This document shows positions 1 through 64,000 of a stretch of 64,000 nucleotides of DNA, in pieces (position 1 is the stretch's first letter; each line of letters begins with the position of its first letter). Origin of the DNA: Squalus acanthias. Taxonomy: Eukaryota. The stretch is from assembly GCA_030390025.1 (NCBI GenBank), contig CM059431.1:154320001-154384000 (forward strand), given 5' to 3'. The notes under the pieces were generated by a model. It had not been told where the DNA came from. It worked only from the letters and a program-made list of their open reading frames with translations, and ran no database searches. The translations under genes were made by a program, and so were the position numbers.

Positions 1-1049
1 CCTTTTTATATCTCCCCCCATGCACCTTATAGTTATGCCCCCTTGGAACAGCTACATCCACCCGAGGAAATAGTCTCTGAAATCCACTCTATCTATCCCC
101 CTCATCATCTTATAAACCACTATTAAGTCGCCTCTCATCCTCCTCCGCTCTAAAGAGAAAAGCCCTAGCTCCCTCATCCTTTCCTCATAAGACTCCCCCC
201 CAAACCAGGCAGCATCCTGGTAAATCTCCTTTGCACTCTTTCCAATGCTTCCACGTCCTTCCTATAGTGAGGTGACCAGAAATGCACACAATATTCCAAA
301 TGTGGTCTCACCAAGGTCCTGTACAGTTGCAGCATAACCTCACGGTTCTTAAACTCAAACCCCTTGTTAATAAACGCAAACACACTACAGGCATTCTTTA
401 CTGATCTATCCACTTGAGTGGCAACCTTCAGAGATCTGTGGATATGAACCCCCAGATCTCTCTGTTCCTCCACGTTCCTCAAAACCCTGCCGTTGACACT
501 GTAATCCTTATTCAAATTTGCCCTACCAAAATTAATCACCTCGCATTGATCAGAATCAAATTCCATCTGCCATTTTTCGGCCCAGCTCTGCATCCTTTCA
601 ATGTCTCTTTGCAGCCTACAACAGCCCTCCACCATATCCACTACTCCACCAATCTTGGTGTCATCAGCAAATTACTGATCCACCCTTCAGTCCCCTCCTC
701 CAAGTCATTGATTAAAATCACAAACAGCAGAGGACGCAGCACCGACCCAAGTGGCACACCGCTGGTAACTGGTCTCCAGTCCGAAAATTTTCCATCCACC
801 ACCACCCTCTGCCTTCTATGAGATAGCCAGTTACTTATCCAATCGGCAAAATTTCCCTCTATCCCACAACACCTTACTTTCTTCATGAGCCGACCATGGG
901 GAACCTTCTCAAACGCCTTACTAAAATCCATGTATACGACATCAACTGCTCTACCTTCATCTCGACACTTAGTTACCTCCTCAAAGAATTCAATCAAATT
1001 TGTTAGGCATGACTTACCCTTCATGAATCCGTGTTGACTATCCCGGATT
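1..1049 (-). mobile_element. CR1 LINE fragment (RT C-terminal half), same young subfamily as 28741-32261
   Basis: ORFs 641..1024 and 174..641 encode [32 protein letters not shown] and LVRPHLEYC motifs; DNA nearly identical to about 28965-30015. Confidence 0.93.
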
Positions 1050-3340
1050 AATTATTTAATATTTCTACGTCTCGTTATCGTTACCTGTGCTATTAGCCTG
1101 TCTATACGTTAAAGGCCCTATTCCCATCCCAACCTTCCATTTTTATTGATGTGCCTCTAAAATATTTTAATATTTTGATTCATGTTCCTTGATAATTTAA
1201 TTTCATAGTTCCTCTTTGCCTTGCTAATTGTTTTTTTGACATCTCACCTAATCTCTTCATATTCTCCCTTATTATGCACTACCCTGCTGTCCATGTAGTT
1301 AATGTATGCCTCTTTCCTTACCCTCAATTGTTCCCTTATTGCTTTATTCATCCATGGAGTCTCATTAGTCTTTAATTTGTTCTTTCCTTTTAGCGGAATA
1401 TATTGTTCCTGCATTCTGTTAAACACCGTTTTACATGTTTCCCATTGCTGTTCTACATCGTTATTTGCAAATATTGTTGCACCTTTTATTTTCCCTCGTT
1501 CTATTCTCAGCCCCCGAAATCAGCTTTTCTCCAATCTATTACCCTGGTTTGCGTCATAATTATGTCTTTCTCGATTATCATCTAAAAGCGTATTAGATTA
1601 TGGTCACTGTTGTCTAGATGTTTCCCCGACTTTTCCTTCTCTTATCTGCTCTGGTTCATTCCCCACTACTAGATCCAATAGCGAATCCTCCCTTGTTCGG
1701 CTTTTTACATATTGGGTTAGAAAGGTGTCCTGTACACATAGTATGAACTCCATTCCCTTATCCCCTTTACCTACCTCTTCTGTCCAATTAATATCGGGGT
1801 AGTTGAAATCCCCCATGATTGTTATTCTAAGTGTTTTACTAATTTCCCTAATTAGACTGCATATTTCTTCCTCCACCTTCCTTCCACTATGAGGTGATCT
1901 GTAGACTACACATATTAGTGTGATTGCTCCTTTATTAGCTTTTATCTCTAACCATTTGGATTCTATATTTTTCTTGCTGATAGCTGTCTCAATTTTTTTC
2001 TACTGCCATTATGTTATCCCGAATAAGTACAGCTACTCCACTCACCCGTTTTCCCTTTCAATCTTTTGTAAATATATTATATCCCGAATGTTTAATTGCT
2101 AGGCCTCATTTTTCTGCAGCTATGTCTCAGTAATCCAAACTATGTTTGGTAGCTCACAACGCATGATTGCCTTCATCACCCGTGTTTTATTACGCACACT
2201 GTGTGCATTGCTGCACAGACAGTTAATGCCACTTTTAATATAATTTCCTCTCACTTTATGTTTAACCACTTTTTAGACTGCTGTTCTATAACTCTATTTA
2301 TTCCCTTTCCATCAATGTCCTCATTACTTTATTCTTTCCTCTGCTCTATTTGCCTGTTTTCTTTATAAATAGGCTAGTTACGTTCCTTGATGAACCCTCC
2401 CCGCATATTACTAGTTTAAAGCCTTTGAATTCTCATATTTATCCTTTCAGCTAGGATACGGGTCTCATCGGATATGGGTCTCATCCCGGTTCAGACGGAG
2501 CCCGTCCCATCGGTACAGCTCCTTCGTGTCCCAGAATTGGTGCCAGTGTTCCATGAAATGGAACCCCTCTTTCCCAGACCAGCCCTTTAGCGACGTGTTA
2601 ATTCTCCTGATCTGTCGGCTTCTATGCCAATTTGCACGTGGCTCGGGCAATAATCCAGAGATTATTACCCTCGAGATCTTGCTTTTTAATTTAGAGCCTA
2701 AATCCTGACACTCTGTCAGCAGGACCACCTCCCTCTTCCTACCTATATCTTTTCTTCCAGCATGGACCCCGACAACTGGATTCACCCCCTCCCTTTCCAA
2801 GTTTCTCTCCAGCTGCCGTGAGATATGCCTTACCCTGGCACCGGGTAGGCAACACACCCTTCAGGATTCTCGTGCTTGTCTGCAGAGGATGTTATCTTTC
2901 CCCCCTAATTATAGAGTCCCCTATCTCTACCACATTTCGATTCTGCTCCCCACCCTCCTCGTTGGATAGCCTTCTGAGCCACGGTGCCTTGGTCTGCATC
3001 GTGGCTGTGCTCTGTGGAGTATTTTACCTTGTGCTCACTGGTAGCGAGTACTTCGTACCTGTTGACTGTACACAGTGTCTTTGGGACCTCCTTCTCCAGC
3101 TCACCTAAATTCCCGCTACCCGGGTCCCTAGCAGTCACACCCTTCCCTTCCAGAACATGTGATTCCTCTAGGTTGTGACTGCATACTGGATAAAACTGTC
3201 AGAAATTCCTCCCCTCCCTTATGTGCCGGAGCGTCTCCAACTCACACTCCAGCTCAATGACTCTGAGTTCGAGAGAGTCGAGATGGAGACATCTCCTGCA
3301 GACCTGTTAGCTCTGGAGAGTCTCGCTGCCAACAAACTCC
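1050..3340 (-). mobile_element. Degenerate CR1 LINE 5' part: ORF1 (esterase-like) and APE endonuclease
   Basis: 2465..2857 CCLPGARV...WDGLRLN (SGNH-like ORF1); 1604..1876 MGDFNYPDINW...LLDLVVGN. Confidence 0.88.
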
Positions 3341-3341
3341 C

Positions 3342-3392
<51 letters not shown>

Positions 3393-3434
3393 TATACGAT
3401 ATATATATAATATATATATACACACATTAAACAG

Positions 3435-3465
<31 letters not shown>
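3342..3465. repeat. Compound (TA)n-(CA)n microsatellite
   Basis: Directly visible. Confidence 0.97.
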
Positions 3466-3982
3466 ACCAGTGCTTTTGCGATCACTTCCCTAACGGATTT
3501 TAGTATGCGTGGATGCAACTAATCTGAAAACGGGTTTATGACTCGCTCAGTTTGTCTCGTTTGTCAATTATTTCCCTCCATTCTATGTTAAATGTTCTCA
3601 TAGTCAAATGTGAGAAATTGGGATTGCTCTCATTCAGAAGGCAAGGTTATCGAGCGGTGTGATAGAGGTGTCCAAACTCATGAAGGATTTTTCTTGAGTA
3701 TATAAGGTAAAATGCTGCTTGCAGTGGCAGAAGATGGGTAACCAGAGGATACAGATTTATGGCAATTGGCAAAAAAACAAGCGGATTTATTATGATCTGG
3801 AATGCACTTTCTGAAAGGGTGGTGGATGCAAATTCAAGAGCATTTGTCGTAAGAATGAGCCTTACGCGTGGTGAACTTAAAGTAAGCTGTAATCAACTAA
3901 AAAAGGTGCTATATACAAAAGAGGTCTTACTCTATGCCTCTCCAGGATCCAACTGATCAGTCCAGTATTTATCCTGGACTAA

Positions 3983-6382
3983 TCACAGGAAGTGATGCAA
4001 TAAAGTTCGAGTCACAGGAAGCTGTCTTGTGTTGCCACATTCTCCCCCCCCAAAAAGATTAGGAGGCCGGGATGCTCCCTCCATTTCGTAGCCGCTGGAC
4101 GAGGGAGAGCCGCACCCGTTTGGGTATCGTAGCGGTAGAGGGCCCCTAGCCCGTTTACCCGCCGCGGGCCGTGGACCAGAGTCCGAGTGATCCAGCCCGC
4201 TCTGTGAGGGGTCAGGACGATCCTGACTGTGTACTGGTGCCCGAACGGGTGTCAGGCAGGGCTGTGGCAGATCCGTTTCCGAGCGTACGGTACGGGGTGG
4301 ATCGTGGCTGCGCGTGCGAGCCCCGACGGGCTCATAGTCAGTCTGCCCCAGGTCGGCACGCTGGAGTGAGGTACCAGCCGGCGTCAGATGCAGATCGTGA
4401 TGAGAGGCACCTGGCGGGCCCAGAGATGTGCCTGGTACAATATCATCCCCTGGTGTCCCTCTATGTGTCGGCGGGCAGGGAGCCGGATCCTGCAATGACA
4501 CGGTAGATTCTCGACCGTCAGGATACCGAATATAGGCGTAGGTAGGGTTGACGTCAGAGAGCTCAACCTCATCTACCAGGGGGTCAGTTTTAGACGCCCG
4601 GACATATCTTCGGAGTAGCACTGGTCCCGGTGCAGTCAGCCACGACGGGAGAGATATCCCATAGGATGAGCGACGCTGAAATCGGAAGAACCGTTCATGA
4701 GACGTCGTATTTGTGGCGGTCGAAAGGAGGGACCATGTGGAGTGTAATGCGTCTGGGAGTACTGCTTCCCATTGCTGGTTGGGTAGGCCCCGAGATATCA
4801 AAGCCAGACGTACCGTATTCCAGATGATAGCGTTAAAACGCTCGACTTGCCCATTCCCGACCGGATGATAAGGCGTCGTTTTGCTGGCAGCAATACCCTG
4901 TTCCGAGAGATAGGCCTTGAGTTCTCCTGACATAAAAGAAGGGCCCCGATCCGAATGAACATAGGATGCCATGCCACAGAAAGCAAATACCTGCTCAAGG
5001 CAGCTGATAACCGTGGACGTCAGCATATTGGGGCAGGGAAAGGCAAACGGAAAACGGGAATACTCATCGACCATGGTCAATAGATAAGTGTTGCAAGTTG
5101 AAGAGGGCAACGGCCCCTTAAAATCGATGCTAAGCCGTTGCATTGGCTGGGTCGCATGTATGAGTATACCACTCGAGGGGCGGAAAAACCGAGGTTTCAA
5201 TTCCGCACAGACTCTGCAGTCCGAGCACATCTTCTTTACATCCCCGGTAGAGAATGGGAGATTTCGGGACCGCACGAAGTGTAGCATGCGAGTAACGCCC
5301 GGATGACACAACCCATCATGGATGTCTATGAGCGTAGAGGGTGCCATGGCGGAGCAGAATGCTCGTGTGAGGGTATCCGGAGCCACATTCTCCTTGCCAG
5401 GTCGATAGTGATTGGTGTAACCAAAAGAGGCCAATTCCAGCCGCCAAAGCTGGATTTTATTATTTTTAATTTCGGTCCGTTTTCGATTATCGAGCATGAA
5501 GGCGACCGATCGCTGGTCCGTGATTAAGGTAAAGTGCTGGCGAGCTAGGAGGTGACTCCACTTCCGTACTGCCTCTATGATGGCTGTAGCTTCTTTCTCG
5601 ACTGGAGGATAATGTAGCTCAGCCCCTTGAAAAGTGCTGGACAAAAATGCCACCGGACGACCTTCCTGATTCAGAGTGGCCGAGATCGCCACCTCCGAGG
5701 CATCACACTCAACGACAAAAGGAAGACTCTCATCGATGGAGTGAAGAGTCGCTTTCTCCAACTGTTTTTTCAGGAGGTTAAAGGCTGCAACAGCCGCTGT
5801 GTCTAGTGGGAATGTGCTGGCCTTCAGTAGAGGTTGGATTCGGTCCGAGAAGTTAGGAATCCATTTAGCATAGTATGCAAACAGGCCGAGGGCCCGGCGC
5901 AAGGAGGCCGGATTCTTAGATGGCGGGAGTTCTTGGAGTGGGCGAAGCCTTTCAGGGTCAGGTTTAATGATGCTATTGCCCACACAATAGCCAAGGATGT
6001 TGATGGTTGGTTGTGACTCAATGGATTTAGCCGCATTTAATGTCAAATTACGGTGCTGGAGTGCATCCCAAAATCGTTGGAGTTTGGCGTCATGTTCCCG
6101 CTGATTGCGACCTGCGACAGTAATATTGTCCAGATAAGGAAACGTATCCTTCAAGTCTTCCTGTTTGACCAGGTCATCCATTGCTCGCTGGAAGACAGCC
6201 ACTCCATTAGTGACCCCAAAGGGGAGGCGACGAAATTGATACAGCCGTCCATTGGCTTCAAAGGCCGTATAATGCTTGTCTGAGACCTTCAAGGGTACCT
6301 GATGATAAGCACTTTTTAGATCATATGTTGAGAACACCGTGTACTCAGCCAATTTATTAACCATATCATCGATGCGCGGCAA
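3983..6382 (-). CDS. Gypsy RT-RNase H-integrase (in frame with gag ORF after one TAA)
   Basis: DLKSAYHQ, LPFG, YLDN (YxDD site), ECDAS, TDQ, HPG...CRVC, IDFKGPLP, HSDRG, GNGQVER. Confidence 0.93.
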   Translation of the reverse strand: MPRIDDMVNKLAEYTVFSTYDLKSAYHQVPLKVSDKHYTAFEANGRLYQFRRLPFGVTNGVAVFQRAMDDLVKQEDLKDTFPYLDNITVAGRNQREHDAKLQRFWDALQHRNLTLNAAKSIESQPTINILGYCVGNSIIKPDPERLRPLQELPPSKNPASLRRALGLFAYYAKWIPNFSDRIQPLLKASTFPLDTAAVAAFNLLKKQLEKATLHSIDESLPFVVECDASEVAISATLNQEGRPVAFLSSTFQGAELHYPPVEKEATAIIEAVRKWSHLLARQHFTLITDQRSVAFMLDNRKRTEIKNNKIQLWRLELASFGYTNHYRPGKENVAPDTLTRAFCSAMAPSTLIDIHDGLCHPGVTRMLHFVRSRNLPFSTGDVKKMCSDCRVCAELKPRFFRPSSGILIHATQPMQRLSIDFKGPLPSSTCNTYLLTMVDEYSRFPFAFPCPNMLTSTVISCLEQVFAFCGMASYVHSDRGPSFMSGELKAYLSEQGIAASKTTPYHPVGNGQVERFNAIIWNTVRLALISRGLPNQQWEAVLPDALHSTWSLLSTATNTTSHERFFRFQRRSSYGISLPSWLTAPGPVLLRRYVRASKTDPLVDEVELSDVNPTYAYIRYPDGRESTVSLQDPAPCPPTHRGTPGDDIVPGTSLGPPGASHHDLHLTPAGTSLQRADLGQTDYEPVGARTRSHDPPRTVRSETDLPQPCLTPVRAPVHSQDRPDPSQSGLDHSDSGPRPAAGKRARGPLPLRYPNGCGSPSSSGYEMEGASRPPNLFGGGECGNTRQLPVTRTLLHHFL

Positions 6383-6385
6383 TGG

Positions 6386-8002
6386 TTATGCGTCCAAGTC
6401 CATATATTGATTGATGGTCTGTGAATAGTCAATGCACAGCCGTTTCTTGTGAGGTTGTAGAGGGTTCTGAACAATAACGACCTGGGCGCGCCATGGCGAT
6501 GAACAAGGCTCGATGATATCCTCTGCTAAAAGCCGATAAATCTCAGCCGCAATAAAAGACTGGTCTTCCTGACTGAAACGTCGTGACTTTGTTATAATCG
6601 GTTTGCATCGAGGAGGGATACTGGAAAACAGTGAGGGTTCATCCAGTGAAGCTGCTGACAATGCACAGAACGGTAATCGAGGTAGTATATTAGAAATAGT
6701 GAGTTCAGGTTTAGATCCGCCGAACTCAATGGTGAGCTTCTTATGCTGCTTCTGAAAATCCAGCTCTAAGATAAGATCACTACATAAGTCCTTGAGCACC
6801 AAAAGCCGGGTGGAGGGATACCTGTGACCATTAAGTCTTATTTCAACCCTACAAAAGCCAGAAATTCTGGTATTAAGTGATGACTGAGCCATCGCAACTG
6901 CCTGGTCCGATGGGAAAACATGTAGCTTTAACTCTGCAACAATCTGTTCCCTAATGAAACTATCAGTGCTACCTGAGTCAATTAAGGCATCTAAAGTATG
7001 TCCATTAATTGATGCTTTTGTAGCTGCATGGAATAGGTTCTGAGGACAAGCAGCAGTAATTGGTGTCGTTGCACAAAGAGTGGCTGAAACTCTAGGTGTG
7101 TTTCTTCGAGAGGAAGCACGATAGATTTTAGCCAGAACATCTTGATAGGCCCTTACCAGGGCAGTTCGGTAGGACTTAGCTTGATAAGCCCTCGTAGAGG
7201 CTCTTGATAGGCAAACCTTTGCAAAATGACCCTTTTTGTTGCAATGACTGCAAAACGCATTGCGAGCAGGGCAGAATTTCCGAGGGTGGAACTCATCACC
7301 ACAAAAGAAGCATTTCTTAGATTGCCAAGAGGCTGCCACAGTGGGGTCATCATCCTCTTCATCAGTGAAGTCATCAGATTGATCGTCAGGGATAAAGACC
7401 TCCCTAATAGAGTTCACCTGTGGCCTCTTAAATTGCCTGACTGTAGTTAAGGCAGTAGACCGAGGTCTGGGCACTGTATAAAGGTCTGCATTTCTTTTTG
7501 CCAGATCTAGAGAGCAAGCCATGTCATAAGCTCTCTGAAGCTCAAGTGTCTTACTTTCCAGTAGACGCTGGCGTATAAATGGGGAGGCAAGCCCGCAGAT
7601 GAAAGCATCACGGATCATTTCTTCACGGTACAGCTCAGCTGAGGCCGCCCGAAAGTTACAGTCCATACTAAGTCTGCGAAGCTCTTGGAGGAATTTATCA
7701 ATGGATTCCTCCGGCCCTTGTTGGGCTGTAGCAAGTAGATGTCTGGCATAGACCTCATTCGGTGTCTTATTATATAGTCTCTTAAGCTTCCGAATTGCCT
7801 CCTCGTAACTGTCCCATTCCTCCACATACTGAAATACATTCGGGGTGACACAGTTGATGAGTATCCGCAACTTTGAGTCATCATCAGCCTTAAAATATTC
7901 CAGAAAATTGTCAAACGTGCGATACCAGTGTTTCCACACCTTACCGGCTGCTGGGGTGTTTGGGTCCAAGTCAAGACGCGATGGTTTAAGGATGTTTTCC
8001 AT
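6386..8002 (-). CDS. Gypsy gag-protease-RT N-terminus (first part of one polyprotein)
   Basis: Two CCHC-like knuckles (CFFCGDEFHPRKFC, CSHCNKKGHFAKVC); protease ALIDSGS; SSPW...RLCIDY. Confidence 0.92.
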   Translation of the reverse strand: MENILKPSRLDLDPNTPAAGKVWKHWYRTFDNFLEYFKADDDSKLRILINCVTPNVFQYVEEWDSYEEAIRKLKRLYNKTPNEVYARHLLATAQQGPEESIDKFLQELRRLSMDCNFRAASAELYREEMIRDAFICGLASPFIRQRLLESKTLELQRAYDMACSLDLAKRNADLYTVPRPRSTALTTVRQFKRPQVNSIREVFIPDDQSDDFTDEEDDDPTVAASWQSKKCFFCGDEFHPRKFCPARNAFCSHCNKKGHFAKVCLSRASTRAYQAKSYRTALVRAYQDVLAKIYRASSRRNTPRVSATLCATTPITAACPQNLFHAATKASINGHTLDALIDSGSTDSFIREQIVAELKLHVFPSDQAVAMAQSSLNTRISGFCRVEIRLNGHRYPSTRLLVLKDLCSDLILELDFQKQHKKLTIEFGGSKPELTISNILPRLPFCALSAASLDEPSLFSSIPPRCKPIITKSRRFSQEDQSFIAAEIYRLLAEDIIEPCSSPWRAQVVIVQNPLQPHKKRLCIDYSQTINQYMDLDA

Positions 8003-9307
8003 GATGGGTGATTCCCTGGATCCTTAGTTCCGAGTTCGTTCAAGAAGTTTGAGTGCGAAGTTTTCCAAAGTTGATTAAATTGTCGTAAGAATGAGCCTTA
8101 CGCGTGGTGAACTTAAAGTAAGCTTTAATCAACTAAAAAAGGTGCTACATACAAAAGAGGTCTTACTCTATGCCTCTCCAGGATCCAACTGATCAGTCCA
8201 GTATTTATCCTGGACTAATCACAGGAAGTGATGCAATAAAGTTCGAGTCACAGGAAGCTGTATTGTGTTACCACAGTATTCTTTTAAGGGAATTGGTAAA
8301 AGACTTGAAGGGAAAATTTGCCGAAACAGCAGAAAGGACAGGGTATTCCTGACAAACCTGATTGAAATTTTTGAAAAGGTGATTAAAGCAGTGGACAGGG
8401 CAATGTCTATGTCTATTATTTAATCGAACTTAGAGTCATTGAGACATAACGGCACAGAAGGAGGCCATTAACCTGTCGAGTCCGTACCGGCTCTCTGTAG
8501 AGCAATCCAGATAGTCCATTCACTGCTCTATCAGCTAACCCTGCAAGTTTATTTCCCCCAAGTGCCTATCCAGTCTCCCCTTGAAATCATTGAGTTTCTC
8601 CGTTTACATCATTTCCGTCATAGCGAGATCCAGGTACTTACCACTCGCTGCATAAAAATGTTTTTCCTCACAATTCCCCTGTATCTCTTGCCCAAAACCT
8701 TAAATCTGTGTCCCCTTGTCCTTGTACCATCAACTCGTGGAATTAGTCTTTCCCCATCTAGCCTATCCAAACCCATCATAATCTTGTACACTTCCATCAA
8801 ATCACTCCTCAATATCCTTTGCTATAATGAAAACAAATCCAACTTCTCCACCTTGTCTTTTTAGCTAAGATCCTCATCCCCGGAACCATTCTAGTATATC
8901 TCCTCTGCATCCTCTCAAGGGCCTTCACATCCTTCCGAAAGTGTGGTGACCAGAACTGGACGCAATACACCAGTTGTGGCCGAACCAGCGCTTTATAAAT
9001 GTTCCATTAACTTCTCTACTTTTGTACTCAATACCTCTATTTATGAAGCCAAAGATCCCATATGCTTTGCTAACCACTCTCTCAATATGCCCTGCCACAT
9101 TCAGGAACCTATGCACATTAACTCCTAGGTCCCTCTGTCCCTGCACACTTTTTAAAACTGCCCCATTACATGTATATTGCCTCTCCCTGTTCCTTCTGCC
9201 AAAATGCATTACCTCACACTTCGCTGTGTTAAATTCCATCTGCCACTTGTTTGCCCATTCTGCTAGCCTTTCTCTGTCCTGCTGCAGTCGATTGGTATTA
9301 TCACAAG

Positions 9308-9792
9308 ACTGATACCTGGGATGGCAGAATTGACGTATGAAGAGAGATTGGGTCGATTGGGCTTATACTCGCTGGAGTTTAGAAGAATGAGAGGGGATCA
9401 CATTGAAACTTATAACATTCTGACAGGACAGGACAAACTAGATGCAGGAAGGATGTTCCGATGGTCGGGGAGTCTAGAACCAGGGGTGACAGTCTAAGGA
9501 TGAGGGGTAAGCCATTTAGGACAGAAATGAGGAGGAATGTCTTCACCCCGGGAGTGGTGAAACTGTGGAATTCTCTGCCACAGAAGGCAGTAGAGGCCAA
9601 TTCATTAAATAGATTCAAGAAGGAGTTGGATATATTTCTTAAGGCTAAAGGGATCAAGGGATATGGGGAGAAAGCAGGGACAGGGTACTGAATTTGGATG
9701 ATCAGCCGTGATCGCATTGAATGGCGGAGCAGGCGAGATGGGCCGAATGGCCTACTCCTGCTCCTATCTTCTATGATTCTATGATTCTATGA
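9308..9792 (+). mobile_element. 5'-truncated CR1 3' end with (TTCTATGA)n tail
   Basis: ESRTRG...FRTEMRRN...LWNSLPQ; CR1 3' UTR gggccgaatggcctactcctgctcc; tandem tail. Confidence 0.92.
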
Positions 9793-11284
9793 TCCTCACT
9801 GTTTGCCACAACCAAGTTTGGTGTCATCGGCAAAGTTACAAATTCTACTCTGTATTCCAATATCCAGGTCATTTATATATATCGAAAAAAAGCAGTTTCC
9901 CCAGCACTGACCCTTGTGTAACACAACTGTCTACCATCCTCCAGTCTTAAAAACAACCATTTAGAAAAACTCGCTGTTTCTGTCCTTAAGTCAGTTCCAT
10001 ATCCAAGCTTCCACTGACCCACCTATTGCATGATCCTCAATTTTGTTACCAGCCTTTTATGTGGTACTTTGTCAAACGCCTTCCTAAAATCCATGAAGAC
10101 AAAATCCATTGCATTCCATTAATTAATCCTCCCTGTTACTTCATCAACAAATTCAATTAGATTAGTTAAACACGTTCTGCCTTTTAGAAATCCGTCTTGG
10201 CTCTCCTTAATTAGCTTAAACCTCTCCAAGTGCCTGTTATTTTTTCCCTTGATTATTGTTTCTAAAACTGGCATGCAAGCCATCGGGTACCGGTGAGTTA
10301 TCCGGTATAAGCATACCCAGCCTTTCGAGTATATTCTGTCTATCTATTTTCACCCCTTGCATTGCTTCTACATTTTACACTTCTACCAATATTTTGTCAG
10401 CCTTCACCTCCTTAGTAAACACCGATACAAATCTTTGAGTATTATAGCCTTGCCCTACGCCTCTATGCATATATCACCTTCTTTGTCCCTAATAGGCCCG
10501 ACCCGCCTCTTACTACTCGCTTACTGATTACATGCTGGTAGAAGAGTTTTGGGTATCCTTTTATGTTAACCGCCATTCTATGCTCATATTCACTCTTTGC
10601 CAATCTTATTCAGATCTTCACTTCGCCTCTCAACTAATTGCATTTGGCCTGGTTCTGACTTGCCGAATTCACCTGACATGCACCATACACCCTCTTTATT
10701 TGTTTCATCATCTTCGCTATCAACCTCGTTATCAATGATCTCTTGCATTGATTCACTTACCCGTTCCAATTGTTGGAATGTACCTAGCCTGTACTTGGAA
10801 CAACCCCTAATTAAATATCACCCATTGTTCCGTTACAGTTTTTCCTGTCAGCCTTTGGGTCCATTTTACCGTAGCTATATCCTTACACATCCCATTGAAG
10901 TTAGCCCTATTCCAGTTGCGAAGTTCCACTCGAGATTGTTCCTTGCTCCTTTCCATTGCTAATCTAAATCTTATGATAAGATAATCACTCGTACCCAAGT
11001 GTTCTCCCACAGACACTTGTTCGAACTGGTCCAACTGGTTCCCCAACACCAGATACAGCAATGCCTCCTTCCGGGTTGGGCCAATAACATACTGGTCAAG
11101 GAGGTTCTCCTGAACACATTTCAGAAATTCCTCCCCTTCCTTTCCCATTACCCTAGCATTATCCTAATCGATGTTAGGGTAATTAAAGACCCCAATATCA
11201 CAACGCTATAGCTTTGCATATCTCTGCGATTTCCTGCATCATTGCTCCTCCACCTCTCTCTCACTATTTGGAGGCCAAGTTGGA

Positions 11285-11441
11285 AAGATTAACTGTAATC
11301 ATCTGGCAGTGTTCTCTGACAATATATGCTGAGACTTTATGCATCTCTTCACTTCACCTGACGAAGGAGCAGTGCTCCAAAAGCTTGTGATTTCAAATAA
11401 AGCTGTTGGACTATAACCTGGTGTTGTACGACTTCTCACAT
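11285..11441 (+). mobile_element. Penelope-like pLTR fragment with mutated hammerhead motif
   Basis: Matches 43835-43990; ctgacgaaggagcagtgctccaaaagcttgtga. Confidence 0.85.
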
Positions 11442-12289
11442 CTGTACTCACTAGCACGTCACACCGGGAGTAATGCGGAGATTACTTCTTTTGTGTTCCT
11501 GCTTTTTAATCTCTTTCCCAGCTCCCTATATTATGCCACCATTTTCCAGGACTGTGAACTGCTTAGCGAACCAGATGCACTCTGGAGTTTCTGCCCTATC
11601 TGCCTGGTCCTCCTTCTCTGTCTGGTTGTCACCCTTCCCTCTCTGCCTGCACATTCTAAGGCTGCGGGGTGACCACTTCTCGAAACGTGCTTTCCAAGTA
11701 TTTCTCAGCCTCTCGGATGCACTGTAGTGACTCCAGCTGCTGCTCAAGCTCCGAAACCCGAAGCTCGAGTTCCTGCAGTTGGCGACACTTCCTGAACACG
11801 TGGTTGTCCAAGAAGCTCGAGGACTTCCCACATGGTACAGGATGTGCAAATCACGGCACTGAGCTGTACTGCCATACCTCTATTTACCAGAATTTTGAGG
11901 TAATTGAGCAAAGATAAACTTAAAACTTAACAAGAAACACTCAACAGCTACCCACGCATGAGCACTTCTCTCTATTAGATAGGCTTTGAACTACTTAGCA
12001 GAAATATACTAAAAACAGGACAAAAAATGTTACCACAAGTATGCACCCGAAATTCACCACTCAGCTGCCTTGTACCATCAAACCTCAGTGATTTGTTTTT
12101 TGCTCTCGGTTTGTTGATCAGCCATTAGGCTTTGCTCCCGCTCTTTGTAAACAGCCGCTCCGCTCACTGCTTCCGCTCTTAGTAAACAGCCGCTCGGCTC
12201 TCTGCTCCCACTTTTTGAAGTCCCTCATGATAGAAAGTTCGATAAACTTGATGTTAATGCAGCTGGAATCAAGTTGTTGACATACTCGT

Positions 12290-15200
12290 TAGTCTGAACA
12301 GCAGGAGACTGAGTGTATGGATAATGGACCGGTAATCCAGTTGGCAGGATGCGAATATTGGTGCCATGCAAGGACCTGTTGGTGCCATGCAAGGACCTTT
12401 TGGTGCCTTAAATATGCACCGTATTCATTAACGTCTTAGATGATGGGATATGAAACCACTTATCCAAGTATGTCGATGATGCAAAGATAGGCTGCATTAT
12501 ATGCACTGTATATGGATGCTTAAAATTAAAACGAGTTATTAATAGATTAACCGGATTGCCAAAAAGTTTGGAAATTGGATTTCAAAGTAGGCAAATGTGA
12601 GGCCATACACTTTGGACCTAAAAAGGATAGAATAGATTACATTCTAAATGGTGAAATGCTGGAAACAGTTGACGTACAAAGAGTCTTTGTGGTCCATGTA
12701 AGGAGATCATTAAAATGTCATGGACAAGTACAGAAAATAATCAAATTGTCTAATGGAATGCTTGTCTTTATATCTAGAGCACTAGAGTACAAGTGGGTAG
12801 AAGTTATGCTACAGCTATACAAGGCCCTGATTAAACCACACCTGGAGTACTGTTATTAGTTCTAGGCACCATACTTCAGGAACATAAGAACATAAGAAAC
12901 AGGAGCATGAGTATTCCAATCGGCCGCTCGTGCTTGCTCCGCATTTCAATAAGATCTTGGCTGATCCAATCTCGGCCTCAACACCACTTTTCCGCTCTTT
13001 CCCCATACCCCTTCACTCCCTTGTAGTTCAAATGTCTGTCAATCTCTGCCTTGAATATATTCAATGACTCCGCCTCCATAGATCTCTGGGGTAGAGAATT
13101 CGGAAGACTCAGGACCGTCTGAGAGTAGAAATTCCTCCTCATCTCCGTCTTAATTGGGCGACCTCTTATTCTGAAACTATGCCCGCTATTTCTAGATAAC
13201 CCCAGTAGGGGAGATATCCTCTCAGCATCCGCCATGTCAATCCCCCTCAGAATCTTATATGTATCAATAAGAACACCTCTCATTCTTCTAAACTCCAATG
13301 AGTGGAGGCCCAACCTGGTCAACCTTTCGTCATACGTCAAACCCTTCATCCCAGGAATCAACCTAATGAACCTTCTCTGAACTGCCTCCAATGCAAGTAT
13401 ATCCTTCCTTAAATAAGGAGACCAAAACTGTACGCAGTACTCCAGGTGCGGCCTCACAAGCGCCTGTAAAATTGCATCAAAACCGCCCTAGTTTTATACT
13501 CCATACCCCTTGCAATAAAGGCCAACATTCACTAGCCTTCCTATTACTTGCTGTACCTGCATGCTAACTTTTTATGTTTCATGTACTAGGACACCATTTG
13601 TACCGCAGCATTTTGTAGTCTCACTCCATTTAAATAATAATTTGCTTTTTCATTCTTCCTTCCAAAGTGGATAACCACACATTTTCCCACATTATACTCC
13701 AACTGCCAAATTTTTGCCCACTCACTTAAACTATCTATAGCCCTTTGCAGACACTATGTGTCTTCCTCACATCTTGCTAACCCACCTATCTTTGTATCTT
13801 CAGCAAATTTGGCTAAAGTACACTCGCTCCCTTCATCCAAGTAATTAATATAGATTGTAAATAGTTGATGCCCCAGCACTTATCCCTGTGACACCCCGCC
13901 AGTTACTGATTGTCAACCGGGAAATTACCCATTTATCCCGATACTCTGTTTTCTGTTAATTAGGAAGGATATTTTGTACTTGGAGGACGTGCAGAACAAA
14001 ACCATAAGAACATAAGAAATAGGAGCAGGAGTTGGGCATTCGGCCCCTCGAGCCTGCTCCGCCATCAGTGAGATCATGGCTGATCTTCTACCTCAACTCC
14101 ATTCACCGGCCCTATCGCCATATCCCTTGATGCTCTTACTAGTCAGAAATCTATCGACTTCTGTTTTGAATATACACAATGACTGAGCCTCCACAGCCCT
14201 CTTGGGTAGAGAATTCCAAAGATTACCCACCCTCTGTGTGAAGAAATACCTTCTCATCTCAGTCCTGAATGGCCTACCTTTATCGTGAGGCCATGGCCCC
14301 TGGTTCTAGACTCCCCAGCCAAGGGAAACATTTTCCCAGCATCCATCCTATCAAGCCCTGTAATAATTGTGTATGCTTCAATGAGATCCCCTCTCATTCT
14401 TCTGAATTCAAGAGAATACAGGTCGAGTTTACGCAATCTCTTCTCACATGACAGTCCCGCCATCCCAGGAATCAATCTCGTGAACCTTCGTTGCACTCCC
14501 TCTGTGGCAACTATATCCTTCCTTAGGTAAGGAGAGCAGATTTGTACACAGTACTCCAGGTGTGGTCTCACCAAGGCCCTATATAATTGATGTAAGAGTT
14601 ATTTCCTCCTGTACTAAAATCCACTTGTAAGGAAGGCCAGCATACCATTTGCCTGCCTAATTGCTTGCTGCACCTGCACATTCGCTTTCAGTACAAGGAC
14701 AGCCAGGACCCTTTGAGCATCTGCATTCCCCAATCTTTCAACATTTAGGAAATACTCTGCCTTTTGTTTTTTCTCCCGAAGTGGATAACTTCACATTTAT
14801 CCACATTATATTCCATCTGCCGTATTCTCGCTCACTCACATAGCCTGTCGAGATCCCCTTGAAGCCTCTTCACTTTCTCTTCGGAACAGACACTGCCACC
14901 TAGCTTTGTATCATCAGCAAATTTGGGAATGTTACATTTAGTCCCCTCATCCAAATCATTGATATAGATTGTGAATAGCTGGGGCCCAAGCACCGATCCT
15001 TGCGGTACCACACTAGTCACAGCCTGCCATCCTAAAAAATACACGTTTATCCCTACTCTTTGTTTTCTGTCTGTTAACTAATTCTCAATCCATGCTAATA
15101 TATTACCCCCAATTCCATGTGCCCTAATTTTGTTCACCAACATCTTGTGTGGGATCTTATCAAAGGCCTTCTGAAAATCCAGATACACCACATCTACCTT

Positions 15201-15760
15201 TGTCTAATCCACTAGATACATCCTCATAGAACTCCAATGGGTTTGTCAAACAGGATTTCCCTTTCATAAATCCATGTTGACTCGATTTACCTGAACGATT
15301 CCTGTATTCCAACGGTTAAAGTCGAAAGATACTTTGCACAAATTACGTTGTATTCGATGGAAAAAAAATGTTTAAGGAGTGATCTGATCGAAGTTTTCAT
15401 GATATGAAGCGGAAAAGATAGGTTAGATAGAGAGAAACTATTTCCGCTGGTTGGGGCTCCATGACTAGGGGCATAGTCTCCAGATTAGAGCGAGACCCTT
15501 CAGGAGTGACATTCGGAAGCACTTCTACATGCAAAGGTTGGTAAAAGTAGCGCACTCTCTTCCAAAATTTGTAATTTATTTTGAGTCAATTGTTAATTTT
15601 ATATCTGAGGTTGATATGCTTTTGTTAACCAAAGCTATTAATGGATATGGGGCAAAGGCGGCTATAGGATGTTCGGTGGCAGATCAGTCGTGATCTCATT
15701 GATTTGCCGAACACGATCGACGGGCTGAATAATCTACTCTTGTTTCCATGTTTCTGTTTT
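12290..15760. mobile_element. Nest of CR1 fragments: + strand element (about 12290-12880, 15290-15760) interrupted by - strand copies (about 12882-13960 and 14000-15290)
   Basis: ORFs 12575..12859 (+), 12978..13457, 14254..14574 and 14832..15044 (-) are all CR1 RT; (acataaga)n tails at 12881 and 14001. Confidence 0.87.
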
Positions 15761-16645
15761 CCTATTAATTGTACCTGTAGTAATTCTGCGTTTGCCCTTT
15801 CATTTCTAACAACTTTTCTCTTTCTTGCCTCAATATATAAACTGCCACACGAGCGCCTTTTCTCCCAATACCGCCACTTCCAACCAATTTATGTAGTTCT
15901 AGGTATGGAATCGTTTGATTGGAATCATTCCAGCATCTCTGCGTCATGCTAATCACGTTCAGGCTATCAACGCTGAAAGGCTTTCTAGTCAAAGACTTTA
16001 TTTGTCATACATTTTTCATTAATATAAGCAAAGTTCCATTTTATTTATCTCTCGCATTTACTTTATTAATATATTACTTTGTGTTCCTCCCACCATTGTG
16101 ATTAGAATTATTAAACGTTAACTAAAATTTCGCTGGTACACCTGAAGTTTTGCTCCAGTCGGTATGGATGTTCTTTGACACTTCCAAGACCACCACCACA
16201 CCTAGTTGAAATGTTTCCCCTCCTTTTTATCCTGCCTGCCAAAACCTCTGCACCCGCCTTGGTTTAGATGAAGCCCAACAGTATGAAAAGCCGCTCGCTC
16301 ATTTGAAGAATGCCCCACTGTTTAAAGAACTGAAACCCGACCCCTACACATAAGCTTTAATCACGCGTAGGTCTGCCCAATTAGCCTGGTTTCTCTTCGC
16401 TTGCACGTGGCACAGGTCATGTTAAGCGTGATCGTCCTTCCTATTGCGCTATATGTAGTATGATGGAGCACACTCAATACTGAATCATAATAAGGATTGG
16501 AAAAATATTGAACGTGTCAAGTTCTGAGATATTTATTAAAATGTGTCCATCCCAGTTACCTCAAGTAATATCAGGTCTACGAATAGTTCTGATGAGTATC
16601 TGAATCTTTGTTTTAGAAAAGGAATCTTCTCCTTGTGGACCCATC

Positions 16646-17180
16646 ATGGCTGAGAATCCGAATGAGAAATTCCGGGATAAAGCAGGATGTTTCGTGCGCT
16701 CTCTTCACTGTGACGAACGGTTTCATCCAAACGCTATGCCCGATGACCTCAGTGAACATCGGCACACGCGACTAGACGATCGAAAGCATTTTACTACAAA
16801 AAGATTTTTTAGAAAGGCGTCCTCTTTATCCAGCAAGAACAAGAGTCTTAATATAAAGTACTACAGGCAGAAGATCCCTGCAGGAATTGACTGGGGATCT
16901 GTGACATCTCGTGGCATGGTTAAAGGTATCAGTACAGAAATGGAACAAAGAGTTCCTACTGTGACCAAATCTCACACAAACATATTTACAAAGAACAGAC
17001 CTCTCATTTTCAAGCCAGAAATATTTAATTGGAAGCGAGAGGAACATCCTCCTACAGAAACACTGCTCAGAAAGTATACTTACAGTGACATCAGCCCCCA
17101 TCACAGAGTGAATGAAGATCTGCAACCGGGGCTGCAAGAAAAAGGAGCCTATGGATATGAAAGAAGTGAACACACATCCG
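16646..17180 (+). CDS. Candidate first coding exon (A1) of a host gene, putative NLR-like N-terminus
   Basis: Acceptor ttgttttag about 30 nt upstream; Kozak-like cATCATGG; 178 open codons + 1 nt; donor CCG|gtgaga (phase 1); no TE similarity recognised. Confidence 0.65.
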
Positions 17181-18502
17181 GTGAGATTACGCTCTCTTTT
17201 GAACTATATATCCGTCGGTATTGAAATTCAATCCATTGAACCTCAATCTGTGTTTTCAGTCTGTGTTAATTCTGTTATGGATTCTGACTTAGCTGAGACT
17301 GTTAACTCAGATCTAAAGCATTAACGTAAATGATGCTCTAAATGCTAAAGAAAGGCTCCGAATTCATGTCTTGGACATTTGGCAAACATACACTCAATCT
17401 CGGTTCAACCATGGCTGTCTGTTTGCTTTCTCCAGTAAAATGTCTTTGAAGCCTGAAGTTCTGGTTAACTCGGTCCATCTATCCGGCGTCCGTTAAAGGG
17501 TCCTCTGCTGACCGCCAACAAAATATAAGTTTAACATAATACTTACCTGAATGTGGAGCCAATAAGTTCAGGAGATCCCCACTTGGCACCATTTTAAAAC
17601 TACGGAGCCTTGCATGCCACTACTCTCGATTGTCACTCTCACTCTCCCGATGTTTGACGCTCTCGCTCTTCCACCAGTCCCACTCTCTCTCAGTCGACCA
17701 CTGCTCTCTCGCCCACGCTGGTCGTCCCTCCTTCACGATCGCATTGACCTCGCCCAGTCGCACCTTCCAGACCGTTGACATTAAAATCATGGTCACTAGG
17801 CAAGCTGCCTGTGGAGGCTCAGCAGGTGTTTGCACCTCCCCGGTATGCTCTGAACCAGACCAGAGACCAAATATCGGGTGGGTCTCAGGCCTACCCCTTA
17901 CGAGACAGGGATCGTTCTCAGCGTTAATTTTGGCTTCGTGTGATGTTGTAAAATCGGCGATAGCGAATCGAAATTACTAGCGAATGTAGTCAATGGATAT
18001 CAAAATCAGGATAGATGTAAAGACGGCTGCCCATTCAATTCAGCATGTTTTAATTTATCTCACAATAAGAACGTCACAATTACAGACCCTCCCCATTCCC
18101 AGTTCGCGCCAGCCAGCAAGAAGTAATTTCTAGGCCATTGTCTGTAAATTCACTGCTTGTGCTTTAAGCCTTCACCCTGCAGTGTGCTTATGATGATGCA
18201 TCGACTGCATACAGTAACCTGCCGTATATTCCAGTACAGTTCAGCCAGTCGATAAATAGCGTAATCATATAGACAAATGGCTTTATAGCTAATATATAGA
18301 GTGATCGACAGACAGAGAAACAGCGAGACAGGCAGAAATACAGTCAGACAGAAATATTCATAATGGTTATTAATTATTTGGCATTCCTCTTTGTTTTAAT
18401 GAATTATTTTGATGCAGTACTAGAGATTTCTAAGTACATCTTCCAAAGTATCCTTGTTTACTTCAACTACTCCGATATTTTTGTTCAACTTCTATTTTAT
18501 AG

Positions 18503-18672
18503 TGGATGATATTAATCGAGTTGGAACAACTGTGTCGACAGAAGCTGACACTAAACAATCTAAAGATACGGAATTGTATCGGGATGGAATTCCTGTAGCT
18601 ATTGAAGGATCTGTGGACGCTATAGGTGCAAATCAGAATCATAAAAATGCCGTCGCTCGGGTAGAATCTCAG
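18503..18672 (+). CDS. Candidate exon B1 (170 nt, phase 1 to 0), diverged death-fold/CARD-like half
   Basis: ttctattttatag|...|gtatgt; open frame (V)DDINRVG...TELYRDGIPVAIEGSVDAIG...VESQ. Confidence 0.72.
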
Positions 18673-19967
18673 GTATGTCTGACATAAATAGAACTGGACT
18701 TTTATTGACCTACGTAGCACGACTAGACTTCTATTGTTTAAATATTAGCTTTCGCGTACTTTATTTTCTGCAGTAGGCGAGTTGCACTGGGCAATGGAAA
18801 CACGGCCCACCGCTCCCTCTGCGACATTTTACATGAGGGAAAATGATGATTGCTGAGATTTACACTGCCTTACCTAATTTCCGCTCGGGTGCTTTCCAGT
18901 CGCTATTTTTGACCTATTTCTGCCCCGAACCTATTGCGGAGTGAAATCCGTGAATCGGAATCAGCACTGGTCTGAAAGTGGTATGTGGTGGACTTCCGTG
19001 TTCATCACCAACAGCCACTGCACTTTGATATTCAGAGATATCGGTTTTAGTGGAATATATGGTATATAATTGACGATATTCAGGAAGATCTGTTTTCGAC
19101 CCGTCCTCATTAAAGCTCAATGTTTCTTCTCCAGAATAACTTTGAACAAAGGTTCAATCATAGTTCTATTCCTTATTTTACCAGAATTAGGATACATTTT
19201 GTGGGCCGAGTAACTAAATAATCCCTAGGTCATGATCCGCTCCTGCATTCCCAACATCTTCCTCCTCACATCTAACCCCAACTCTTACATTGAATTTGAG
19301 GTTTCGCCTCGAATCAGAACACTCGCATTGTATCTGCATCAACTCCTCTATAACATAACTGTTAATTGCATTTCAATGCTCGCTCCAATCATCAGTCTTA
19401 TTCCGTTTCGCCCGCCAGTCTCCGATTAGCTTCGCGGTTCCACCATTCTTGGCTCCGGAATTTGTGCTCACGCATCGATTTTCACCGAGTTTTACTTTGA
19501 ATCATTGGAAGCGAAATGAACCTGTGAATTCAGCTTTCCTAATTCTACGGGATTTATATTTCTTGATTATGCTTCTGATGTCCCGTTCCTGTAAGTGCAG
19601 CGCTTCCCGCTCACCTCTGCTCAGTGCTGTTTCGTCAGATGTTTCTGAATTAGACGTTAAATCCACTCTCAATCTAAGGATACACGCGATTGCTCTCTTC
19701 AAGGCAAAATAAGCTTTTTGGGATCATATCGTCTCCAGTTTTAGGTAAATCATCTTATCAAAAAACTTTCTTGAATTTGATGTTTTCACTTTTGCTATTG
19801 TGATCCGCATCACGATTAATTTCTATTGTGTATGTTGTGCCTCCGCCCTGGGGAAACTAAAAGAATGAGTGTCCGTTGTTACACTGGATGTGAAATATGT
19901 TGCTTAGCCAGCTCAGAATCCGGAAAGTCAACCCTATTATATCCAGTCATATTCTTCTTATAATCAG

Positions 19968-20115
19968 AACCAACAGGAAATTGCTCCTACAGAAACAGTG
20001 CTCTGCACGGATACTTACAGTGCCATTAGAACCACAAAAATAATGAATGAAAATCAATTTCCGCGGCTGCAAGGAACAGGCGACAGCGGATATGAGAAAA
20101 CCGCACATTCATCCG
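19968..20115 (+). CDS. Candidate exon A2 (148 nt, phase 0 to 1)
   Basis: tcttcttataatcag|...|gtgaga; NQQEIAPTETVLCTDTYSAIRTTKIMNENQFPRLQGTGDSGYEKTAHSS; paralogous to the 3' end of A1. Confidence 0.7.
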
Positions 20116-20939
20116 GTGAGATTACTTTTTGTGCTGAACAGATATATCGGCCAGTATTTAAATTCAATCCAGTATAGCTCAAACAATGTTTTCATTCTCT
20201 TGTCATTCTATTATGCATTCCTACTTATCTGAGACAGTTATTTAATATCTATGCCAGTGAGCTAAATAATACTCTAAAGGCTACATAACGTTTGAGAATT
20301 GTGACATGTCCTTGTGCCAAATCTTAAACTCAACCTTGGTTCAACCGTGACTGTCCGTTTGCTTTCTGCGATAAACTGGCCGTGACGCCTGAAGTTCAAG
20401 TTAACTCGATCCACCTAACCGGCGGTCAGTAAATGATCCTCTGCAGAGCGTCACCAAATTATCAGGATTTTTTTCAAAAATGTAATTACCTGAATGTGGA
20501 GCGAATAAGTTCAAGAGTTCTCCTCCTGGCTAATTATTAAAACCACGGCACATTGCTAGTCACTACTCCCGATTACCTATCTCACTCTCTCGATCGTTGC
20601 CTCACTCCCTCTTCAATACGAACGTAACAGTTAGACCCCAACACCCATGTCCAGGTCGTGGCTGCCGGCATGATCCAATTGCTACGCCAGTGTCGATAAA
20701 TTTAGCCGATACATAAATAAAAAAGCAGATAGACAGCTAGCTACTGGTTAGAATCACAGACAGTCAGACAGACAGACAGATAGATAGATATATTGTTAAT
20801 GATTATTCATTCTTTGACTTTCCCTCTTCGCTAGATTAATTATTTTGATACAGAGTGCGAGATTTCTGAGTACCTCTTCCATATAATGCCTTGTTTCTTG
20901 TAGCTATCCGGTATTTGTTGTTCCACTTGTATTTTATAG

Positions 20940-21109
20940 TAACTGATAGTACTCGTGTTGGACCAACTGTTTCGGCAGACGCTGACACTCAGGAATCCAA
21001 AGATACGGAATTGCCTCGGGACAGAGTACCTGAAGCTGATGAAGAATCTGTGCCTGGTATCAGTGCAAATCTTCTTCATGGAAATATATTCACTCCGATA
21101 GATTCTGAG
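20940..21109 (+). CDS. Candidate exon B2 (170 nt, phase 1 to 0)
   Basis: ttgtattttatag|...|gtattt; open frame (V)TDSTRVG...NLLHGNIFTPIDSE; paralog of B1. Confidence 0.72.
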
Positions 21110-21142
21110 GTATTTTTGACGAAATTGAAATGAACTTATGTT

Positions 21143-21571
21143 ACATAGAAACATAGAAACATAGAATCTAGGAGCAGGAGTAGGCCATTCGGCCCGTCGA
21201 GCCTGCTCCACCATTCAATACGATCATGGCTGATCATCCAAATCCAGTACCCTGTCCCTGCTTTAATCCCCACAGTACACATATCCCACCCTACCCCCGT
21301 AACCCCACGTATTTAATTCCCCCTAACATATCCCATCACCCCACATATTTAATCCCCCCCTAACACTAAGGGTCAATTTTATCATAGCCAAATCAACCTA
21401 ACCCGCACATTTTTGGACTGTGGGAGGAAACCGGAGCACCCGGAGGAAACCCACGCAGACACGGGGAGAATGTGCAAACTCCACACAGACAGTCACCCGA
21501 GGTCAGATTCGAACCCGGGTCTCTGGCGCTGTGAGGCACCAGTGCTAACCACTATGCCACCGTGCTGCCCC
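21143..21571 (-). mobile_element. tRNA-derived V-SINE (HE1-like) with CR1-type tail
   Basis: Minus strand head gggcagcacggtggcatagtggttagcac...gggttcgaat; V-domain tgtgtggagtttgcacattctccccgtgtctgcgtgggtttcctccggg; CR1 3' UTR and (ttctatgt)n; absent from the paralogous intron. Confidence 0.9.
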
Positions 21572-22655
21572 TACGGTATTATTGCTTAGACTTCAATTGT
21601 TTAAGTATAAGCAGTAGCTTTTACGCTTTCTCATCCATTCCTTCCTGAAGTAGGCGAATTACACTGCGCCATAGTTACACGGGCCACCGCTCCGAAGTTT
21701 TATAAGAGCAAGAAGGATGATTGAGGAGATTTCCACATCCTTTCCTAATTTCCTCTCGGGTCCCTCTCAGACGCAAATTTTGAGCTATATTATTTACCCC
21801 TGAAACTAACGCAAAGTTCAGTCGGTGAACTGGATCCAGCACTGCTCTGCAAGAGCAAAGATTTGTTTTGCAAGGAATTAGCTACATCCTGTTGGCCGAG
21901 TACTTAAATATTCCCTTGGACATGCCCCTTCCTCCATGCCCAGCAGTTAGACTCCATCTGCTTCCTCAACTCTAAACCCATTTCCTACATTGCGTTTATA
22001 GCTTCGCCTCCAAGCAGAATACTCATATTGTTGTGCACCCTCGGCTCTAAACACTAACTGACATTTTGCATTTTAATAGTCTCTCCAACCTTTATCTTAT
22101 TCGGTTTCGCGCGCCACTCTCCGACTTGCTTCCGGTTCCATAATTTGGTTCCGTTATTTGGGGCCATGCATCTATTTGGATCGAGATTTAGTCTAATGCA
22201 TTGGATTGGAAATTTATCTATTCCCCCAGCTTTCCTATGTCTAGTGGATTTACATTTATTGATTATGCTTCAACTCTCCTGCACCTGTTTCTGGAGCGAT
22301 TCCTGCTCATCTCGGCTCAGAGCTGCCACATTATACGTGTGTGAATTTTAATTTACAAACTCTCTTATTCCGAAGTAATCGCTTTCTTAAAGAAAAAATC
22401 AGAGTTTTGGGGTCACCTCGGTTCCATTTTTAATTAATTCACTTTATCAAATAACCGTATTACCTTTGTTGATTTCGCTTTTGCGATTATGATGGGCACC
22501 ACAATAAATTTCAATCCTAGCTGGCTACCTCCGCCCTGGGGACTTTCATAGTATCATTGTCCGTTGCTGCAAAAGCTGGGGAAATTTGTGAATCACCAGT
22601 TCAGTAACCGGAAAGTCAGCTCTATTATATCTAATCATATTCTTGCTATAATCAG

Positions 22656-22779
22656 AATCAACAGGAAAATGCTCCAACAGAACCTTTGGTCAGCACGAAT
22701 ATTTACAGTGACATCAGCCGCACTCACATAAATGAAGATCTAGGAGCCGGCAGAAATTACAGAAACGCGCACACATCGG
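22656..22779 (+). CDS. Candidate exon A3 (124 nt, phase 0 to 1)
   Basis: tcttgctataatcag|...|gtaaga; NQQENAPTEPLVSTNIYSDISRTHINEDLGAGRNYRNAHTS; 24 nt shorter than A2 with frame kept. Confidence 0.7.
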
Positions 22780-23253
22780 GTAAGATTACTCTTTCACTTG
22801 AACTGATATATCCACCAATATTTGTATGCAATACAGTAAACCTCAATCTGTGTTTTAGTCTCTTCTCATTCTGTTGTGGATTCCGACTGAACTGAGACTG
22901 TTAGCTCATCAACAGCAGCAACAACAACGTGTATTTATATAACGCCTTTAAAGTAGTAAAACGTTCCAAGGCGCTTCACAGGATTGTTAACTATAACAGT
23001 GATGTAAATTATAAGCTCAATGCTATAGAAAGCTTCAGAATTCACGTCTCGTCCCTCTGCCTAATTTTGCACTCTCCTTTAATTCAAGGCGTTCCGCTTG
23101 CTTTCTCTGATAAAGTGTCTGTGACGCCTGAAGTTACGGTTAACTCGGTCTATCAAACCCGCTGTCGATAAAGGGACCTCTGCAGTCCACCAGCAAATGA
23201 AAGGTTCTAAGAAACAAAACATTCCTGTATGTAGAGCCAGTGACATCAGTAGT

Positions 23254-23417
23254 CATGATGTGGAGAAGCTGGTGTTGGACTGGCAGTGTTCTCTGACTAT
23301 ATATGCTCTGTCTATATACATCTCTTCACTTAAGCCGACGATGGAGAAGCGCTGCGAAAGCTTTTGATTTCAAATAAAACTGTTGGACTATAACCTGGTG
23401 TTGTGCGACTTCTCACA
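23254..23417. mobile_element. Short Penelope-like pLTR insertion with inverted end
   Basis: Matches pLTR sequence; flanked by gacatcagtagt/gacatcaatagt TSD. Confidence 0.8.
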
Positions 23418-23429
23418 GACATCAATAGT

Positions 23430-24460
23430 AGTAGGGATAATTGGTAGGTACCCAAATTGGCAGGATTTTGGGGCATCAACTATTCACAGTATTTTTTAAC
23501 GACTTAGATGGTGGCATAGAAAGTGACATATCCAAACTTGCCGATGACACAAAGATAGGCGGCAGAGTAGGCAGTGTAGATGAAAGCATACGATTACAAA
23601 GGGGTATCGATAGCTTAAGTGTGCCAAATGGATTTCAATGCAGGCAAATGTCGGGCCATCAACTGTGGACCTAAAAAGAATAGAACCGGGTACTTTTTAA
23701 ATGGTGAAAAGCTAAAAATAGTGGAGGTTCACAGAGATTTGGCATCCAGGTACATAGATCGCTAAAATGTCATGAACATGTACAGAAAATAATCAAAAAG
23801 TTTAATGGAATGCTGGCCTTTATTTCCAGAGGACAAGAATACAAGGGGGTAGAAGTTATGCTGCAGCTGTACAAAGTTCTGGTTAGACCACACCTGGAGC
23901 ACTGTGAGCAATTCTGGGCACCACGCATTAGGAACGATATATTGGTCTTGGAGGGAGTGCAGCGTAGGTTTACCAGAATGATACATAGACTTCAACGGTT
24001 CAGTTACAAGGAGAGATTACACAAATTAGGGTTCTGATCCCTAGAATGTAGAAAGTTAAGGGGTGATCTGATCGAAGTTTTCAAGATATTATGGGGAGCA
24101 GATAGGGTAGATAGAGAGAAACTATTTACCCTAGTTCAGGATTCTAGGACTCGGGGGCATAGTCTATAAATTAGAACCAGACCTTTCAGGAGTGAAATTA
24201 GGAAACACTCTGCACACAAACGTTGAAGATTGGAACTCACTTCCACAAACGGCAATTGATGCTAGAACAATTTTTAATTTTAAATATGAGATTGACAGCA
24301 TTTGTTAACTAAATATGTTAATGGATATGGGCCAAAGGCGGGTATCTGGACTAAGGTCGCAGATCAACCATGAACTCATTGAATGATCTAACAGGCTCGA
24401 TGGGCTAAATGGCCTACTCCTGTTCCTATGTGGCTATGTTGCAATGTTCCTATATTCCTA
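23430..24460 (+). mobile_element. CR1 RT/3' end fragment
   Basis: [18 protein letters not shown], (tgttccta)n tail. Confidence 0.88.
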
Positions 24461-24499
24461 GTTTTCCTCTTGGCTCCACTTTAAAACTACTGGCTATTG

Positions 24500-24615
24500 T
24501 CGGCTAGTTTGGTAGCATATTGGTTCCTTTACTGGACTACTAATCCAAAGGTCAGGACTACTGATCCGGAGACGTGAGTTCAAATCCCACAAAGGCAGCT
24601 GGGGAATAATGTTAA
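24500..24615 (+). mobile_element. tRNA-derived SINE head (partial)
   Basis: Box B-like gagttcaaatccc preceded by tactggactactaatcca. Confidence 0.5.
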
Positions 24616-24914
24616 AATAAAGGAATCTGAGAGTGGGGTGAGTGACCAATGATTGGAAGTATCCAGGAATTGGGACTAATCATTAGCTGAGAGTGCTTCA
24701 GTACACAATAGTTAGGACCACGACGCTTTTAAAACGGAAACGACTTCACAGCTAGCACCTTCTGCTTTCTGAAAGCCCCACAGAAGTAAAAATTTTTGCT
24801 TTGAAGGACATGTAGCATGATATGATTCTGATTTAAAGGGTGGTATGCAGTGGTTACTATGTGGTTACTAATAAAGTGTAATTAAGAAATGATCACTGGA
24901 CTCAATTTAGAACT

Positions 24915-26710
24915 ATAGCAAAATACTGCGAATGATGGAAAATTGAAACAACAACAGAAAACGCTGGAAAAACTCAGCAGGCCAGGCAACATCCGTGGAG
25001 AGAGAAGCAGAGTTAACGTTTCAGGTCGAAACCCTTCGTCAGAACTGAGAAAAAAGCAGGAAATGAAACAGATAAAAAAGCATGGGTGGAGGCTGGGGGG
25101 AGGAATAAAAGAACAAAAAGGTGTTGTCTATGGTAAGTAGAGACATTAAGAGATGCTCAAGGCAAGACGAGATGGTAATAGGACAGGTTAAGAAACAAAA
25201 GGTTGCTCAGAAGTGTGAAGTGTGAAATGCTGGCAGAATGATAGTCAGCTGCCGTGGGGCGAGAAAGAGTAAAAAAAGGGAAAAGGCACATACCAAAAGG
25301 GTGGATAAAATGTATATATATATGTGGTAGGGGCCGAGGTTATGATCTGAAATTGTTGAACTCGATATTGAGTCCGGAGGGCTGTAAAGTGCCTCATCGG
25401 AAGATGAGGTGCTGTTCCTCGAGCTTACACTGAGCTTCCGTGTAAGAATGCACGAGGCCGAGGACGGTGAGCTCTGAGTGGATGTGGAGAGTTGAATTAA
25501 AATGACAAGCGACCGGAAGCTCGGGGTCACCCTTACGGACTGAACGGAGGTGTTCAGCAAAGCGGTCACCCAATCTGCGTTTGGACTCCCCAATGTAGAG
25601 GAGACCACATCGTGAGCAGCGAATACAGTATACCAGAGTGCAAGATATACAAGTAAATCGCTGTTTCACCAAGAAGGGGTGTTTGGGGCCCTGGAGAGTG
25701 GGAAGGGTGGATGTTTAAGGGCAGGTGTTGCATCTCCTGCGCTTGCACGGGAGGGTGACGGCCGAGGGGGAAGGGGGAAGGGGGTTGATAGAGGAGTGCA
25801 CTAGGGTGCCTCGGAGGGAGCGGTCCCTACGGAATGCTGAAAGGGGAGGTGAGGGGAAGATACGTTTGGTGGTGGGATCACGTTGGAGGTGGCGGAAATG
25901 GCGGAGGATGATCCGTTGAATGTGGAGGCTTGTGGGGTGAAAGGTGAGGACAAGGGGAAACCTATCGTGGTTCCGGGAGGGACGGGCCGGGGTGAGGGCA
26001 GAAGTGCAGGAGATAGAGCGAACACGGTCGAGGGCCGTGTCGACCACGGTAGAGGGGAATCCTCGTTTGAGGAAAAAGGAAGATATGTCGGAAGCACTGG
26101 TATGGAAGGTGGCATCGTTGGAGCAGATGCGGCGGAGACGGAGAAACTGGGAGAAGGGAATAGAGTCCTTACAGGAGGCGGGGTGGGAGTAAGTGTAGTC
26201 CAGTTAGCTGTGGGAGTGAGTGGGCTTGTAGTGAATGTTGGTCAATAACCTATCCCTAGAGATGGAGACGAAGAAGTCGAGGAAGGGAATGGAAGAGTCG
26301 GAGATGGACAATGTGAAGGTGAGGGAAGGGTGGAAATTGGAGGCAAAGTGAATGTAATTGTCCAGTTCAGGGCGAGAGCAGGAAACGGCACCGATACAGT
26401 CGTCAATGTACCAGAAAAAGAGGTGAGGGAGGGGACCTGATTAGGACTGGAACAAAGAGTGTTCCACATATCCCACGAAAAGGCAGGCATAGCTAGGACC
26501 CATGCGGGTACCCTAGCAACAACTTTAATTTGGAGGAAATGAGTAGATTCAAAGGAGAAGTTGATCAATGTAAGAACAAGCTCAGCCAGGCGGAGGAGGG
26601 TGGCAGTGGATGGGGATTGATTGGGCCTCTGTTCAAGGAAGAAGCGGAGCGCCCTCAGGCCATCCTGGTGGGGGATGGAGGTGTAGAGGGATTGTACGTC
26701 CATGGCGAAA
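24915..26710 (-). mobile_element. Penelope-like element (second family): decayed RT + GIY-YIG
   Basis: MDVQSLYTSIPH (PLE RT), PLVLTFHP, VYCIRCSRCGLLYIGESKRRLGDRFAEH (GIY-YIG). Confidence 0.92.
25012..25044 (-). ncRNA. Minimal hammerhead ribozyme motif (PLE type)
   Basis: Minus: GTT-CTGACGA-AGG(gtttcga)CCT-GAAACGTT-AAC. Confidence 0.75.
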
Positions 26711-27559
26711 TGAACTAGTTGGATGCAGTAATGGAGTGAGTACGTGTAGAATAAGGGTGAGATGAAATTTAATGAAATTTAATGAACTGTTTTTCAAAGC
26801 AACTGACGTTGCGTGGCAATCTGAAATGTCGACACAAGCAGGCCGTTTAACTTAGAATTTGAGTGGGAAGGATAAGAACATTAGCATAAAAGTTACCAGA
26901 ATAATACAAATATTCTGATTAACTACCTTCAAGCCTGCACTCTGTTTTGTAGCCAGTTTTTATCCAATCAGTACATGACCTCTGACTTCAAATGTTCTGT
27001 CCTTAGTCATGTGGCTACTATGTGGTGCCTTACTGAAGGCCTTTTCAATGTATATTACATCCACTGCATTACCCTTGTCTACTCGTTCTGTTACTTTTTC
27101 GAAAATTGAATAATTTGGTTAAGAATAACCTGCCCTTTAAAATATGTGCTGATTATTCTTTATTATATTTTTGTTTCTAGATTTTTTTCCATTAAATATT
27201 TGAGTAAAAATGCCAATATCTCTCCTAACCACCAACTTTAAGCTAACTGTTCTATAGTTCCCAGGAATTGTTCTATATCCCTTTTTGAATATATATCTTC
27301 TGGCACTATTCCCTTACAATTGAATGCTTTAAATATATATATGGGTTTTTAACCTCTCGAAATTTGTCTAGTTTTTGCAATTACCTCACTCCTATCTATG
27401 TTAAATTTCCACATAGCCTTTTGATGTCTTCTTCTAATGTTATGTCCACGTTGTTTTCTCTCTGGTAAAAACTGAGGCAAAGTACCTATTCAATATATCG
27501 GCCATTTCATTGTCAGTACTAGTGACATTATCATGTGTATTCTTTAGTAACTCGAACCC

Positions 27560-30500
27560 ATTCTTGATGGAGCGGATATGTGGTCGGAAGCTCATCTCAG
27601 CGTCAAATAGGACGTTAAGTTCGTGAACGGTCTGGTCCAGCCTGAGACAGTGGCAAGGGAGAGAGATAGATTTGATGGCTAAGGAAGGGAGTTTTGGCAG
27701 GGACCAAAGACAATAGCTTCGGTCTTTCCAATAAACTTCTGGAGGAAATTTCTGCTCATCCATTTCAGGATGTCGGACAAGTAGATTAATAACAGAGAGT
27801 TGATGGTTCGAAAGCGGTGGTGGTGAGGAGAGCTGGGTGCCGTCAGCTTACATGTGGAACATAACGTTTTGTTTTTGTATGAAACCTCCGGCTGGAATCA
27901 GATAAGATGAGAGATAGGAGGAAATCGAGGATAGGTCCATGGGGTATTCCAGAGTTAATGGTGCGAGAGCGGGAATCGAAGCCATTGCAGGTGTTCCTCT
28001 GACTAGGAATGGATAGATAAGAATTGAACTAGGCGAAGACAGGCCCACCCAGCTGAACCCGGGATGAGTGCCGCTGGAAGAGGATGGTGTGGTCAACCAA
28101 GTCAAAGACTTCAGACAGTTCGAAAAAGATGAGGAGCCAAGGTGGGTCACAAAATATGTTTTGTGTGAATTTGATAAGGGCCGTTTCAGAGCTGTGGTAA
28201 GTGCTGAAACACGTTTGCATTTGCGGGAAACTACGGCATGGATTTGGGAAGCGCAAACACGTTCATTGACTTTGGAGAGGGATGCGAATTTGAAGATGGG
28301 GCGGTAGTTTGCAAGGACAGAGGGGCCAAGGTAGGGTTTTGTGAGGAGTTGGTGAACATGGCGGATTTCATTTGGAGGGAGACAGTACCTGAGGAGAGGG
28401 AAACGTTAACAATATTTGCTAACGTTGGGTTCAGGAAGGGAAATTGTGTGGTCATCAGTTTAGTTGGAATAGGTTCGATGGAGGAGGAGGTGTTTCTCAT
28501 GGGTACAATGATCTCGGAGAGGTGATAAAGTGAGACAGGAGAGAAACTAGAGAAAGTTCGATTTCAGGGCCAGAGAAGTGGTGAACCTTTAGGGAAGTTT
28601 GGTATGGTGGGCTAGCGGAAGGGTGGGAAGAGGCTGAGGGACCTGAACGGATGGTCTCAACCTTAGTGACAAAGACGTCCATGAGATGCTCGCACATTTT
28701 GTTGGAGGTGAAGTTGGATGATACAGGGGAGAGGGGTTTACATAGAACAGTACAGCACAGTACAGGCCCTTCGGCCCTCGATGTTGTGCCGAGCATTGTC
28801 CGAGACCAAGATCAAGCTATCACACTCCCTATCACTCTGGTGTGCTCCATGTGCTTATCCAATAACCGCTTGAAAGTTCCTAAAGTGTCCGACTCCACTA
28901 TCACAGCAGGCAGTCCATTCCACACCCCAACCACTCTCTGAGTAAAGAATCTACCTCGGACATCCCTTCTATATCTCCCCCCATGCACCTTATAGTTATG
29001 CCCCCTTGTAACAGCTGCCTCTACCCGAGGAAATAGTCTCTGAACATCCACTCTATCTATCCCCCTCATCATCTTATAAACCTCTATTAAGTCGCCTCTC
29101 ATCCTCCTCCGCTCTAAAGAGAAAAGCCCCAACTCCCTCAATCTTTCCTCATAAGACCTCCCCCCCAAACCAGGCAGCATCCTGGTAAATCTCCTTTGCA
29201 CTCTTTCCAATGCTTCCACGTCCTTCCTATAGTGAGGTGACCAGAACTGCACACAATATTCCAAATGTGGTCTCACCAAGGTCCTGTACAGTTGCAGCAT
29301 AACCTCACGGTTCTTAAACTCAAACCCTCTGTTAATAAACGCCAACACACCATAGGCCTTCTTTACTGCTCTATCCACTTGAGTGGCAACCTTCAGAGAT
29401 CTGTGGATATGAACCCCCAGATCCCTCTGCTCCTCCACATTCCTCAGAACCCTGCCGTTGACCCAGTAATCCTTATTCAAATTTGCCCTACCAAAATGAA
29501 TCACCTCGCACTTATCAGGGATAAATTCCATCTGCCATTTTTCGGCCCAGTTCTGCATCCTATCAATGTCTCTTTGCAGCCTACAACTGCCCTCCACCTC
29601 ATCCACTACTCCACCAATCTTGGTGTCATCAGCAAATTTACTGATCCACCCTTCAGTCCCCTCCTCCAAGTCATTGATAAAAATCACAAACAGCAGAGGA
29701 CCCAGCACCGACCCCTGTGGCACACCGCTGGTAACTGGTCTCCAGTCCGAAAATGTTCCATCCACCACCACCCTCTGCCTTCTATGAGATAGCCAGTTAC
29801 TTATCCGATCGGCCAAATTTCCCTCTATCCCAGAACTCCTTACTTTCTTCATGAGACGACCATGGGGAACCTTATCAAACGCCTTACTAAAATCCATGTA
29901 TACGACATCAACTGCTCTACCTTCATCTACACACTTAGTTACCTCCTCAAAGAATTAAATCAAATTTGTTAGGCAAGACTTACCCTTCACGAATCCGTGT
30001 TGACTATCCCTGATTAAGTTGCCCCTTTCCAAATGGTCATAAATCCTATCCCTCAGGACCTTTTCCATTATCTTACCAACCACCGAAGTAAGACTAACCG
30101 GCCTATAATTACCAGGGTCATTCCTATATCCTTTCTTGAAGAGAGGAACAACATTCGCCACTCTCCAGTCCTCTGGCACCATCCCCGTGGACAGTGAGGA
30201 CCCAAAGATCAAAGCCAGAGGCTCTGCAATCTCCTCCCTTGCCTCCCAAAGAATCCTAGGATATATCCCATCTGGCCCAGGGGACTTATCGACCCTCAGG
30301 TTCTTCAAAATTGCTAAAACATCTTCCCTCAGAACATCTACCACCTCCAGCCTATCCACCTTTATCACACTCTCATCCCCAAGAACATGGCCCCTCTCCT
30401 CGGTGAACACTGACGAAAAGTATTCATTCATCACCTCTCCTATCTCTTCTGACTCCATGCACAAGTTCCCACTACTGTCCTTGACCGGCCCTACCCTCAC

Positions 30501-32930
30501 CCTGGTCATTCTTTTATTTCTCACATAAGAGTAAAAAGCCTTGGGGTTTTTCTTGATCCGACCCGCCAAGGACTTCTCATGCCCCCTCCTAGCTCTCCTA
30601 AGCTCTTTTTTTAGCTCATTCCTTGCTACCTTGTACCCCTCAATCGACCCAACTGAACCTTGTTTTCTCATCCTTACATACGCTTCCTTTTTCCTCTTGA
30701 CTAGACATTCAACCTCTTTTGTGAACCATGGTTCTCTCACTCGGCCATTTCCTCCCTGCCTGACAGGGACATACCTATCAAGGACACGCAGTAATTGCTC
30801 CATGAAAAAGCTCCACTTTTCGTTTGTGCCTTTCCCTGATAGTTTCTGTTCCCATCTTATACTCCCTAATTCTTGCCTAATCGCATCATAATTACCCCTC
30901 CCCCAATTATAAACCCTGCCCTGCCGTATGGCCCTATCCCTCTCCATTGCAATAGTGAAAGTTACCGAATTGTGGTCACTATCTCCAAAGTGCTCTCCCA
31001 CATACAAATCAAACACTTGGCCCGGTTCATTACCCAGTACCAAATCCAACGTGGCCCCACCTCTTGTCGGCCTATCCACATATTGTGTCAGGAAACCCTC
31101 CTGCACACACTGTGCAAAAACTATCCCATCCGAACTGTTTGACCTATAAAGGTTCCAATCAATATTTGGAAAGTTGAAGTCACCCATGACAACTATTCTG
31201 TGACCTCCACACCTATTCATAATCTGCTTTGCAATTTCTTCCTCCACATCTTTATTACTATTTGGGGGCCTGTAGAAAACTCCTAACAACGTGACCGCTC
31301 CTTTCCTATTTCTAACTTCAGCCCATATTACCTCAGACGGCAGATCCCCCTCGAACTGCCTTTCTGCCGCTGTTAAACTATCCTTGATTAACAATGCTAC
31401 TCCTCCACCTTTCTTACCAACTTCCCTACTCTTACTGAAACATCTATACCCCGGAACTTCCAACAACCATTCCTGTCCCTGTTCTAACCATGTCTCCGTA
31501 ATGGCCACCACATCGTAGTCCCAAGTACCAATCCACGCTCCAAGTTCTCCTACCTTATTCCGGATGCTCCTTGCATTGAAGTAGACACACTTCAAGCCAT
31601 CTTCCTGTCTGCCGGTACATTCCTGCGACCTTGATACCCTCCTCAGTACCTCCCTACACTCACCACTGGCTCGTGGACTACAGCCCTTTTTCCCATCCCC
31701 CTGACAAATTAGTTTAAACCCCCCCGAAGAGCCGTAGCAAATTTCCCTCCCAGGATATTGGTGCCCCTCTGGTTCAGGTGCAAACCGTCCTGTTTGTACA
31801 GGTCCCACCTTCCCCAGAATGTGCTCCAATTATCCACATAACTGAAACCCTCCCCCCTACACCATCCCTGCAGCCACGTGTTTATCTGCACTCTCTCCCT
31901 GTTCCTCAACTCGCTAGCACGTGGCACCGGCAACAAACCAGAAATTACAACATGGTTTGTACTGGCTCTCAGCTTCCAACCTAGCTCCCTAAATTCCTGT
32001 TTTAAATCCCCGTCCCTTCTCCTACCTATGTCGTTGGTACCGATGTATACCACGACTTGTGATTGTTCCCCTTCCCCTTTGAGGATTCTGAAAACACGTT
32101 CCGAGACGTCACGGACCCTGGCACCCGGGAGGCAACATACCATCCGTGAGTCTCTTTTGCTGCCACAGAACCTCCTATCTGTCCCTCTGACTATTGAGTC
32201 CCCAATAACTATTGCTCTCCTGCTCTCCCCCCTTCCCTTCTGAGCCACAGTGACGGACCCAGTTTAAGTAGACAGTTTGAAGTAGAGAAGAGAAGGCGGG
32301 GGAATATGTGCATTCGAGGATGAACCTGGAATATTGAGAAGTTTTGGCAGACGAGAGCACGGCCCGATAGTGTTTTTTGTGATCTATCCAAATCTGTCAC
32401 TGAAAGGCTTAACCAATTAAAGTCTGCCTCCTTTGGAATTAAGGGAGAGGAGTTGAGGGCTGCACCAGGGCAACGACCAGGTGGGGGAGAGAGTAAAGGT
32501 TTCAATAAGGACCCGGACATCAGTGGTGGAGATGAGTGTGTGATTGAGCACTTCGGTAGCTGCCGATATGTCATAGTGAATGGAGGGACAAAGGCTAGAC
32601 CGTTGGTTTATTAGAAGTGCATTTGTAAGTGAGATGGGGGAGAGTTATTTTCCAGAGGAAGACACAGAAGAATGAGGGGGTTGGGACTAGGGAGGTGAAT
32701 GTGAGTGGGGAGCGATGCAAGGAAGTGATCTGAGATGACCTAATGTGTGATTGACGCAATTTATGCAGAGAGGTAACGAGATGGAAATGTCGAGGGTCTG
32801 GCCGTAAATATCGGTAGGACAGATTATAAGGGGAAAGAGTTTAATGGAGGATGGGGGTCAGTGAACTCAGAAGAGAAAGTTCATGATGAGTTGAGATAGA
32901 GGTTGAAATCACCAAGTATAATAAAACTCA
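27560..32930 (-). mobile_element. Degenerate L2 LINE, split by the young CR1 at 28741-32261
   Basis: STYHSSETALIK, FDLVDHTIL, PIPTKLMT motifs; homologous to 58555-60410. Confidence 0.85.
28741..32261 (-). mobile_element. Young CR1 LINE: ORF1 esterase half + complete ORF2 (APE-RT) + 3' UTR
   Basis: ORF1 IVIGDSIVRG...DGLHLN; ORF2 NARSI, ITETW, MGDFN, SDH, QGSVLGP, FADDTK; TSD gttta (28736-28740 / 32262-32266). Confidence 0.96.
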
Positions 32931-33825
32931 CAACTCAGTAGGACAGCCATAAGCTCAGCAGTAACAGCAGTAGTGTGCCTGTACATTGTGTGCTTCTATA
33001 ATGTGTGCTTGCTTAAGTTATGTGCATGTAACTAATTAATAAATGTATTGAATTTTCACGGCTTTGTTCAGCTCAGAAAGATAACCCATCGAGTTATATC
33101 AATTTCTTCTTTTACGAAAGTGTCTTGTAAGGGGCAAAGCTTTCCTGTACCCCTTCCCCCAACCACAAACCCCCCCCCCCCCCATCACCGATTTAGCTTC
33201 GAGTCCCACGGGAGGCGCAAGCTATCGGAGAATCTAGGTCAAAATGACAAACACTTCAATTAATAACCCACTCAGAACTCAGTACTTTCATCCTCAGTAG
33301 AACCCCCAACTGATTTTAATCTCCGAGGTAGTATTAGACAGTCAGACTCACATACACCGGAGTTATTTTAGATTAGGCGTCCATTACACTCCCGACCAAT
33401 TTTAGCTCCCATTGACATCAATCCTGCACAATGGCGGATAATTCTAAATCACGGGTTTTACACCATTGCCGAGCGATAAATTACCCCGCGGATTTCGCCT
33501 TAGGAGCATATGAAGAGGATGAAGTAGCTTCGATGTAACCGTTGTATGATACATTGAGTCTTTAACCTGATGCCCTTGATTACACACAGAAATTTACATC
33601 GAATTTGATAAAAAAAAGACATAAGCGGTAGTCCGATTTTCAATTATGTTTCCTTTTCTATCGTGTTTATGTTACTGTTCTACAACTGCATCGCTGGAAT
33701 GCTCAGGGACCGCGTTATCACGTTGATCTGTGAGCTTTCGTGCGAAAAAATAACAGCAAATATCGGTGAATAAATGGATAGAATTATAGAAACTTACAGC
33801 ACAAATGTGGGTCTTTCTGTACATT

Positions 33826-34568
33826 GGCCCAAAAATTAGTGAGGGAGCCTTCGTGCGGGGGTAAGGCTTCCCCGCGCTCTCTCACTGCGCGCCGGCTTTT
33901 TCATTCCCAGCTCGCACGAACTTGATGTTCTGGACAGCTGCTGGGCAGTGCTTGCGTATCCCACAGGCGCAGTTAATTCGTGCGAGCTGTGGGATCACGT
34001 GACTCAGTTAGAGCCAATGGCAGCACACCATCTTTCATTCATAGTTTTCACACCCAAGTGCTGTGAAAGCTATGAATCTATACCCCCCAAAAGAACAGCT
34101 AAGCCTCAATTAAATTTAAAAAAAAAACAACACATTAATAAGATAAGTATAGTTAAATAAATTAACCACTTTAAACAAAAAATTTAATTTTTGAAAAAAT
34201 CTAAAATCTTTTAAAAAGTTATAAAAATAAACTTACCTTTCTTTAAAGTCTCTAAAAAAGATATACCTGTTGAAAAAAATTCAAAATAATACTTAATTAA
34301 CTACTTACCTTGTTAAAAGAGGGTGTTATGCCTCCTTTCTTTATGTGTAAAATCTTCCATGCTTCCCTTAGCGTTCAAAGCACGAAGTGCACTGCGTGCG
34401 CGCAGCCTGCAGCGCGCACGCGGTTCACTTAGGAACCGCCCCCTTTTGAGTTCACCAAGTGCCGGTTTTCAGCGCATGCGCAGTGCATGCAGAAAACCGG
34501 CAATTGGAGACAGAATACGCGAGAGAACACAGTGCGTACTCTCGCGTCGAGGCACTAATTTTTGGGCC
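33826..34568. mobile_element. Non-autonomous DNA transposon (PIF/Harbinger-like MITE)
   Basis: 16-bp TIR ggcccaaaaattagtg / cactaatttttgggcc; 3-bp TSD ATT; internal similarity to 52282-53704. Confidence 0.8.
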
Positions 34569-36815
34569 ATTTTGTCAGTCCCTGCACTTTGAAAGAGCGA
34601 GACAATTAGTTCCACTCGCGCGCTATTTCTCAATTTCCCTGCACTGGAGAAAATGTTTATAATTGTTGCATCTATTGTCGCAGAAAAAATCGGGCTAGCG
34701 AACCCGGAAACAGGGTTACTGAGCCTGTCCGGGAATGCTAGATTATTGCGGATGCTTTGAAATCATATCCATCTACAATTTGCATCATGTCGAGGTCTCT
34801 GAAGACAGGTTTTCAACCTTCCATCTGGACTTTGGTTACGGACATATGTCATCTGCAAGTATTGGTGTGAACTTTAACTATAGCGGACAGTGCAAAACGG
34901 GCGACATAGGACGCCCAATTGAGAGGTTTATCGCTGAGACGCTATCGCCCACTTTACAGTATTGTGAAAAGCTAATATAATCGCAAGAGTGTGCCAGCGT
35001 AGCTTACTTCTATTAAACGGCAACGCGGTGGTACGAGGTTCCGATCAATTAGCGTTTCAGCAAGAGACTGGGGGAAAAGTGGGATGTACGAGCGACATTC
35101 CGCTCATGTTGCGGACAGGTCTAGGCTGCATTCGCAATCCTTGGGGCTCATTCATTTTGCATGCTAAACGGTTGGTCTTTTATTTTTGGCTGTCCATTTG
35201 ATCTTGGAGTTACGGGGAACCAAATTAAAATATCGTAAGGCGGTGGCTATTGAATCGACCGTCCCCGAAAACGATCCCTACAAAATCCAAGCCTAGTGAA
35301 GGGAATATATCATTTTAATAACTGAAAAAATGTTCAAGTAAATCACAACAGGATCCCGGTTACTTGAGGAACGTCAAGAAGCAGCTTTTCTGTCGGCGGG
35401 GAGAAAGGAGGGCAAAGTAAAAGGAACGTGAATTATTAGGAGAGAGTGAAGCATGGGTGGCCGAATGAAAGTAAAATGATGTGCAGAAACCCGGAGGAAA
35501 CAGAGTATGATGCGGAAAAAGATGGAGAGCGAGCTATGAATGAAGATGAGCGGCTGTGAATGGGTTGCAAAAGGCAAGCGGAATGATAAGGAGCATGGCT
35601 TATTACAGAATACCTGAGTCATGAAAAAGATGCCGGAGAGTGAACCGAGGGTTCAATAATCTCGCCATCGGTAAAGCCCTAATGCTGTCTTTGATTGCAA
35701 AAGATGCTACTTTCTGTATTCCGTTTCTGGCACGAACCAACAATGAGAAATCCCAATAAGTACTGGACATGGCAATGTGTTGGAAATCTGATCCATATCT
35801 GCAAAATTATTTCTTTATTTTAGAGAGTGTATCGGCAGCGTATTTTAAAGATTGTCTTCACGCCCAAGTAATTCGGATTTAAAGTTTTGCCCTGACGCTC
35901 ACTTATACCAATCCCATTACCTTCTGGTAAATTTGAGTCCACTGTTGCTAGGATTTGCATTTTTTGTTGTGATTATGCTTCAACTTGCATATTTGAAATA
36001 CGGGTCCGGAAGTAATGGGGATAGTGATTACTTGACCAATTATTAGCAATCTGAACATTTCGGCAAAATTCAGATTAAAGCCACGGATTTTAAAAAAAAC
36101 CGTCATTTCATCATAACACAACAAAGTGCAGTGAGATTGAAATACGTAACTCCACGCGTGATTGCTGACTATGCGTTTAAAAGACTGCACTGAATTCAAG
36201 TGACACTGAGGTTACTTCAATTAACATTGCCGATTTCCGAACCATTTCTGGTTGTTTCCGGGTTCTTTTATTGACGGAAAATCAGGAGCAAGATATCATT
36301 CCTGCAGTTGTGGGAATGTAAATTCGAAAAAAGCCGCTTCGGGAGCTAAGTGGCTTCACCTGGCAGCAGGAGCGAGCAGCCGCAGCAGTGAGAATTTGTG
36401 TTGATTTGCTTGACAGTTGGAAAATGCGAACCAGGCAAAACAAAGAAGCAGGACGAAATGACGAAACTACGAATAAGTATTGAATCGAATATATTGCAGA
36501 TTAAACTTAAATAAGGGCATTTATGAGGGCATGAAAGCAGAGCTAGCTAAAGTGAACTGGCAAATTCGATTAAGGGATAGGTCAATCGAGTTGCTGTGAC
36601 AGACATTTAAGGGGATATTTCAGGAGACACAGTATAGATACATTCCAACGAGAAAGAAAAATTCCAAGGGGAGGACCCACCATCCGTGGTTAACTAAAAA
36701 AGTTAAAGATAGTATCAAACTTAAAGAAAAAAGCATACAATTGCGCAAAGATGTTTGGCAGATCAGAAGATTGGACAGAATATAAAATACAGCAAACAAT
36801 GTCTACAAAATTAGA

Positions 36816-36961
36816 CATGATGTGGAGATGCCGGTGTTGGACTGTGGTGGACAAATGTGAGAAGTCGCACAACACCAGGTTATAGTCCAACAGCTTTATT
36901 TGAAATCACAAGCTTTCGGAGCGCTGCTCCTTCGTCAGGTGTTGTGCGACTTCTCACATTT
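36816..36961 (-). mobile_element. Penelope-like pLTR fragment with intact minimal hammerhead (36906-36941)
   Basis: Minus: CAC-CTGACGA-aGGAGC agc GCTCC-GAAAGCTT-GTG. Confidence 0.85.
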
Positions 36962-38247
36962 AAAAAAATAGAGTACGAGAGAAAGCTAGCTTGATAGTAA
37001 GAGATTCCATAGATATTTAAAAAGTAAATATTAACAAAGTGAGCGTTGGTCCAAAAGAAAGTGAGTGTGGGGAATTAATAATGGAAAATAACGAGATGGC
37101 AGATGAATTGAACAGGTATTTTGCATCGGTCTTCAGTATAGAGGATACAAGTAACATCCCAGAAATAGCTGTATGTCAGGAAATGGAAGGGATGGAGGAA
37201 CACAAGAACATTCTACTCACCAGGGAAGTAGTACTGAGCAAATTGTTACAGCTGCGGGCTGACAAGTCCCCGGGTCCTGATGGACTTCATCCTAGAGTCT
37301 TAAAAGAAGTGGCTAGTGACATAGTTGATGCGTTGGATTTAATTTTACAAAATTCCCTAGATTCGGGAAAGGTTCCTTTAGATTGGAAAATTACGAATGT
37401 AACTCGTTTATTCAAAAAGGGCGGGAGACAGAAAGCAGGAAACTACACGCCAGTTAGCTTTACATCTGTCATAGGGAAGATGTTAGAAGTTATTATTAAA
37501 GGCGTTATAGCAGGGCATTTAGCAAAGTTCAAAGTAATAAGATTGTGTCAACATGGTTTTGTGCAAGGGAAATCAAGTTTAAACAATTTATTGGAGTTCT
37601 TTGAAGAAATAACATGTGCTGTGGATGTACTGTACTTCGATTTCCAGAAGGTATTTGATAAGGTGCCACATCAAAGGTTATTGTGGGAAATAAATGCTAT
37701 TGGCGTAGGGGGTAACATATTGGCATGGATAGAAGATTGACTAGCTAACAGGAAATAGAGAGTAGGCATAAATGGGTCGTTTTCTGGTTGTCAAGTTGTA
37801 GTGAGTGGTGTGCCACAGGGATCAGTGCTGGTGCCTCAACGTTTTACAATTTCTATAAATGACTTGGATGAAGGGTCCGAAGGTATGGTTGCTAAATTTG
37901 CTGATGACACAAAGATACGTAGGAAAGTAAGTTCTGAAGACGGCACAAGCAGGCTACAAAGAGATACAGATAGGTTAAGTGAGTGGGCAAAGAACTGGTA
38001 AATGGAATATTATGTGGGAAAAAGAGAAATTGTCCCTTTTGGCAGGAAGAATATATAGAAGCATATTATGTAATTGGTGAATGATTGTAGAGCTCTGAGT
38101 TGCAGAGGGATCTGGGTGTCCTAGTGCATGAATCGCAAAATGTTAGTATGTAGGTACAGCAAGTAATTAGGAAAGCTAATAGAATGATATCGTTTATTGC
38201 GAGAGGAATTGAATAAAAAGTAGAGAGGTTATGCTTCACTTATACAG

Positions 38248-39271
38248 AAACTACGCCATGTTCTTCGCAGCCTTCAACATGTCATCGATGACGACAAACA
38301 CCTCGCTAAGGCCATCCCCACGCCTCCACTACTTGCCTTCAAACAGCCGCCTAACCTCAGAAGTACCATCGTTCGCAGCAAATTACGCAGCTTTCAGGAT
38401 AACAGCGACCACGACACCACACAACCCTGCCATGGCAAACTCTGCAAGACATGCCAGATCATCAACACAGATACCACCATCACACGTGAGGACACTACCC
38501 ACCAGGTACATGGTACATACTCATGTGACTCGGTCAACGTTGTCTACCTCATACGTTGCAGGAAAGAATGCACCGCGGCATGGTACATCGGCGAGACCAT
38601 GCAGACACTGAGACAACGTATGAACGAGCACCGCGCAACAATCGCCAGGCAGGATTGTTACCTCCCAGTCGGGGAACACTTCAGCAGTCAAGGACATTCA
38701 GCCTCGGATCTGCGGGTAAGCGTTCTCCAAGGCAACCTTAGAAACGCACGACAACGCAAAATCATCGAGCAGAAACTGATAGCCAAGTTCCGCACTCATG
38801 AAGACGGTCTCAATCGGGATCTTGGGTTTATGTCACGATACATGACGTGATCCGGACTCGAGTCGTCGTTAGCTTGTTCACAGATGTGATTCCCAGTAAA
38901 AAAGTAAAAATTTTCCCAGTAAAAAAGTAAAAATTTTAAAGCTTTTCGTTTTACATACAGACGGCAGCTTTTGATACGTTAGAACCCCTGCGACTACACC
39001 TCATTGTCTCAGTTGTATCTTGCTATGTCTTTGATGTGGTACCTTCCTGGCTGACTTAATTAACTTTATCACACCTCGGCAGATAGTCAGGATGATTTAA
39101 TTTAGTGGTCTGCAATTGTAAGGTACACATGCTTTGTTTTCTATCTATATATGCTTTGGCGATTCTGTATCAAATTTACTTCACCTGAGGAAGGAGCAAT
39201 CGATAGCTCCGAAAGCTTGTGATTTCAAATAAAACTGTTAGACTATAACCTGGTGTTGTGCGACCTCTCAG
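38248..39271 (+). mobile_element. 5'-truncated Penelope-like element (GIY-YIG + pLTR)
   Basis: NVVYLIRCRK...WYIGET-QTLRQRMNEH...GLNRD; pLTR with hammerhead core at 39181-39222. Confidence 0.92.
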
Positions 39272-40294
39272 TTATGCAGGGCATTTGTGAGACTACATCT
39301 GGAGTACTGTGTACAGTATTGGTCTCCTTATTTATAAAAGGCTGTAAATACATTGGAAGCAGTTCAGAGAAAGTTTACTAGACTAATACCTGGAATGGGC
39401 GGGTTGTCTTATGAGGAAAGGTTGCACAGGCTGGGCTTGTATCTGCTGGAGTTTAAAGAGTAAGAAGTGATTTGATTGCAACATATAAGATCCTGAGGGG
39501 TCTTGAAAGGGTGGATTTGGAGAGCATGTTTCCTCTTGTGGCAGAATCTAGAACTAGGGGTCACTGTTTAAAAATAAGGGGTCGCCCATTTAAGACAGAG
39601 ATGAGGAGAAATTATTTCTCACTGAGGGTCGTGAGTCTTTGGAACTATCTTCCTCAGAGGGCGGTGGAAGCAGAGTCTTTGAATATTTTAAAGGCAGAGG
39701 CAGATAGATTCTTTATAAGCAAAGGTTGAAAGTTTATAGGGGTAGGTGGGGATGTGGAGTAATCAGATCAGCCATGATCTTTCTGAATGGCGGAGCAGGC
39801 TCGAGGGGCCGAGTGGCCTACTCTTGCTGCTAATTCGTATGTTCGTATTATTCAGTTTTGTGTGACATGGTCACTTGTTGAACTGATAGAACAACATCCA
39901 GTTAACAGTTAGCCCGACCAGAGCTCGAATTCTTCTCTGATAAACCTCTTGTACATACTTTATTTACCGTCATTTAGACGAGGTTCGGAAATATACAGGC
40001 AGCAAGAGCTAAAACGAGGTAACGGTCGCCTGACGAAAGATAAACGGTGAAAACAGCAGAAGAGATACAAATGTAGACTGAAAATTTGAGGTAGAAATAC
40101 GACAACCTAAAGGTAACACATCATAACTTTACAGAATTGGTTTAGATTATTTTGAGGTAAAAATATTATTGTGATGCCAACAGCACAAACCATGTTACAT
40201 AATTTTCAATGATTAATGATACTGAGATAACGGGAGAAAAATGCAAGTCTGTTCTTGCAGGTTTACGCCTAGTTCCATTGGAGCTGGGAGCATG

Positions 40295-41310
40295 ATGATT
40301 TCTTGGGACTGATTCAAAAAGTCCCTCATAATAAACTGTCAGCTAAAGTTGAAGCTTATGGAACTGACGACAAATTATTGACCTGGTTAGGAAATTGTCT
40401 GAGCTGCAGTGTACAGAGTGTATGGATAAATGGCAGGCAATCTAATTGGCAGGACGTGTTTCGTAGTATCCCACAGAGATCTGTATTGGCGCCTCAACCA
40501 ACCATCGTACTAATTATCGACTTTCATAATGGAATAGTGAGGAATATATCCAAGTTTTCCGATGACAAAAGCATCTGCGGCATTGTAAGCAGTGCAGATG
40601 GAAGCATAGAATTAAAAGAGCTATTAATATTAAGTGAATGGTCAAAACGGTGACAAATGGTTACAATGTAATAAAGTGTGAGCTCATCCACTTTTGACCT
40701 AAATAGGATAGATCACAGTACTTTCTAAGTGGTGTGAGGCTAAAATCAGTGAAGGTCCAAAGAGACTTAGTGGTCCATGTACAAACACCGTTAAAATGTC
40801 ACGGACAGGTGCAAAAACTAATCAAAACGTGTTATGGAAAGGTCGGCTTTATATTTAGAGGTCTCGAATACGAGGGTAGATTTTATGCTACAGCTAAACA
40901 AAGCTTTGGGTAGACCACATCTGGAGCACTGTAAGCAGTATCCAATCAGTTAAGGGGAACTGATTGTGTCGATAGAGATATTTTTTTTCTGCTGGGTTGG
41001 GAGTCTTGGACTAGGGGACATGGCCTAAAATTAGATGTAGGCCTCTCAGGACTACAGTTACCGAACACTTCTGCACGCAAAGAGTGGTAGAAGTTTTGAA
41101 CTCACTTCCACAAACAGTTGTTGATGATATATCAATTGTTAATCTAAAACCTGAGACTAATAGATTTTTTGCAAACCAAATATATTAATGGATATGTTGC
41201 AAAGACGATTATATGGAGTTAGGGCACAGATCAGCCACGATTGCATTGAATGGTGGAACACGCTCCAGGAGCTAAATTTCGTATTCCTGGTCCCAGGTTC
41301 CTATGTTCCT
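40295..41310 (+). mobile_element. Old CR1 RT/3' fragment
   Basis: KVPHNKL...KFSDDK; 3' UTR cagatcagccacgattgcattgaatgg. Confidence 0.82.
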
Positions 41311-42344
41311 ATTTTTGGAAAATGCGGAAATATCATCTCAGAAGAGATTCAGTTTCTTTTGAGGAAAATACAGTTGACATTAATGATGCAAAGGTAGCGA
41401 TAGTGCAATACAAATTGCATTTCCGTTGATGAAAGCTCTAGATCCTCCATATCCTGGGATTCACTCTCTAAACTATTCCGTCCCAGAAATTCGTCTCGGG
41501 CGGTGGCTACAAACGGGCATTGTCGGATCAACCGCCCGTTATACACAGCGCCTGATATTGAGTTCCAACCCTTTCTGAACCCCTGTTATCTCTTTTTGGA
41601 ACCCGATATGCGTCTTCTTGTCTCATTAAAACTTATTTCGGGCGCTTTGGATTATATACTTTTCCAAGTTAAAAGTGTCAAATAAATGCACGTTTCTGTA
41701 TTTGATAATTAGATATTTAATAGCTTTCCCCTATCACACTGAGGTTTATACCCAGGTATATTCAATCGTGAAACTGTACCAGGTATACTCATAATTTAAA
41801 CATTGTATTAGTAATTTCTTATAATTTTCTGTTGATATCAAAAACTTTTTTTCCAACGTTGTCTTCTTGTACTCTGTGCATTGACATCCAAGAAGTTTAG
41901 TGTGAGCACATTTGGCTTCACATTATTCCATTATTCAGTTCCCATATCCCAGTTTAGTTTTCTATCAAAGAAATAAATAAATAGCTTGCAGTTACTGTTT
42001 CATTGGTTTTAATCTATGTGTATTATTTATTAGCTCTTTTGGAAAATATTTAAACGTCACGTCTATGTAAAGTTCTCAGCAGCCTCTGGTGACCACAGGG
42101 CATTACATCTAACCTGGAGTCTCCGATCACCGTCCGAAACCATGTAGGGGGTGGTGTGGTAGGGTCAGCTTCACCTCTGACTCAGTGAGCGGTTTGAATC
42201 GCTCCCACGCACCTGGTACTAGACCTTGGACTTATTTGGTGGTCGTGAAAAAAGTTGCAGTTGACAACAGGTTTTGATGAAAGAATTTCGATCTTTATGC
42301 AAGAAAGTAAAACACAACACAAACACTCTTAACCCTCTAAAGGT

Positions 42345-43990
42345 CATGATGTGGTGATGCCGTTGTTGGGCTGGGGTGGACAAATGTGAGAAGTCGCACA
42401 ACACCAGGTTATAGTCCAACAGTTTTATTTGAAATAACAAGCTTTCGGAGCGCTGCTCCTTCGTCAGGTGAGGTGAAGAGATGTATATCGGCACAGCATA
42501 TATATTAAGAGAACACTAATTAATCTTTCTAACAGCCCTTTATCACACCTCGGAAGAGAGACAATCACGGCAATCAAAGGTGTGGATGGTGTTTATACAG
42601 GTCAGTCAGGAAAACATTACATCAAAGACAATGAGGTGGGGTCACAAGGGGTCAATTGTGGCAGATGCTGGTGTCTGTATGGAAAACAAAAAACTTTTTT
42701 TGCTGGAAATCACAGCAGGTCCGGCTGCATCTGTGTAGAGAGAACAAGCCAACGACGACTCGAGTCTGGATGACTCTACGTCAGGTGGGATTATATGAAG
42801 CGTGACATGAACCCAAGATCCCGGTTGAGGCCGTCCTCATGGGTGTTGAACTTGGCTATCAGTTTCTGCTCGACGATTCTGCGTTGCCGTGTGTCTCGAA
42901 GGCCGTCTTGGAGAATGCATACCCGAAGATCGGAGGCTGAATGTCCTTGACTGCTGAAGTGTGCCCCGACTGGGAGAGAACACTCCTGCCTGGCGATTGT
43001 TGCACAGTGTCCGTTCATATGTTGTCGCAGTGTCTGCATGGCCGCGACGATGTACCATGCTCCGGGGCATCCTTTCCTGCAACGTATGAGGTAGACAACA
43101 TTGGCCGAGTCACATGAGTATATACCATGTACCTGGTGGGTGGTGTCCTCGCGTGTGATGATGGTATCTGTGTTGATGATCAGGCATGTCCTGCAGAGGT
43201 TGCCGTGGCAGGGTTTTGTGGTGTCGTGTTCGCTGTTCTCCTTAAAGCTGGGTAATTTGCTGCGAACAATGGCCTGTTTGAGGTTAGTCAGCTGTTTCAA
43301 GGTGAGCAGTGGAGGTGTGGGGATGGCCTTAGCGAAGTGTTCGTCGTCATCGATGACATGTTGAAGGCTGCAAAGAACATGGCGTAGTTTCTCCGCTCCG
43401 GGGAAGTACTGGACTACGTAGGGTACTCTGTTGGTTGTGTCCCGTGTTCGTCTTCTGAGCAGGTCTATAGGATTTTTCGCTGTGGCCCGTCGGAGCAGAA
43501 ACTGATAGCCAAGTTGCACACCTATGAGGACGTCCTCAACCGGGATCTTGGGTTCATGTCACGCTACATGTAACCCCACCTGACCTAGAGTCATCCAGAC
43601 TCGTGTCGTCGTTGGCTTGTTCTCTCTACACAGATGCGGCCGGGCATGCTGTGATTTCCAGCAAATTTTTTTTTGTTTTCCATGCAGACACCAGCTTCTG
43701 CCACATTTGACCCCTTGTGACACCACCTCATTGTCTTTGAAGTAACCTTTTCCTGACTGATCTGTTTGGACACCATTCACACCTTTGATTGCCGTGATTG
43801 TCTCTCTGCCGAGGTGTGATAAAGGGCAGTTAGAAAGATTAACTTTAATCGTCTGGCAGTGTTCTCTGACTACATATACTGTGTCGATATACATCTCTTC
43901 ACTTCAACTGACGAAGGAGCAGCGCTCCGAAAGATTGTGATTTCAAATAAAACTGTTGGACTATAACCTGGTGTTGTGCGAATTCTCACA
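42345..43990 (-). mobile_element. Penelope-like element with inverted pLTRs, inserted in the LTR
   Basis: ORF 42791..43519 (RVPYVVQY, NVVYLIRC, GLNRD); 43490-43990 is an inverted copy of about 42385-42870; 10-bp TSD ctctaaaggt. Confidence 0.94.
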
Positions 43991-45727
43991 CTCTAAAGGT
44001 AGGGAACACTTCGGTACACGCGAGGGAAATAACTTTAGAAGAATACTTCACCCCTCCCAATCCCACTTCACGAGCTAGGTTGGACTCTGCAGAACCAGGG
44101 ATAATGCTCACCAAACGAATCGTTGGCAGTTGAGAGTTAGGGTTTAGAGTATTTTGAGTAAAAGGTTTCATAAGGGCCTTGTTGCCGCGAGGTGTCCGAT
44201 GGTCACTGAGGCGGTCGCTCTGGTCTCTTCTTGCGTGTCGGCCTACTTCTGGAGCTGTTGGCTTTCTTTGTTGAACTGCTTTATGTTTAAACTGTCTTGT
44301 TCCGAGCTGTGGAACTGCCTTATTGCAGAACTGTGGAAACTGCCTTCTGCCTGCTTGTTGAACTTGAACTGTTTTACTGGAGAACTGGAGAACTCGCTCT
44401 TTACTGAACTGTTTTCTTTAACTACCCAACTTGCTTTTCCTGAACTCTGTAATTACAGCACTGACTTCTGCTGAAAACGGGCTTTCAAATTGAACTCCAA
44501 AACTGCAGAACAGCCTCCTGTTGAACTTGAACTGTTGTAACTCCTGAACTGCTTGATGGGCCTTCAATTATTTTAAATTGAAGTGGCCTTATCAAAACCA
44601 ATCCAAATTATTGTAAGACCTCGTTAACAGTAACGACTTTACTAGCGTGTTACCTGGTTTTGTAAATGTGTGAAGTGGTTTTCAGGATAGCTCCATCTTG
44701 TCGATCTGTTTTTTACTGGGTTCTGAAATCGATTTGATGGGACCTGTTGTTTTGGGTGGGGCTGTCTCCTCCTAGGGTCTATTGTCAAGATGTTAATACT
44801 TTCTGGGGCTTGAGTGAGGTCATCCCGATTCCCCAGAAAATGCTATTTAACCGCAATACCCAAAACTGCTTTTGCGGAGGTCGAACCCAACTTCCTTCAC
44901 AGCCTTTTCACCCTTCACAGGCCCAGACATGCTTTTAAAATGCCAAACTTTGGTTTTTGGCCTTACACTCTCTTAGGTTAGGCACAAATGCATTTTTATC
45001 ACACCGAGGGAGTTACAAAGTTCTTTTTCCTTAGGTTTTGGGGATGTGAAAATTTTGGAAACCTTTCATTCCCCCCTTCGATACTTTACCTCACTACAGT
45101 ATCCTTGTGGGTGGACAAAATTCCTGATCCCCAAAGACCAAACCTTCCACTGTATTACCTAAACTAAAACCCAAAAACATACATTCCCCTTTTTGGTGCA
45201 GTGTTCCAATACATACAGGTAAGCATGAATAATACATACACATCCAAGCCCGGAGGGGGTCCTACACCCCTACACCACTTGGAAAATTATAGTACATACA
45301 TAGTAAAAATGATACACGATCACAAACTTTATTCATTTTAATAAAAACAAATTAAGGCTCGCCCTTAACCTGGCCATAGGCTTCATTGCAATGCTGGTCC
45401 CATGCTTTCTCACGTCGGCATCGGAGTACTCTGTCCTTTCCCTTGCATTTTGTGCACAGCAAGTCACCGATGCTCACCCCTACCAGGGCGAGGAGGAGCA
45501 GAACCTTTCTAATGCCGATTTCCTCTCTGTAGGGACACACAAAACAGATAGCCATGTCCCGAGAAGGTTCTTTGACTTGACAGGTGATCGAGTCTCGAAA
45601 ATTTAAATTTACTTAAGTAAAATCTTAAAACTAGAATTCTTATAAATCCTAAAACTTCCAAAACTATTAAAAAAACACTTAAAATACTAAACTCTGTACA
45701 TTCGCCGCCCGTCTCTGGACGGCAGGG

Positions 45728-48570
45728 CTAATCCCTGTTCGGGCTCTGCCTTTTGCTGCTTTTGGGCAGCTGGTAAGGTGGCCTGTACCGCAGGACCCTG
45801 AGAGTCCTTCTTCTAAAGCACACTGCCCCCTTTGTTGTGGCTGCTTCTGAGTCCCTGTCCTGTCCTGTGGGTTTCGCGCAGCCTGACACCGCAGGCTGGG
45901 GACCCTTCTTGTGTTCCTGGCTCACAGCTGCTTCTGTGAGACCCTCTCTGCAGGAGGCTGTAGGCTGGGGATCCCTGTCCTTAGACTGATCCCTGAGCTT
46001 GGGCTTTTCTTTACGGGTTACAACCCTCTTTGCGTGGAACCATTTAAACTGATACACTGGAGACCAGGATGGTTTATGCTGTGGTGTGCGGGGGGACCTT
46101 CTTTGGACTCTAGCCACTGGGGGAGTGCCTGTGTCCCACATAATCGATGGATTAAACCCTTCTGTGATACAAGCCCCTGTCCACGTCGCTGCAGTCTGTG
46201 AGTCTGCCACAGCTGCTGGCTGGGGATTTCCATCTTCAGGCTGTACATCTTCCAAACCTGTGTCGGGGTCAGGTAACTCTCTGCAGCCTAATGCTGCGGG
46301 CTGGGGGTCTCTGCCCTCAGGTCCCACCAACTCTAAATCCCAGAGGAGTGGGGGAGTGTTCCCAACGGTGGGTGGGATGGCCCTTCCCTTAAGACAGGTC
46401 ACTGCACCTGCTTGTGCAGTCTGTGGCTTTGCTCCTGCTGCAGACTGAGGATTTCTATCCTGTTTTATTTTGGGCAACTCTGCTACGATGGCTTGCAACT
46501 GCGGGGTGGTGAATTCCCCCGGGATTGTTAAGCAAACCATCTCTCTGGCTTTCGATAGGGCTTGGGTCAGACCTTTTATCCTTTCCTCACAGGGCCCATG
46601 GTTTAAATCCTCATACCCCCTGCTCCTGGCTACCCTGTATGCTGCCTTTATGTCTCCAAGCTGCCCTTCGAGCCCATCTACTTTACCCGTTAATCGGGTG
46701 TTCTCCTCCCGTAAGGCCTGCTCATTTAACCTGGCCTCGTTACGGGAGGTCTCTTCCTGTGCGTGTCTTTCAGGAGGACACAGGTTGACAGGCTGCGCTG
46801 GTTCGAGTCATAGGTCTGGGTTGTATAGGACAAATGGGGTCAGAGCACCGGTGGTTGCTGCTACCTTCCCTGGGCAAGTCAATATGGTCCTCATGGCGTC
46901 CAAAAATGGCTCGACCGTGGCGGGAGGGATCCCTGTCTCTGCCTTTTGGGCTAGGGCTAAGGAATTATTTCCCTTGTTATCCTTACAACGATTCTTACAC
47001 TCCTTCCTCCAGTGTCCATCCTTCCCACACCCATAACTGTTAAGCTTTGTGCTTGCAGGGTTATTCCCTTCCTGATGCCACTCCTTCCTACGCTGGCCGG
47101 GTTTTATTTCATGCACTTTCCCTTTTGGTGCGGGCTCTTCAGCCCCTCTACCGTTCCGCTATGCCAGGTTCAGCTGTCTGACACTGCCTCCTCGTTGACC
47201 CAGGGGTCTCTCGGGTCAAACCAAAGCTCAGCCTTGGTTTTGATGCCTGGCAAGCTTTTTGCCACTCGGCTTCGGAGCCAGCGGGCCAGCTCATTCCGTT
47301 TCATGCTCGCTCGATCGAGATCCCCATTACAAACACCCCTGTACACAGGTCACAGCCTGTCTGCGAAAGCCTGTGGGGTCTCCCCTGCGAGCTGCACTGT
47401 CTTCTCCACCCGAGAGAATGGACCACCCTCATTCATCCCCATTGACTGTAAAACTTCCTCTCTGATGGCAGCATAGCCATTCTGTCCTCTCTTGCTCTCA
47501 GCAGAGAGGGACTGGTATAACTTACCATCCAGTGAGAACAGGAGCATTTTTGCCATATCGGCATCATCACAGTCATTGATGCCTGCTGACTGTTCCACTT
47601 TTATGAAGTGAACTGATTGGTCCCCCTGTTGGGGAAGTTTACTCAAGTGGCTTACCATAGCCCTGAGCTATTGGGTACCGTGGGGAACTACGAATTGGTT
47701 TTGGAGTGGTCCCCCCTCCCCGTTATCAGCGGGTGGACCAAACACTTGCTGCCGGGCCGGGCACATCGGCCCCGGTCCCAGCCTCTCTTGCGGGGGGTTT
47801 TCCACCTCAGCTTCTGCCCCTAACTCCACCCCCCTTTCTTGCGAGACTTCGCTAAAGGTTGGCGCTATGGGTGGTGGTCGTGGACCCTCCTGCTCCTCAG
47901 CCGGGTCGTGCCTTGGCACTATCTGTGGTTGTCTGAACCGTTCTCCCCAGGTTCCCTGGAAAGTCGACCTGTGCTGCACTCGGGCTTATGAGGCACACTA
48001 TGCCTTTTGCCTTCCTTAGAGCAATGCTCAGATCTCTATCTGCTTCTGGCAGGGGCCATGGTCTTCATCATCAAACCCCTGTGCGCTCACTACCTTATAC
48101 GCTACCTGTAAGACTTTTATTGTCTCCTCCTGCTCTCTTACTTGTTTTGCCAGGCTGCATTCTTTTCCCGGAACCTCTGATCATTTTTCTTGACCTGTGA
48201 CCTGTCACTGTAAATATTCCTGCCGGGTCTTATGCTCCCCCACTAACTGCTCCCTTTTGCTGGTTTAGAGCCTGCAATGATAACAGTAACGTCTCCCCTG
48301 CTAGTTCTTTTGTTTGGACTTCCAGGGATGACTCCCGAATCTCGGCTGCCTGTGCTTCAACGAGTCTGTCCAAAAGTTAAATCTGTTTCTTGAAGCACAT
48401 CAGCCAGACTGCCTTTTCTAAGGAATTTTTATGATCCTTCCCTTCTGTTCATTTAGCTGCAGCATCTACCGTGCGCCCAGACTTTAACAGATTAGTGACC
48501 CACTTCTTTTCCATATTCACCTTGCTGAATACATAAGCTGAAATCCTCTCTTCCATTACAGTACTCTCTT
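45728..48570 (-). pseudogene. Disrupted gag-like ORF with long C-terminal extension
   Basis: Capsid-like segment ...GETPQAFADRL (47350..47658); knuckle YGCGKDGHWRKEC (46808..47116); same frame continues past one TGA to 45728. Confidence 0.75.
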
Positions 48571-50556
48571 CCGAATCATTGTCTACTGCTTCACAAGCCT
48601 TTTGCCAAGTTCGTGCCACGGTCGCCATTTTGTAGGGGGTGACGTGGTAGGGGTCATCCTCACCTCTGACTCAGTGAGCGGTTCGAATAGCTCCCACGCC
48701 CCTGCTTCTAGACCTTGGACTTATTTGGGGTTTGTGAACAAAGGTGCAGTAGACAACAGGTTTTGATGAAATAATTTCGATCTTTATTCAAGAAAGTAAA
48801 AGTCAACACAAAACGTCTTAACACTCTAAATGTGGGTAACACTTCGGTACAAGCGAGGGAAATAACTTTAGAAAAATACTTCAACCCTCCCAATTCCACT
48901 TCACTAGCTAGGTTGGACTCTGGAGAACCAGGGATAATGCTCACCAAACGAATCCTTGGCAGTTGAGAGTTAGGGTTTAGAGTATTTTGAGTAAACAGTT
49001 TCGTAAGGCCCTTGTTGATGCGAGGTGTCTGATGGTCACTGAGGCGGTCGCTCTGGTCTCTTCTTGCGTGTCGGCCTATTTCTGGAGCTGTTGGCTTTCT
49101 TTGTTGAACTGCTTTCTGTTTAAACTGTCTTGTTCCGAGCTTTGGAACTGCATTCTTGCAGAACTGTGGAACTGCCTTCTGCCTGCTTGTTGAACTTGAA
49201 CTGTTAAACTGGAGAACTGGAGAACTCCCTTCTTACTGAACTGTCTACTTTAACAACCCAACTTGCTTCTCCTGAACTCTGTATTTCCAGCACTGACTTC
49301 TGCTGAAAACAGGCTTTCAAATTGAACTCCAAAACTGCAGAACTGTCTCCTGTTGAACTTGAACTGTTGTAACTTCTGAACTGCTTGATGGGCCTTCAAT
49401 TATACTAAATTGAAGTGGCCTTATCAAAACCAAATCAAATTTTATAAGACCGCGTTAACAGTAACGTCTTTACTCGCGTGTTAACTGGTTTTGTAAATGT
49501 GTGAATTGGTTTTCAGGATAGCTCCATCCTGTCGATCTGTTGTTTAATGGGTTCTGTAATCGCTTTGATGGGACCTGTTGTTTTGGGTGGGGCAGTCTCC
49601 TCCTAGAGTCTATTGTCAAAATGTTAAAACTTGCCGGAACTTGAGTGATGTCATCCCGATTTCCAGACAATGCTATTTTACTGCAATACCCAAAACTGCT
49701 TTTGCAGAGGTCGAACCCAACTTTCATCACAGCGCTTTCTCCCTTCAAACGCCCAGACATGCTTTTAAACTGCCAAAACTTGATTTTTCGTCTTACAATC
49801 TCTTAGGTTAGGCCCAAAGGCATTTTTATCACTCTGAGGTAGTTCCGATGTCCTTTTCCTTAGGTTTTGGGGCTCTGCAAATTTAGGAAACCTTACAAAC
49901 ATTATAGGTTAATTCTATGGACATACACTTCAATATAAATATTTGCTTCTACATATACTTGCTTTTGGGAGCTGATGACTCGATTCCTCAAACGACCTTT
50001 GGACACCGCCCTTTATAAACTCCAGCTTCTCCAGAGTTCTATTTCTAAAATTCAGCCTCAGTTCCATGTATCCATAATCTCCTACATTAATGACATACAT
50101 CACTTCTTATCCCAAATTGACCATTTGTGAAATCCTCCTCCTCATCTACAAATCCCTCTTTGGTCTAGCCCACTTTTCTTCTACAGTCTTCTTTCGCATA
50201 TCTTCAATTACACTCCTAACCCTACTCTCCCCTTGCTGTGGTCCCAAGTGTATGGTATTCTCTGCTACGTACTACAGGCAAAAGGTTCAGCCAAACTGAC
50301 TGTGTCTTCGTTCCTATGGGCTTCCATTTCATTACTTCTTGCTTACTTTAAACAGCCTCCAACTGTTGTAAGATCTGGGCCAATTCTCTGATCTCTACCA
50401 AAAATAGGCAGCTTTAATGCTGATTCCTCCTCTGTGAGGCGCCATAGGTCCTTTCACTGTCCTAAATACATGCTGTTGCTATAGCAGTTATTCAGAGTAC
50501 TCATTGTCTCATAGAGGACACTATATATTAATATTTTCTCATTTACATCTTGACAG

Positions 50557-50725
50557 AAAATACATATACTAGAATCTTACTAATGTTGGCGAGCTACACT
50601 GATATCCAGCTGCGGAGCATTATAGAGCGCTACCGTCAGAGACTAGAACATTCCATTGAAGAATTCGTGGAGGACGTTAGTCATCGCTACTAGAAGCAAA
50701 CGTGTTTAATGAAACAGACCATAAG
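50557..50725 (+). pseudogene. Candidate exon C: death-fold/CARD-like first half, with 1-nt frameshift
   Basis: tttacatcttgacag|...|gtatgc; (E)NTYTRILLMLASYTDIQLRSIIERYRQRLEHSIEEFVEDVS-fs-SLLEANVFNETDHK; 169 nt versus 170 for B1 and B2. Confidence 0.75.
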
Positions 50726-52281
50726 GTATGCTACATATATTTTGGAATCGTGTAGTGTTAAATGAGTTAGACGATTGCCTGTTTTAATTAAATTCATTTC
50801 GAGGAAGCCAACGATATAAACAGTGCGCAAAGCTCTACTGGTTTAACTTCAATACTGACGCTGAAATTTTGACCAGTTTCAGTATAAACATTGTTTAAAG
50901 TGTTCTTCTGTGAAATCTCTCTGATAAATTAATTTGTTGAAAATTTCAATTAATATATTATTTAATCAGAGAACAGCATCTCCTGGTATAACCAGGAGTT
51001 CATTATGACAATGGCCTACGTCCTACTATCATAAGTTGCTTCATCAATGAACTTCCCACATAAGATCAGAATTTGGGCTTTTTGCTGATGAATGTAATTT
51101 TCAGCTCCATTCACAACTCCTCAGTCAATGACGCAGTCCATGCCCGCATGCAACAGCACCTGAACAATATGCAGGTTTGGGCGGAAAAATTCAAGTAATA
51201 TTCATGTCACACAAGTGCCAGGCGATATCCATCTCCAAAAATAAATTCTCTAAACACCTCCCCTTGAACGTCACTGGCATTGCCATCGACGAATCCGCAA
51301 CCATCAATATGCTAGTGTCACCTCTAAACCAGCTCTGCCAAGCGTCTTTAAGTTAAGGTAATTCCAGTGACCGTATTTCTGCAGGCATACGGTTTGCTGC
51401 AGTTTCTGAAAGCGGACATAGATGGCATCCTATACATGGAACAATTAATCCAAATTGCAGGATTGCAAGGAACACGCTAAGGCACATTGCAATGAATAAT
51501 TAATAAGAAACCACTAGCACCGCAAGCATCACGGGTTAGCAGAGCATTCCCAGTGGAAATCGTAGAGTTAGACAAAACTAGTAACAGCCCCATATATCTA
51601 ATCTCAGGAGAAGAAATTTACTGTCAAATCAAAGCTAAAGTGTCGGTCACGGCAGAGAGTTTCTGTTTGTTATTTATCAAAGCAAGCGTGCGTTCCCATT
51701 AAATTATGCGATTGGTGCGAGTCACTGCCGGTGGAACGAATTTATAGAACGTTTTACTCAACATATCCAAGTCGTTGCTTCGATTTCTCTTCTCCTTCGA
51801 ACTTCAACGCATGACTACTTCTCTCTGCCTTTCAAAAACTTTCCCTGCCATTGTTACTACTTCTAATTTACAACCGCACACAATCTTCATTATTTCACGT
51901 GTCGCCAAGAACTCGCAAAATTCATCCAGTCCATGGATTACGCAAACTTCTGCCTTGACTCCAGGAGAGCTCAGGTCACGCCCCTTCCTCGGCCCAATGC
52001 ACAAGGAGATCAACAATACCGGCCACTTATGTTAAGACTGCCATATTGTCACATAAAAGAATCGCTTGTCTCAACTGTGATGTCTATCTGCTTCCTTTTC
52101 CAATACTTCCTAGAGTTACGTAACACATATATTAATAAAGTATAGTGAATACATCTGGTTCGCTGAAGGCACCGATAGTCCTGTGATGTGCTAGGAAGTT
52201 ATGATACAGTAACAGCTATGTGGCTTACGTAAGGGCAGGGCTAATAGCTGGGAGCTAAAATGACCTGTTACACAAGATAAT

Positions 52282-53704
52282 GGGCCAGAAATTCGGGTCT
52301 CCACGGGTGAGTACACGCTGGGTACTCACACGTAGAATCAAGGAAAGTGCGGGTTTCACGCATGCACTGCGCATGCGCTGGATAGCAGAACTTCCGTTCC
52401 ACTGAAGGAAGGGGTTCAGAGGTCGTTTGTGTGCGCAGGAGATGCAGCGCGCACGCAGGGAACTTCGTTTTTCTCAGGTTTCTCTGTGAGGGTAAGTACG
52501 GAGAAGCTGCGTGGGGAAAAAGGAGGTTTAAGGCCTGCTTTTAACAAGGTCAGTGGTGAATTAAGTACAATTTTTTCAACAGGTTTATCTTTTTTACATT
52601 ATTTTAAGAAAGGTAAGTTTATTTTTAGCAACGTTAAAAAGTGTAATTAATTTTTTCAAAAATTTAAATTTTTGTTTCAAGTAGTAAATTTATGTAATTT
52701 ATAGTTATTTTAAAAATGTGATTTTTTAAAAAATGTATTTGAAGTTTTAGTGAGATTTTGGGGCTGACCTCTATTCATAGATTTGACAGCTCTTCCAGGC
52801 CCACGTGATACCAGCGACGCTTCGAAATAACTGTGCCCCTGGGATACGCAAGCACTGCGCGCCGGCAGCTGCAGGAGGCCCAGGAGCCGAATTCCACGCA
52901 GGTACGAAGCACAATGTCAGGCGCGGTATGCAAGTATGCACACGATTCTTCCACCCGCGGGAAGCCAGAGAGCCGAATTTCTGGCCCAAATGGGCCAGAA
53001 ATTTGGGTCCGGGGATTCCCGCGGGTGCAAGCATTGCGGGTGCACTTACATAGCGCGCCTGCGGTTGTGCTCTGGGCCCGCGTGGAATTCTGATCCTGGG
53101 CCTCCTCCAGTTGCTGGTGTGCAGTGCTTGTGTATCCCAGGGTGGCAGTTAGTTCGAAGTGTCCCCTGGGATCACGTGGGCCATGAGGATCCAATCGGAG
53201 CAGGGAATCTTCATTCATATATTTGACGGGAAGACCTGTCAAATCTATGAATAGAGATCGCCCCTAATCCTAACTAAAACTTCAAATAATTTTTTTTGAA
53301 ATATCACAATTTTAAAATAAAAAAATAATTACAGTTTTTAACGGGGCTAACAGTAAACTTACCTTTCTGTAAAGTATTTAAAAATAATTCCCTGTGGAAA
53401 TTTTTTTTTAATTGTTCTTTATTCACCACTTACCTTTTTAAAAGCAGGCCTTGCACCCGCTTATTCACGGCGCAGCTGCCAGGGACTTACCTTCACAGAG
53501 TAACCTGTAAAAAAAAACGGAAGTTCGCTGCGTGCACGCTGCCTCACCCGCGCACGCTGGTGACCCTCGAACCCCTTCCTTCAGGAGACCGGAAGTTCCG
53601 GTTTCCCGTGCATGCGCAGTGCATGCGCGAAACCGGCACTTCCGGCGGATCTACGGGTGAGTACACAGCGTGTACTCACCCGTGGGGACACGAATTTTTG
53701 CCCC
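52282..53704. mobile_element. Two Harbinger-like MITEs in inverted orientation (52282-52987, 52992-53704)
   Basis: Each is bounded by gggccagaaatt-type TIRs; outer flanks AAT/AAT; the second is a diverged reverse complement of the first. Confidence 0.85.
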
Positions 53705-54614
53705 AATGTAGCAATAAGAGTATCAGAGTGATATGTGACTTTAAATATCTAAATTATAGAAGTGACGTACTGGTGGAAGGGGGGGGGGGATGCTATCTGC
53801 CACGTGTCCAGGACGTTAGATAGATGGGTACGGTTTCAGGACAAAACGGAATAAATGAGTATTAGATCCATTTCAGCAAACGCATAATGGTAGTGGAGTA
53901 TCTAATTATGAAGGATTAACTGCTAAGCTTTTGATAATGTATTGATGAATTAAATTTACAATGACTAAAATTCTCATTGCAGTCAACGGGAAAGAAATGC
54001 GGACGCGTGTAAAAGGGGTTGCCCATTCGCTATCAGCACCTTTCTCGACACTGGCCGACTCCAATTTCACGCACATTGTGTCCGAAATTTTAGGTTTATC
54101 AATTTGTGCAATTTGAGTTTCTGAAAGCACATCGCGAGCTTTTCAAAATATTACTGTTACTAACAAGAAATCATGCTTGATTTTGCTCGAATCATATTCG
54201 TGCAGTCGGACTTTTTCCCTATTATTTGACATTTTACCCATTTTCATCTATTGGTTGAGTTTCCCTCGGTGACTCATCGCTGCTCATCTCTATCTGTGCA
54301 ACTTCCTTCAGCTCAACAACACTCCCTGATCTCTGCGATCATCCAATTCTGGCCTTTTTCGCATCCCCGATTTTCTGCACGCCACCATTGGCAGCTGTGT
54401 CTTTAGCTGCCTCTCTAATCCTGTCCGGCTCTCTGCCACTCTCTCCTCCTTTAAGACTCTCCTTAAAATTTAATTGTTGACGAAGATTTTGGTCGTCTTA
54501 TTGTGAGCTTTTCTATTTATTCCTCTCCTAAAGGGCGGAAGAAAGAAAACAAACGTTTCTTACTTGATTCTGTAGAGTCCTTGGCTCAATACGATTGCAA
54601 TATATATTTTTTAG

Positions 54615-54813
54615 GAAATCAGAACATTTGCTGAAAGTGAGCGCAAAAACGAAGCCTCCCAACTCATTTTCGATACCGTGCTGAAAAAGGGAGCTCGGGT
54701 GAAAAGTATAATGTGGAACATATTTCTTCGACTGCAGAATACAAAACCCAAGATGAACGCGATATTGTTGGAGATACAGAACAGAGGCACAGGGGCAGAA
54801 AATGATCTAGAAG
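54615..54813 (+). CDS. Candidate exon D: death-fold/CARD-like second half (phase 0 to 1)
   Basis: ttttttag|...|gtaggt; EIRTFAESERKNEASQLIFDTVLKKGARVKSIMWNIFLRLQNTKPKMNAILLEIQNRGTGAENDLE; contains a CARD-like helix 4-5 pattern (L..V..KG). Confidence 0.78.
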
Positions 54814-55404
54814 GTAGGTGGTGACCAAATCTAACGGCCAATGAGCGTGTTTACATTCAGAGTAACCACGTTCATTACTTATCTCGAGGAATTGCTTTTA
54901 AGTGAAAGTCTGTGAGGATGAAATTCTAAATGGCAGGGGTCACAAAACAGGCGGAATCGTATTTGCCGACAGTTACAAAACACGCCCGATATGCAGCTCA
55001 ATTCAGATTTATTCGGGCGCAGCCTATAATAGGCGATGAATGCGATACGATCTGTGTTTTGTCCTCGCCGAAAAACGGCCGGTATTGCATCTGCTGCCCG
55101 TTGTGCGCTCGGTCCGATATTCACTTCCTTTGACTTCAATAGAACTGAATATCGGGCGGAATGATGTTGATGCGGTTTGCGTTCTGCTCTGCTCGTATAA
55201 GGTGTCTATCTATTTGAAGCTGAGGTTTCAACATGCACATTACTGGTTTACGTTCGTGTGAAGCTCCACGGCTGGATAAAATATTGGAACTTCTTATTTT
55301 GATAACAATGGCCGCGATTCCACCTACCGAGGCGGATCGTGTGCGGCCGGGGTCGGTGGTGGGGTGCGACCCCGCTGCTGGCTCCAGCCCGCTCGACAGA
55401 GTAA

Positions 55405-55930
55405 CCTGGCAGGCTCCTCATACACTGTGAAACCCCAGACATACCTGGCAGGATCCTGATACACTGTGAAACCCCTCAAACACCTGGCAGAATCCTGATA
55501 CACTTTCAATCACCATACACACCTGGCAGGATCTTGATATATTGTAAATCTCCATATAGACCTGGCATGATTCTTATACATTGTAAATCTCCACATACAG
55601 CTGGCCTGGTCTTGATAAATTGTGAAAACCCATCCACTCCTGGTATGATCCCAATACACTTTGAATACGCATACTCACCTCGTTGGATCGAGATACACTT
55701 TGGCACCTCATACGCACCTGGTCGAATCCCGAAACATTGTGAATTCCAGTACAAACCTGACTGGATCCTGATATGCCTTGAAATCTCATATAAATCTGGT
55801 ATGTTCCAGATATACGTTGGAACCCCATAAATATTTGGCTGAATCCCAATACACTTTGAATCCACATAAAAACCTGGCCTGGTCCAAATATAATATGCCT
55901 TGCTATGCAGAAGCTGTGATTGATCTCCAT
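55405..55930. repeat. 39-bp minisatellite, about 13 degenerating copies
   Basis: cctggcaggatcctgatacactgtgaaaccccagacata-like units at 55405, 55444, 55483, 55522, 55561 and onward. Confidence 0.9.
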
Positions 55931-55935
55931 ACAAC

Positions 55936-56392
55936 CATGGCTCAGTTGCTAGCACACTTGCCTCTGAGTCAAAAGGTCGTGGGTGCAAGTCCTACACGAA
56001 ACACTTGAGCACAAAAATCTAGACTGGCACTCCAGTGCATTACAGAGGGAGCGTTGCATTGCTGTCTTTCGGATGAGACGTTAAACCGAGGCCCCATCTG
56101 CTCTATCACGTGGATATAAAATACACCATAACAATATTTAGACGAAGTGGAGTGGAGTTATTCCTGTTTCCTGGACAATATTTATCCTTTACTCAATATC
56201 AATAAAACAGGTTTTCTTATCATTATCACATTGCTGTTTGTGGGAGCTTACTGTGCACAAATTGGCATCCCCATTTCCTACATTACAACAGTGATTACAC
56301 TGCAAATGTACTTCATTGGCTTTAAAACGCTTTGGGACGTCCTGAGATCGTGAGGCGCTATATAAATGCTAGTCTTTATCTCTTTCTTTCCT
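55936..56392 (+). mobile_element. tRNA-headed Deu-domain SINE (SacSINE1-like) with L2-type tail
   Basis: Head tggctcagttgctagcac...gggtgcaagtcc; Deu-like ctttcggatgagacgttaaaccgaggcccc; tail ggcgctatataaatgc. Confidence 0.78.
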
Positions 56393-56759
56393 AGAGCAGA
56401 GAATGCAAAGTGGAGTTTGATAGAAGTTTTCGAAAACATTCACGGTTTTGATAGAGTTAATAATGTGAAATAGTTTCCAGTGACAGCAGGGTCGGTAACC
56501 AGACGACACAGATTTAAGTTGATTGGCAAAAGAACGACAGCAGACAAGAGAAAACTTTTTTTTATGCAGCGAATTTTAATGATCTGGAATGGTGTTGGAA
56601 GGAGATTCACTAGCAAATTCCTAAAGAGAATTGGATCAATATGTGCAGTTTTTTTTTACAGGGCTATGGGGTAAGAGCAGGGCAGTGGAACGAATTGGAT
56701 AGCTCTAACAAATAGCCGGCACAGGCATGGCGTGCTCTATTAGTGTATGGTTCTACGAC

Positions 56760-58550
56760 TTTATGTTAAAAAGTGTAGGGAGTGTGATACGTGGGAATTT
56801 TGGACAGTGAGACTGCACCGGATTGCCACATCTGCAGGAAATGTCTCTGCCTTTACACACTCCAGATTAGATCTCTTGAGATGAGTGCGAGTTTGAGAAA
56901 CTGGACACATAAAGGAGGGAGAGGAATTTCTGGATAATTTCCTTCCAATTACATTCACACCACAATGGAAAGCACAGTTACAGGAAGGAGAGAGTGTGAT
57001 TGTTTGTCAGCAGAGTAGGGGGAACTGAAGGGAAAAAGCGGAGGAGGTCCTGCAGACAATGGTTCTATGCAAAAAGGTGCATTGCATTTGTTACCTGTCA
57101 GGATTAGAAGAAAGTCTGTGGAGAGGACAGCTGCAATGCTGAACTTAGCACCGTGGAGCAGAGGGTAGTCCAAAGCGGGGCGGAGCACAATAGAAACGAA
57201 CAAGTTATAAGGGATTCAATAATTAGGGGGATTGGTAGCATTCTTTTCAGCCAGGGTAGAGAGTCCTGAAGGGTGGGTTTCCTACCTATTGCCAGGATAA
57301 CGGATATCTCATTGCGGCTGGAAAGAAATTTGGAAATGGACGGGGCGATCTAGTTCTCTTGGCCCACGTCTGGAATAACGACAGAGGGAAGAAAATGGAG
57401 AAGATCCTGCGGAGGGAGTATCAGGAGGTAGGCGGAAAACTAAAATGCAAGATGTCAAGGGTGATATTTCCAGAGCGACGTGCTAATTGTCATGGGTTAA
57501 AACAGATCTGGAGGTGAACACGTCGCTAAAGCAGTTGTTTGGGAAGATGAGGTCCCATTTAACGCAACAGTGGCACCAGTAATGGGACAGGAAAGAGCTT
57601 GTGCCGTTGGAACTGGATGCAGCTGTATCTTGCAGGGACCATGGTCCAAGCGGAAACGATAAATAGACTGATATAAAGTCAGTAAACGTATAAATGAAGT
57701 GTGGGGTTGGGGTGGCGGGCGGGGTGGGGGGGGGGGGTGGTTCTCAGCCAGAAACAATAGCAAACATGATAGTGCAAATATTTTTTAAAAGGGTTAAGTG
57801 CGGTGTTCGGGTCACAATCAGTGATATAGCTACAACCGGTGATGAGAATATACAATAACTAAAGTAGTTATAGAAGTAGTGATAAATTTGAAACGTGTCA
57901 CGTTAAACGTTGTGAGAAAGGTAGCATCAGGACAGAAGGACAGGGTAGGTTCTCTTGCACACATAAGAGTGTTATATACTAACGCAAGAGTATAAGAAAT
58001 ACATTGAGTTAATTTGAGGCTCAAATACAGCATAGATGGTGTGACGTGCATCGATTACTAAGACATGGCTGTGAGCTGGTCATGATTACGGGTCAAATAC
58101 TACAGGTCATAAGGTCTTTGAAAAAGACTTGGGAAATGGGCAGTGGAGGATGGGTAGACTTTATTCCTTATAGATACGATTCTAACATTAGTAAGACAGG
58201 ATATGAGTAAGGGAAAGCAAGCATCTGACAACATGTTTGGAAATTAAGAATAAGAGAGGACTGAAAACTTTAATGGGAGTTGTCTACAGAACTCGTGATA
58301 ATAGCAATGAAGTGGCAGAATGTATTCATTCTGAGATTTGAGATGATTGAAGCAAAAGCAGCTTTGGTTAGTTGGAGAATTACATTTGATACAGATTGGG
58401 AAGAACAGATTAGCTCAAGTTAGAAAGATATTGAATCTCTTGAGTGCATTCAAGTTTCCTGGAGCAATGTGTTGCAGAACCAAAATGTGGTGACCCAGAT
58501 CCGTTTTAGGAATGATCAATGAGCTAGACTTAATTAATAATATAATGACA
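56760..58550 (+). mobile_element. Old CR1 ORF1 and endonuclease remnants
   Basis: Decayed gggattcaataattagggg...cctacctattgccagg (GDSIIRG...LP.AR); endonuclease-like start near 57970. Confidence 0.65.
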
Positions 58551-58551
58551 A

Positions 58552-60410
58552 ACACAACAACGGCAACTTATATTTATATAGCATCTTTAACGTAGTAAAA
58601 CATCACAAGGAGCTGCATAGGAGTATTTTAAGACTGCAAAAATTGACACCGATCCAAATAAGGATAAATTAGGGCAGCTGACCAAAAGCTTGGTCAAAGA
58701 GGTAGGTTTTAAGGAGCGTCTTAAAAGGAAATCGAGGTAGCGAGGCGGACAGGTTTAGGCAGGGAATTACAAAGCTTCGGGCCCAGTCAACAGAAGGCAC
58801 GGCCGGCAATGGTTGAGCGATCATAATCAGTGATCCTCAAAAGGGCAGAATTAGAGTAGCGCAGATATCTCGGGGGGTTGTGGGGCTGAAGGATATTACA
58901 GAGATAGGAAGGGGCAATACCATGGATGGATTTGATAACAAGTATGATCATTTGAAATGGAGGCGCTACTTTAGCGGGAGCCAGTGTAGGTCAGCGAGGT
59001 CAGGGGTGATGGGCTAACGGGACTTGGTGCGAGTTAGGACACGAGCAGGCGAGTTTTGAATGAACTCAAGTTTAGGTAAGCTGGAATGTGGGAGGCCAGC
59101 CAGGAGTGCGTTGGAATAGTCAAGTCTACAGTTAACAAAAGCATGGATTAGGGTTTGAGCACCGCATGAGCTGAGGCAAGGGCGGAGACGGACGACGTTA
59201 TGGAGGTGGAAGTAGGCGGTCTTTGTTGTGCTGCGGATATGTCGTAGGAAGCTCATTTCAGGATTAAATATGACAGCAAGTTTGTGAACAGTGTAGTTCA
59301 TCCTCAGACATAAGTTAGGCAGAGGGATGGAGACATTGGCTAGGGAACGGAGTTTGTGGCAGGGACCGAAAACAATGGCTTCGGTTTTCCCAATATATAA
59401 TTGGAGAACAATTTTGCTCATCCAGAAATGTATGTCGGACAAGAAGTCTGACAATTTAGACACCGTGGAGGGATCGAAAGAAGGGGTAGTGAGTTAGAGC
59501 TGGGTGTCGTCAGTCTACATGTGGAAACTGACGCTGTGTTTTCGGATGATGTCGCCAAGGGGCAACATATAGATGAGAAATAGGAGGGGGCCAAGATTAA
59601 ATCCTTGAAGGACACCAGAGGTAACGATGAGGGAGCGCGAAGAGAAGCTGTTGCAGGTGATTCTCTGGTTACGATTAGATGGATAAGAATAGAACTAGCC
59701 GAGTGCAGTCTTACCCAGCTGGACGACGGTGGAGAGGCGTTGGAGAAGAGTGGAGTGGTCAACCGTATCAAAGGATGCAGACAAGTCAACAAGGACGAGG
59801 AGGGATAGTTTACCTTTGTCATTGTCACAAATGATGTAATTTGTGAATTTGATGAGAGCCATTTCGGTAATGTGGCAAGGGCGGAAACCTGACTGGAGGG
59901 ATTCAAACATGGAATTGCGGGAAAGATGGGCACGGATTTGGGAGGCAATAACACGTTCAAGGACCTTGGAGAGGAAAGAGATTTTGGAGATGTGGCGGTA
60001 GTTTGCAAGGACGTAGGGATCAATGTTTTTTTTTTAGAGGAGCGGGGTGATGATCGCAGATTTGAGGGAGAGGGGGACAGTACCTGAGGAGAGAGAACCG
60101 TCAACAGTATCAGCCAGCATGGGAGCCAGAAAAGGAAATTGAGTGGTCAGCAGTTTGGTGCGAATAGGGTCGAAGGAGCAGGAGGTGGGTCTCATAGACA
60201 ATATTAGCGCAGAGAGGTCATGAGGGGAGATCGGAGAGAAACTGTAGAAAGATGCAGCTGAATGGATGGTCTCAATCTTAGATACAAAGAATTCCATGAG
60301 CTCTTCACATTTCTTATCGGAGGTGAGGGTGGATGAGACAGGGGAGAAGTGTTTAAGAAGACGGTTAGCAGTAGAGAATAGGAGCCGGGGTTTCTCGTTG
60401 CATTCCAGAA
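58552..60410 (-). mobile_element. L2 LINE 3' portion with tail
   Basis: FESLQSGFRPCHITEMALIK, DLSASFDTVDH, KTEAIVFG, RLDYSNALLAGLP; minus tail tatataaata...(ttg)n. Confidence 0.92.
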
Positions 60411-62650
60411 TGATAATAGGAAATGGACATTGATCTAACAGTTATCATAATATGATAGAATTCAATGTTAGGTTTGAAAAGGAGAAATTTGAACGAGTTA
60501 CTAACATTCTCGATTTTGGTACGGCCAACTTTAACGGCATGACGAAAGCAAACTGGTCAAAACTGCTATCGGTCAAAACTAGAGATATACAGTGGGACGT
60601 GTTGAAATGCGAATTCATGTTAATACAGGATCAATATATACCCCTAAGGGGCAAGAGCTCTACTTGTCGAATAAAACAATCATGGTCGACAGAAGAAGTG
60701 AGAGATAACATATAGCTAAACGAAAGATGATACAAAAGTGTAAAAGACAGTTAGATTCAAGCGACTGGATTAAACATATAGAACGGCAAAGGGAGACGCA
60801 AAACATAGTAAGAGCTGCAAAAAGGGAAAATGTAAAGAAACTTGCAAATGTGTCTCCATTATTAAAGAAAGTTGAGAGAGTGAAACCTGGAACTTATAAA
60901 CTTGCTAGTCGTACATCTCTTGTGCGGTGCTTTTGGATTCTTAAGGATAGTTATTGGAATATTAAGAACAAAATATGTACGAATCTGTTCAAGTGCTGTT
61001 GAGGGTCTCTCAAGCTTCGGCGTTCTTTTCATTTTTATGTTATGGTCATTTTTGAAGAAGTCTTGAATGTGAGTGACAGTGTATCTTCTGCTTATACTAT
61101 CTCAAAATCATGTCAGATATACTTGTATCTCGAAAAAGGTGGGCGGTCGACATTATTGAAAGTGTTTGTGGACACAAGGTAGTACCTGAGGGGACTTGTG
61201 CTTAGAGAAATTTGAGCTGATTAGAGAAAGCCACTATGCATTTTTGAAAGGAAGGTCATTTCTAACGAAACTAATTGATTTTTTGAGGAAATAGCTAAAG
61301 TAGTAGAAAGGGTGGTGTCTATTGATGAAATTTATATGGAGTTCCAATAGGTTTTCGACAAGGTTCCACATAAGAGACTGTTGCTAAAAATAAAGCTCAT
61401 GGAATCGAAGACAGAGATAGGGATAATGTACTCGAAATGGAAAGAAGTGACTAGTGTCCCACAAGGTCTGTGCCGGGTCCGAAACGTTTCATTATATTTG
61501 TTAAATACTTGTATTTGAGGAAAGCTTTTGATAAGGTCACACATGGCAGACTGGTCAGAAAGTAAATGCCCATGGGATACCAGGAAATTTGCAAATTGGA
61601 TCCAAAGTTGTCTGTGGCAGGAAGCAAAGGGTAATGGTCAACGAGTGTTTTTGAGATTGGAAGGTTTGTTTCCAGTGCGTTTCCATAGGGCTCAGTATTA
61701 GATACCTTGCTTTTCGTGTTATTTATTAATGATTTAGACTTTAATGTAGGGGCATGATTAAGAAATTTACAGATGATACAAAAATTGGCCGTGTGGTTGA
61801 TAGTGAAGATGAAAGCTTTAGACTGCAGGAAGATATCGATGGCCTAACAGATGGGCAGAAAAGTGTGAAATAGAATTCAATACTGAAAAGTGTGAGGTAA
61901 TGCATTTGGGGAGGGCAAACAAGTCAAGGGAATACACAATAAATGGAAGGATACTGAGAAGTGCAGAGGAACAGAGGGCCCATGGAGTGCATGTCCACAG
62001 ATCCCTGAAGGTAGCAGGACAGGTAGATACGGTGGTTAAGTAGGCATACGGGATACTTTCCTGTATTGACCGAAGCATAGAATATAAGTGCAGGGAGGTT
62101 ATGTTTGAACTGTATAAAACACTAGTTAGGCTACAGCTAAGTACTGAGAACAGTTCTGGTCACTACATTACAGAAAAGATGTGATTGCACTAGAGAGAGT
62201 ACAGAGGAGATATACGAGGATGTTGCCAAGACTGGAGAATATTAGTTATGAGGGATAATTTTCTTTGGAACAGAGGGGGCTGAGGGGAGCTTTAATTGAC
62301 GTGTATAGTATTATGAGAGGTTTAGATAGAGTGGATAGGAAGCACCTATTTCCCTAAGCAGAGAGGCATAGATTTAAGGTAATTGGTGGAATGATTAGAG
62401 GGGATTTGAGGAGAAAAGTTTTCACCCGAAGGGTTGTGGGGCCTGGGAATCACTGCGTTAAAGGCTGGTAGAGGCAGAAAACTCTCATCGCATTTAAAAA
62501 GTACGTGGATATGCACTTGAAGTTCCGCAACCTACAAGGATATAATGCTATGAAACAGGAGCTGGTAAGTGGGTTTAGGCGGGATAGCTTTTTTTCGGCC
62601 GACACAGACACGATGGGTCGAATAGCTTCCTTGTGTGCTGTAATCTTCTC
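60411..62650 (+). mobile_element. Mosaic of decayed CR1 ORF2 fragments with 3' UTR
   Basis: FDKVPH-, F-DDTKIG- and KCEVMHLGRAN-type motifs; 3' UTR gacacgatgggtcgaatagcttcc. Confidence 0.8.
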
Positions 62651-62899
62651 TAGGAACTTCTATGCTGCCGTTAAACCAACGGATTTTGAACGTGGTTTTG
62701 TGTTTGGCCAAGGATTTATTCCAGTAGCGTTTTAATGCCGATTATGTGCACATTAAATTTTGTGATACATGTTTGTTCGGATCAAAAAGTCTTTCGAAAT
62801 TAATTTTTAAAACTATGCTTTAATATCAATCAATGCAGAAGTAAAAGGTGGGCGGCAGGCAAGTCATAAATGCAAGTACACGGGAGCGTTACAGAGAAA

Positions 62900-63400
62900 C
62901 CAAACGTCCCATAGCGTTTTAATCCCAGTCTTTAAATGTGCAAGCTATTCTTTCGGTGCTCGCCTCTTGCCGGAGTGCAGTCCCGTTTGCCACAGTGAAC
63001 ACCTCCCTCCCGCTCTCCATCCTACACCTGCAGCCCATGTGACGACCTGTGAAACATCTTCGATCACACATTAGCCCGATGGCATCACGGCTGACAGGTG
63101 ACGTATGTCGCTCCGACCAGCCCACAGACCGAGAGCAGTTTCGGCACGGGGAAGCCATTCAGCACCCGCCACTTCTCACTTGCTATTGGTTCATCCACAG
63201 GACCCCGATCCCTTGCTATTGGTTAGTGTCGACGCCAGTCACAGGTGGTAGGGCGTTGATTGTTGGAGCGGGCTGTCGGTCAGGGCTGGTGAGGCCCCGC
63301 CCCTCTCCCTAATCGTATCCTTTCCTTTTGCTCTGTTATTAAAGCCCCAGCTGTGAGACTGAGCGGAGTGCGCGGTCGATTTATATTATTGTGGGGCACA
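62900..63400. promoter_or_regulatory. CpG-enriched promoter-like segment
   Basis: Two gctattggtt (inverted CCAAT) motifs at about 63182 and 63215; GC box ccccgccc at about 63295; tattaaa at about 63337; locally CpG-rich. Confidence 0.4.
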
Positions 63401-64000
63401 GCCAAGCTTGCTACGTGGCTGCTCCCGCGCAACATAGAGGGAACATAGACTGGCACCTGTACAAGAACAGGAGGGACGTTTACCCGTGGGAAAGGTTGCT
63501 TATGCAAAGGCTGGCTAGGTCCCATCGGAAATGATGACCAGGCTGATAATGTAAACTAATAAATGGGAAAAGGACTGCGTCAAAAACAGTGGTAAGATGA
63601 TAGCATTTTTTTTTCTCAAAAAGCTAGAAGAAAGCATTTCAGGTCACAAATAGTGACAGAGATTCTAAACGTGAAGGGAATCCTAAAATAACTGAAGTTG
63701 TTACAGCAGGCGTGAAATATAAGGAACATGTTCAGTTAAACTCTTTATGAAAGAGACCATCAGGACAGAAGAACAGGTTATGTCTCTAGCCCAAAAAGTG
63801 TCTTATATACTGTCGCACGGAGTATAAGAAATACATTGAGTGACTGAGAGGCTCAAATACTGCTTAGAGGGTATCCCATGTTGGGCATTACTGAGCGGTG
63901 GCTGCAAACTGGTCTTCATTGGGATTTAATTAGTGCATGTTACGAGGTCTTTAACAACGATGGGGAATCTGGAATCTATACAGGATTACATAGGTTATAC

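Follow-up and report, generated by a model that had tools for sequence, protein, structure and literature searches.

A likely dead CARD-NACHT-LRR gene in a shark NLR cluster and the probable reuse of half-CARD exons as spacer

The stretch of Squalus acanthias DNA analysed here (64,000 nucleotides, hereafter the window) contains seven exons that, judged from sequence, are very probably the 5′ half of a duplicated and likely dead CARD-NACHT-LRR (NLR) gene of sharks and rays. The gene spans some 76 kb in the order A1-B-A-B-A-C-D-(C)-NACHT-LRR-LRR, and the copy is likely dead because its sensor exon is disrupted by frameshifts and a retrotransposon. Its B exons point to a way in which the repetitive N-termini of such genes could have arisen.

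Results

The exon chain

A first-pass annotation, made from the window alone, had proposed seven exons with AG/GT sites and compatible phases, and all proved to be as claimed when rechecked in the sequence. The junction pairs 17180/18503, 18672/19968, 20115/20940, 21109/22656 and 50725/54615 are exact, with AG and GT at each; the A3 donor follows 22779, the C acceptor precedes 50557, and D ends at 54813. The features of the locus, first in window positions and then in C7 coordinates, are as follows.

16618..17180, + strand: exon A1; acceptor, 28 nt, then ATG at 16646; 535 nt from the ATG; ends in phase 1
18503..18672, + strand: exon B1; degenerate copy of a C-type exon (predicted first CARD half); 170 nt; phase 1 to 0
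19968..20115, + strand: exon A2; duplicate of the final 49 codons of A1, having an acceptor of its own; 148 nt; phase 0 to 1
20940..21109, + strand: exon B2; another degenerate C-type exon; 170 nt; phase 1 to 0
22656..22779, + strand: exon A3; the A repeat in shortened form; 124 nt; phase 0 to 1
22780..50556, + strand: A3-C intron; 27,777 nt; enlarged by mobile elements
50557..50725, + strand: exon C; predicted first CARD half; 169 nt, not 170; frameshifted
54615..54813, + strand: exon D; predicted second CARD half; open; 199 nt; phase 0 to 1
54814..64000, + strand: 5′ part of the next intron, which continues past the window end
C7:154398252-154398421, + strand: second C exon; open; an orphan without a D partner
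C7:154402878-154409352, + strand: NACHT-WH-HD2 exon; three frameshifts, donor lost
C7:154403737-154408491: LINE insertion in the NACHT exon; 4,755 bp
C7 about 154411674-154412279, + strand: two LRR-type exons; open; found by tblastn with shark NLR tails, as in open paralogs

The seven exons are not a chance assembly, since they have many copies in the genome (at least 150 matches for D, 112 for C and 29 for A1) and exon lengths and splice sites are the same in paralogs. From its ATG, A1 comprises 178 codons of polar, low-structure sequence. The ATG is retained in 11 of 12 A1 copies, and the AG acceptor 28 nt upstream is found at that place in 9 of the 12; the gene probably has a further exon ahead of A1. 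For the exons taken singly, Pfam returned no family for six of the seven (the A1, A and B types among them), weak Annexin and herpes rows for exon C were dismissed as chance, and word-based protein searches gave no relative for D alone and, in a weak search, no database relative for A1 alone.

It had also been suggested that extra exons might lie in the gap between A3 and C. No family-type exon was found there, and the gap is best described as one intron enlarged by mobile elements. DNA profiles built from 10 copies of A, 14 of B, 40 of C, 44 of D and 8 of A1, run with filters off, revealed no exon of these types between 22846 and 50495, nor between D and the second C. The intron is colinear with those of paralogs (6.8-12.1 kb) only over about 470 nt at its 5′ end and 600 nt at its 3′ end, and the remainder harbours mobile elements. 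A membrane-anchor exon was sought by tblastn with the hydrophobic ends of two relatives (P0122 and P0126); nothing matched at E<=0.01 in the regions searched, a weak test because exons of this kind diverge quickly.

The lesion in exon C

A1 to A3 comprise 382 stop-free codons over five exons, all with canonical splice sites. Exon C, as the first-pass annotation had recognised, runs from phase 1 to 0 only once a frameshift is repaired: it has 169 nt, against 170 in ungapped paralog copies. Being one base short, it loses the frame after codon 43, so that the unrepaired chain ends at residue 427, with the stop at position 428. A transcript of this copy would therefore stop ahead of a complete CARD and would be a likely target of nonsense-mediated decay. 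The lesion in C is one of several independent disabling sites in the gene.

It is worth asking whether the 5′ half, A1 to A3 plus part of C, could survive apart from the dead NACHT exon as a short gene, whose product would be either a largely unstructured protein of 427 residues or a transcript with a regulatory role. The long open stretch with its canonical sites would suit such a gene, and shark protein models that lack NACHT and combine an A/B-like spacer with CARDs do exist (P0151 and P0158). However, those models retain two whole CARD modules and the window copy none, its stop falls inside an internal exon, cutting the CARD short, and an open frame is to be expected anyway if the gene died recently; we consider survival of this kind most improbable.

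The sensor exon downstream

A + strand, phase-1 NACHT exon had been forecast beyond the window, and one is present 19 kb past its end, followed by the two LRR exons. The downstream pieces match NACHT (PF05729) with 107 bits and E 1.1e-30, NOD2_WH (PF17779) with E 1.9e-8, above the cut-off, and HD2 (PF17776) with E 2.9e-6, below it. Walker A reads GSPGIGKS, and Walker B reads FIFDDFDE, as against DGLDE in two simple paralogs. No D exon was found by DNA profiles between the second C exon and NACHT.

Compared with an open paralog of 90% identity, the NACHT exon has +1, -2 and -1 indels, a 4,755-bp insertion and a lost donor. The 4.7-kb insert was considered as an intron and ruled out, as its ends lack GT/AG and it carries a LINE frame. 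An intact frame, as expected of a functional gene, is not what was found; there are instead the frameshift in C, three in NACHT (two of them in single-base runs, and so possibly assembly errors), the LINE, the lost donor and the missing D. That doubt does not touch the other lesions, namely the deletion in C, the LINE, the -2 indel of NACHT, its lost donor and the missing D. The NACHT frame contains no in-frame nonsense codon in 562 codons, and pN/pS on its branch is 0.69, compared with values of 0.58 and 0.49 for open paralogs. The copy would have died fairly recently.

Apparently recent inactivation, two indels within single-base runs, and A1 to A3, D and both LRR exons that remain open could together suggest that the gene is functional in other haplotypes or individuals and that the assembly shows a null allele, or an artefact. 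Against this stand at least six lesions of differing kinds in three exons, the LINE and the missing D among them, and sister genes in the same assembly read without error over 2,689 and 1,553 codons; an artefact or null allele is very improbable. More likely, again from sequence, the gene is one of the pseudogenes of an NLR cluster that spans 6 Mb and evolves by birth and death; of the 36 NACHT matches placed within C7:153.7-159.6 Mb, 21 contain stops or have short frames.

The open members of this cluster display the same architecture. A twin at C7:155.84-155.87 Mb, on the - strand, reads A1-B-A-B-A-B-A-C-D-NACHT through 1,191 stop-free codons with canonical internal sites; its A1 has lost the ATG and acceptor, and its first Met is at codon 143. 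At two loci 5 Mb away, A1(ATG)-C-D-NACHT chains are open for 864 and 863 aa without a stop, and some open paralogs have 8-17 tandem CARD modules, the gene with 17 lying at C7:154.57-154.72 Mb. Open paralogs also lie at C7:155.43-155.52 Mb on the + strand. A cod poly-CARD protein (P0124, 8 stretches) was rejected as a family member, having no NACHT in Pfam.

C and D as a predicted CARD module

The proposal that C and D together encode a death-fold, CARD-like module of an expanded shark/ray NLR family is borne out. Among the 120 public matches listed for a cluster paralog's NACHT exon, 119 are from sharks or rays and 113 carry adjacent C and D. Kinship with NACHT-LRR proteins stands. As to the label NLRC3-like, none of the 120 listed is so named, only two LRR exons are seen at the locus, and the nearest named relatives are shark NLRs auto-annotated as 'NLRP3/12-like'.

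Structure models, which are those of relatives rather than of the split, broken C+D in the window, have a six-helix death fold that fits CARDs best. A domain model (pLDDT 93) has as its six best structure matches five named CARDs and one entry titled 'unknown protein 4', with Z of 11.6-12.3, a range near 12 in which the comparison tool cautions about helical bundles; rmsd is 1.6-3.2 over 80-89 residues, and the best death domain reaches Z 7.9. All three full modules of P0121, from the nearest subfamily, match CARDs (top Z 11.7), against a single PYD row at Z 6.7 and no Pfam PYRIN match. Foldseek places CARDs at probability 0.99-1.00, yet gives no match at E<=0.001.

Sequence profiles seldom pick up this domain. 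The Pfam CARD profile (PF00619) gives weak matches: at E<=0.1 it found 6 domain sequences out of 23, the best having E 1.1e-4; it matched 1 of 14 D exons and 2 of 10 C exons, and neither P0121 nor P0122 at E<=0.01. Profiles of C, D and C+D matched no solved-structure sequence at E<0.03, the ICEBERG CARD appearing at E 0.41. C+D is predicted to fold as a CARD, and the modelling supports a CARD as the death fold of this large shark/ray NLR family, one that is mostly missed by standard profiles.

Origin of the A/B repeats

B and C are alike in having 170 nt and running from phase 1 to 0; hhalign pairs them with a probability of 94.8 and E 5.5e-8 over 52 columns, and their DNA profiles cross-match weakly. 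These alignments identify the B exons as degenerate C exons, which is new here. The duplication unit is 2.9 kb, with copies 72-77% identical. In 25 ungapped A/B copies one nonsense codon was seen, against about 19 expected, a count that omits four gapped copies (one with a stop, one frameshifted and two with in-frame deletions).

With dN/dS of 0.96-1.33, that is, near or above 1, a 27.8-kb gap to C, no Pfam family for A1, B or A, and no database relative for A1 in a weak search, the A/B exons might be non-coding debris of segmental duplication, or part of another gene, and not spliced to C-D. But stops are strongly under-represented, splice sites and lengths are preserved at 72-78% nucleotide identity, the ends of the A-to-C intron are colinear in paralogs, and A1 lies upstream of C-D-NACHT at several loci. 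Furthermore, a zebra-shark RefSeq model (P0158, XP_048381274.2) contains a full B-like segment (E 7.9e-7) followed directly by an A-like one (E 0.006), and so contains the B-to-A junction. That reading of the A/B exons is very unlikely.

Discussion

The preferred reading, that these are exons of one duplicated NLR gene, suggests a history. The ancestor would have been a simple A1-C-D-NACHT-LRR gene that gained copies of the 2.9-kb block, comprising the A1 end and a C-type exon but no D. As the C half leads from phase 1 to 0 and the A piece back to phase 1, every added block lengthens the protein by about 106 residues without breaking the frame. The half-CARD left without a partner would then have lost sequence constraint but kept its frame, becoming a polar spacer, so that decayed CARD halves were likely reused as spacer. 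C+D pairs would likewise be phase-1 cassettes, multiplied in sister genes.

As a likely dead copy, the locus itself changes little. For the origin of repetitive shark NLR N-termini, a partnerless CARD half-exon kept in frame as spacer would be a small but clear case of domain decay and reuse. In the main texts searched, largely from outside the subscription journals, no paper was found on CARD-exon-derived spacers or poly-CARD shark NLRs; a whale-shark NLR supplement may bear on domain content. The available text of a 2026 preprint counts zero CARD-bearing NLRs among 98 in the elephant shark (10.64898/2026.07.03.736391), which may reflect the same blind spot of the profiles or a true difference in chimaeras.

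Living relatives might act as cytosolic sensors in which NACHT oligomerisation is followed by CARD-CARD seeding of a caspase or adaptor, by analogy with NLRC4. We tentatively extend this to a model that we regard as possible, though short of an even chance: the N-termini of cluster NLRs would be built from phase-1 cassettes, two-exon CARDs being multiplied as much as 17-fold within a single open frame, and half-CARDs becoming a tunable disordered spacer. In living sisters a pre-linked CARD chain would seed or sequester a caspase-1 or adaptor filament, its number of CARDs set by cassette skipping, and the window gene would be an intermediate with spacer repeats, one whole CARD and one orphan half. 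Expression of many-module CARD NLRs, if it occurs, would give sharks a candidate route leading directly to caspase-1.

Comparison with known systems

The nearest subfamily comprises XP_078087540.1 (Mustelus asterias, P0122) and GCB66031.1 (Scyliorhinus torazame, P0121), auto-named 'NACHT, LRR and PYD domains-containing protein 3-like / 12-like'; the name says PYD, whereas the modelled death fold is that of a CARD. P0122, like the window gene, has the same CARD module before NACHT-WH-HD2-LRR. Relative to the two proteins, the second, open C exon is 56-58% identical and D is 43-47% identical. Both have tandem modules (3 and 3.5), and, unlike them, the window copy is broken and has A/B spacer repeats not seen in them. 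The hydrophobic N-terminus of P0122, a further difference, had no match at the window locus in the tblastn search.

More widely, NLRC4, NOD1 and NOD2 share with the window family an N-terminal CARD, NACHT and LRR. They have one or two CARDs, against 1-17 modules per gene in the cluster. They share only 14-19% identity with the shark module, whose model has an extra N-terminal helix. The available text on NLRC4 describes oligomerisation followed by CARD-CARD assembly (PMC13680356). The 'NLRP-related' NLR expansion of the whale shark is likened here by its description, which, in the text available, gives no N-terminal domain or exon structure (PMC8455134). The zebrafish NLR-B30.2 genes, as far as the accessible account goes, resemble the shark cluster in being a large family with one big NACHT exon and extensively duplicated N-terminal peptide repeats on single exons (PMC4852459). 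The zebrafish repeats are motifs of ~30 residues with no CARD origin stated in that account, whereas those of the window gene alternate with decayed half-CARD exons; the zebrafish family also has B30.2, and the window gene was compared as far as its second LRR exon.

Exon structure of the window gene

The gene read from G000:C7:154320001-154384000, within a 3.7-Gb genome, is a real, correctly read, disabled member of the known shark NLR expansion. The first-pass annotation had proposed seven exons with canonical AG/GT sites, and 7/7 were found at the positions proposed.

Exons of the window gene (+ strand, window numbering; ends checked for AG/GT)
16646-17180, exon A1 (proposed N-terminal spacer)
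18503-18672, exon B1 (proposed spacer)
19968-20115, exon A2 (proposed spacer)
20940-21109, exon B2 (proposed spacer)
22656-22779, exon A3 (proposed spacer)
50557-50725, exon C (first exon of the predicted CARD module)
54615-54813, exon D (second exon of the predicted CARD module)

Unrepaired, A1-A3 read through 382 codons with zero stops. Exon C has 169 nt here against 170 nt in paralogs, and the full chain therefore terminates within it, at residue 427. As an acceptor lies 28 nt upstream of the A1 ATG in 9 of 12 A1 copies, with in-frame stops between acceptor and ATG in one open paralog, A1 is likely a second exon preceded by a non-coding one.

The A3-C intron (27,777 nt) is colinear with paralog introns (6.8-12.1 kb) only over 470 nt at its 5′ end and 600 nt at its 3′ end; its remaining matches to them are scattered and repeat-like. 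The earlier idea that it might hold extra exons was not borne out, as DNA profiles of every exon type matched nothing in it. A LINE lies within it, along with elements bearing inverted repeats and one with long direct repeats.

Mobile elements and repeats (window numbering)
3986-8023, - strand, LTR retroelement whose gag-protease frame (545 aa) and RT-RNaseH-integrase frame (800 aa) are both open
28815-31829, - strand, LINE in the A3-C intron, its frames those of an endonuclease and a reverse transcriptase
42385-43990, element with long inverted arms, nested, 133-174 nt (A3-C intron)
43988-49872, possibly an LTR element: two ~1,050-nt direct repeats, 4.83 kb apart and 84-94% identical, the short - strand frames between them having no Pfam match
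52281-53705, element with long inverted arms of 105-192 nt (C-D intron)
55404-55878, tandem array directly past exon D, period 39, 12 copies

The downstream NACHT exon and probable loss of the gene

The next 400 kb past the window were examined, in continued window numbering. At 78252-78421 there is an open C exon that no D exon follows. The NACHT exon predicted downstream is present and begins, in phase 1, at 82878, but the gene has at least six defects. Scored against a 90%-identical open paralog, this exon carries indels of +1, -2 and -1, has lost its splice donor, and is interrupted by a 4,755-bp insertion (83737-88491) containing an endonuclease/reverse-transcriptase frame of 1004 codons. 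One of its halves scores as NACHT (E 1.1e-30) and one as NOD2_WH/HD2; two open LRR exons lie 3′ of it. On its own branch the exon has accumulated 55 non-synonymous and 24 synonymous changes (pN/pS 0.69, against 0.58 and 0.49 in paralogs), and the 562 codons compared hold 0 nonsense codons, which suggests that inactivation was recent.

C and D as a predicted CARD

The claim that C+D resembles a death-fold or CARD-like N terminus held up. With a cluster paralog's NACHT exon as query, 370 proteins matched at E<=1e-100; among the 120 matches listed, sharks and rays account for 119, almost all carrying an automatic NLRP3- or NLRP12-like name, and in 113 of the 120 the C and D profiles match adjacent segments. 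A domain model built from 23 public sequences (pLDDT 93) matched the CARDs of ARC and NOD1 with Foldseek probability 0.99-1.00, yet none at E<=0.001; by VIA-align it scored Z 11.6-12.3 against the CARDs of NLRC4, caspase-1, NOD1 and ARC, and 7.9 against the best death domain. Pfam detects the domain weakly. On this modelling, the fold of C+D is predicted to be a CARD.

Searched against 1.84 billion representatives, the D profile gave 83 matches, the nearest being GCB66031.1 of the catshark Scyliorhinus torazame (3.5 modules) and the smooth-hound NLR XP_078087540.1 (3 modules); no family member among these matches exceeded 3.5 modules. The catshark protein, of the nearest subfamily, has CARD matches in all three full modules (model pLDDT 66).

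Proposed spacer exons A and B and the homology of B to C

A2 and A3 duplicate the 3′ end of A1, and the A and B exons repeat with their introns at a period of ~2.9 kb (72-77% identity). Judged by profile-profile comparison (probability 94.8, E 5.5e-8, 52/56 columns) and by equal length and phases, B is homologous to C; the B profile matches 29/202 public proteins, in NLRs mostly within the C region. The ungapped copies give a dN/dS of 1.33 in B and 0.96 in A. These 12 B and 13 A copies hold 1 nonsense codon where 7.4 + 12.0 are expected from tree length, a count that excludes four gapped copies, of which one has a stop and another a frameshift. Such a pattern points to a coding spacer in which the frame, not the sequence, is kept. 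T, S, E, R, D and N are abundant in the A1-A3 product. A zebra-shark RefSeq model (XP_048381274.2) has a full B-like segment with an A-like one immediately after, and a bamboo-shark model has shorter matches; the spacer thus probably occurs outside this genome as well.

The surrounding NLR cluster

Matches mapped over C7:153.7-159.6 Mb number at least 116 for D, 110 for C and 36 for NACHT, 15 of the last in open frames of at least 577 codons. Two simple open genes, A1(ATG)-C-D-NACHT, have 864 and 863 codons. One gene has the window-type layout, A1-B-A-B-A-B-A-C-D-NACHT, in 1,191 codons with zero stops; its A1 start codon is absent.

Loci of the cluster (contig coordinates)
G000:C7:153719773-153799156, 13-module gene, 13 D and 12 C exons, then an open NACHT
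G000:C7:154297233-154311408, fragment with the order A1-C-D(divergent)-B-[D/A chimera]-B-A, 9-23 kb upstream of the window
G000:C7:154434225-154473021, next downstream gene, also broken
G000:C7:154573320-154716450, 17-module C+D CARD NLR gene, 36 exons
G000:C7:155427732-155521491, 8-module gene with a B-A x4 spacer ahead of its 8 CARD modules; NACHT and LRR exons both open
G000:C7:158835169-158902412, - strand, nine C+D modules of very recent origin (96-97% identity)

In the 17-module gene a stop-free frame of 2,689 codons spans the 17 C-D pairs, NACHT and one LRR exon; the 8 C-D pairs of the 8-module gene give a frame of 1,553 codons. In each of the two, one exon has to use an in-frame AG 9 nt further downstream as an alternative acceptor. 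The 13-module gene appears to be a duplicated copy of the one with 17 modules. The 68 array exons hold 0 nonsense codons against ~20 expected. Counting against a simple functional reading, the A1-type exon of the 17-module gene is split by ~10 kb and contains a stop, no A1 was found within 57 kb upstream of the 8-module gene, and the 13-module gene begins with a D exon and has no family exons within 60 kb upstream. The nine-module array has no NACHT in the 45 kb examined downstream. In the fragment before the window the last A contains a stop, and no NACHT lies between this fragment and the window's A1; the next downstream gene has a NACHT exon reduced to its 3′ part, one D with a frameshift, and three C exons disrupted by stops or frameshifts.

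Proposed history and comparison with known systems

Given the observed exon structure, lesions and homologies, we propose that phase-1 cassettes duplicated, that orphan C exons decayed into spacer, and that the window copy was recently inactivated; any transcript from it would probably go to nonsense-mediated decay.

An NLRP-related NLR expansion is described for the whale shark (PMC8455134), and a CARD-bearing NLR was not found in the elephant shark according to a 2026 preprint (10.64898/2026.07.03.736391). In the literature searched, as far as its accessible text goes, we found no description of CARD-derived spacers, of poly-CARD shark NLRs or of the N-terminal make-up of the window gene. 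Poly-CARD chains also occur in bony fish, as seen in CAL8349490.1, an unrelated 1,254-aa protein of the cod Arctogadus glacialis with at least eight Pfam CARD stretches and no Pfam match to NACHT. A precedent for the spacer repeats is offered by the zebrafish NLR-B30.2 family, whose N-terminal peptide repeats are exon-encoded and duplicated (PMC4852459). By analogy, living relatives of the window gene likely act like CARD NLRs such as NLRC4, in which, as PMC13680356 describes, NACHT oligomerisation clusters the CARDs and these seed caspase-1 or ASC filaments.

Follow-up and report, generated by a model that had tools for sequence, protein, structure and literature searches.

The NLR-B30.2 (NLR-C) genes of zebrafish are described as encoding N-terminal peptide repeats, in which a motif of about 30 aa occupies one exon (Howe et al., 2016; PMC4852459). 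An NLRP-related expansion has been reported in the whale shark (PMC8455134).

We analyzed a 64,000-nt stretch of the Squalus acanthias genome (contig CM059431.1, positions 154,320,001 to 154,384,000, forward strand), here called the window, which holds front exons of an NLR gene (Table 1). Two of these exons, B1 and B2, are each followed by an A exon and form B-A units. An earlier note on this DNA did not recognize the architecture as described; however, the N-terminal exon repeats of the zebrafish NLR-B30.2 genes are a published analogue (PMC4852459). As far as the zebrafish account describes them, the two systems have in common a variable number of exon-encoded repeats placed N-terminal to the death-fold and FISNA-NACHT domains, their spread by exon shuffling, and their restriction to that NLR type (PMC4852459).

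Exons of the window and of its NLR cluster

Table 1. Features of the window; positions count from its first letter
Feature	Position	Strand	Description
E1, first coding exon	16646..17180	+	ATG at 16646; 535 nt; end phase 1
B1, 'internal' B subtype (…ANQNHKN…VE.Q)	18503..18672	+	170 nt, phase 1 to 0
A1	19968..20115	+	148 nt, phase 0 to 1; copy of the E1 3' tail (17033-17180)
B2, 'last' B subtype (…ISANLLH…PIDSE)	20940..21109	+	170 nt, phase 1 to 0; B copy nearest to C
A2, short A subtype	22656..22779	+	124 nt, phase 0 to 1; lies 5' of the CARD in several paralogs
C, divergent CARD first-half exon	50557..50725	+	169 nt here, one base missing
H2, CARD second-half exon	54615..54813	+	199 nt, phase 0 to 1; intact in this gene copy
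Tandem genomic duplication	17026..23204	+	period ~2.7-2.9 kb

The first coding exon, E1, encodes a polar N-terminal peptide of 178 aa, with an in-frame stop just 5' of the ATG and a gt donor at the 3' end. Its start Met is kept in 11 of 12 paralogous copies, and E1 has 32 matches in its own genome, some of them 7-17 kb upstream of NACHT exons. B1 and B2 are each open in one frame, the one that gives phase 1 to 0, and are bordered by ...ttttatag before and gtatgt/gtattt after; their coordinates and exon features, including the agreement with the repaired exon C in length and phase, are as the earlier note claimed. B1 falls in a clade of 8 (support 100/95) together with internal B exons from other paralogs, and B2 in a clade of 7 members (support 99/98).

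The A2 exon shares 83-87% nucleotide identity with the A copy located 5' of exon C in other genes. Exon C, which is 170 or 173 nt long in the paralogs, contains helices H1-H3 and an N-terminal extension of 19 aa. H2 matches a paralogous second half (tblastn E 1.5e-25), and its acceptor and donor were read in the sequence. For the stretch 51384-51480, two readings, the second CARD half and a 70-nt repeat exon, were considered and dropped, since H2 is the true second half; the region at 51.2-51.5 kb is a conserved intron piece common with one sub-array. A Pfam search of the seven window exons, taken singly, revealed no family except a weak Annexin match on C.

The repeat search detected families D1-D5 and D7-D9, with 68-82% identity and spacings of 2437-2943 nt. 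The duplicated unit consists of the E1 tail or A, an intron, B, and another intron; there are two full units and a partial third. Exon A is a duplicate of the final 148 nt of E1 (tblastn E 4e-8 to 17033-17179), and the E1 copies of loci L022, L023, and L047 have its acceptor AG in frame, at a distance of 148 nt from the donor. The order given in the earlier note, with B followed by A and not by the second CARD half, was correct, but A, which it held to be unrelated, derives from the end of E1. Tandem duplication of a 2.9-kb genomic unit would account for the B-A arrangement.

The B family has at least 23 distinct exon copies, all located within a single NLR cluster of this chromosome. Its units are placed before the CARD, which is followed by FISNA/NACHT, and the prediction that repeat number would vary among NLR paralogs was borne out, with 1 to 4 B-A units per gene in nine gene regions of this genome. 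The canonical order in the subfamily is E1, CARD half 1, CARD half 2, and FISNA/NACHT. Locus L027 has E1, a C-like exon, the second half, and a FISNA/NACHT frame of 577 aa; paralog cV has E1, three B-A units, C, H2, and a NACHT exon that is open over 583 aa.

E1 ends in phase 1, B runs from phase 1 to 0, A from 0 to 1, C from 1 to 0, and H2 from 0 to 1, and NACHT starts in phase 1. In-frame unit lengths are 318 or 294 nt for B-A and 369 nt for C-H2. Because these exon pairs are phase-symmetric, any count of B-A or C-H2 units stays in frame, and unequal crossing-over can alter the unit number without breaking the gene. E1 and C are also compatible in phase, so that all B-A units could be skipped. 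The two B subtypes occupy position-specific places across paralogs, which indicates that the arrays predate the duplication of the genes.

Judged from its exons, the gene copy in the window is decaying and probably a pseudogene. Its exon C switches frame, and when it was aligned with the C exons of three paralogs, a single base proved to be missing inside ...GTCA-TCGCT.... The NACHT pieces of this gene start about 19 kb past the window end in the same orientation, and the downstream NACHT exon is frameshifted and split by a LINE-like insertion. In cV, ATA replaces the start ATG; in paralog cVI, one B has a stop, another has lost its donor, A is frameshifted, and NACHT has two stops. No fully intact gene with B-A units was found among the genes examined (the window gene, cV, and cVI, each defective). 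Of the closest NACHT exons (about 24), nine have no stop.

Relationship of the B exons to the CARD

By profile comparison, C plus H2 is a divergent CARD encoded by two exons. Our reference profile combined 20 CARD exons from this genome, each above the Pfam cut-off. In hhalign, columns 20-56 of C align to CARD 1-37 (P 2.7e-4) and positions 1-53 of H2 to CARD columns 36-85 (P 2.9e-5), colinear with the C half. With an HMM of the same 20 exons, all six C+H2 units spliced in-script scored 14.3-25.4 bits, with matches that span HMM positions 2-75; the best of 1000 shuffles scored 9.7 bits.

The Pfam CARD model recovers little of this domain. The PF00619 cut-off (23.9 bits) was not reached: 6 of the 17 C exons match (best E 0.012, profile positions 2-33), and the first C member scanned scored 15.9 bits. 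None of eight second halves matches the model, no C exon is among the 66 matches of a whole-genome Pfam CARD scan, and the catshark tandem protein gives no match to it. The UniRef name of the catshark homologue is 'CARD domain-containing protein'. The Atlas model of one catshark unit has a TM of 0.66-0.72 to CARD-bearing clusters and of 0.89 to an 'NLRP3-like' cluster head; both are leads only, and the model of the whole protein is of low quality (pLDDT 0.61). No CARD came up when C and H2 were run as profiles against the PDB, and a search of the C exon against longer proteins found nothing.

Two other assignments were considered. Thirteen of the 17 C exons match annexin weakly (best E 6e-4, below the cut-off), and annexin A8 appears at E 0.05 in a PDB sequence search; CARD is nevertheless the assignment to which the NLR context, the colinear mapping of C and H2, and the second half itself point, and annexin was rejected on those grounds. 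The designed-PPR matches of H2 were also rejected, being summed repeat scores without any single significant stretch.

The earlier note aligned B2 to C without gaps and counted 16 identities in 57 positions. Our recount, in a fixed ungapped register set by the exon borders and with XX at the break, gave 15 identities in 54 scorable positions. Five hundred thousand (500,000) shuffles had a mean of 3.4 identities (sd 1.8), and a fraction of 4e-6 reached the observed value; the BLOSUM62 sum was reached by none of the 500,000 (z 6.7). For B1 against C, we found nine identities (z 4.6, shuffle fraction 2.8e-5), and the shuffled-alignment check foreseen in that note was thus significant for both exons.

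Used as tblastn queries, paralogous C-type exons match B1 and B2 in the window (E 7e-4 and 0.013) and also B exons in other genes, down to E 7e-8. The hhalign comparison of 22 B with 17 C sequences gave a probability of 96.5% (E 7.5e-10), with an end-to-end alignment of 55 columns. When the B profile was run against 1.84 billion proteins, a catshark protein with tandem CARDs gave the top match, in its C-type halves (E 1.1e-9). The tree places B and C on opposite sides of one branch with support 100/100, which fits a single origin of B. At the sequence level, it is confirmed that the B exons are members of the exon family of CARD half 1 (C).

The B exons no longer have the composition of C. Columns that are at least 70% hydrophobic number 21 of 56 in C and 11 in B, and nine of the 21 in C are less than 30% hydrophobic in B (L7G, L8P, M9T, Y13D, I16T, L18Q, I21D, I22T, and F36S); the replacement of hydrophobic helix positions, read earlier from single exons, therefore holds at the family level. 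Hydrophobic residues make up 27% of B versus 38% of C, and proline plus glycine 9.6% versus 1.0%. AlphaFold2 predicted no secondary structure from the 22-sequence B alignment (pLDDT 55.5), versus helices 2-11 and 15-46 from the 17-sequence C alignment (pLDDT 89.1). The B profile, compared directly with the CARD profile in hhalign, gave no significant match (P 0.37), and an Atlas search with B2 gave no usable match.

The hydrophobic core and helical propensity that a functional CARD half would have are, by the lost columns, the AlphaFold2 models, and the CARD profile comparison, not retained in B. Taken with the upkeep of its splice sites, length, and frame described below, this makes B look like a translated but unfolded spacer. 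The proposal that half a death-fold exon became a hydrophilic tandem N-terminal module finds support in its derivation, its predicted disorder, and its tandem placement, whereas the roles suggested for the module (linker, protease bait, autoinhibitor) are hypothetical.

Origin and upkeep of the B-A units

We consider it reasonably probable that the exon family of B1 and B2 is lineage-specific, was derived once from C, and has decayed into a translated disordered spacer. A tandem duplication of about 2.9 kb, from inside E1 to beyond C, would have left a spare C with E1 on one side and a duplicated E1 tail on the other, and an in-frame CAG within the E1 coding sequence would have become the acceptor of the new exon A. 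The spare half-CARD, without its second half, would have been unable to fold; its hydrophobic core would have been largely lost, and P and G gained. To judge by the comparison of the copies, selection has preserved the splice sites, length, and open frame of B. The B-A units would then be translated as an intrinsically disordered N-terminal spacer of variable length before the CARD, possibly with short conserved S/T-rich motifs; T9, S11, S19, and S36 are near-invariant.

It is less probable, but a serious competitor, that segmental duplication left B and A as by-products outside the normal mRNA. E1 would splice to C, with the extra exons skipped or rarely included, and the intact look of B would result from genes having recently been duplicated and converted in a family that evolves by birth and death. 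The state of the B copies speaks against this. Of the 23 copies, 21 are exactly 170 nt long, and the AG, the GT, and the open frame are each found in 22. Only one of 21 copies has a stop, versus 11.6 (sd 2.3) expected under random substitution at the observed divergence, in a simulation that treated the copies as independent although they share ancestry and for copies collected by protein similarity, which favors intact ones. In the two remaining frames, 2 and 0 of the 21 copies are open. Flanking-intron stretches of 170 nt have 2.3 and 2.0 indel events per copy (at least one in 21 of 21 and in 18 of 21), whereas the same 21 B exons have none. The fixed places of the subtypes across paralogs, which put the arrays before the gene duplications, also disagree with by-products. 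That the splice sites, the length, and the frame have been maintained throughout the family speaks for translation of B, at present or until recently.

Other observations accord with by-products. The pN/pS of B is 1.08 (0.57 in C and 0.79 in H2), and a value near 1 is also expected from neutral decay. The divergence of the B exon is only modestly below that of the introns (median p 0.25 vs. 0.32 upstream and 0.265 downstream), the E1-C junction is phase-compatible, and the family is rich in pseudogenes, as the NACHT exons indicate. No B-bearing protein was found in the protein libraries: among 1.84 billion representatives, the B profile matched nothing other than C-type halves and two repeat proteins that are unrelated, and neither this profile search nor word-based searches of the B and E1 alignments against longer proteins found an annotated protein with B-type or E1-type sequence.

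An active role for the B-A array as a sensor or regulator seems improbable to us. The array would be an expandable bait for pathogen proteases, or a cap derived from the half-CARD that tunes CARD polymerization. The region is predicted to be disordered, its pN/pS does not fall below 1 (1.27 for the latter half of B) with the frame kept, copy number differs between paralogs, and several S/T/E columns are near-invariant, all of which would suit such a role. The rapidly evolving disordered regions of NLRP1 and CARD8 are described as precedents (PMC7857732; PMC10249858), but their mechanism needs a FIIND and a C-terminal CARD; the loci read here showed neither, and their CARD is N-terminal to NACHT. 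It is more doubtful still that this shark NLR subfamily has independently invented a 'disordered tripwire' from its own signaling domain, and we give equally little credence to the idea that, in such a tripwire, B-A copy number and fast-changing sequence set the threshold of CARD polymerization or bait pathogen proteases.

A chance resemblance between charged, E/D-rich exons that share length and phase, with which the ungapped nucleotide identity of 42-46% between B and C and the B-CARD profile result would agree, is extremely unlikely, since independent queries and methods recover one end-to-end B-C register.

Comparison with known NLR and CARD systems

If the B exons are, as we favor, a half-CARD that decayed into a translated disordered spacer, they represent a clean, datable case of a folded-domain exon becoming a disordered repeat. 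Partial-gene tandem duplication would have parted the half-CARD from its partner, phase symmetry would have kept the frame, and selection would have preserved the frame alone. The case also shows that exon-level unequal crossing-over, acting on E1, B-A, and whole CARD units, does much to diversify the NLR genes of elasmobranchs, and repeat number, if the repeats are expressed, would be a testable parameter of NLR regulation.

The CARD-only regulators CARD16, CARD17, and CARD18 arose by CARD duplication and are complete, folded CARDs in separate genes. The B exons resemble them in that duplicated CARD-derived sequence was kept near its parent, but B is half a CARD, lies inside the same gene, and is predicted to be unfolded.

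The elasmobranch 'NLRP3-like' family, an automatic cluster name, shares with this locus a large FISNA/NACHT exon and a CARD-type front on small exons, as well as a heavy lineage-specific expansion with many pseudogenes. In Scyliorhinus torazame, the hypothetical protein GCB66031.1, which is the catshark protein that gave the top match of the B profile, has three and a half tandem C+H2 CARD copies and no B-type or A-type segment in one gene model, which is not a verified transcript. The available text of the whale shark account describes its NLRP-related expansion without mention of B-A repeats or of a half-CARD origin (PMC8455134).

The tripwires of NLRP1 and CARD8 are likewise disordered parts of inflammasome-type sensors that evolve fast (PMC7857732; PMC10249858). 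The likeness is in kind only. The NLRP1 and CARD8 proteins combine FIIND autoprocessing with a C-terminal CARD, unlike the shark loci, where the CARD precedes NACHT.

The zebrafish NLR-B30.2 repeats, compared by description, differ from the shark units in size and layout: about 30 aa on one exon in zebrafish versus 98-106 aa on two exons (170 + 148 or 124 nt) in the shark (PMC4852459). The parents of shark B and A can be traced in the same gene, whereas the zebrafish account, in its available text, gives no origin for the motif (PMC4852459). The shark locus therefore offers a concrete candidate origin for N-terminal exon repeats of the zebrafish NLR kind.

Exon layout and decay of the window gene

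The window (154.32-154.384 Mb of contig C7, in a 3.7-Gb shark genome) is mostly transposon sequence, and its plus strand carries the 5' portion of an NLR gene. This comprises a first coding exon (E1), the 170-nt B exons, A exons that copy the 3' tail of E1, and the two half exons (C and H2) of a divergent CARD. AG acceptors and GT donors were found at E1, B1, A1, B2, A2, C, and H2. Positions 17026-23204 form a tandem genomic repeat (period 2.7-2.9 kb, 68-82% identity) in whose unit an intron separates the E1 tail or A from B, with a second intron after B.

Exons of the NLR gene (window positions) and arrays of complete CARD units (contig C7 positions)
Feature	Position	Strand	Description
E1	16646-17180	+	535 nt; ATG at 16646; ends in phase 1
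B1	18503-18672	+	170 nt; phase 1 to 0
A1	19968-20115	+	148 nt; phase 0 to 1
B2	20940-21109	+	170 nt; phase 1 to 0
A2	22656-22779	+	124 nt; phase 0 to 1
C	50557-50725	+	169 nt; frame switches inside
H2	54615-54813	+	199 nt; phase 0 to 1
CARD-unit arrays	C7:153721044-153793185; 154613169-154704134; 155454220-155505610		locus L028 is C7:154628001-154638000

On the minus strand, retroelement open frames occur at 3983-8023 (a gag-pol-like pair of 800 and 545 aa) and LINE-like ones at 28812-32263 (380, 624, and 184 aa). Between C and H2, the segment 51191-51471 has a conserved counterpart at the equivalent position of one sub-array (L018), with 61% over 46 aa in one of the frames; because it ends in a stop and has no donor here, it is probably conserved intron and not an exon.

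E1, B1, A1, B2, A2, and H2 of the window copy are still open. Its C exon has one base fewer than in three paralogs, and the sole downstream NACHT exon, about 19 kb past the window end (L037-L038, C7:154402900-154409400), is interrupted past roughly residue 286, where a 4.8-kb LINE-like insertion retains a 1004-aa open frame, and is frameshifted near its 3' end. As judged from these lesions, the window copy is probably a pseudogene. Two other B-bearing genes, the paralogs cV and cVI, are defective as well: in cV the start codon reads ATA instead of ATG, and in cVI one B contains a stop, a second B has lost its donor, an A is frameshifted, and NACHT holds two stops. Of the closest NACHT exons, about 24 in all, nine lack a stop. 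This NLR family is a birth-and-death family.

The B-A units and the gene family

Searches of the same genome gave 32 E1-type, 137 C-type, and 24 B-type matches; 23 of the latter lacked a stop, and all 24 lay within the 154.3-158.2 Mb interval of C7. The plain gene order is found in L027 (E1, CARD half 1, CARD half 2, and a FISNA/NACHT frame of 577 aa). In the nine gene regions read, one to four alternating B-A units stand between E1 and the CARD; cV, for example, reads E1-(B-A)x3-C-H2-NACHT, with a NACHT frame open for 583 aa. A duplicates the 3'-terminal 148 nt of E1, and its acceptor AG belongs to an in-frame CAG codon that three E1 copies (L022, L023, L047) retain at an unchanged distance from the donor. 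Because NACHT begins in phase 1, E1 followed by any number of B-A pairs, any number of C-H2 pairs, and NACHT is always in frame. Partial-gene tandem duplication together with this phase symmetry, a simple mechanism, would explain the B-A module. In the tree, B1 and B2 fall into different subtypes ("internal" and "last"), each common to other paralogs, and the two-unit array would thus be older than the gene duplications.

E1 itself is present in two tandem copies in L029 (C7:154865069, 154866711) and in three at C7:155664467, 155666110, and 155667755, each copy with an ATG and ahead of a single B exon. Elsewhere there are arrays of about 12-15 complete C + H2 units (369 nt, in frame), the units being some 4-9 kb apart, and a NACHT exon without a stop (153798536, 154712648, 155517705) lies within about 5-12 kb beyond each array. 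NLRs with numerous CARDs in tandem could be the product of these arrays, or the units could serve as alternative cassettes. A gene model of the catshark Scyliorhinus torazame (GCB66031.1) joins 3.5 such units.

B as a derivative of a divergent CARD half

The Pfam CARD model matched six of 17 C exons, all below cut-off (best E 0.012), and none of eight second halves; no C exon was among its matches in the whole genome, and it did not match the catshark protein. By the Pfam criterion, C + H2 is not a CARD. Because the model remained below cut-off, a local reference was built from 20 CARD exons of the same genome that pass it. On their profile, C columns 20-56 align to CARD columns 1-37 (P 2.7e-4) and H2 columns 1-53 to CARD columns 36-85 (P 2.9e-5), colinear and adjacent. 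When six C+H2 units were spliced in silico, an HMM of the 20 exons matched every one across its exon junction, scoring 14.3-25.4 bits against a maximum of 9.7 bits in 1000 shuffles. UniRef names the catshark protein "CARD domain-containing protein". As leads only, an Atlas model of one catshark unit gave TM 0.66-0.72 to CARD-bearing clusters and 0.89 to the head of an "NLRP3-like" NLR cluster. We accept C + H2 as a divergent CARD. The weakest B-like match (E 2.4; C7:154554897-154557003) lies 2 kb upstream of the cluster's only Pfam CARD model match (second half, E 4) and may represent a split CARD that has diverged less.

The earlier note had observed that the B exons match C, and four independent sequence comparisons agree that they are related. 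In an ungapped register set beforehand by the exon borders, B2 and C were identical at 15 of 54 scorable positions (shuffle mean 3.4), with a BLOSUM62 sum (z 6.7) reached by 0 of 500,000 shuffles; B1 had nine identities (z 4.6). With paralogous C-type exons as tblastn queries, B1 and B2 were matched in the window (E 7e-4 and 0.013), as were B exons of other genes (E down to 7e-8). The profile of 22 B copies aligned to that of 17 C copies over 55 columns, end to end (probability 96.5%, E 7.5e-10). Against 1.84 billion proteins, the B profile found three at E <=0.001: the best (E 1.1e-9) was the catshark model, on its C-type halves, and the remaining two were unrelated repeat proteins. Word-based protein searches with the C exon and the B and E1 alignments gave no matches. 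Since a single branch with 100/100 support separates B from C, one origin of B would be the simplest reading.

By composition and predicted structure, B is no longer a CARD half. Columns at least 70% hydrophobic number 11 of 56 in B versus 21 of 56 in C, and nine of the latter 21, mostly at residues 7-22, drop below 30% hydrophobic in B. Proline plus glycine make up 9.6% of B versus 1.0% of C. AlphaFold2 predicted no secondary structure for B (mean pLDDT 55.5) and two helices for C (89.1). pN/pS was 1.08 for B, 0.57 for C, and 0.79 for H2; nearly invariant B columns are T9, S11, S19, E23, E34, S36, and N43.

The B reading frame is nevertheless clearly protected, despite the caveats attached to the counts below. 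Of 23 distinct copies (the 24th match, E 2.4, was left out), 21 are exactly 170 nt long, one is 3 nt shorter through a deletion, and another has a rearranged 5' end; AG, GT, and the open frame are each kept in 22. Among the 21 full-length copies, collected by protein similarity, one had a stop, against 11.6 (sd 2.3) expected if each copy's 20-33 differences from the consensus had arisen as random substitutions, in a simulation that treats copies as having no shared ancestry. The alternative frames were open in two and none of the 21. Equal-length flanking intron averaged 2.3 indel events per copy on the upstream side and 2.0 on the downstream side, in alignments that may overcount them, with at least one in 21/21 and 18/21 copies, respectively; the same 21 B exons had none. 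From the conserved frame and splice sites, we infer that B and A would be included in the mRNA.

The earlier observation is thereby confirmed, and its evolutionary reading, in which duplication of one half of a death-fold exon gave rise to a hydrophilic tandem module, is well supported.

Comparison with known systems

Within the one paper collection searched, we did not find a half-CARD exon turned repeat described. Expansion of an NLRP-related family in sharks is reported in a whale-shark genome study (PMC8455134). The "tripwire" regions of NLRP1 and CARD8, as far as the partial sources go, offer a functional analogy only to the B-A array. The closest analogue is found in zebrafish NLR-B30.2 genes, whose N-termini carry exon-encoded peptide repeats, each about 30 aa long and variable in number; these repeats occur in no other type of NLR and have been shuffled between groups (PMC4852459). 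Unlike those repeats, as described there, the shark unit is of another size, spans two exons, and has identifiable parents.
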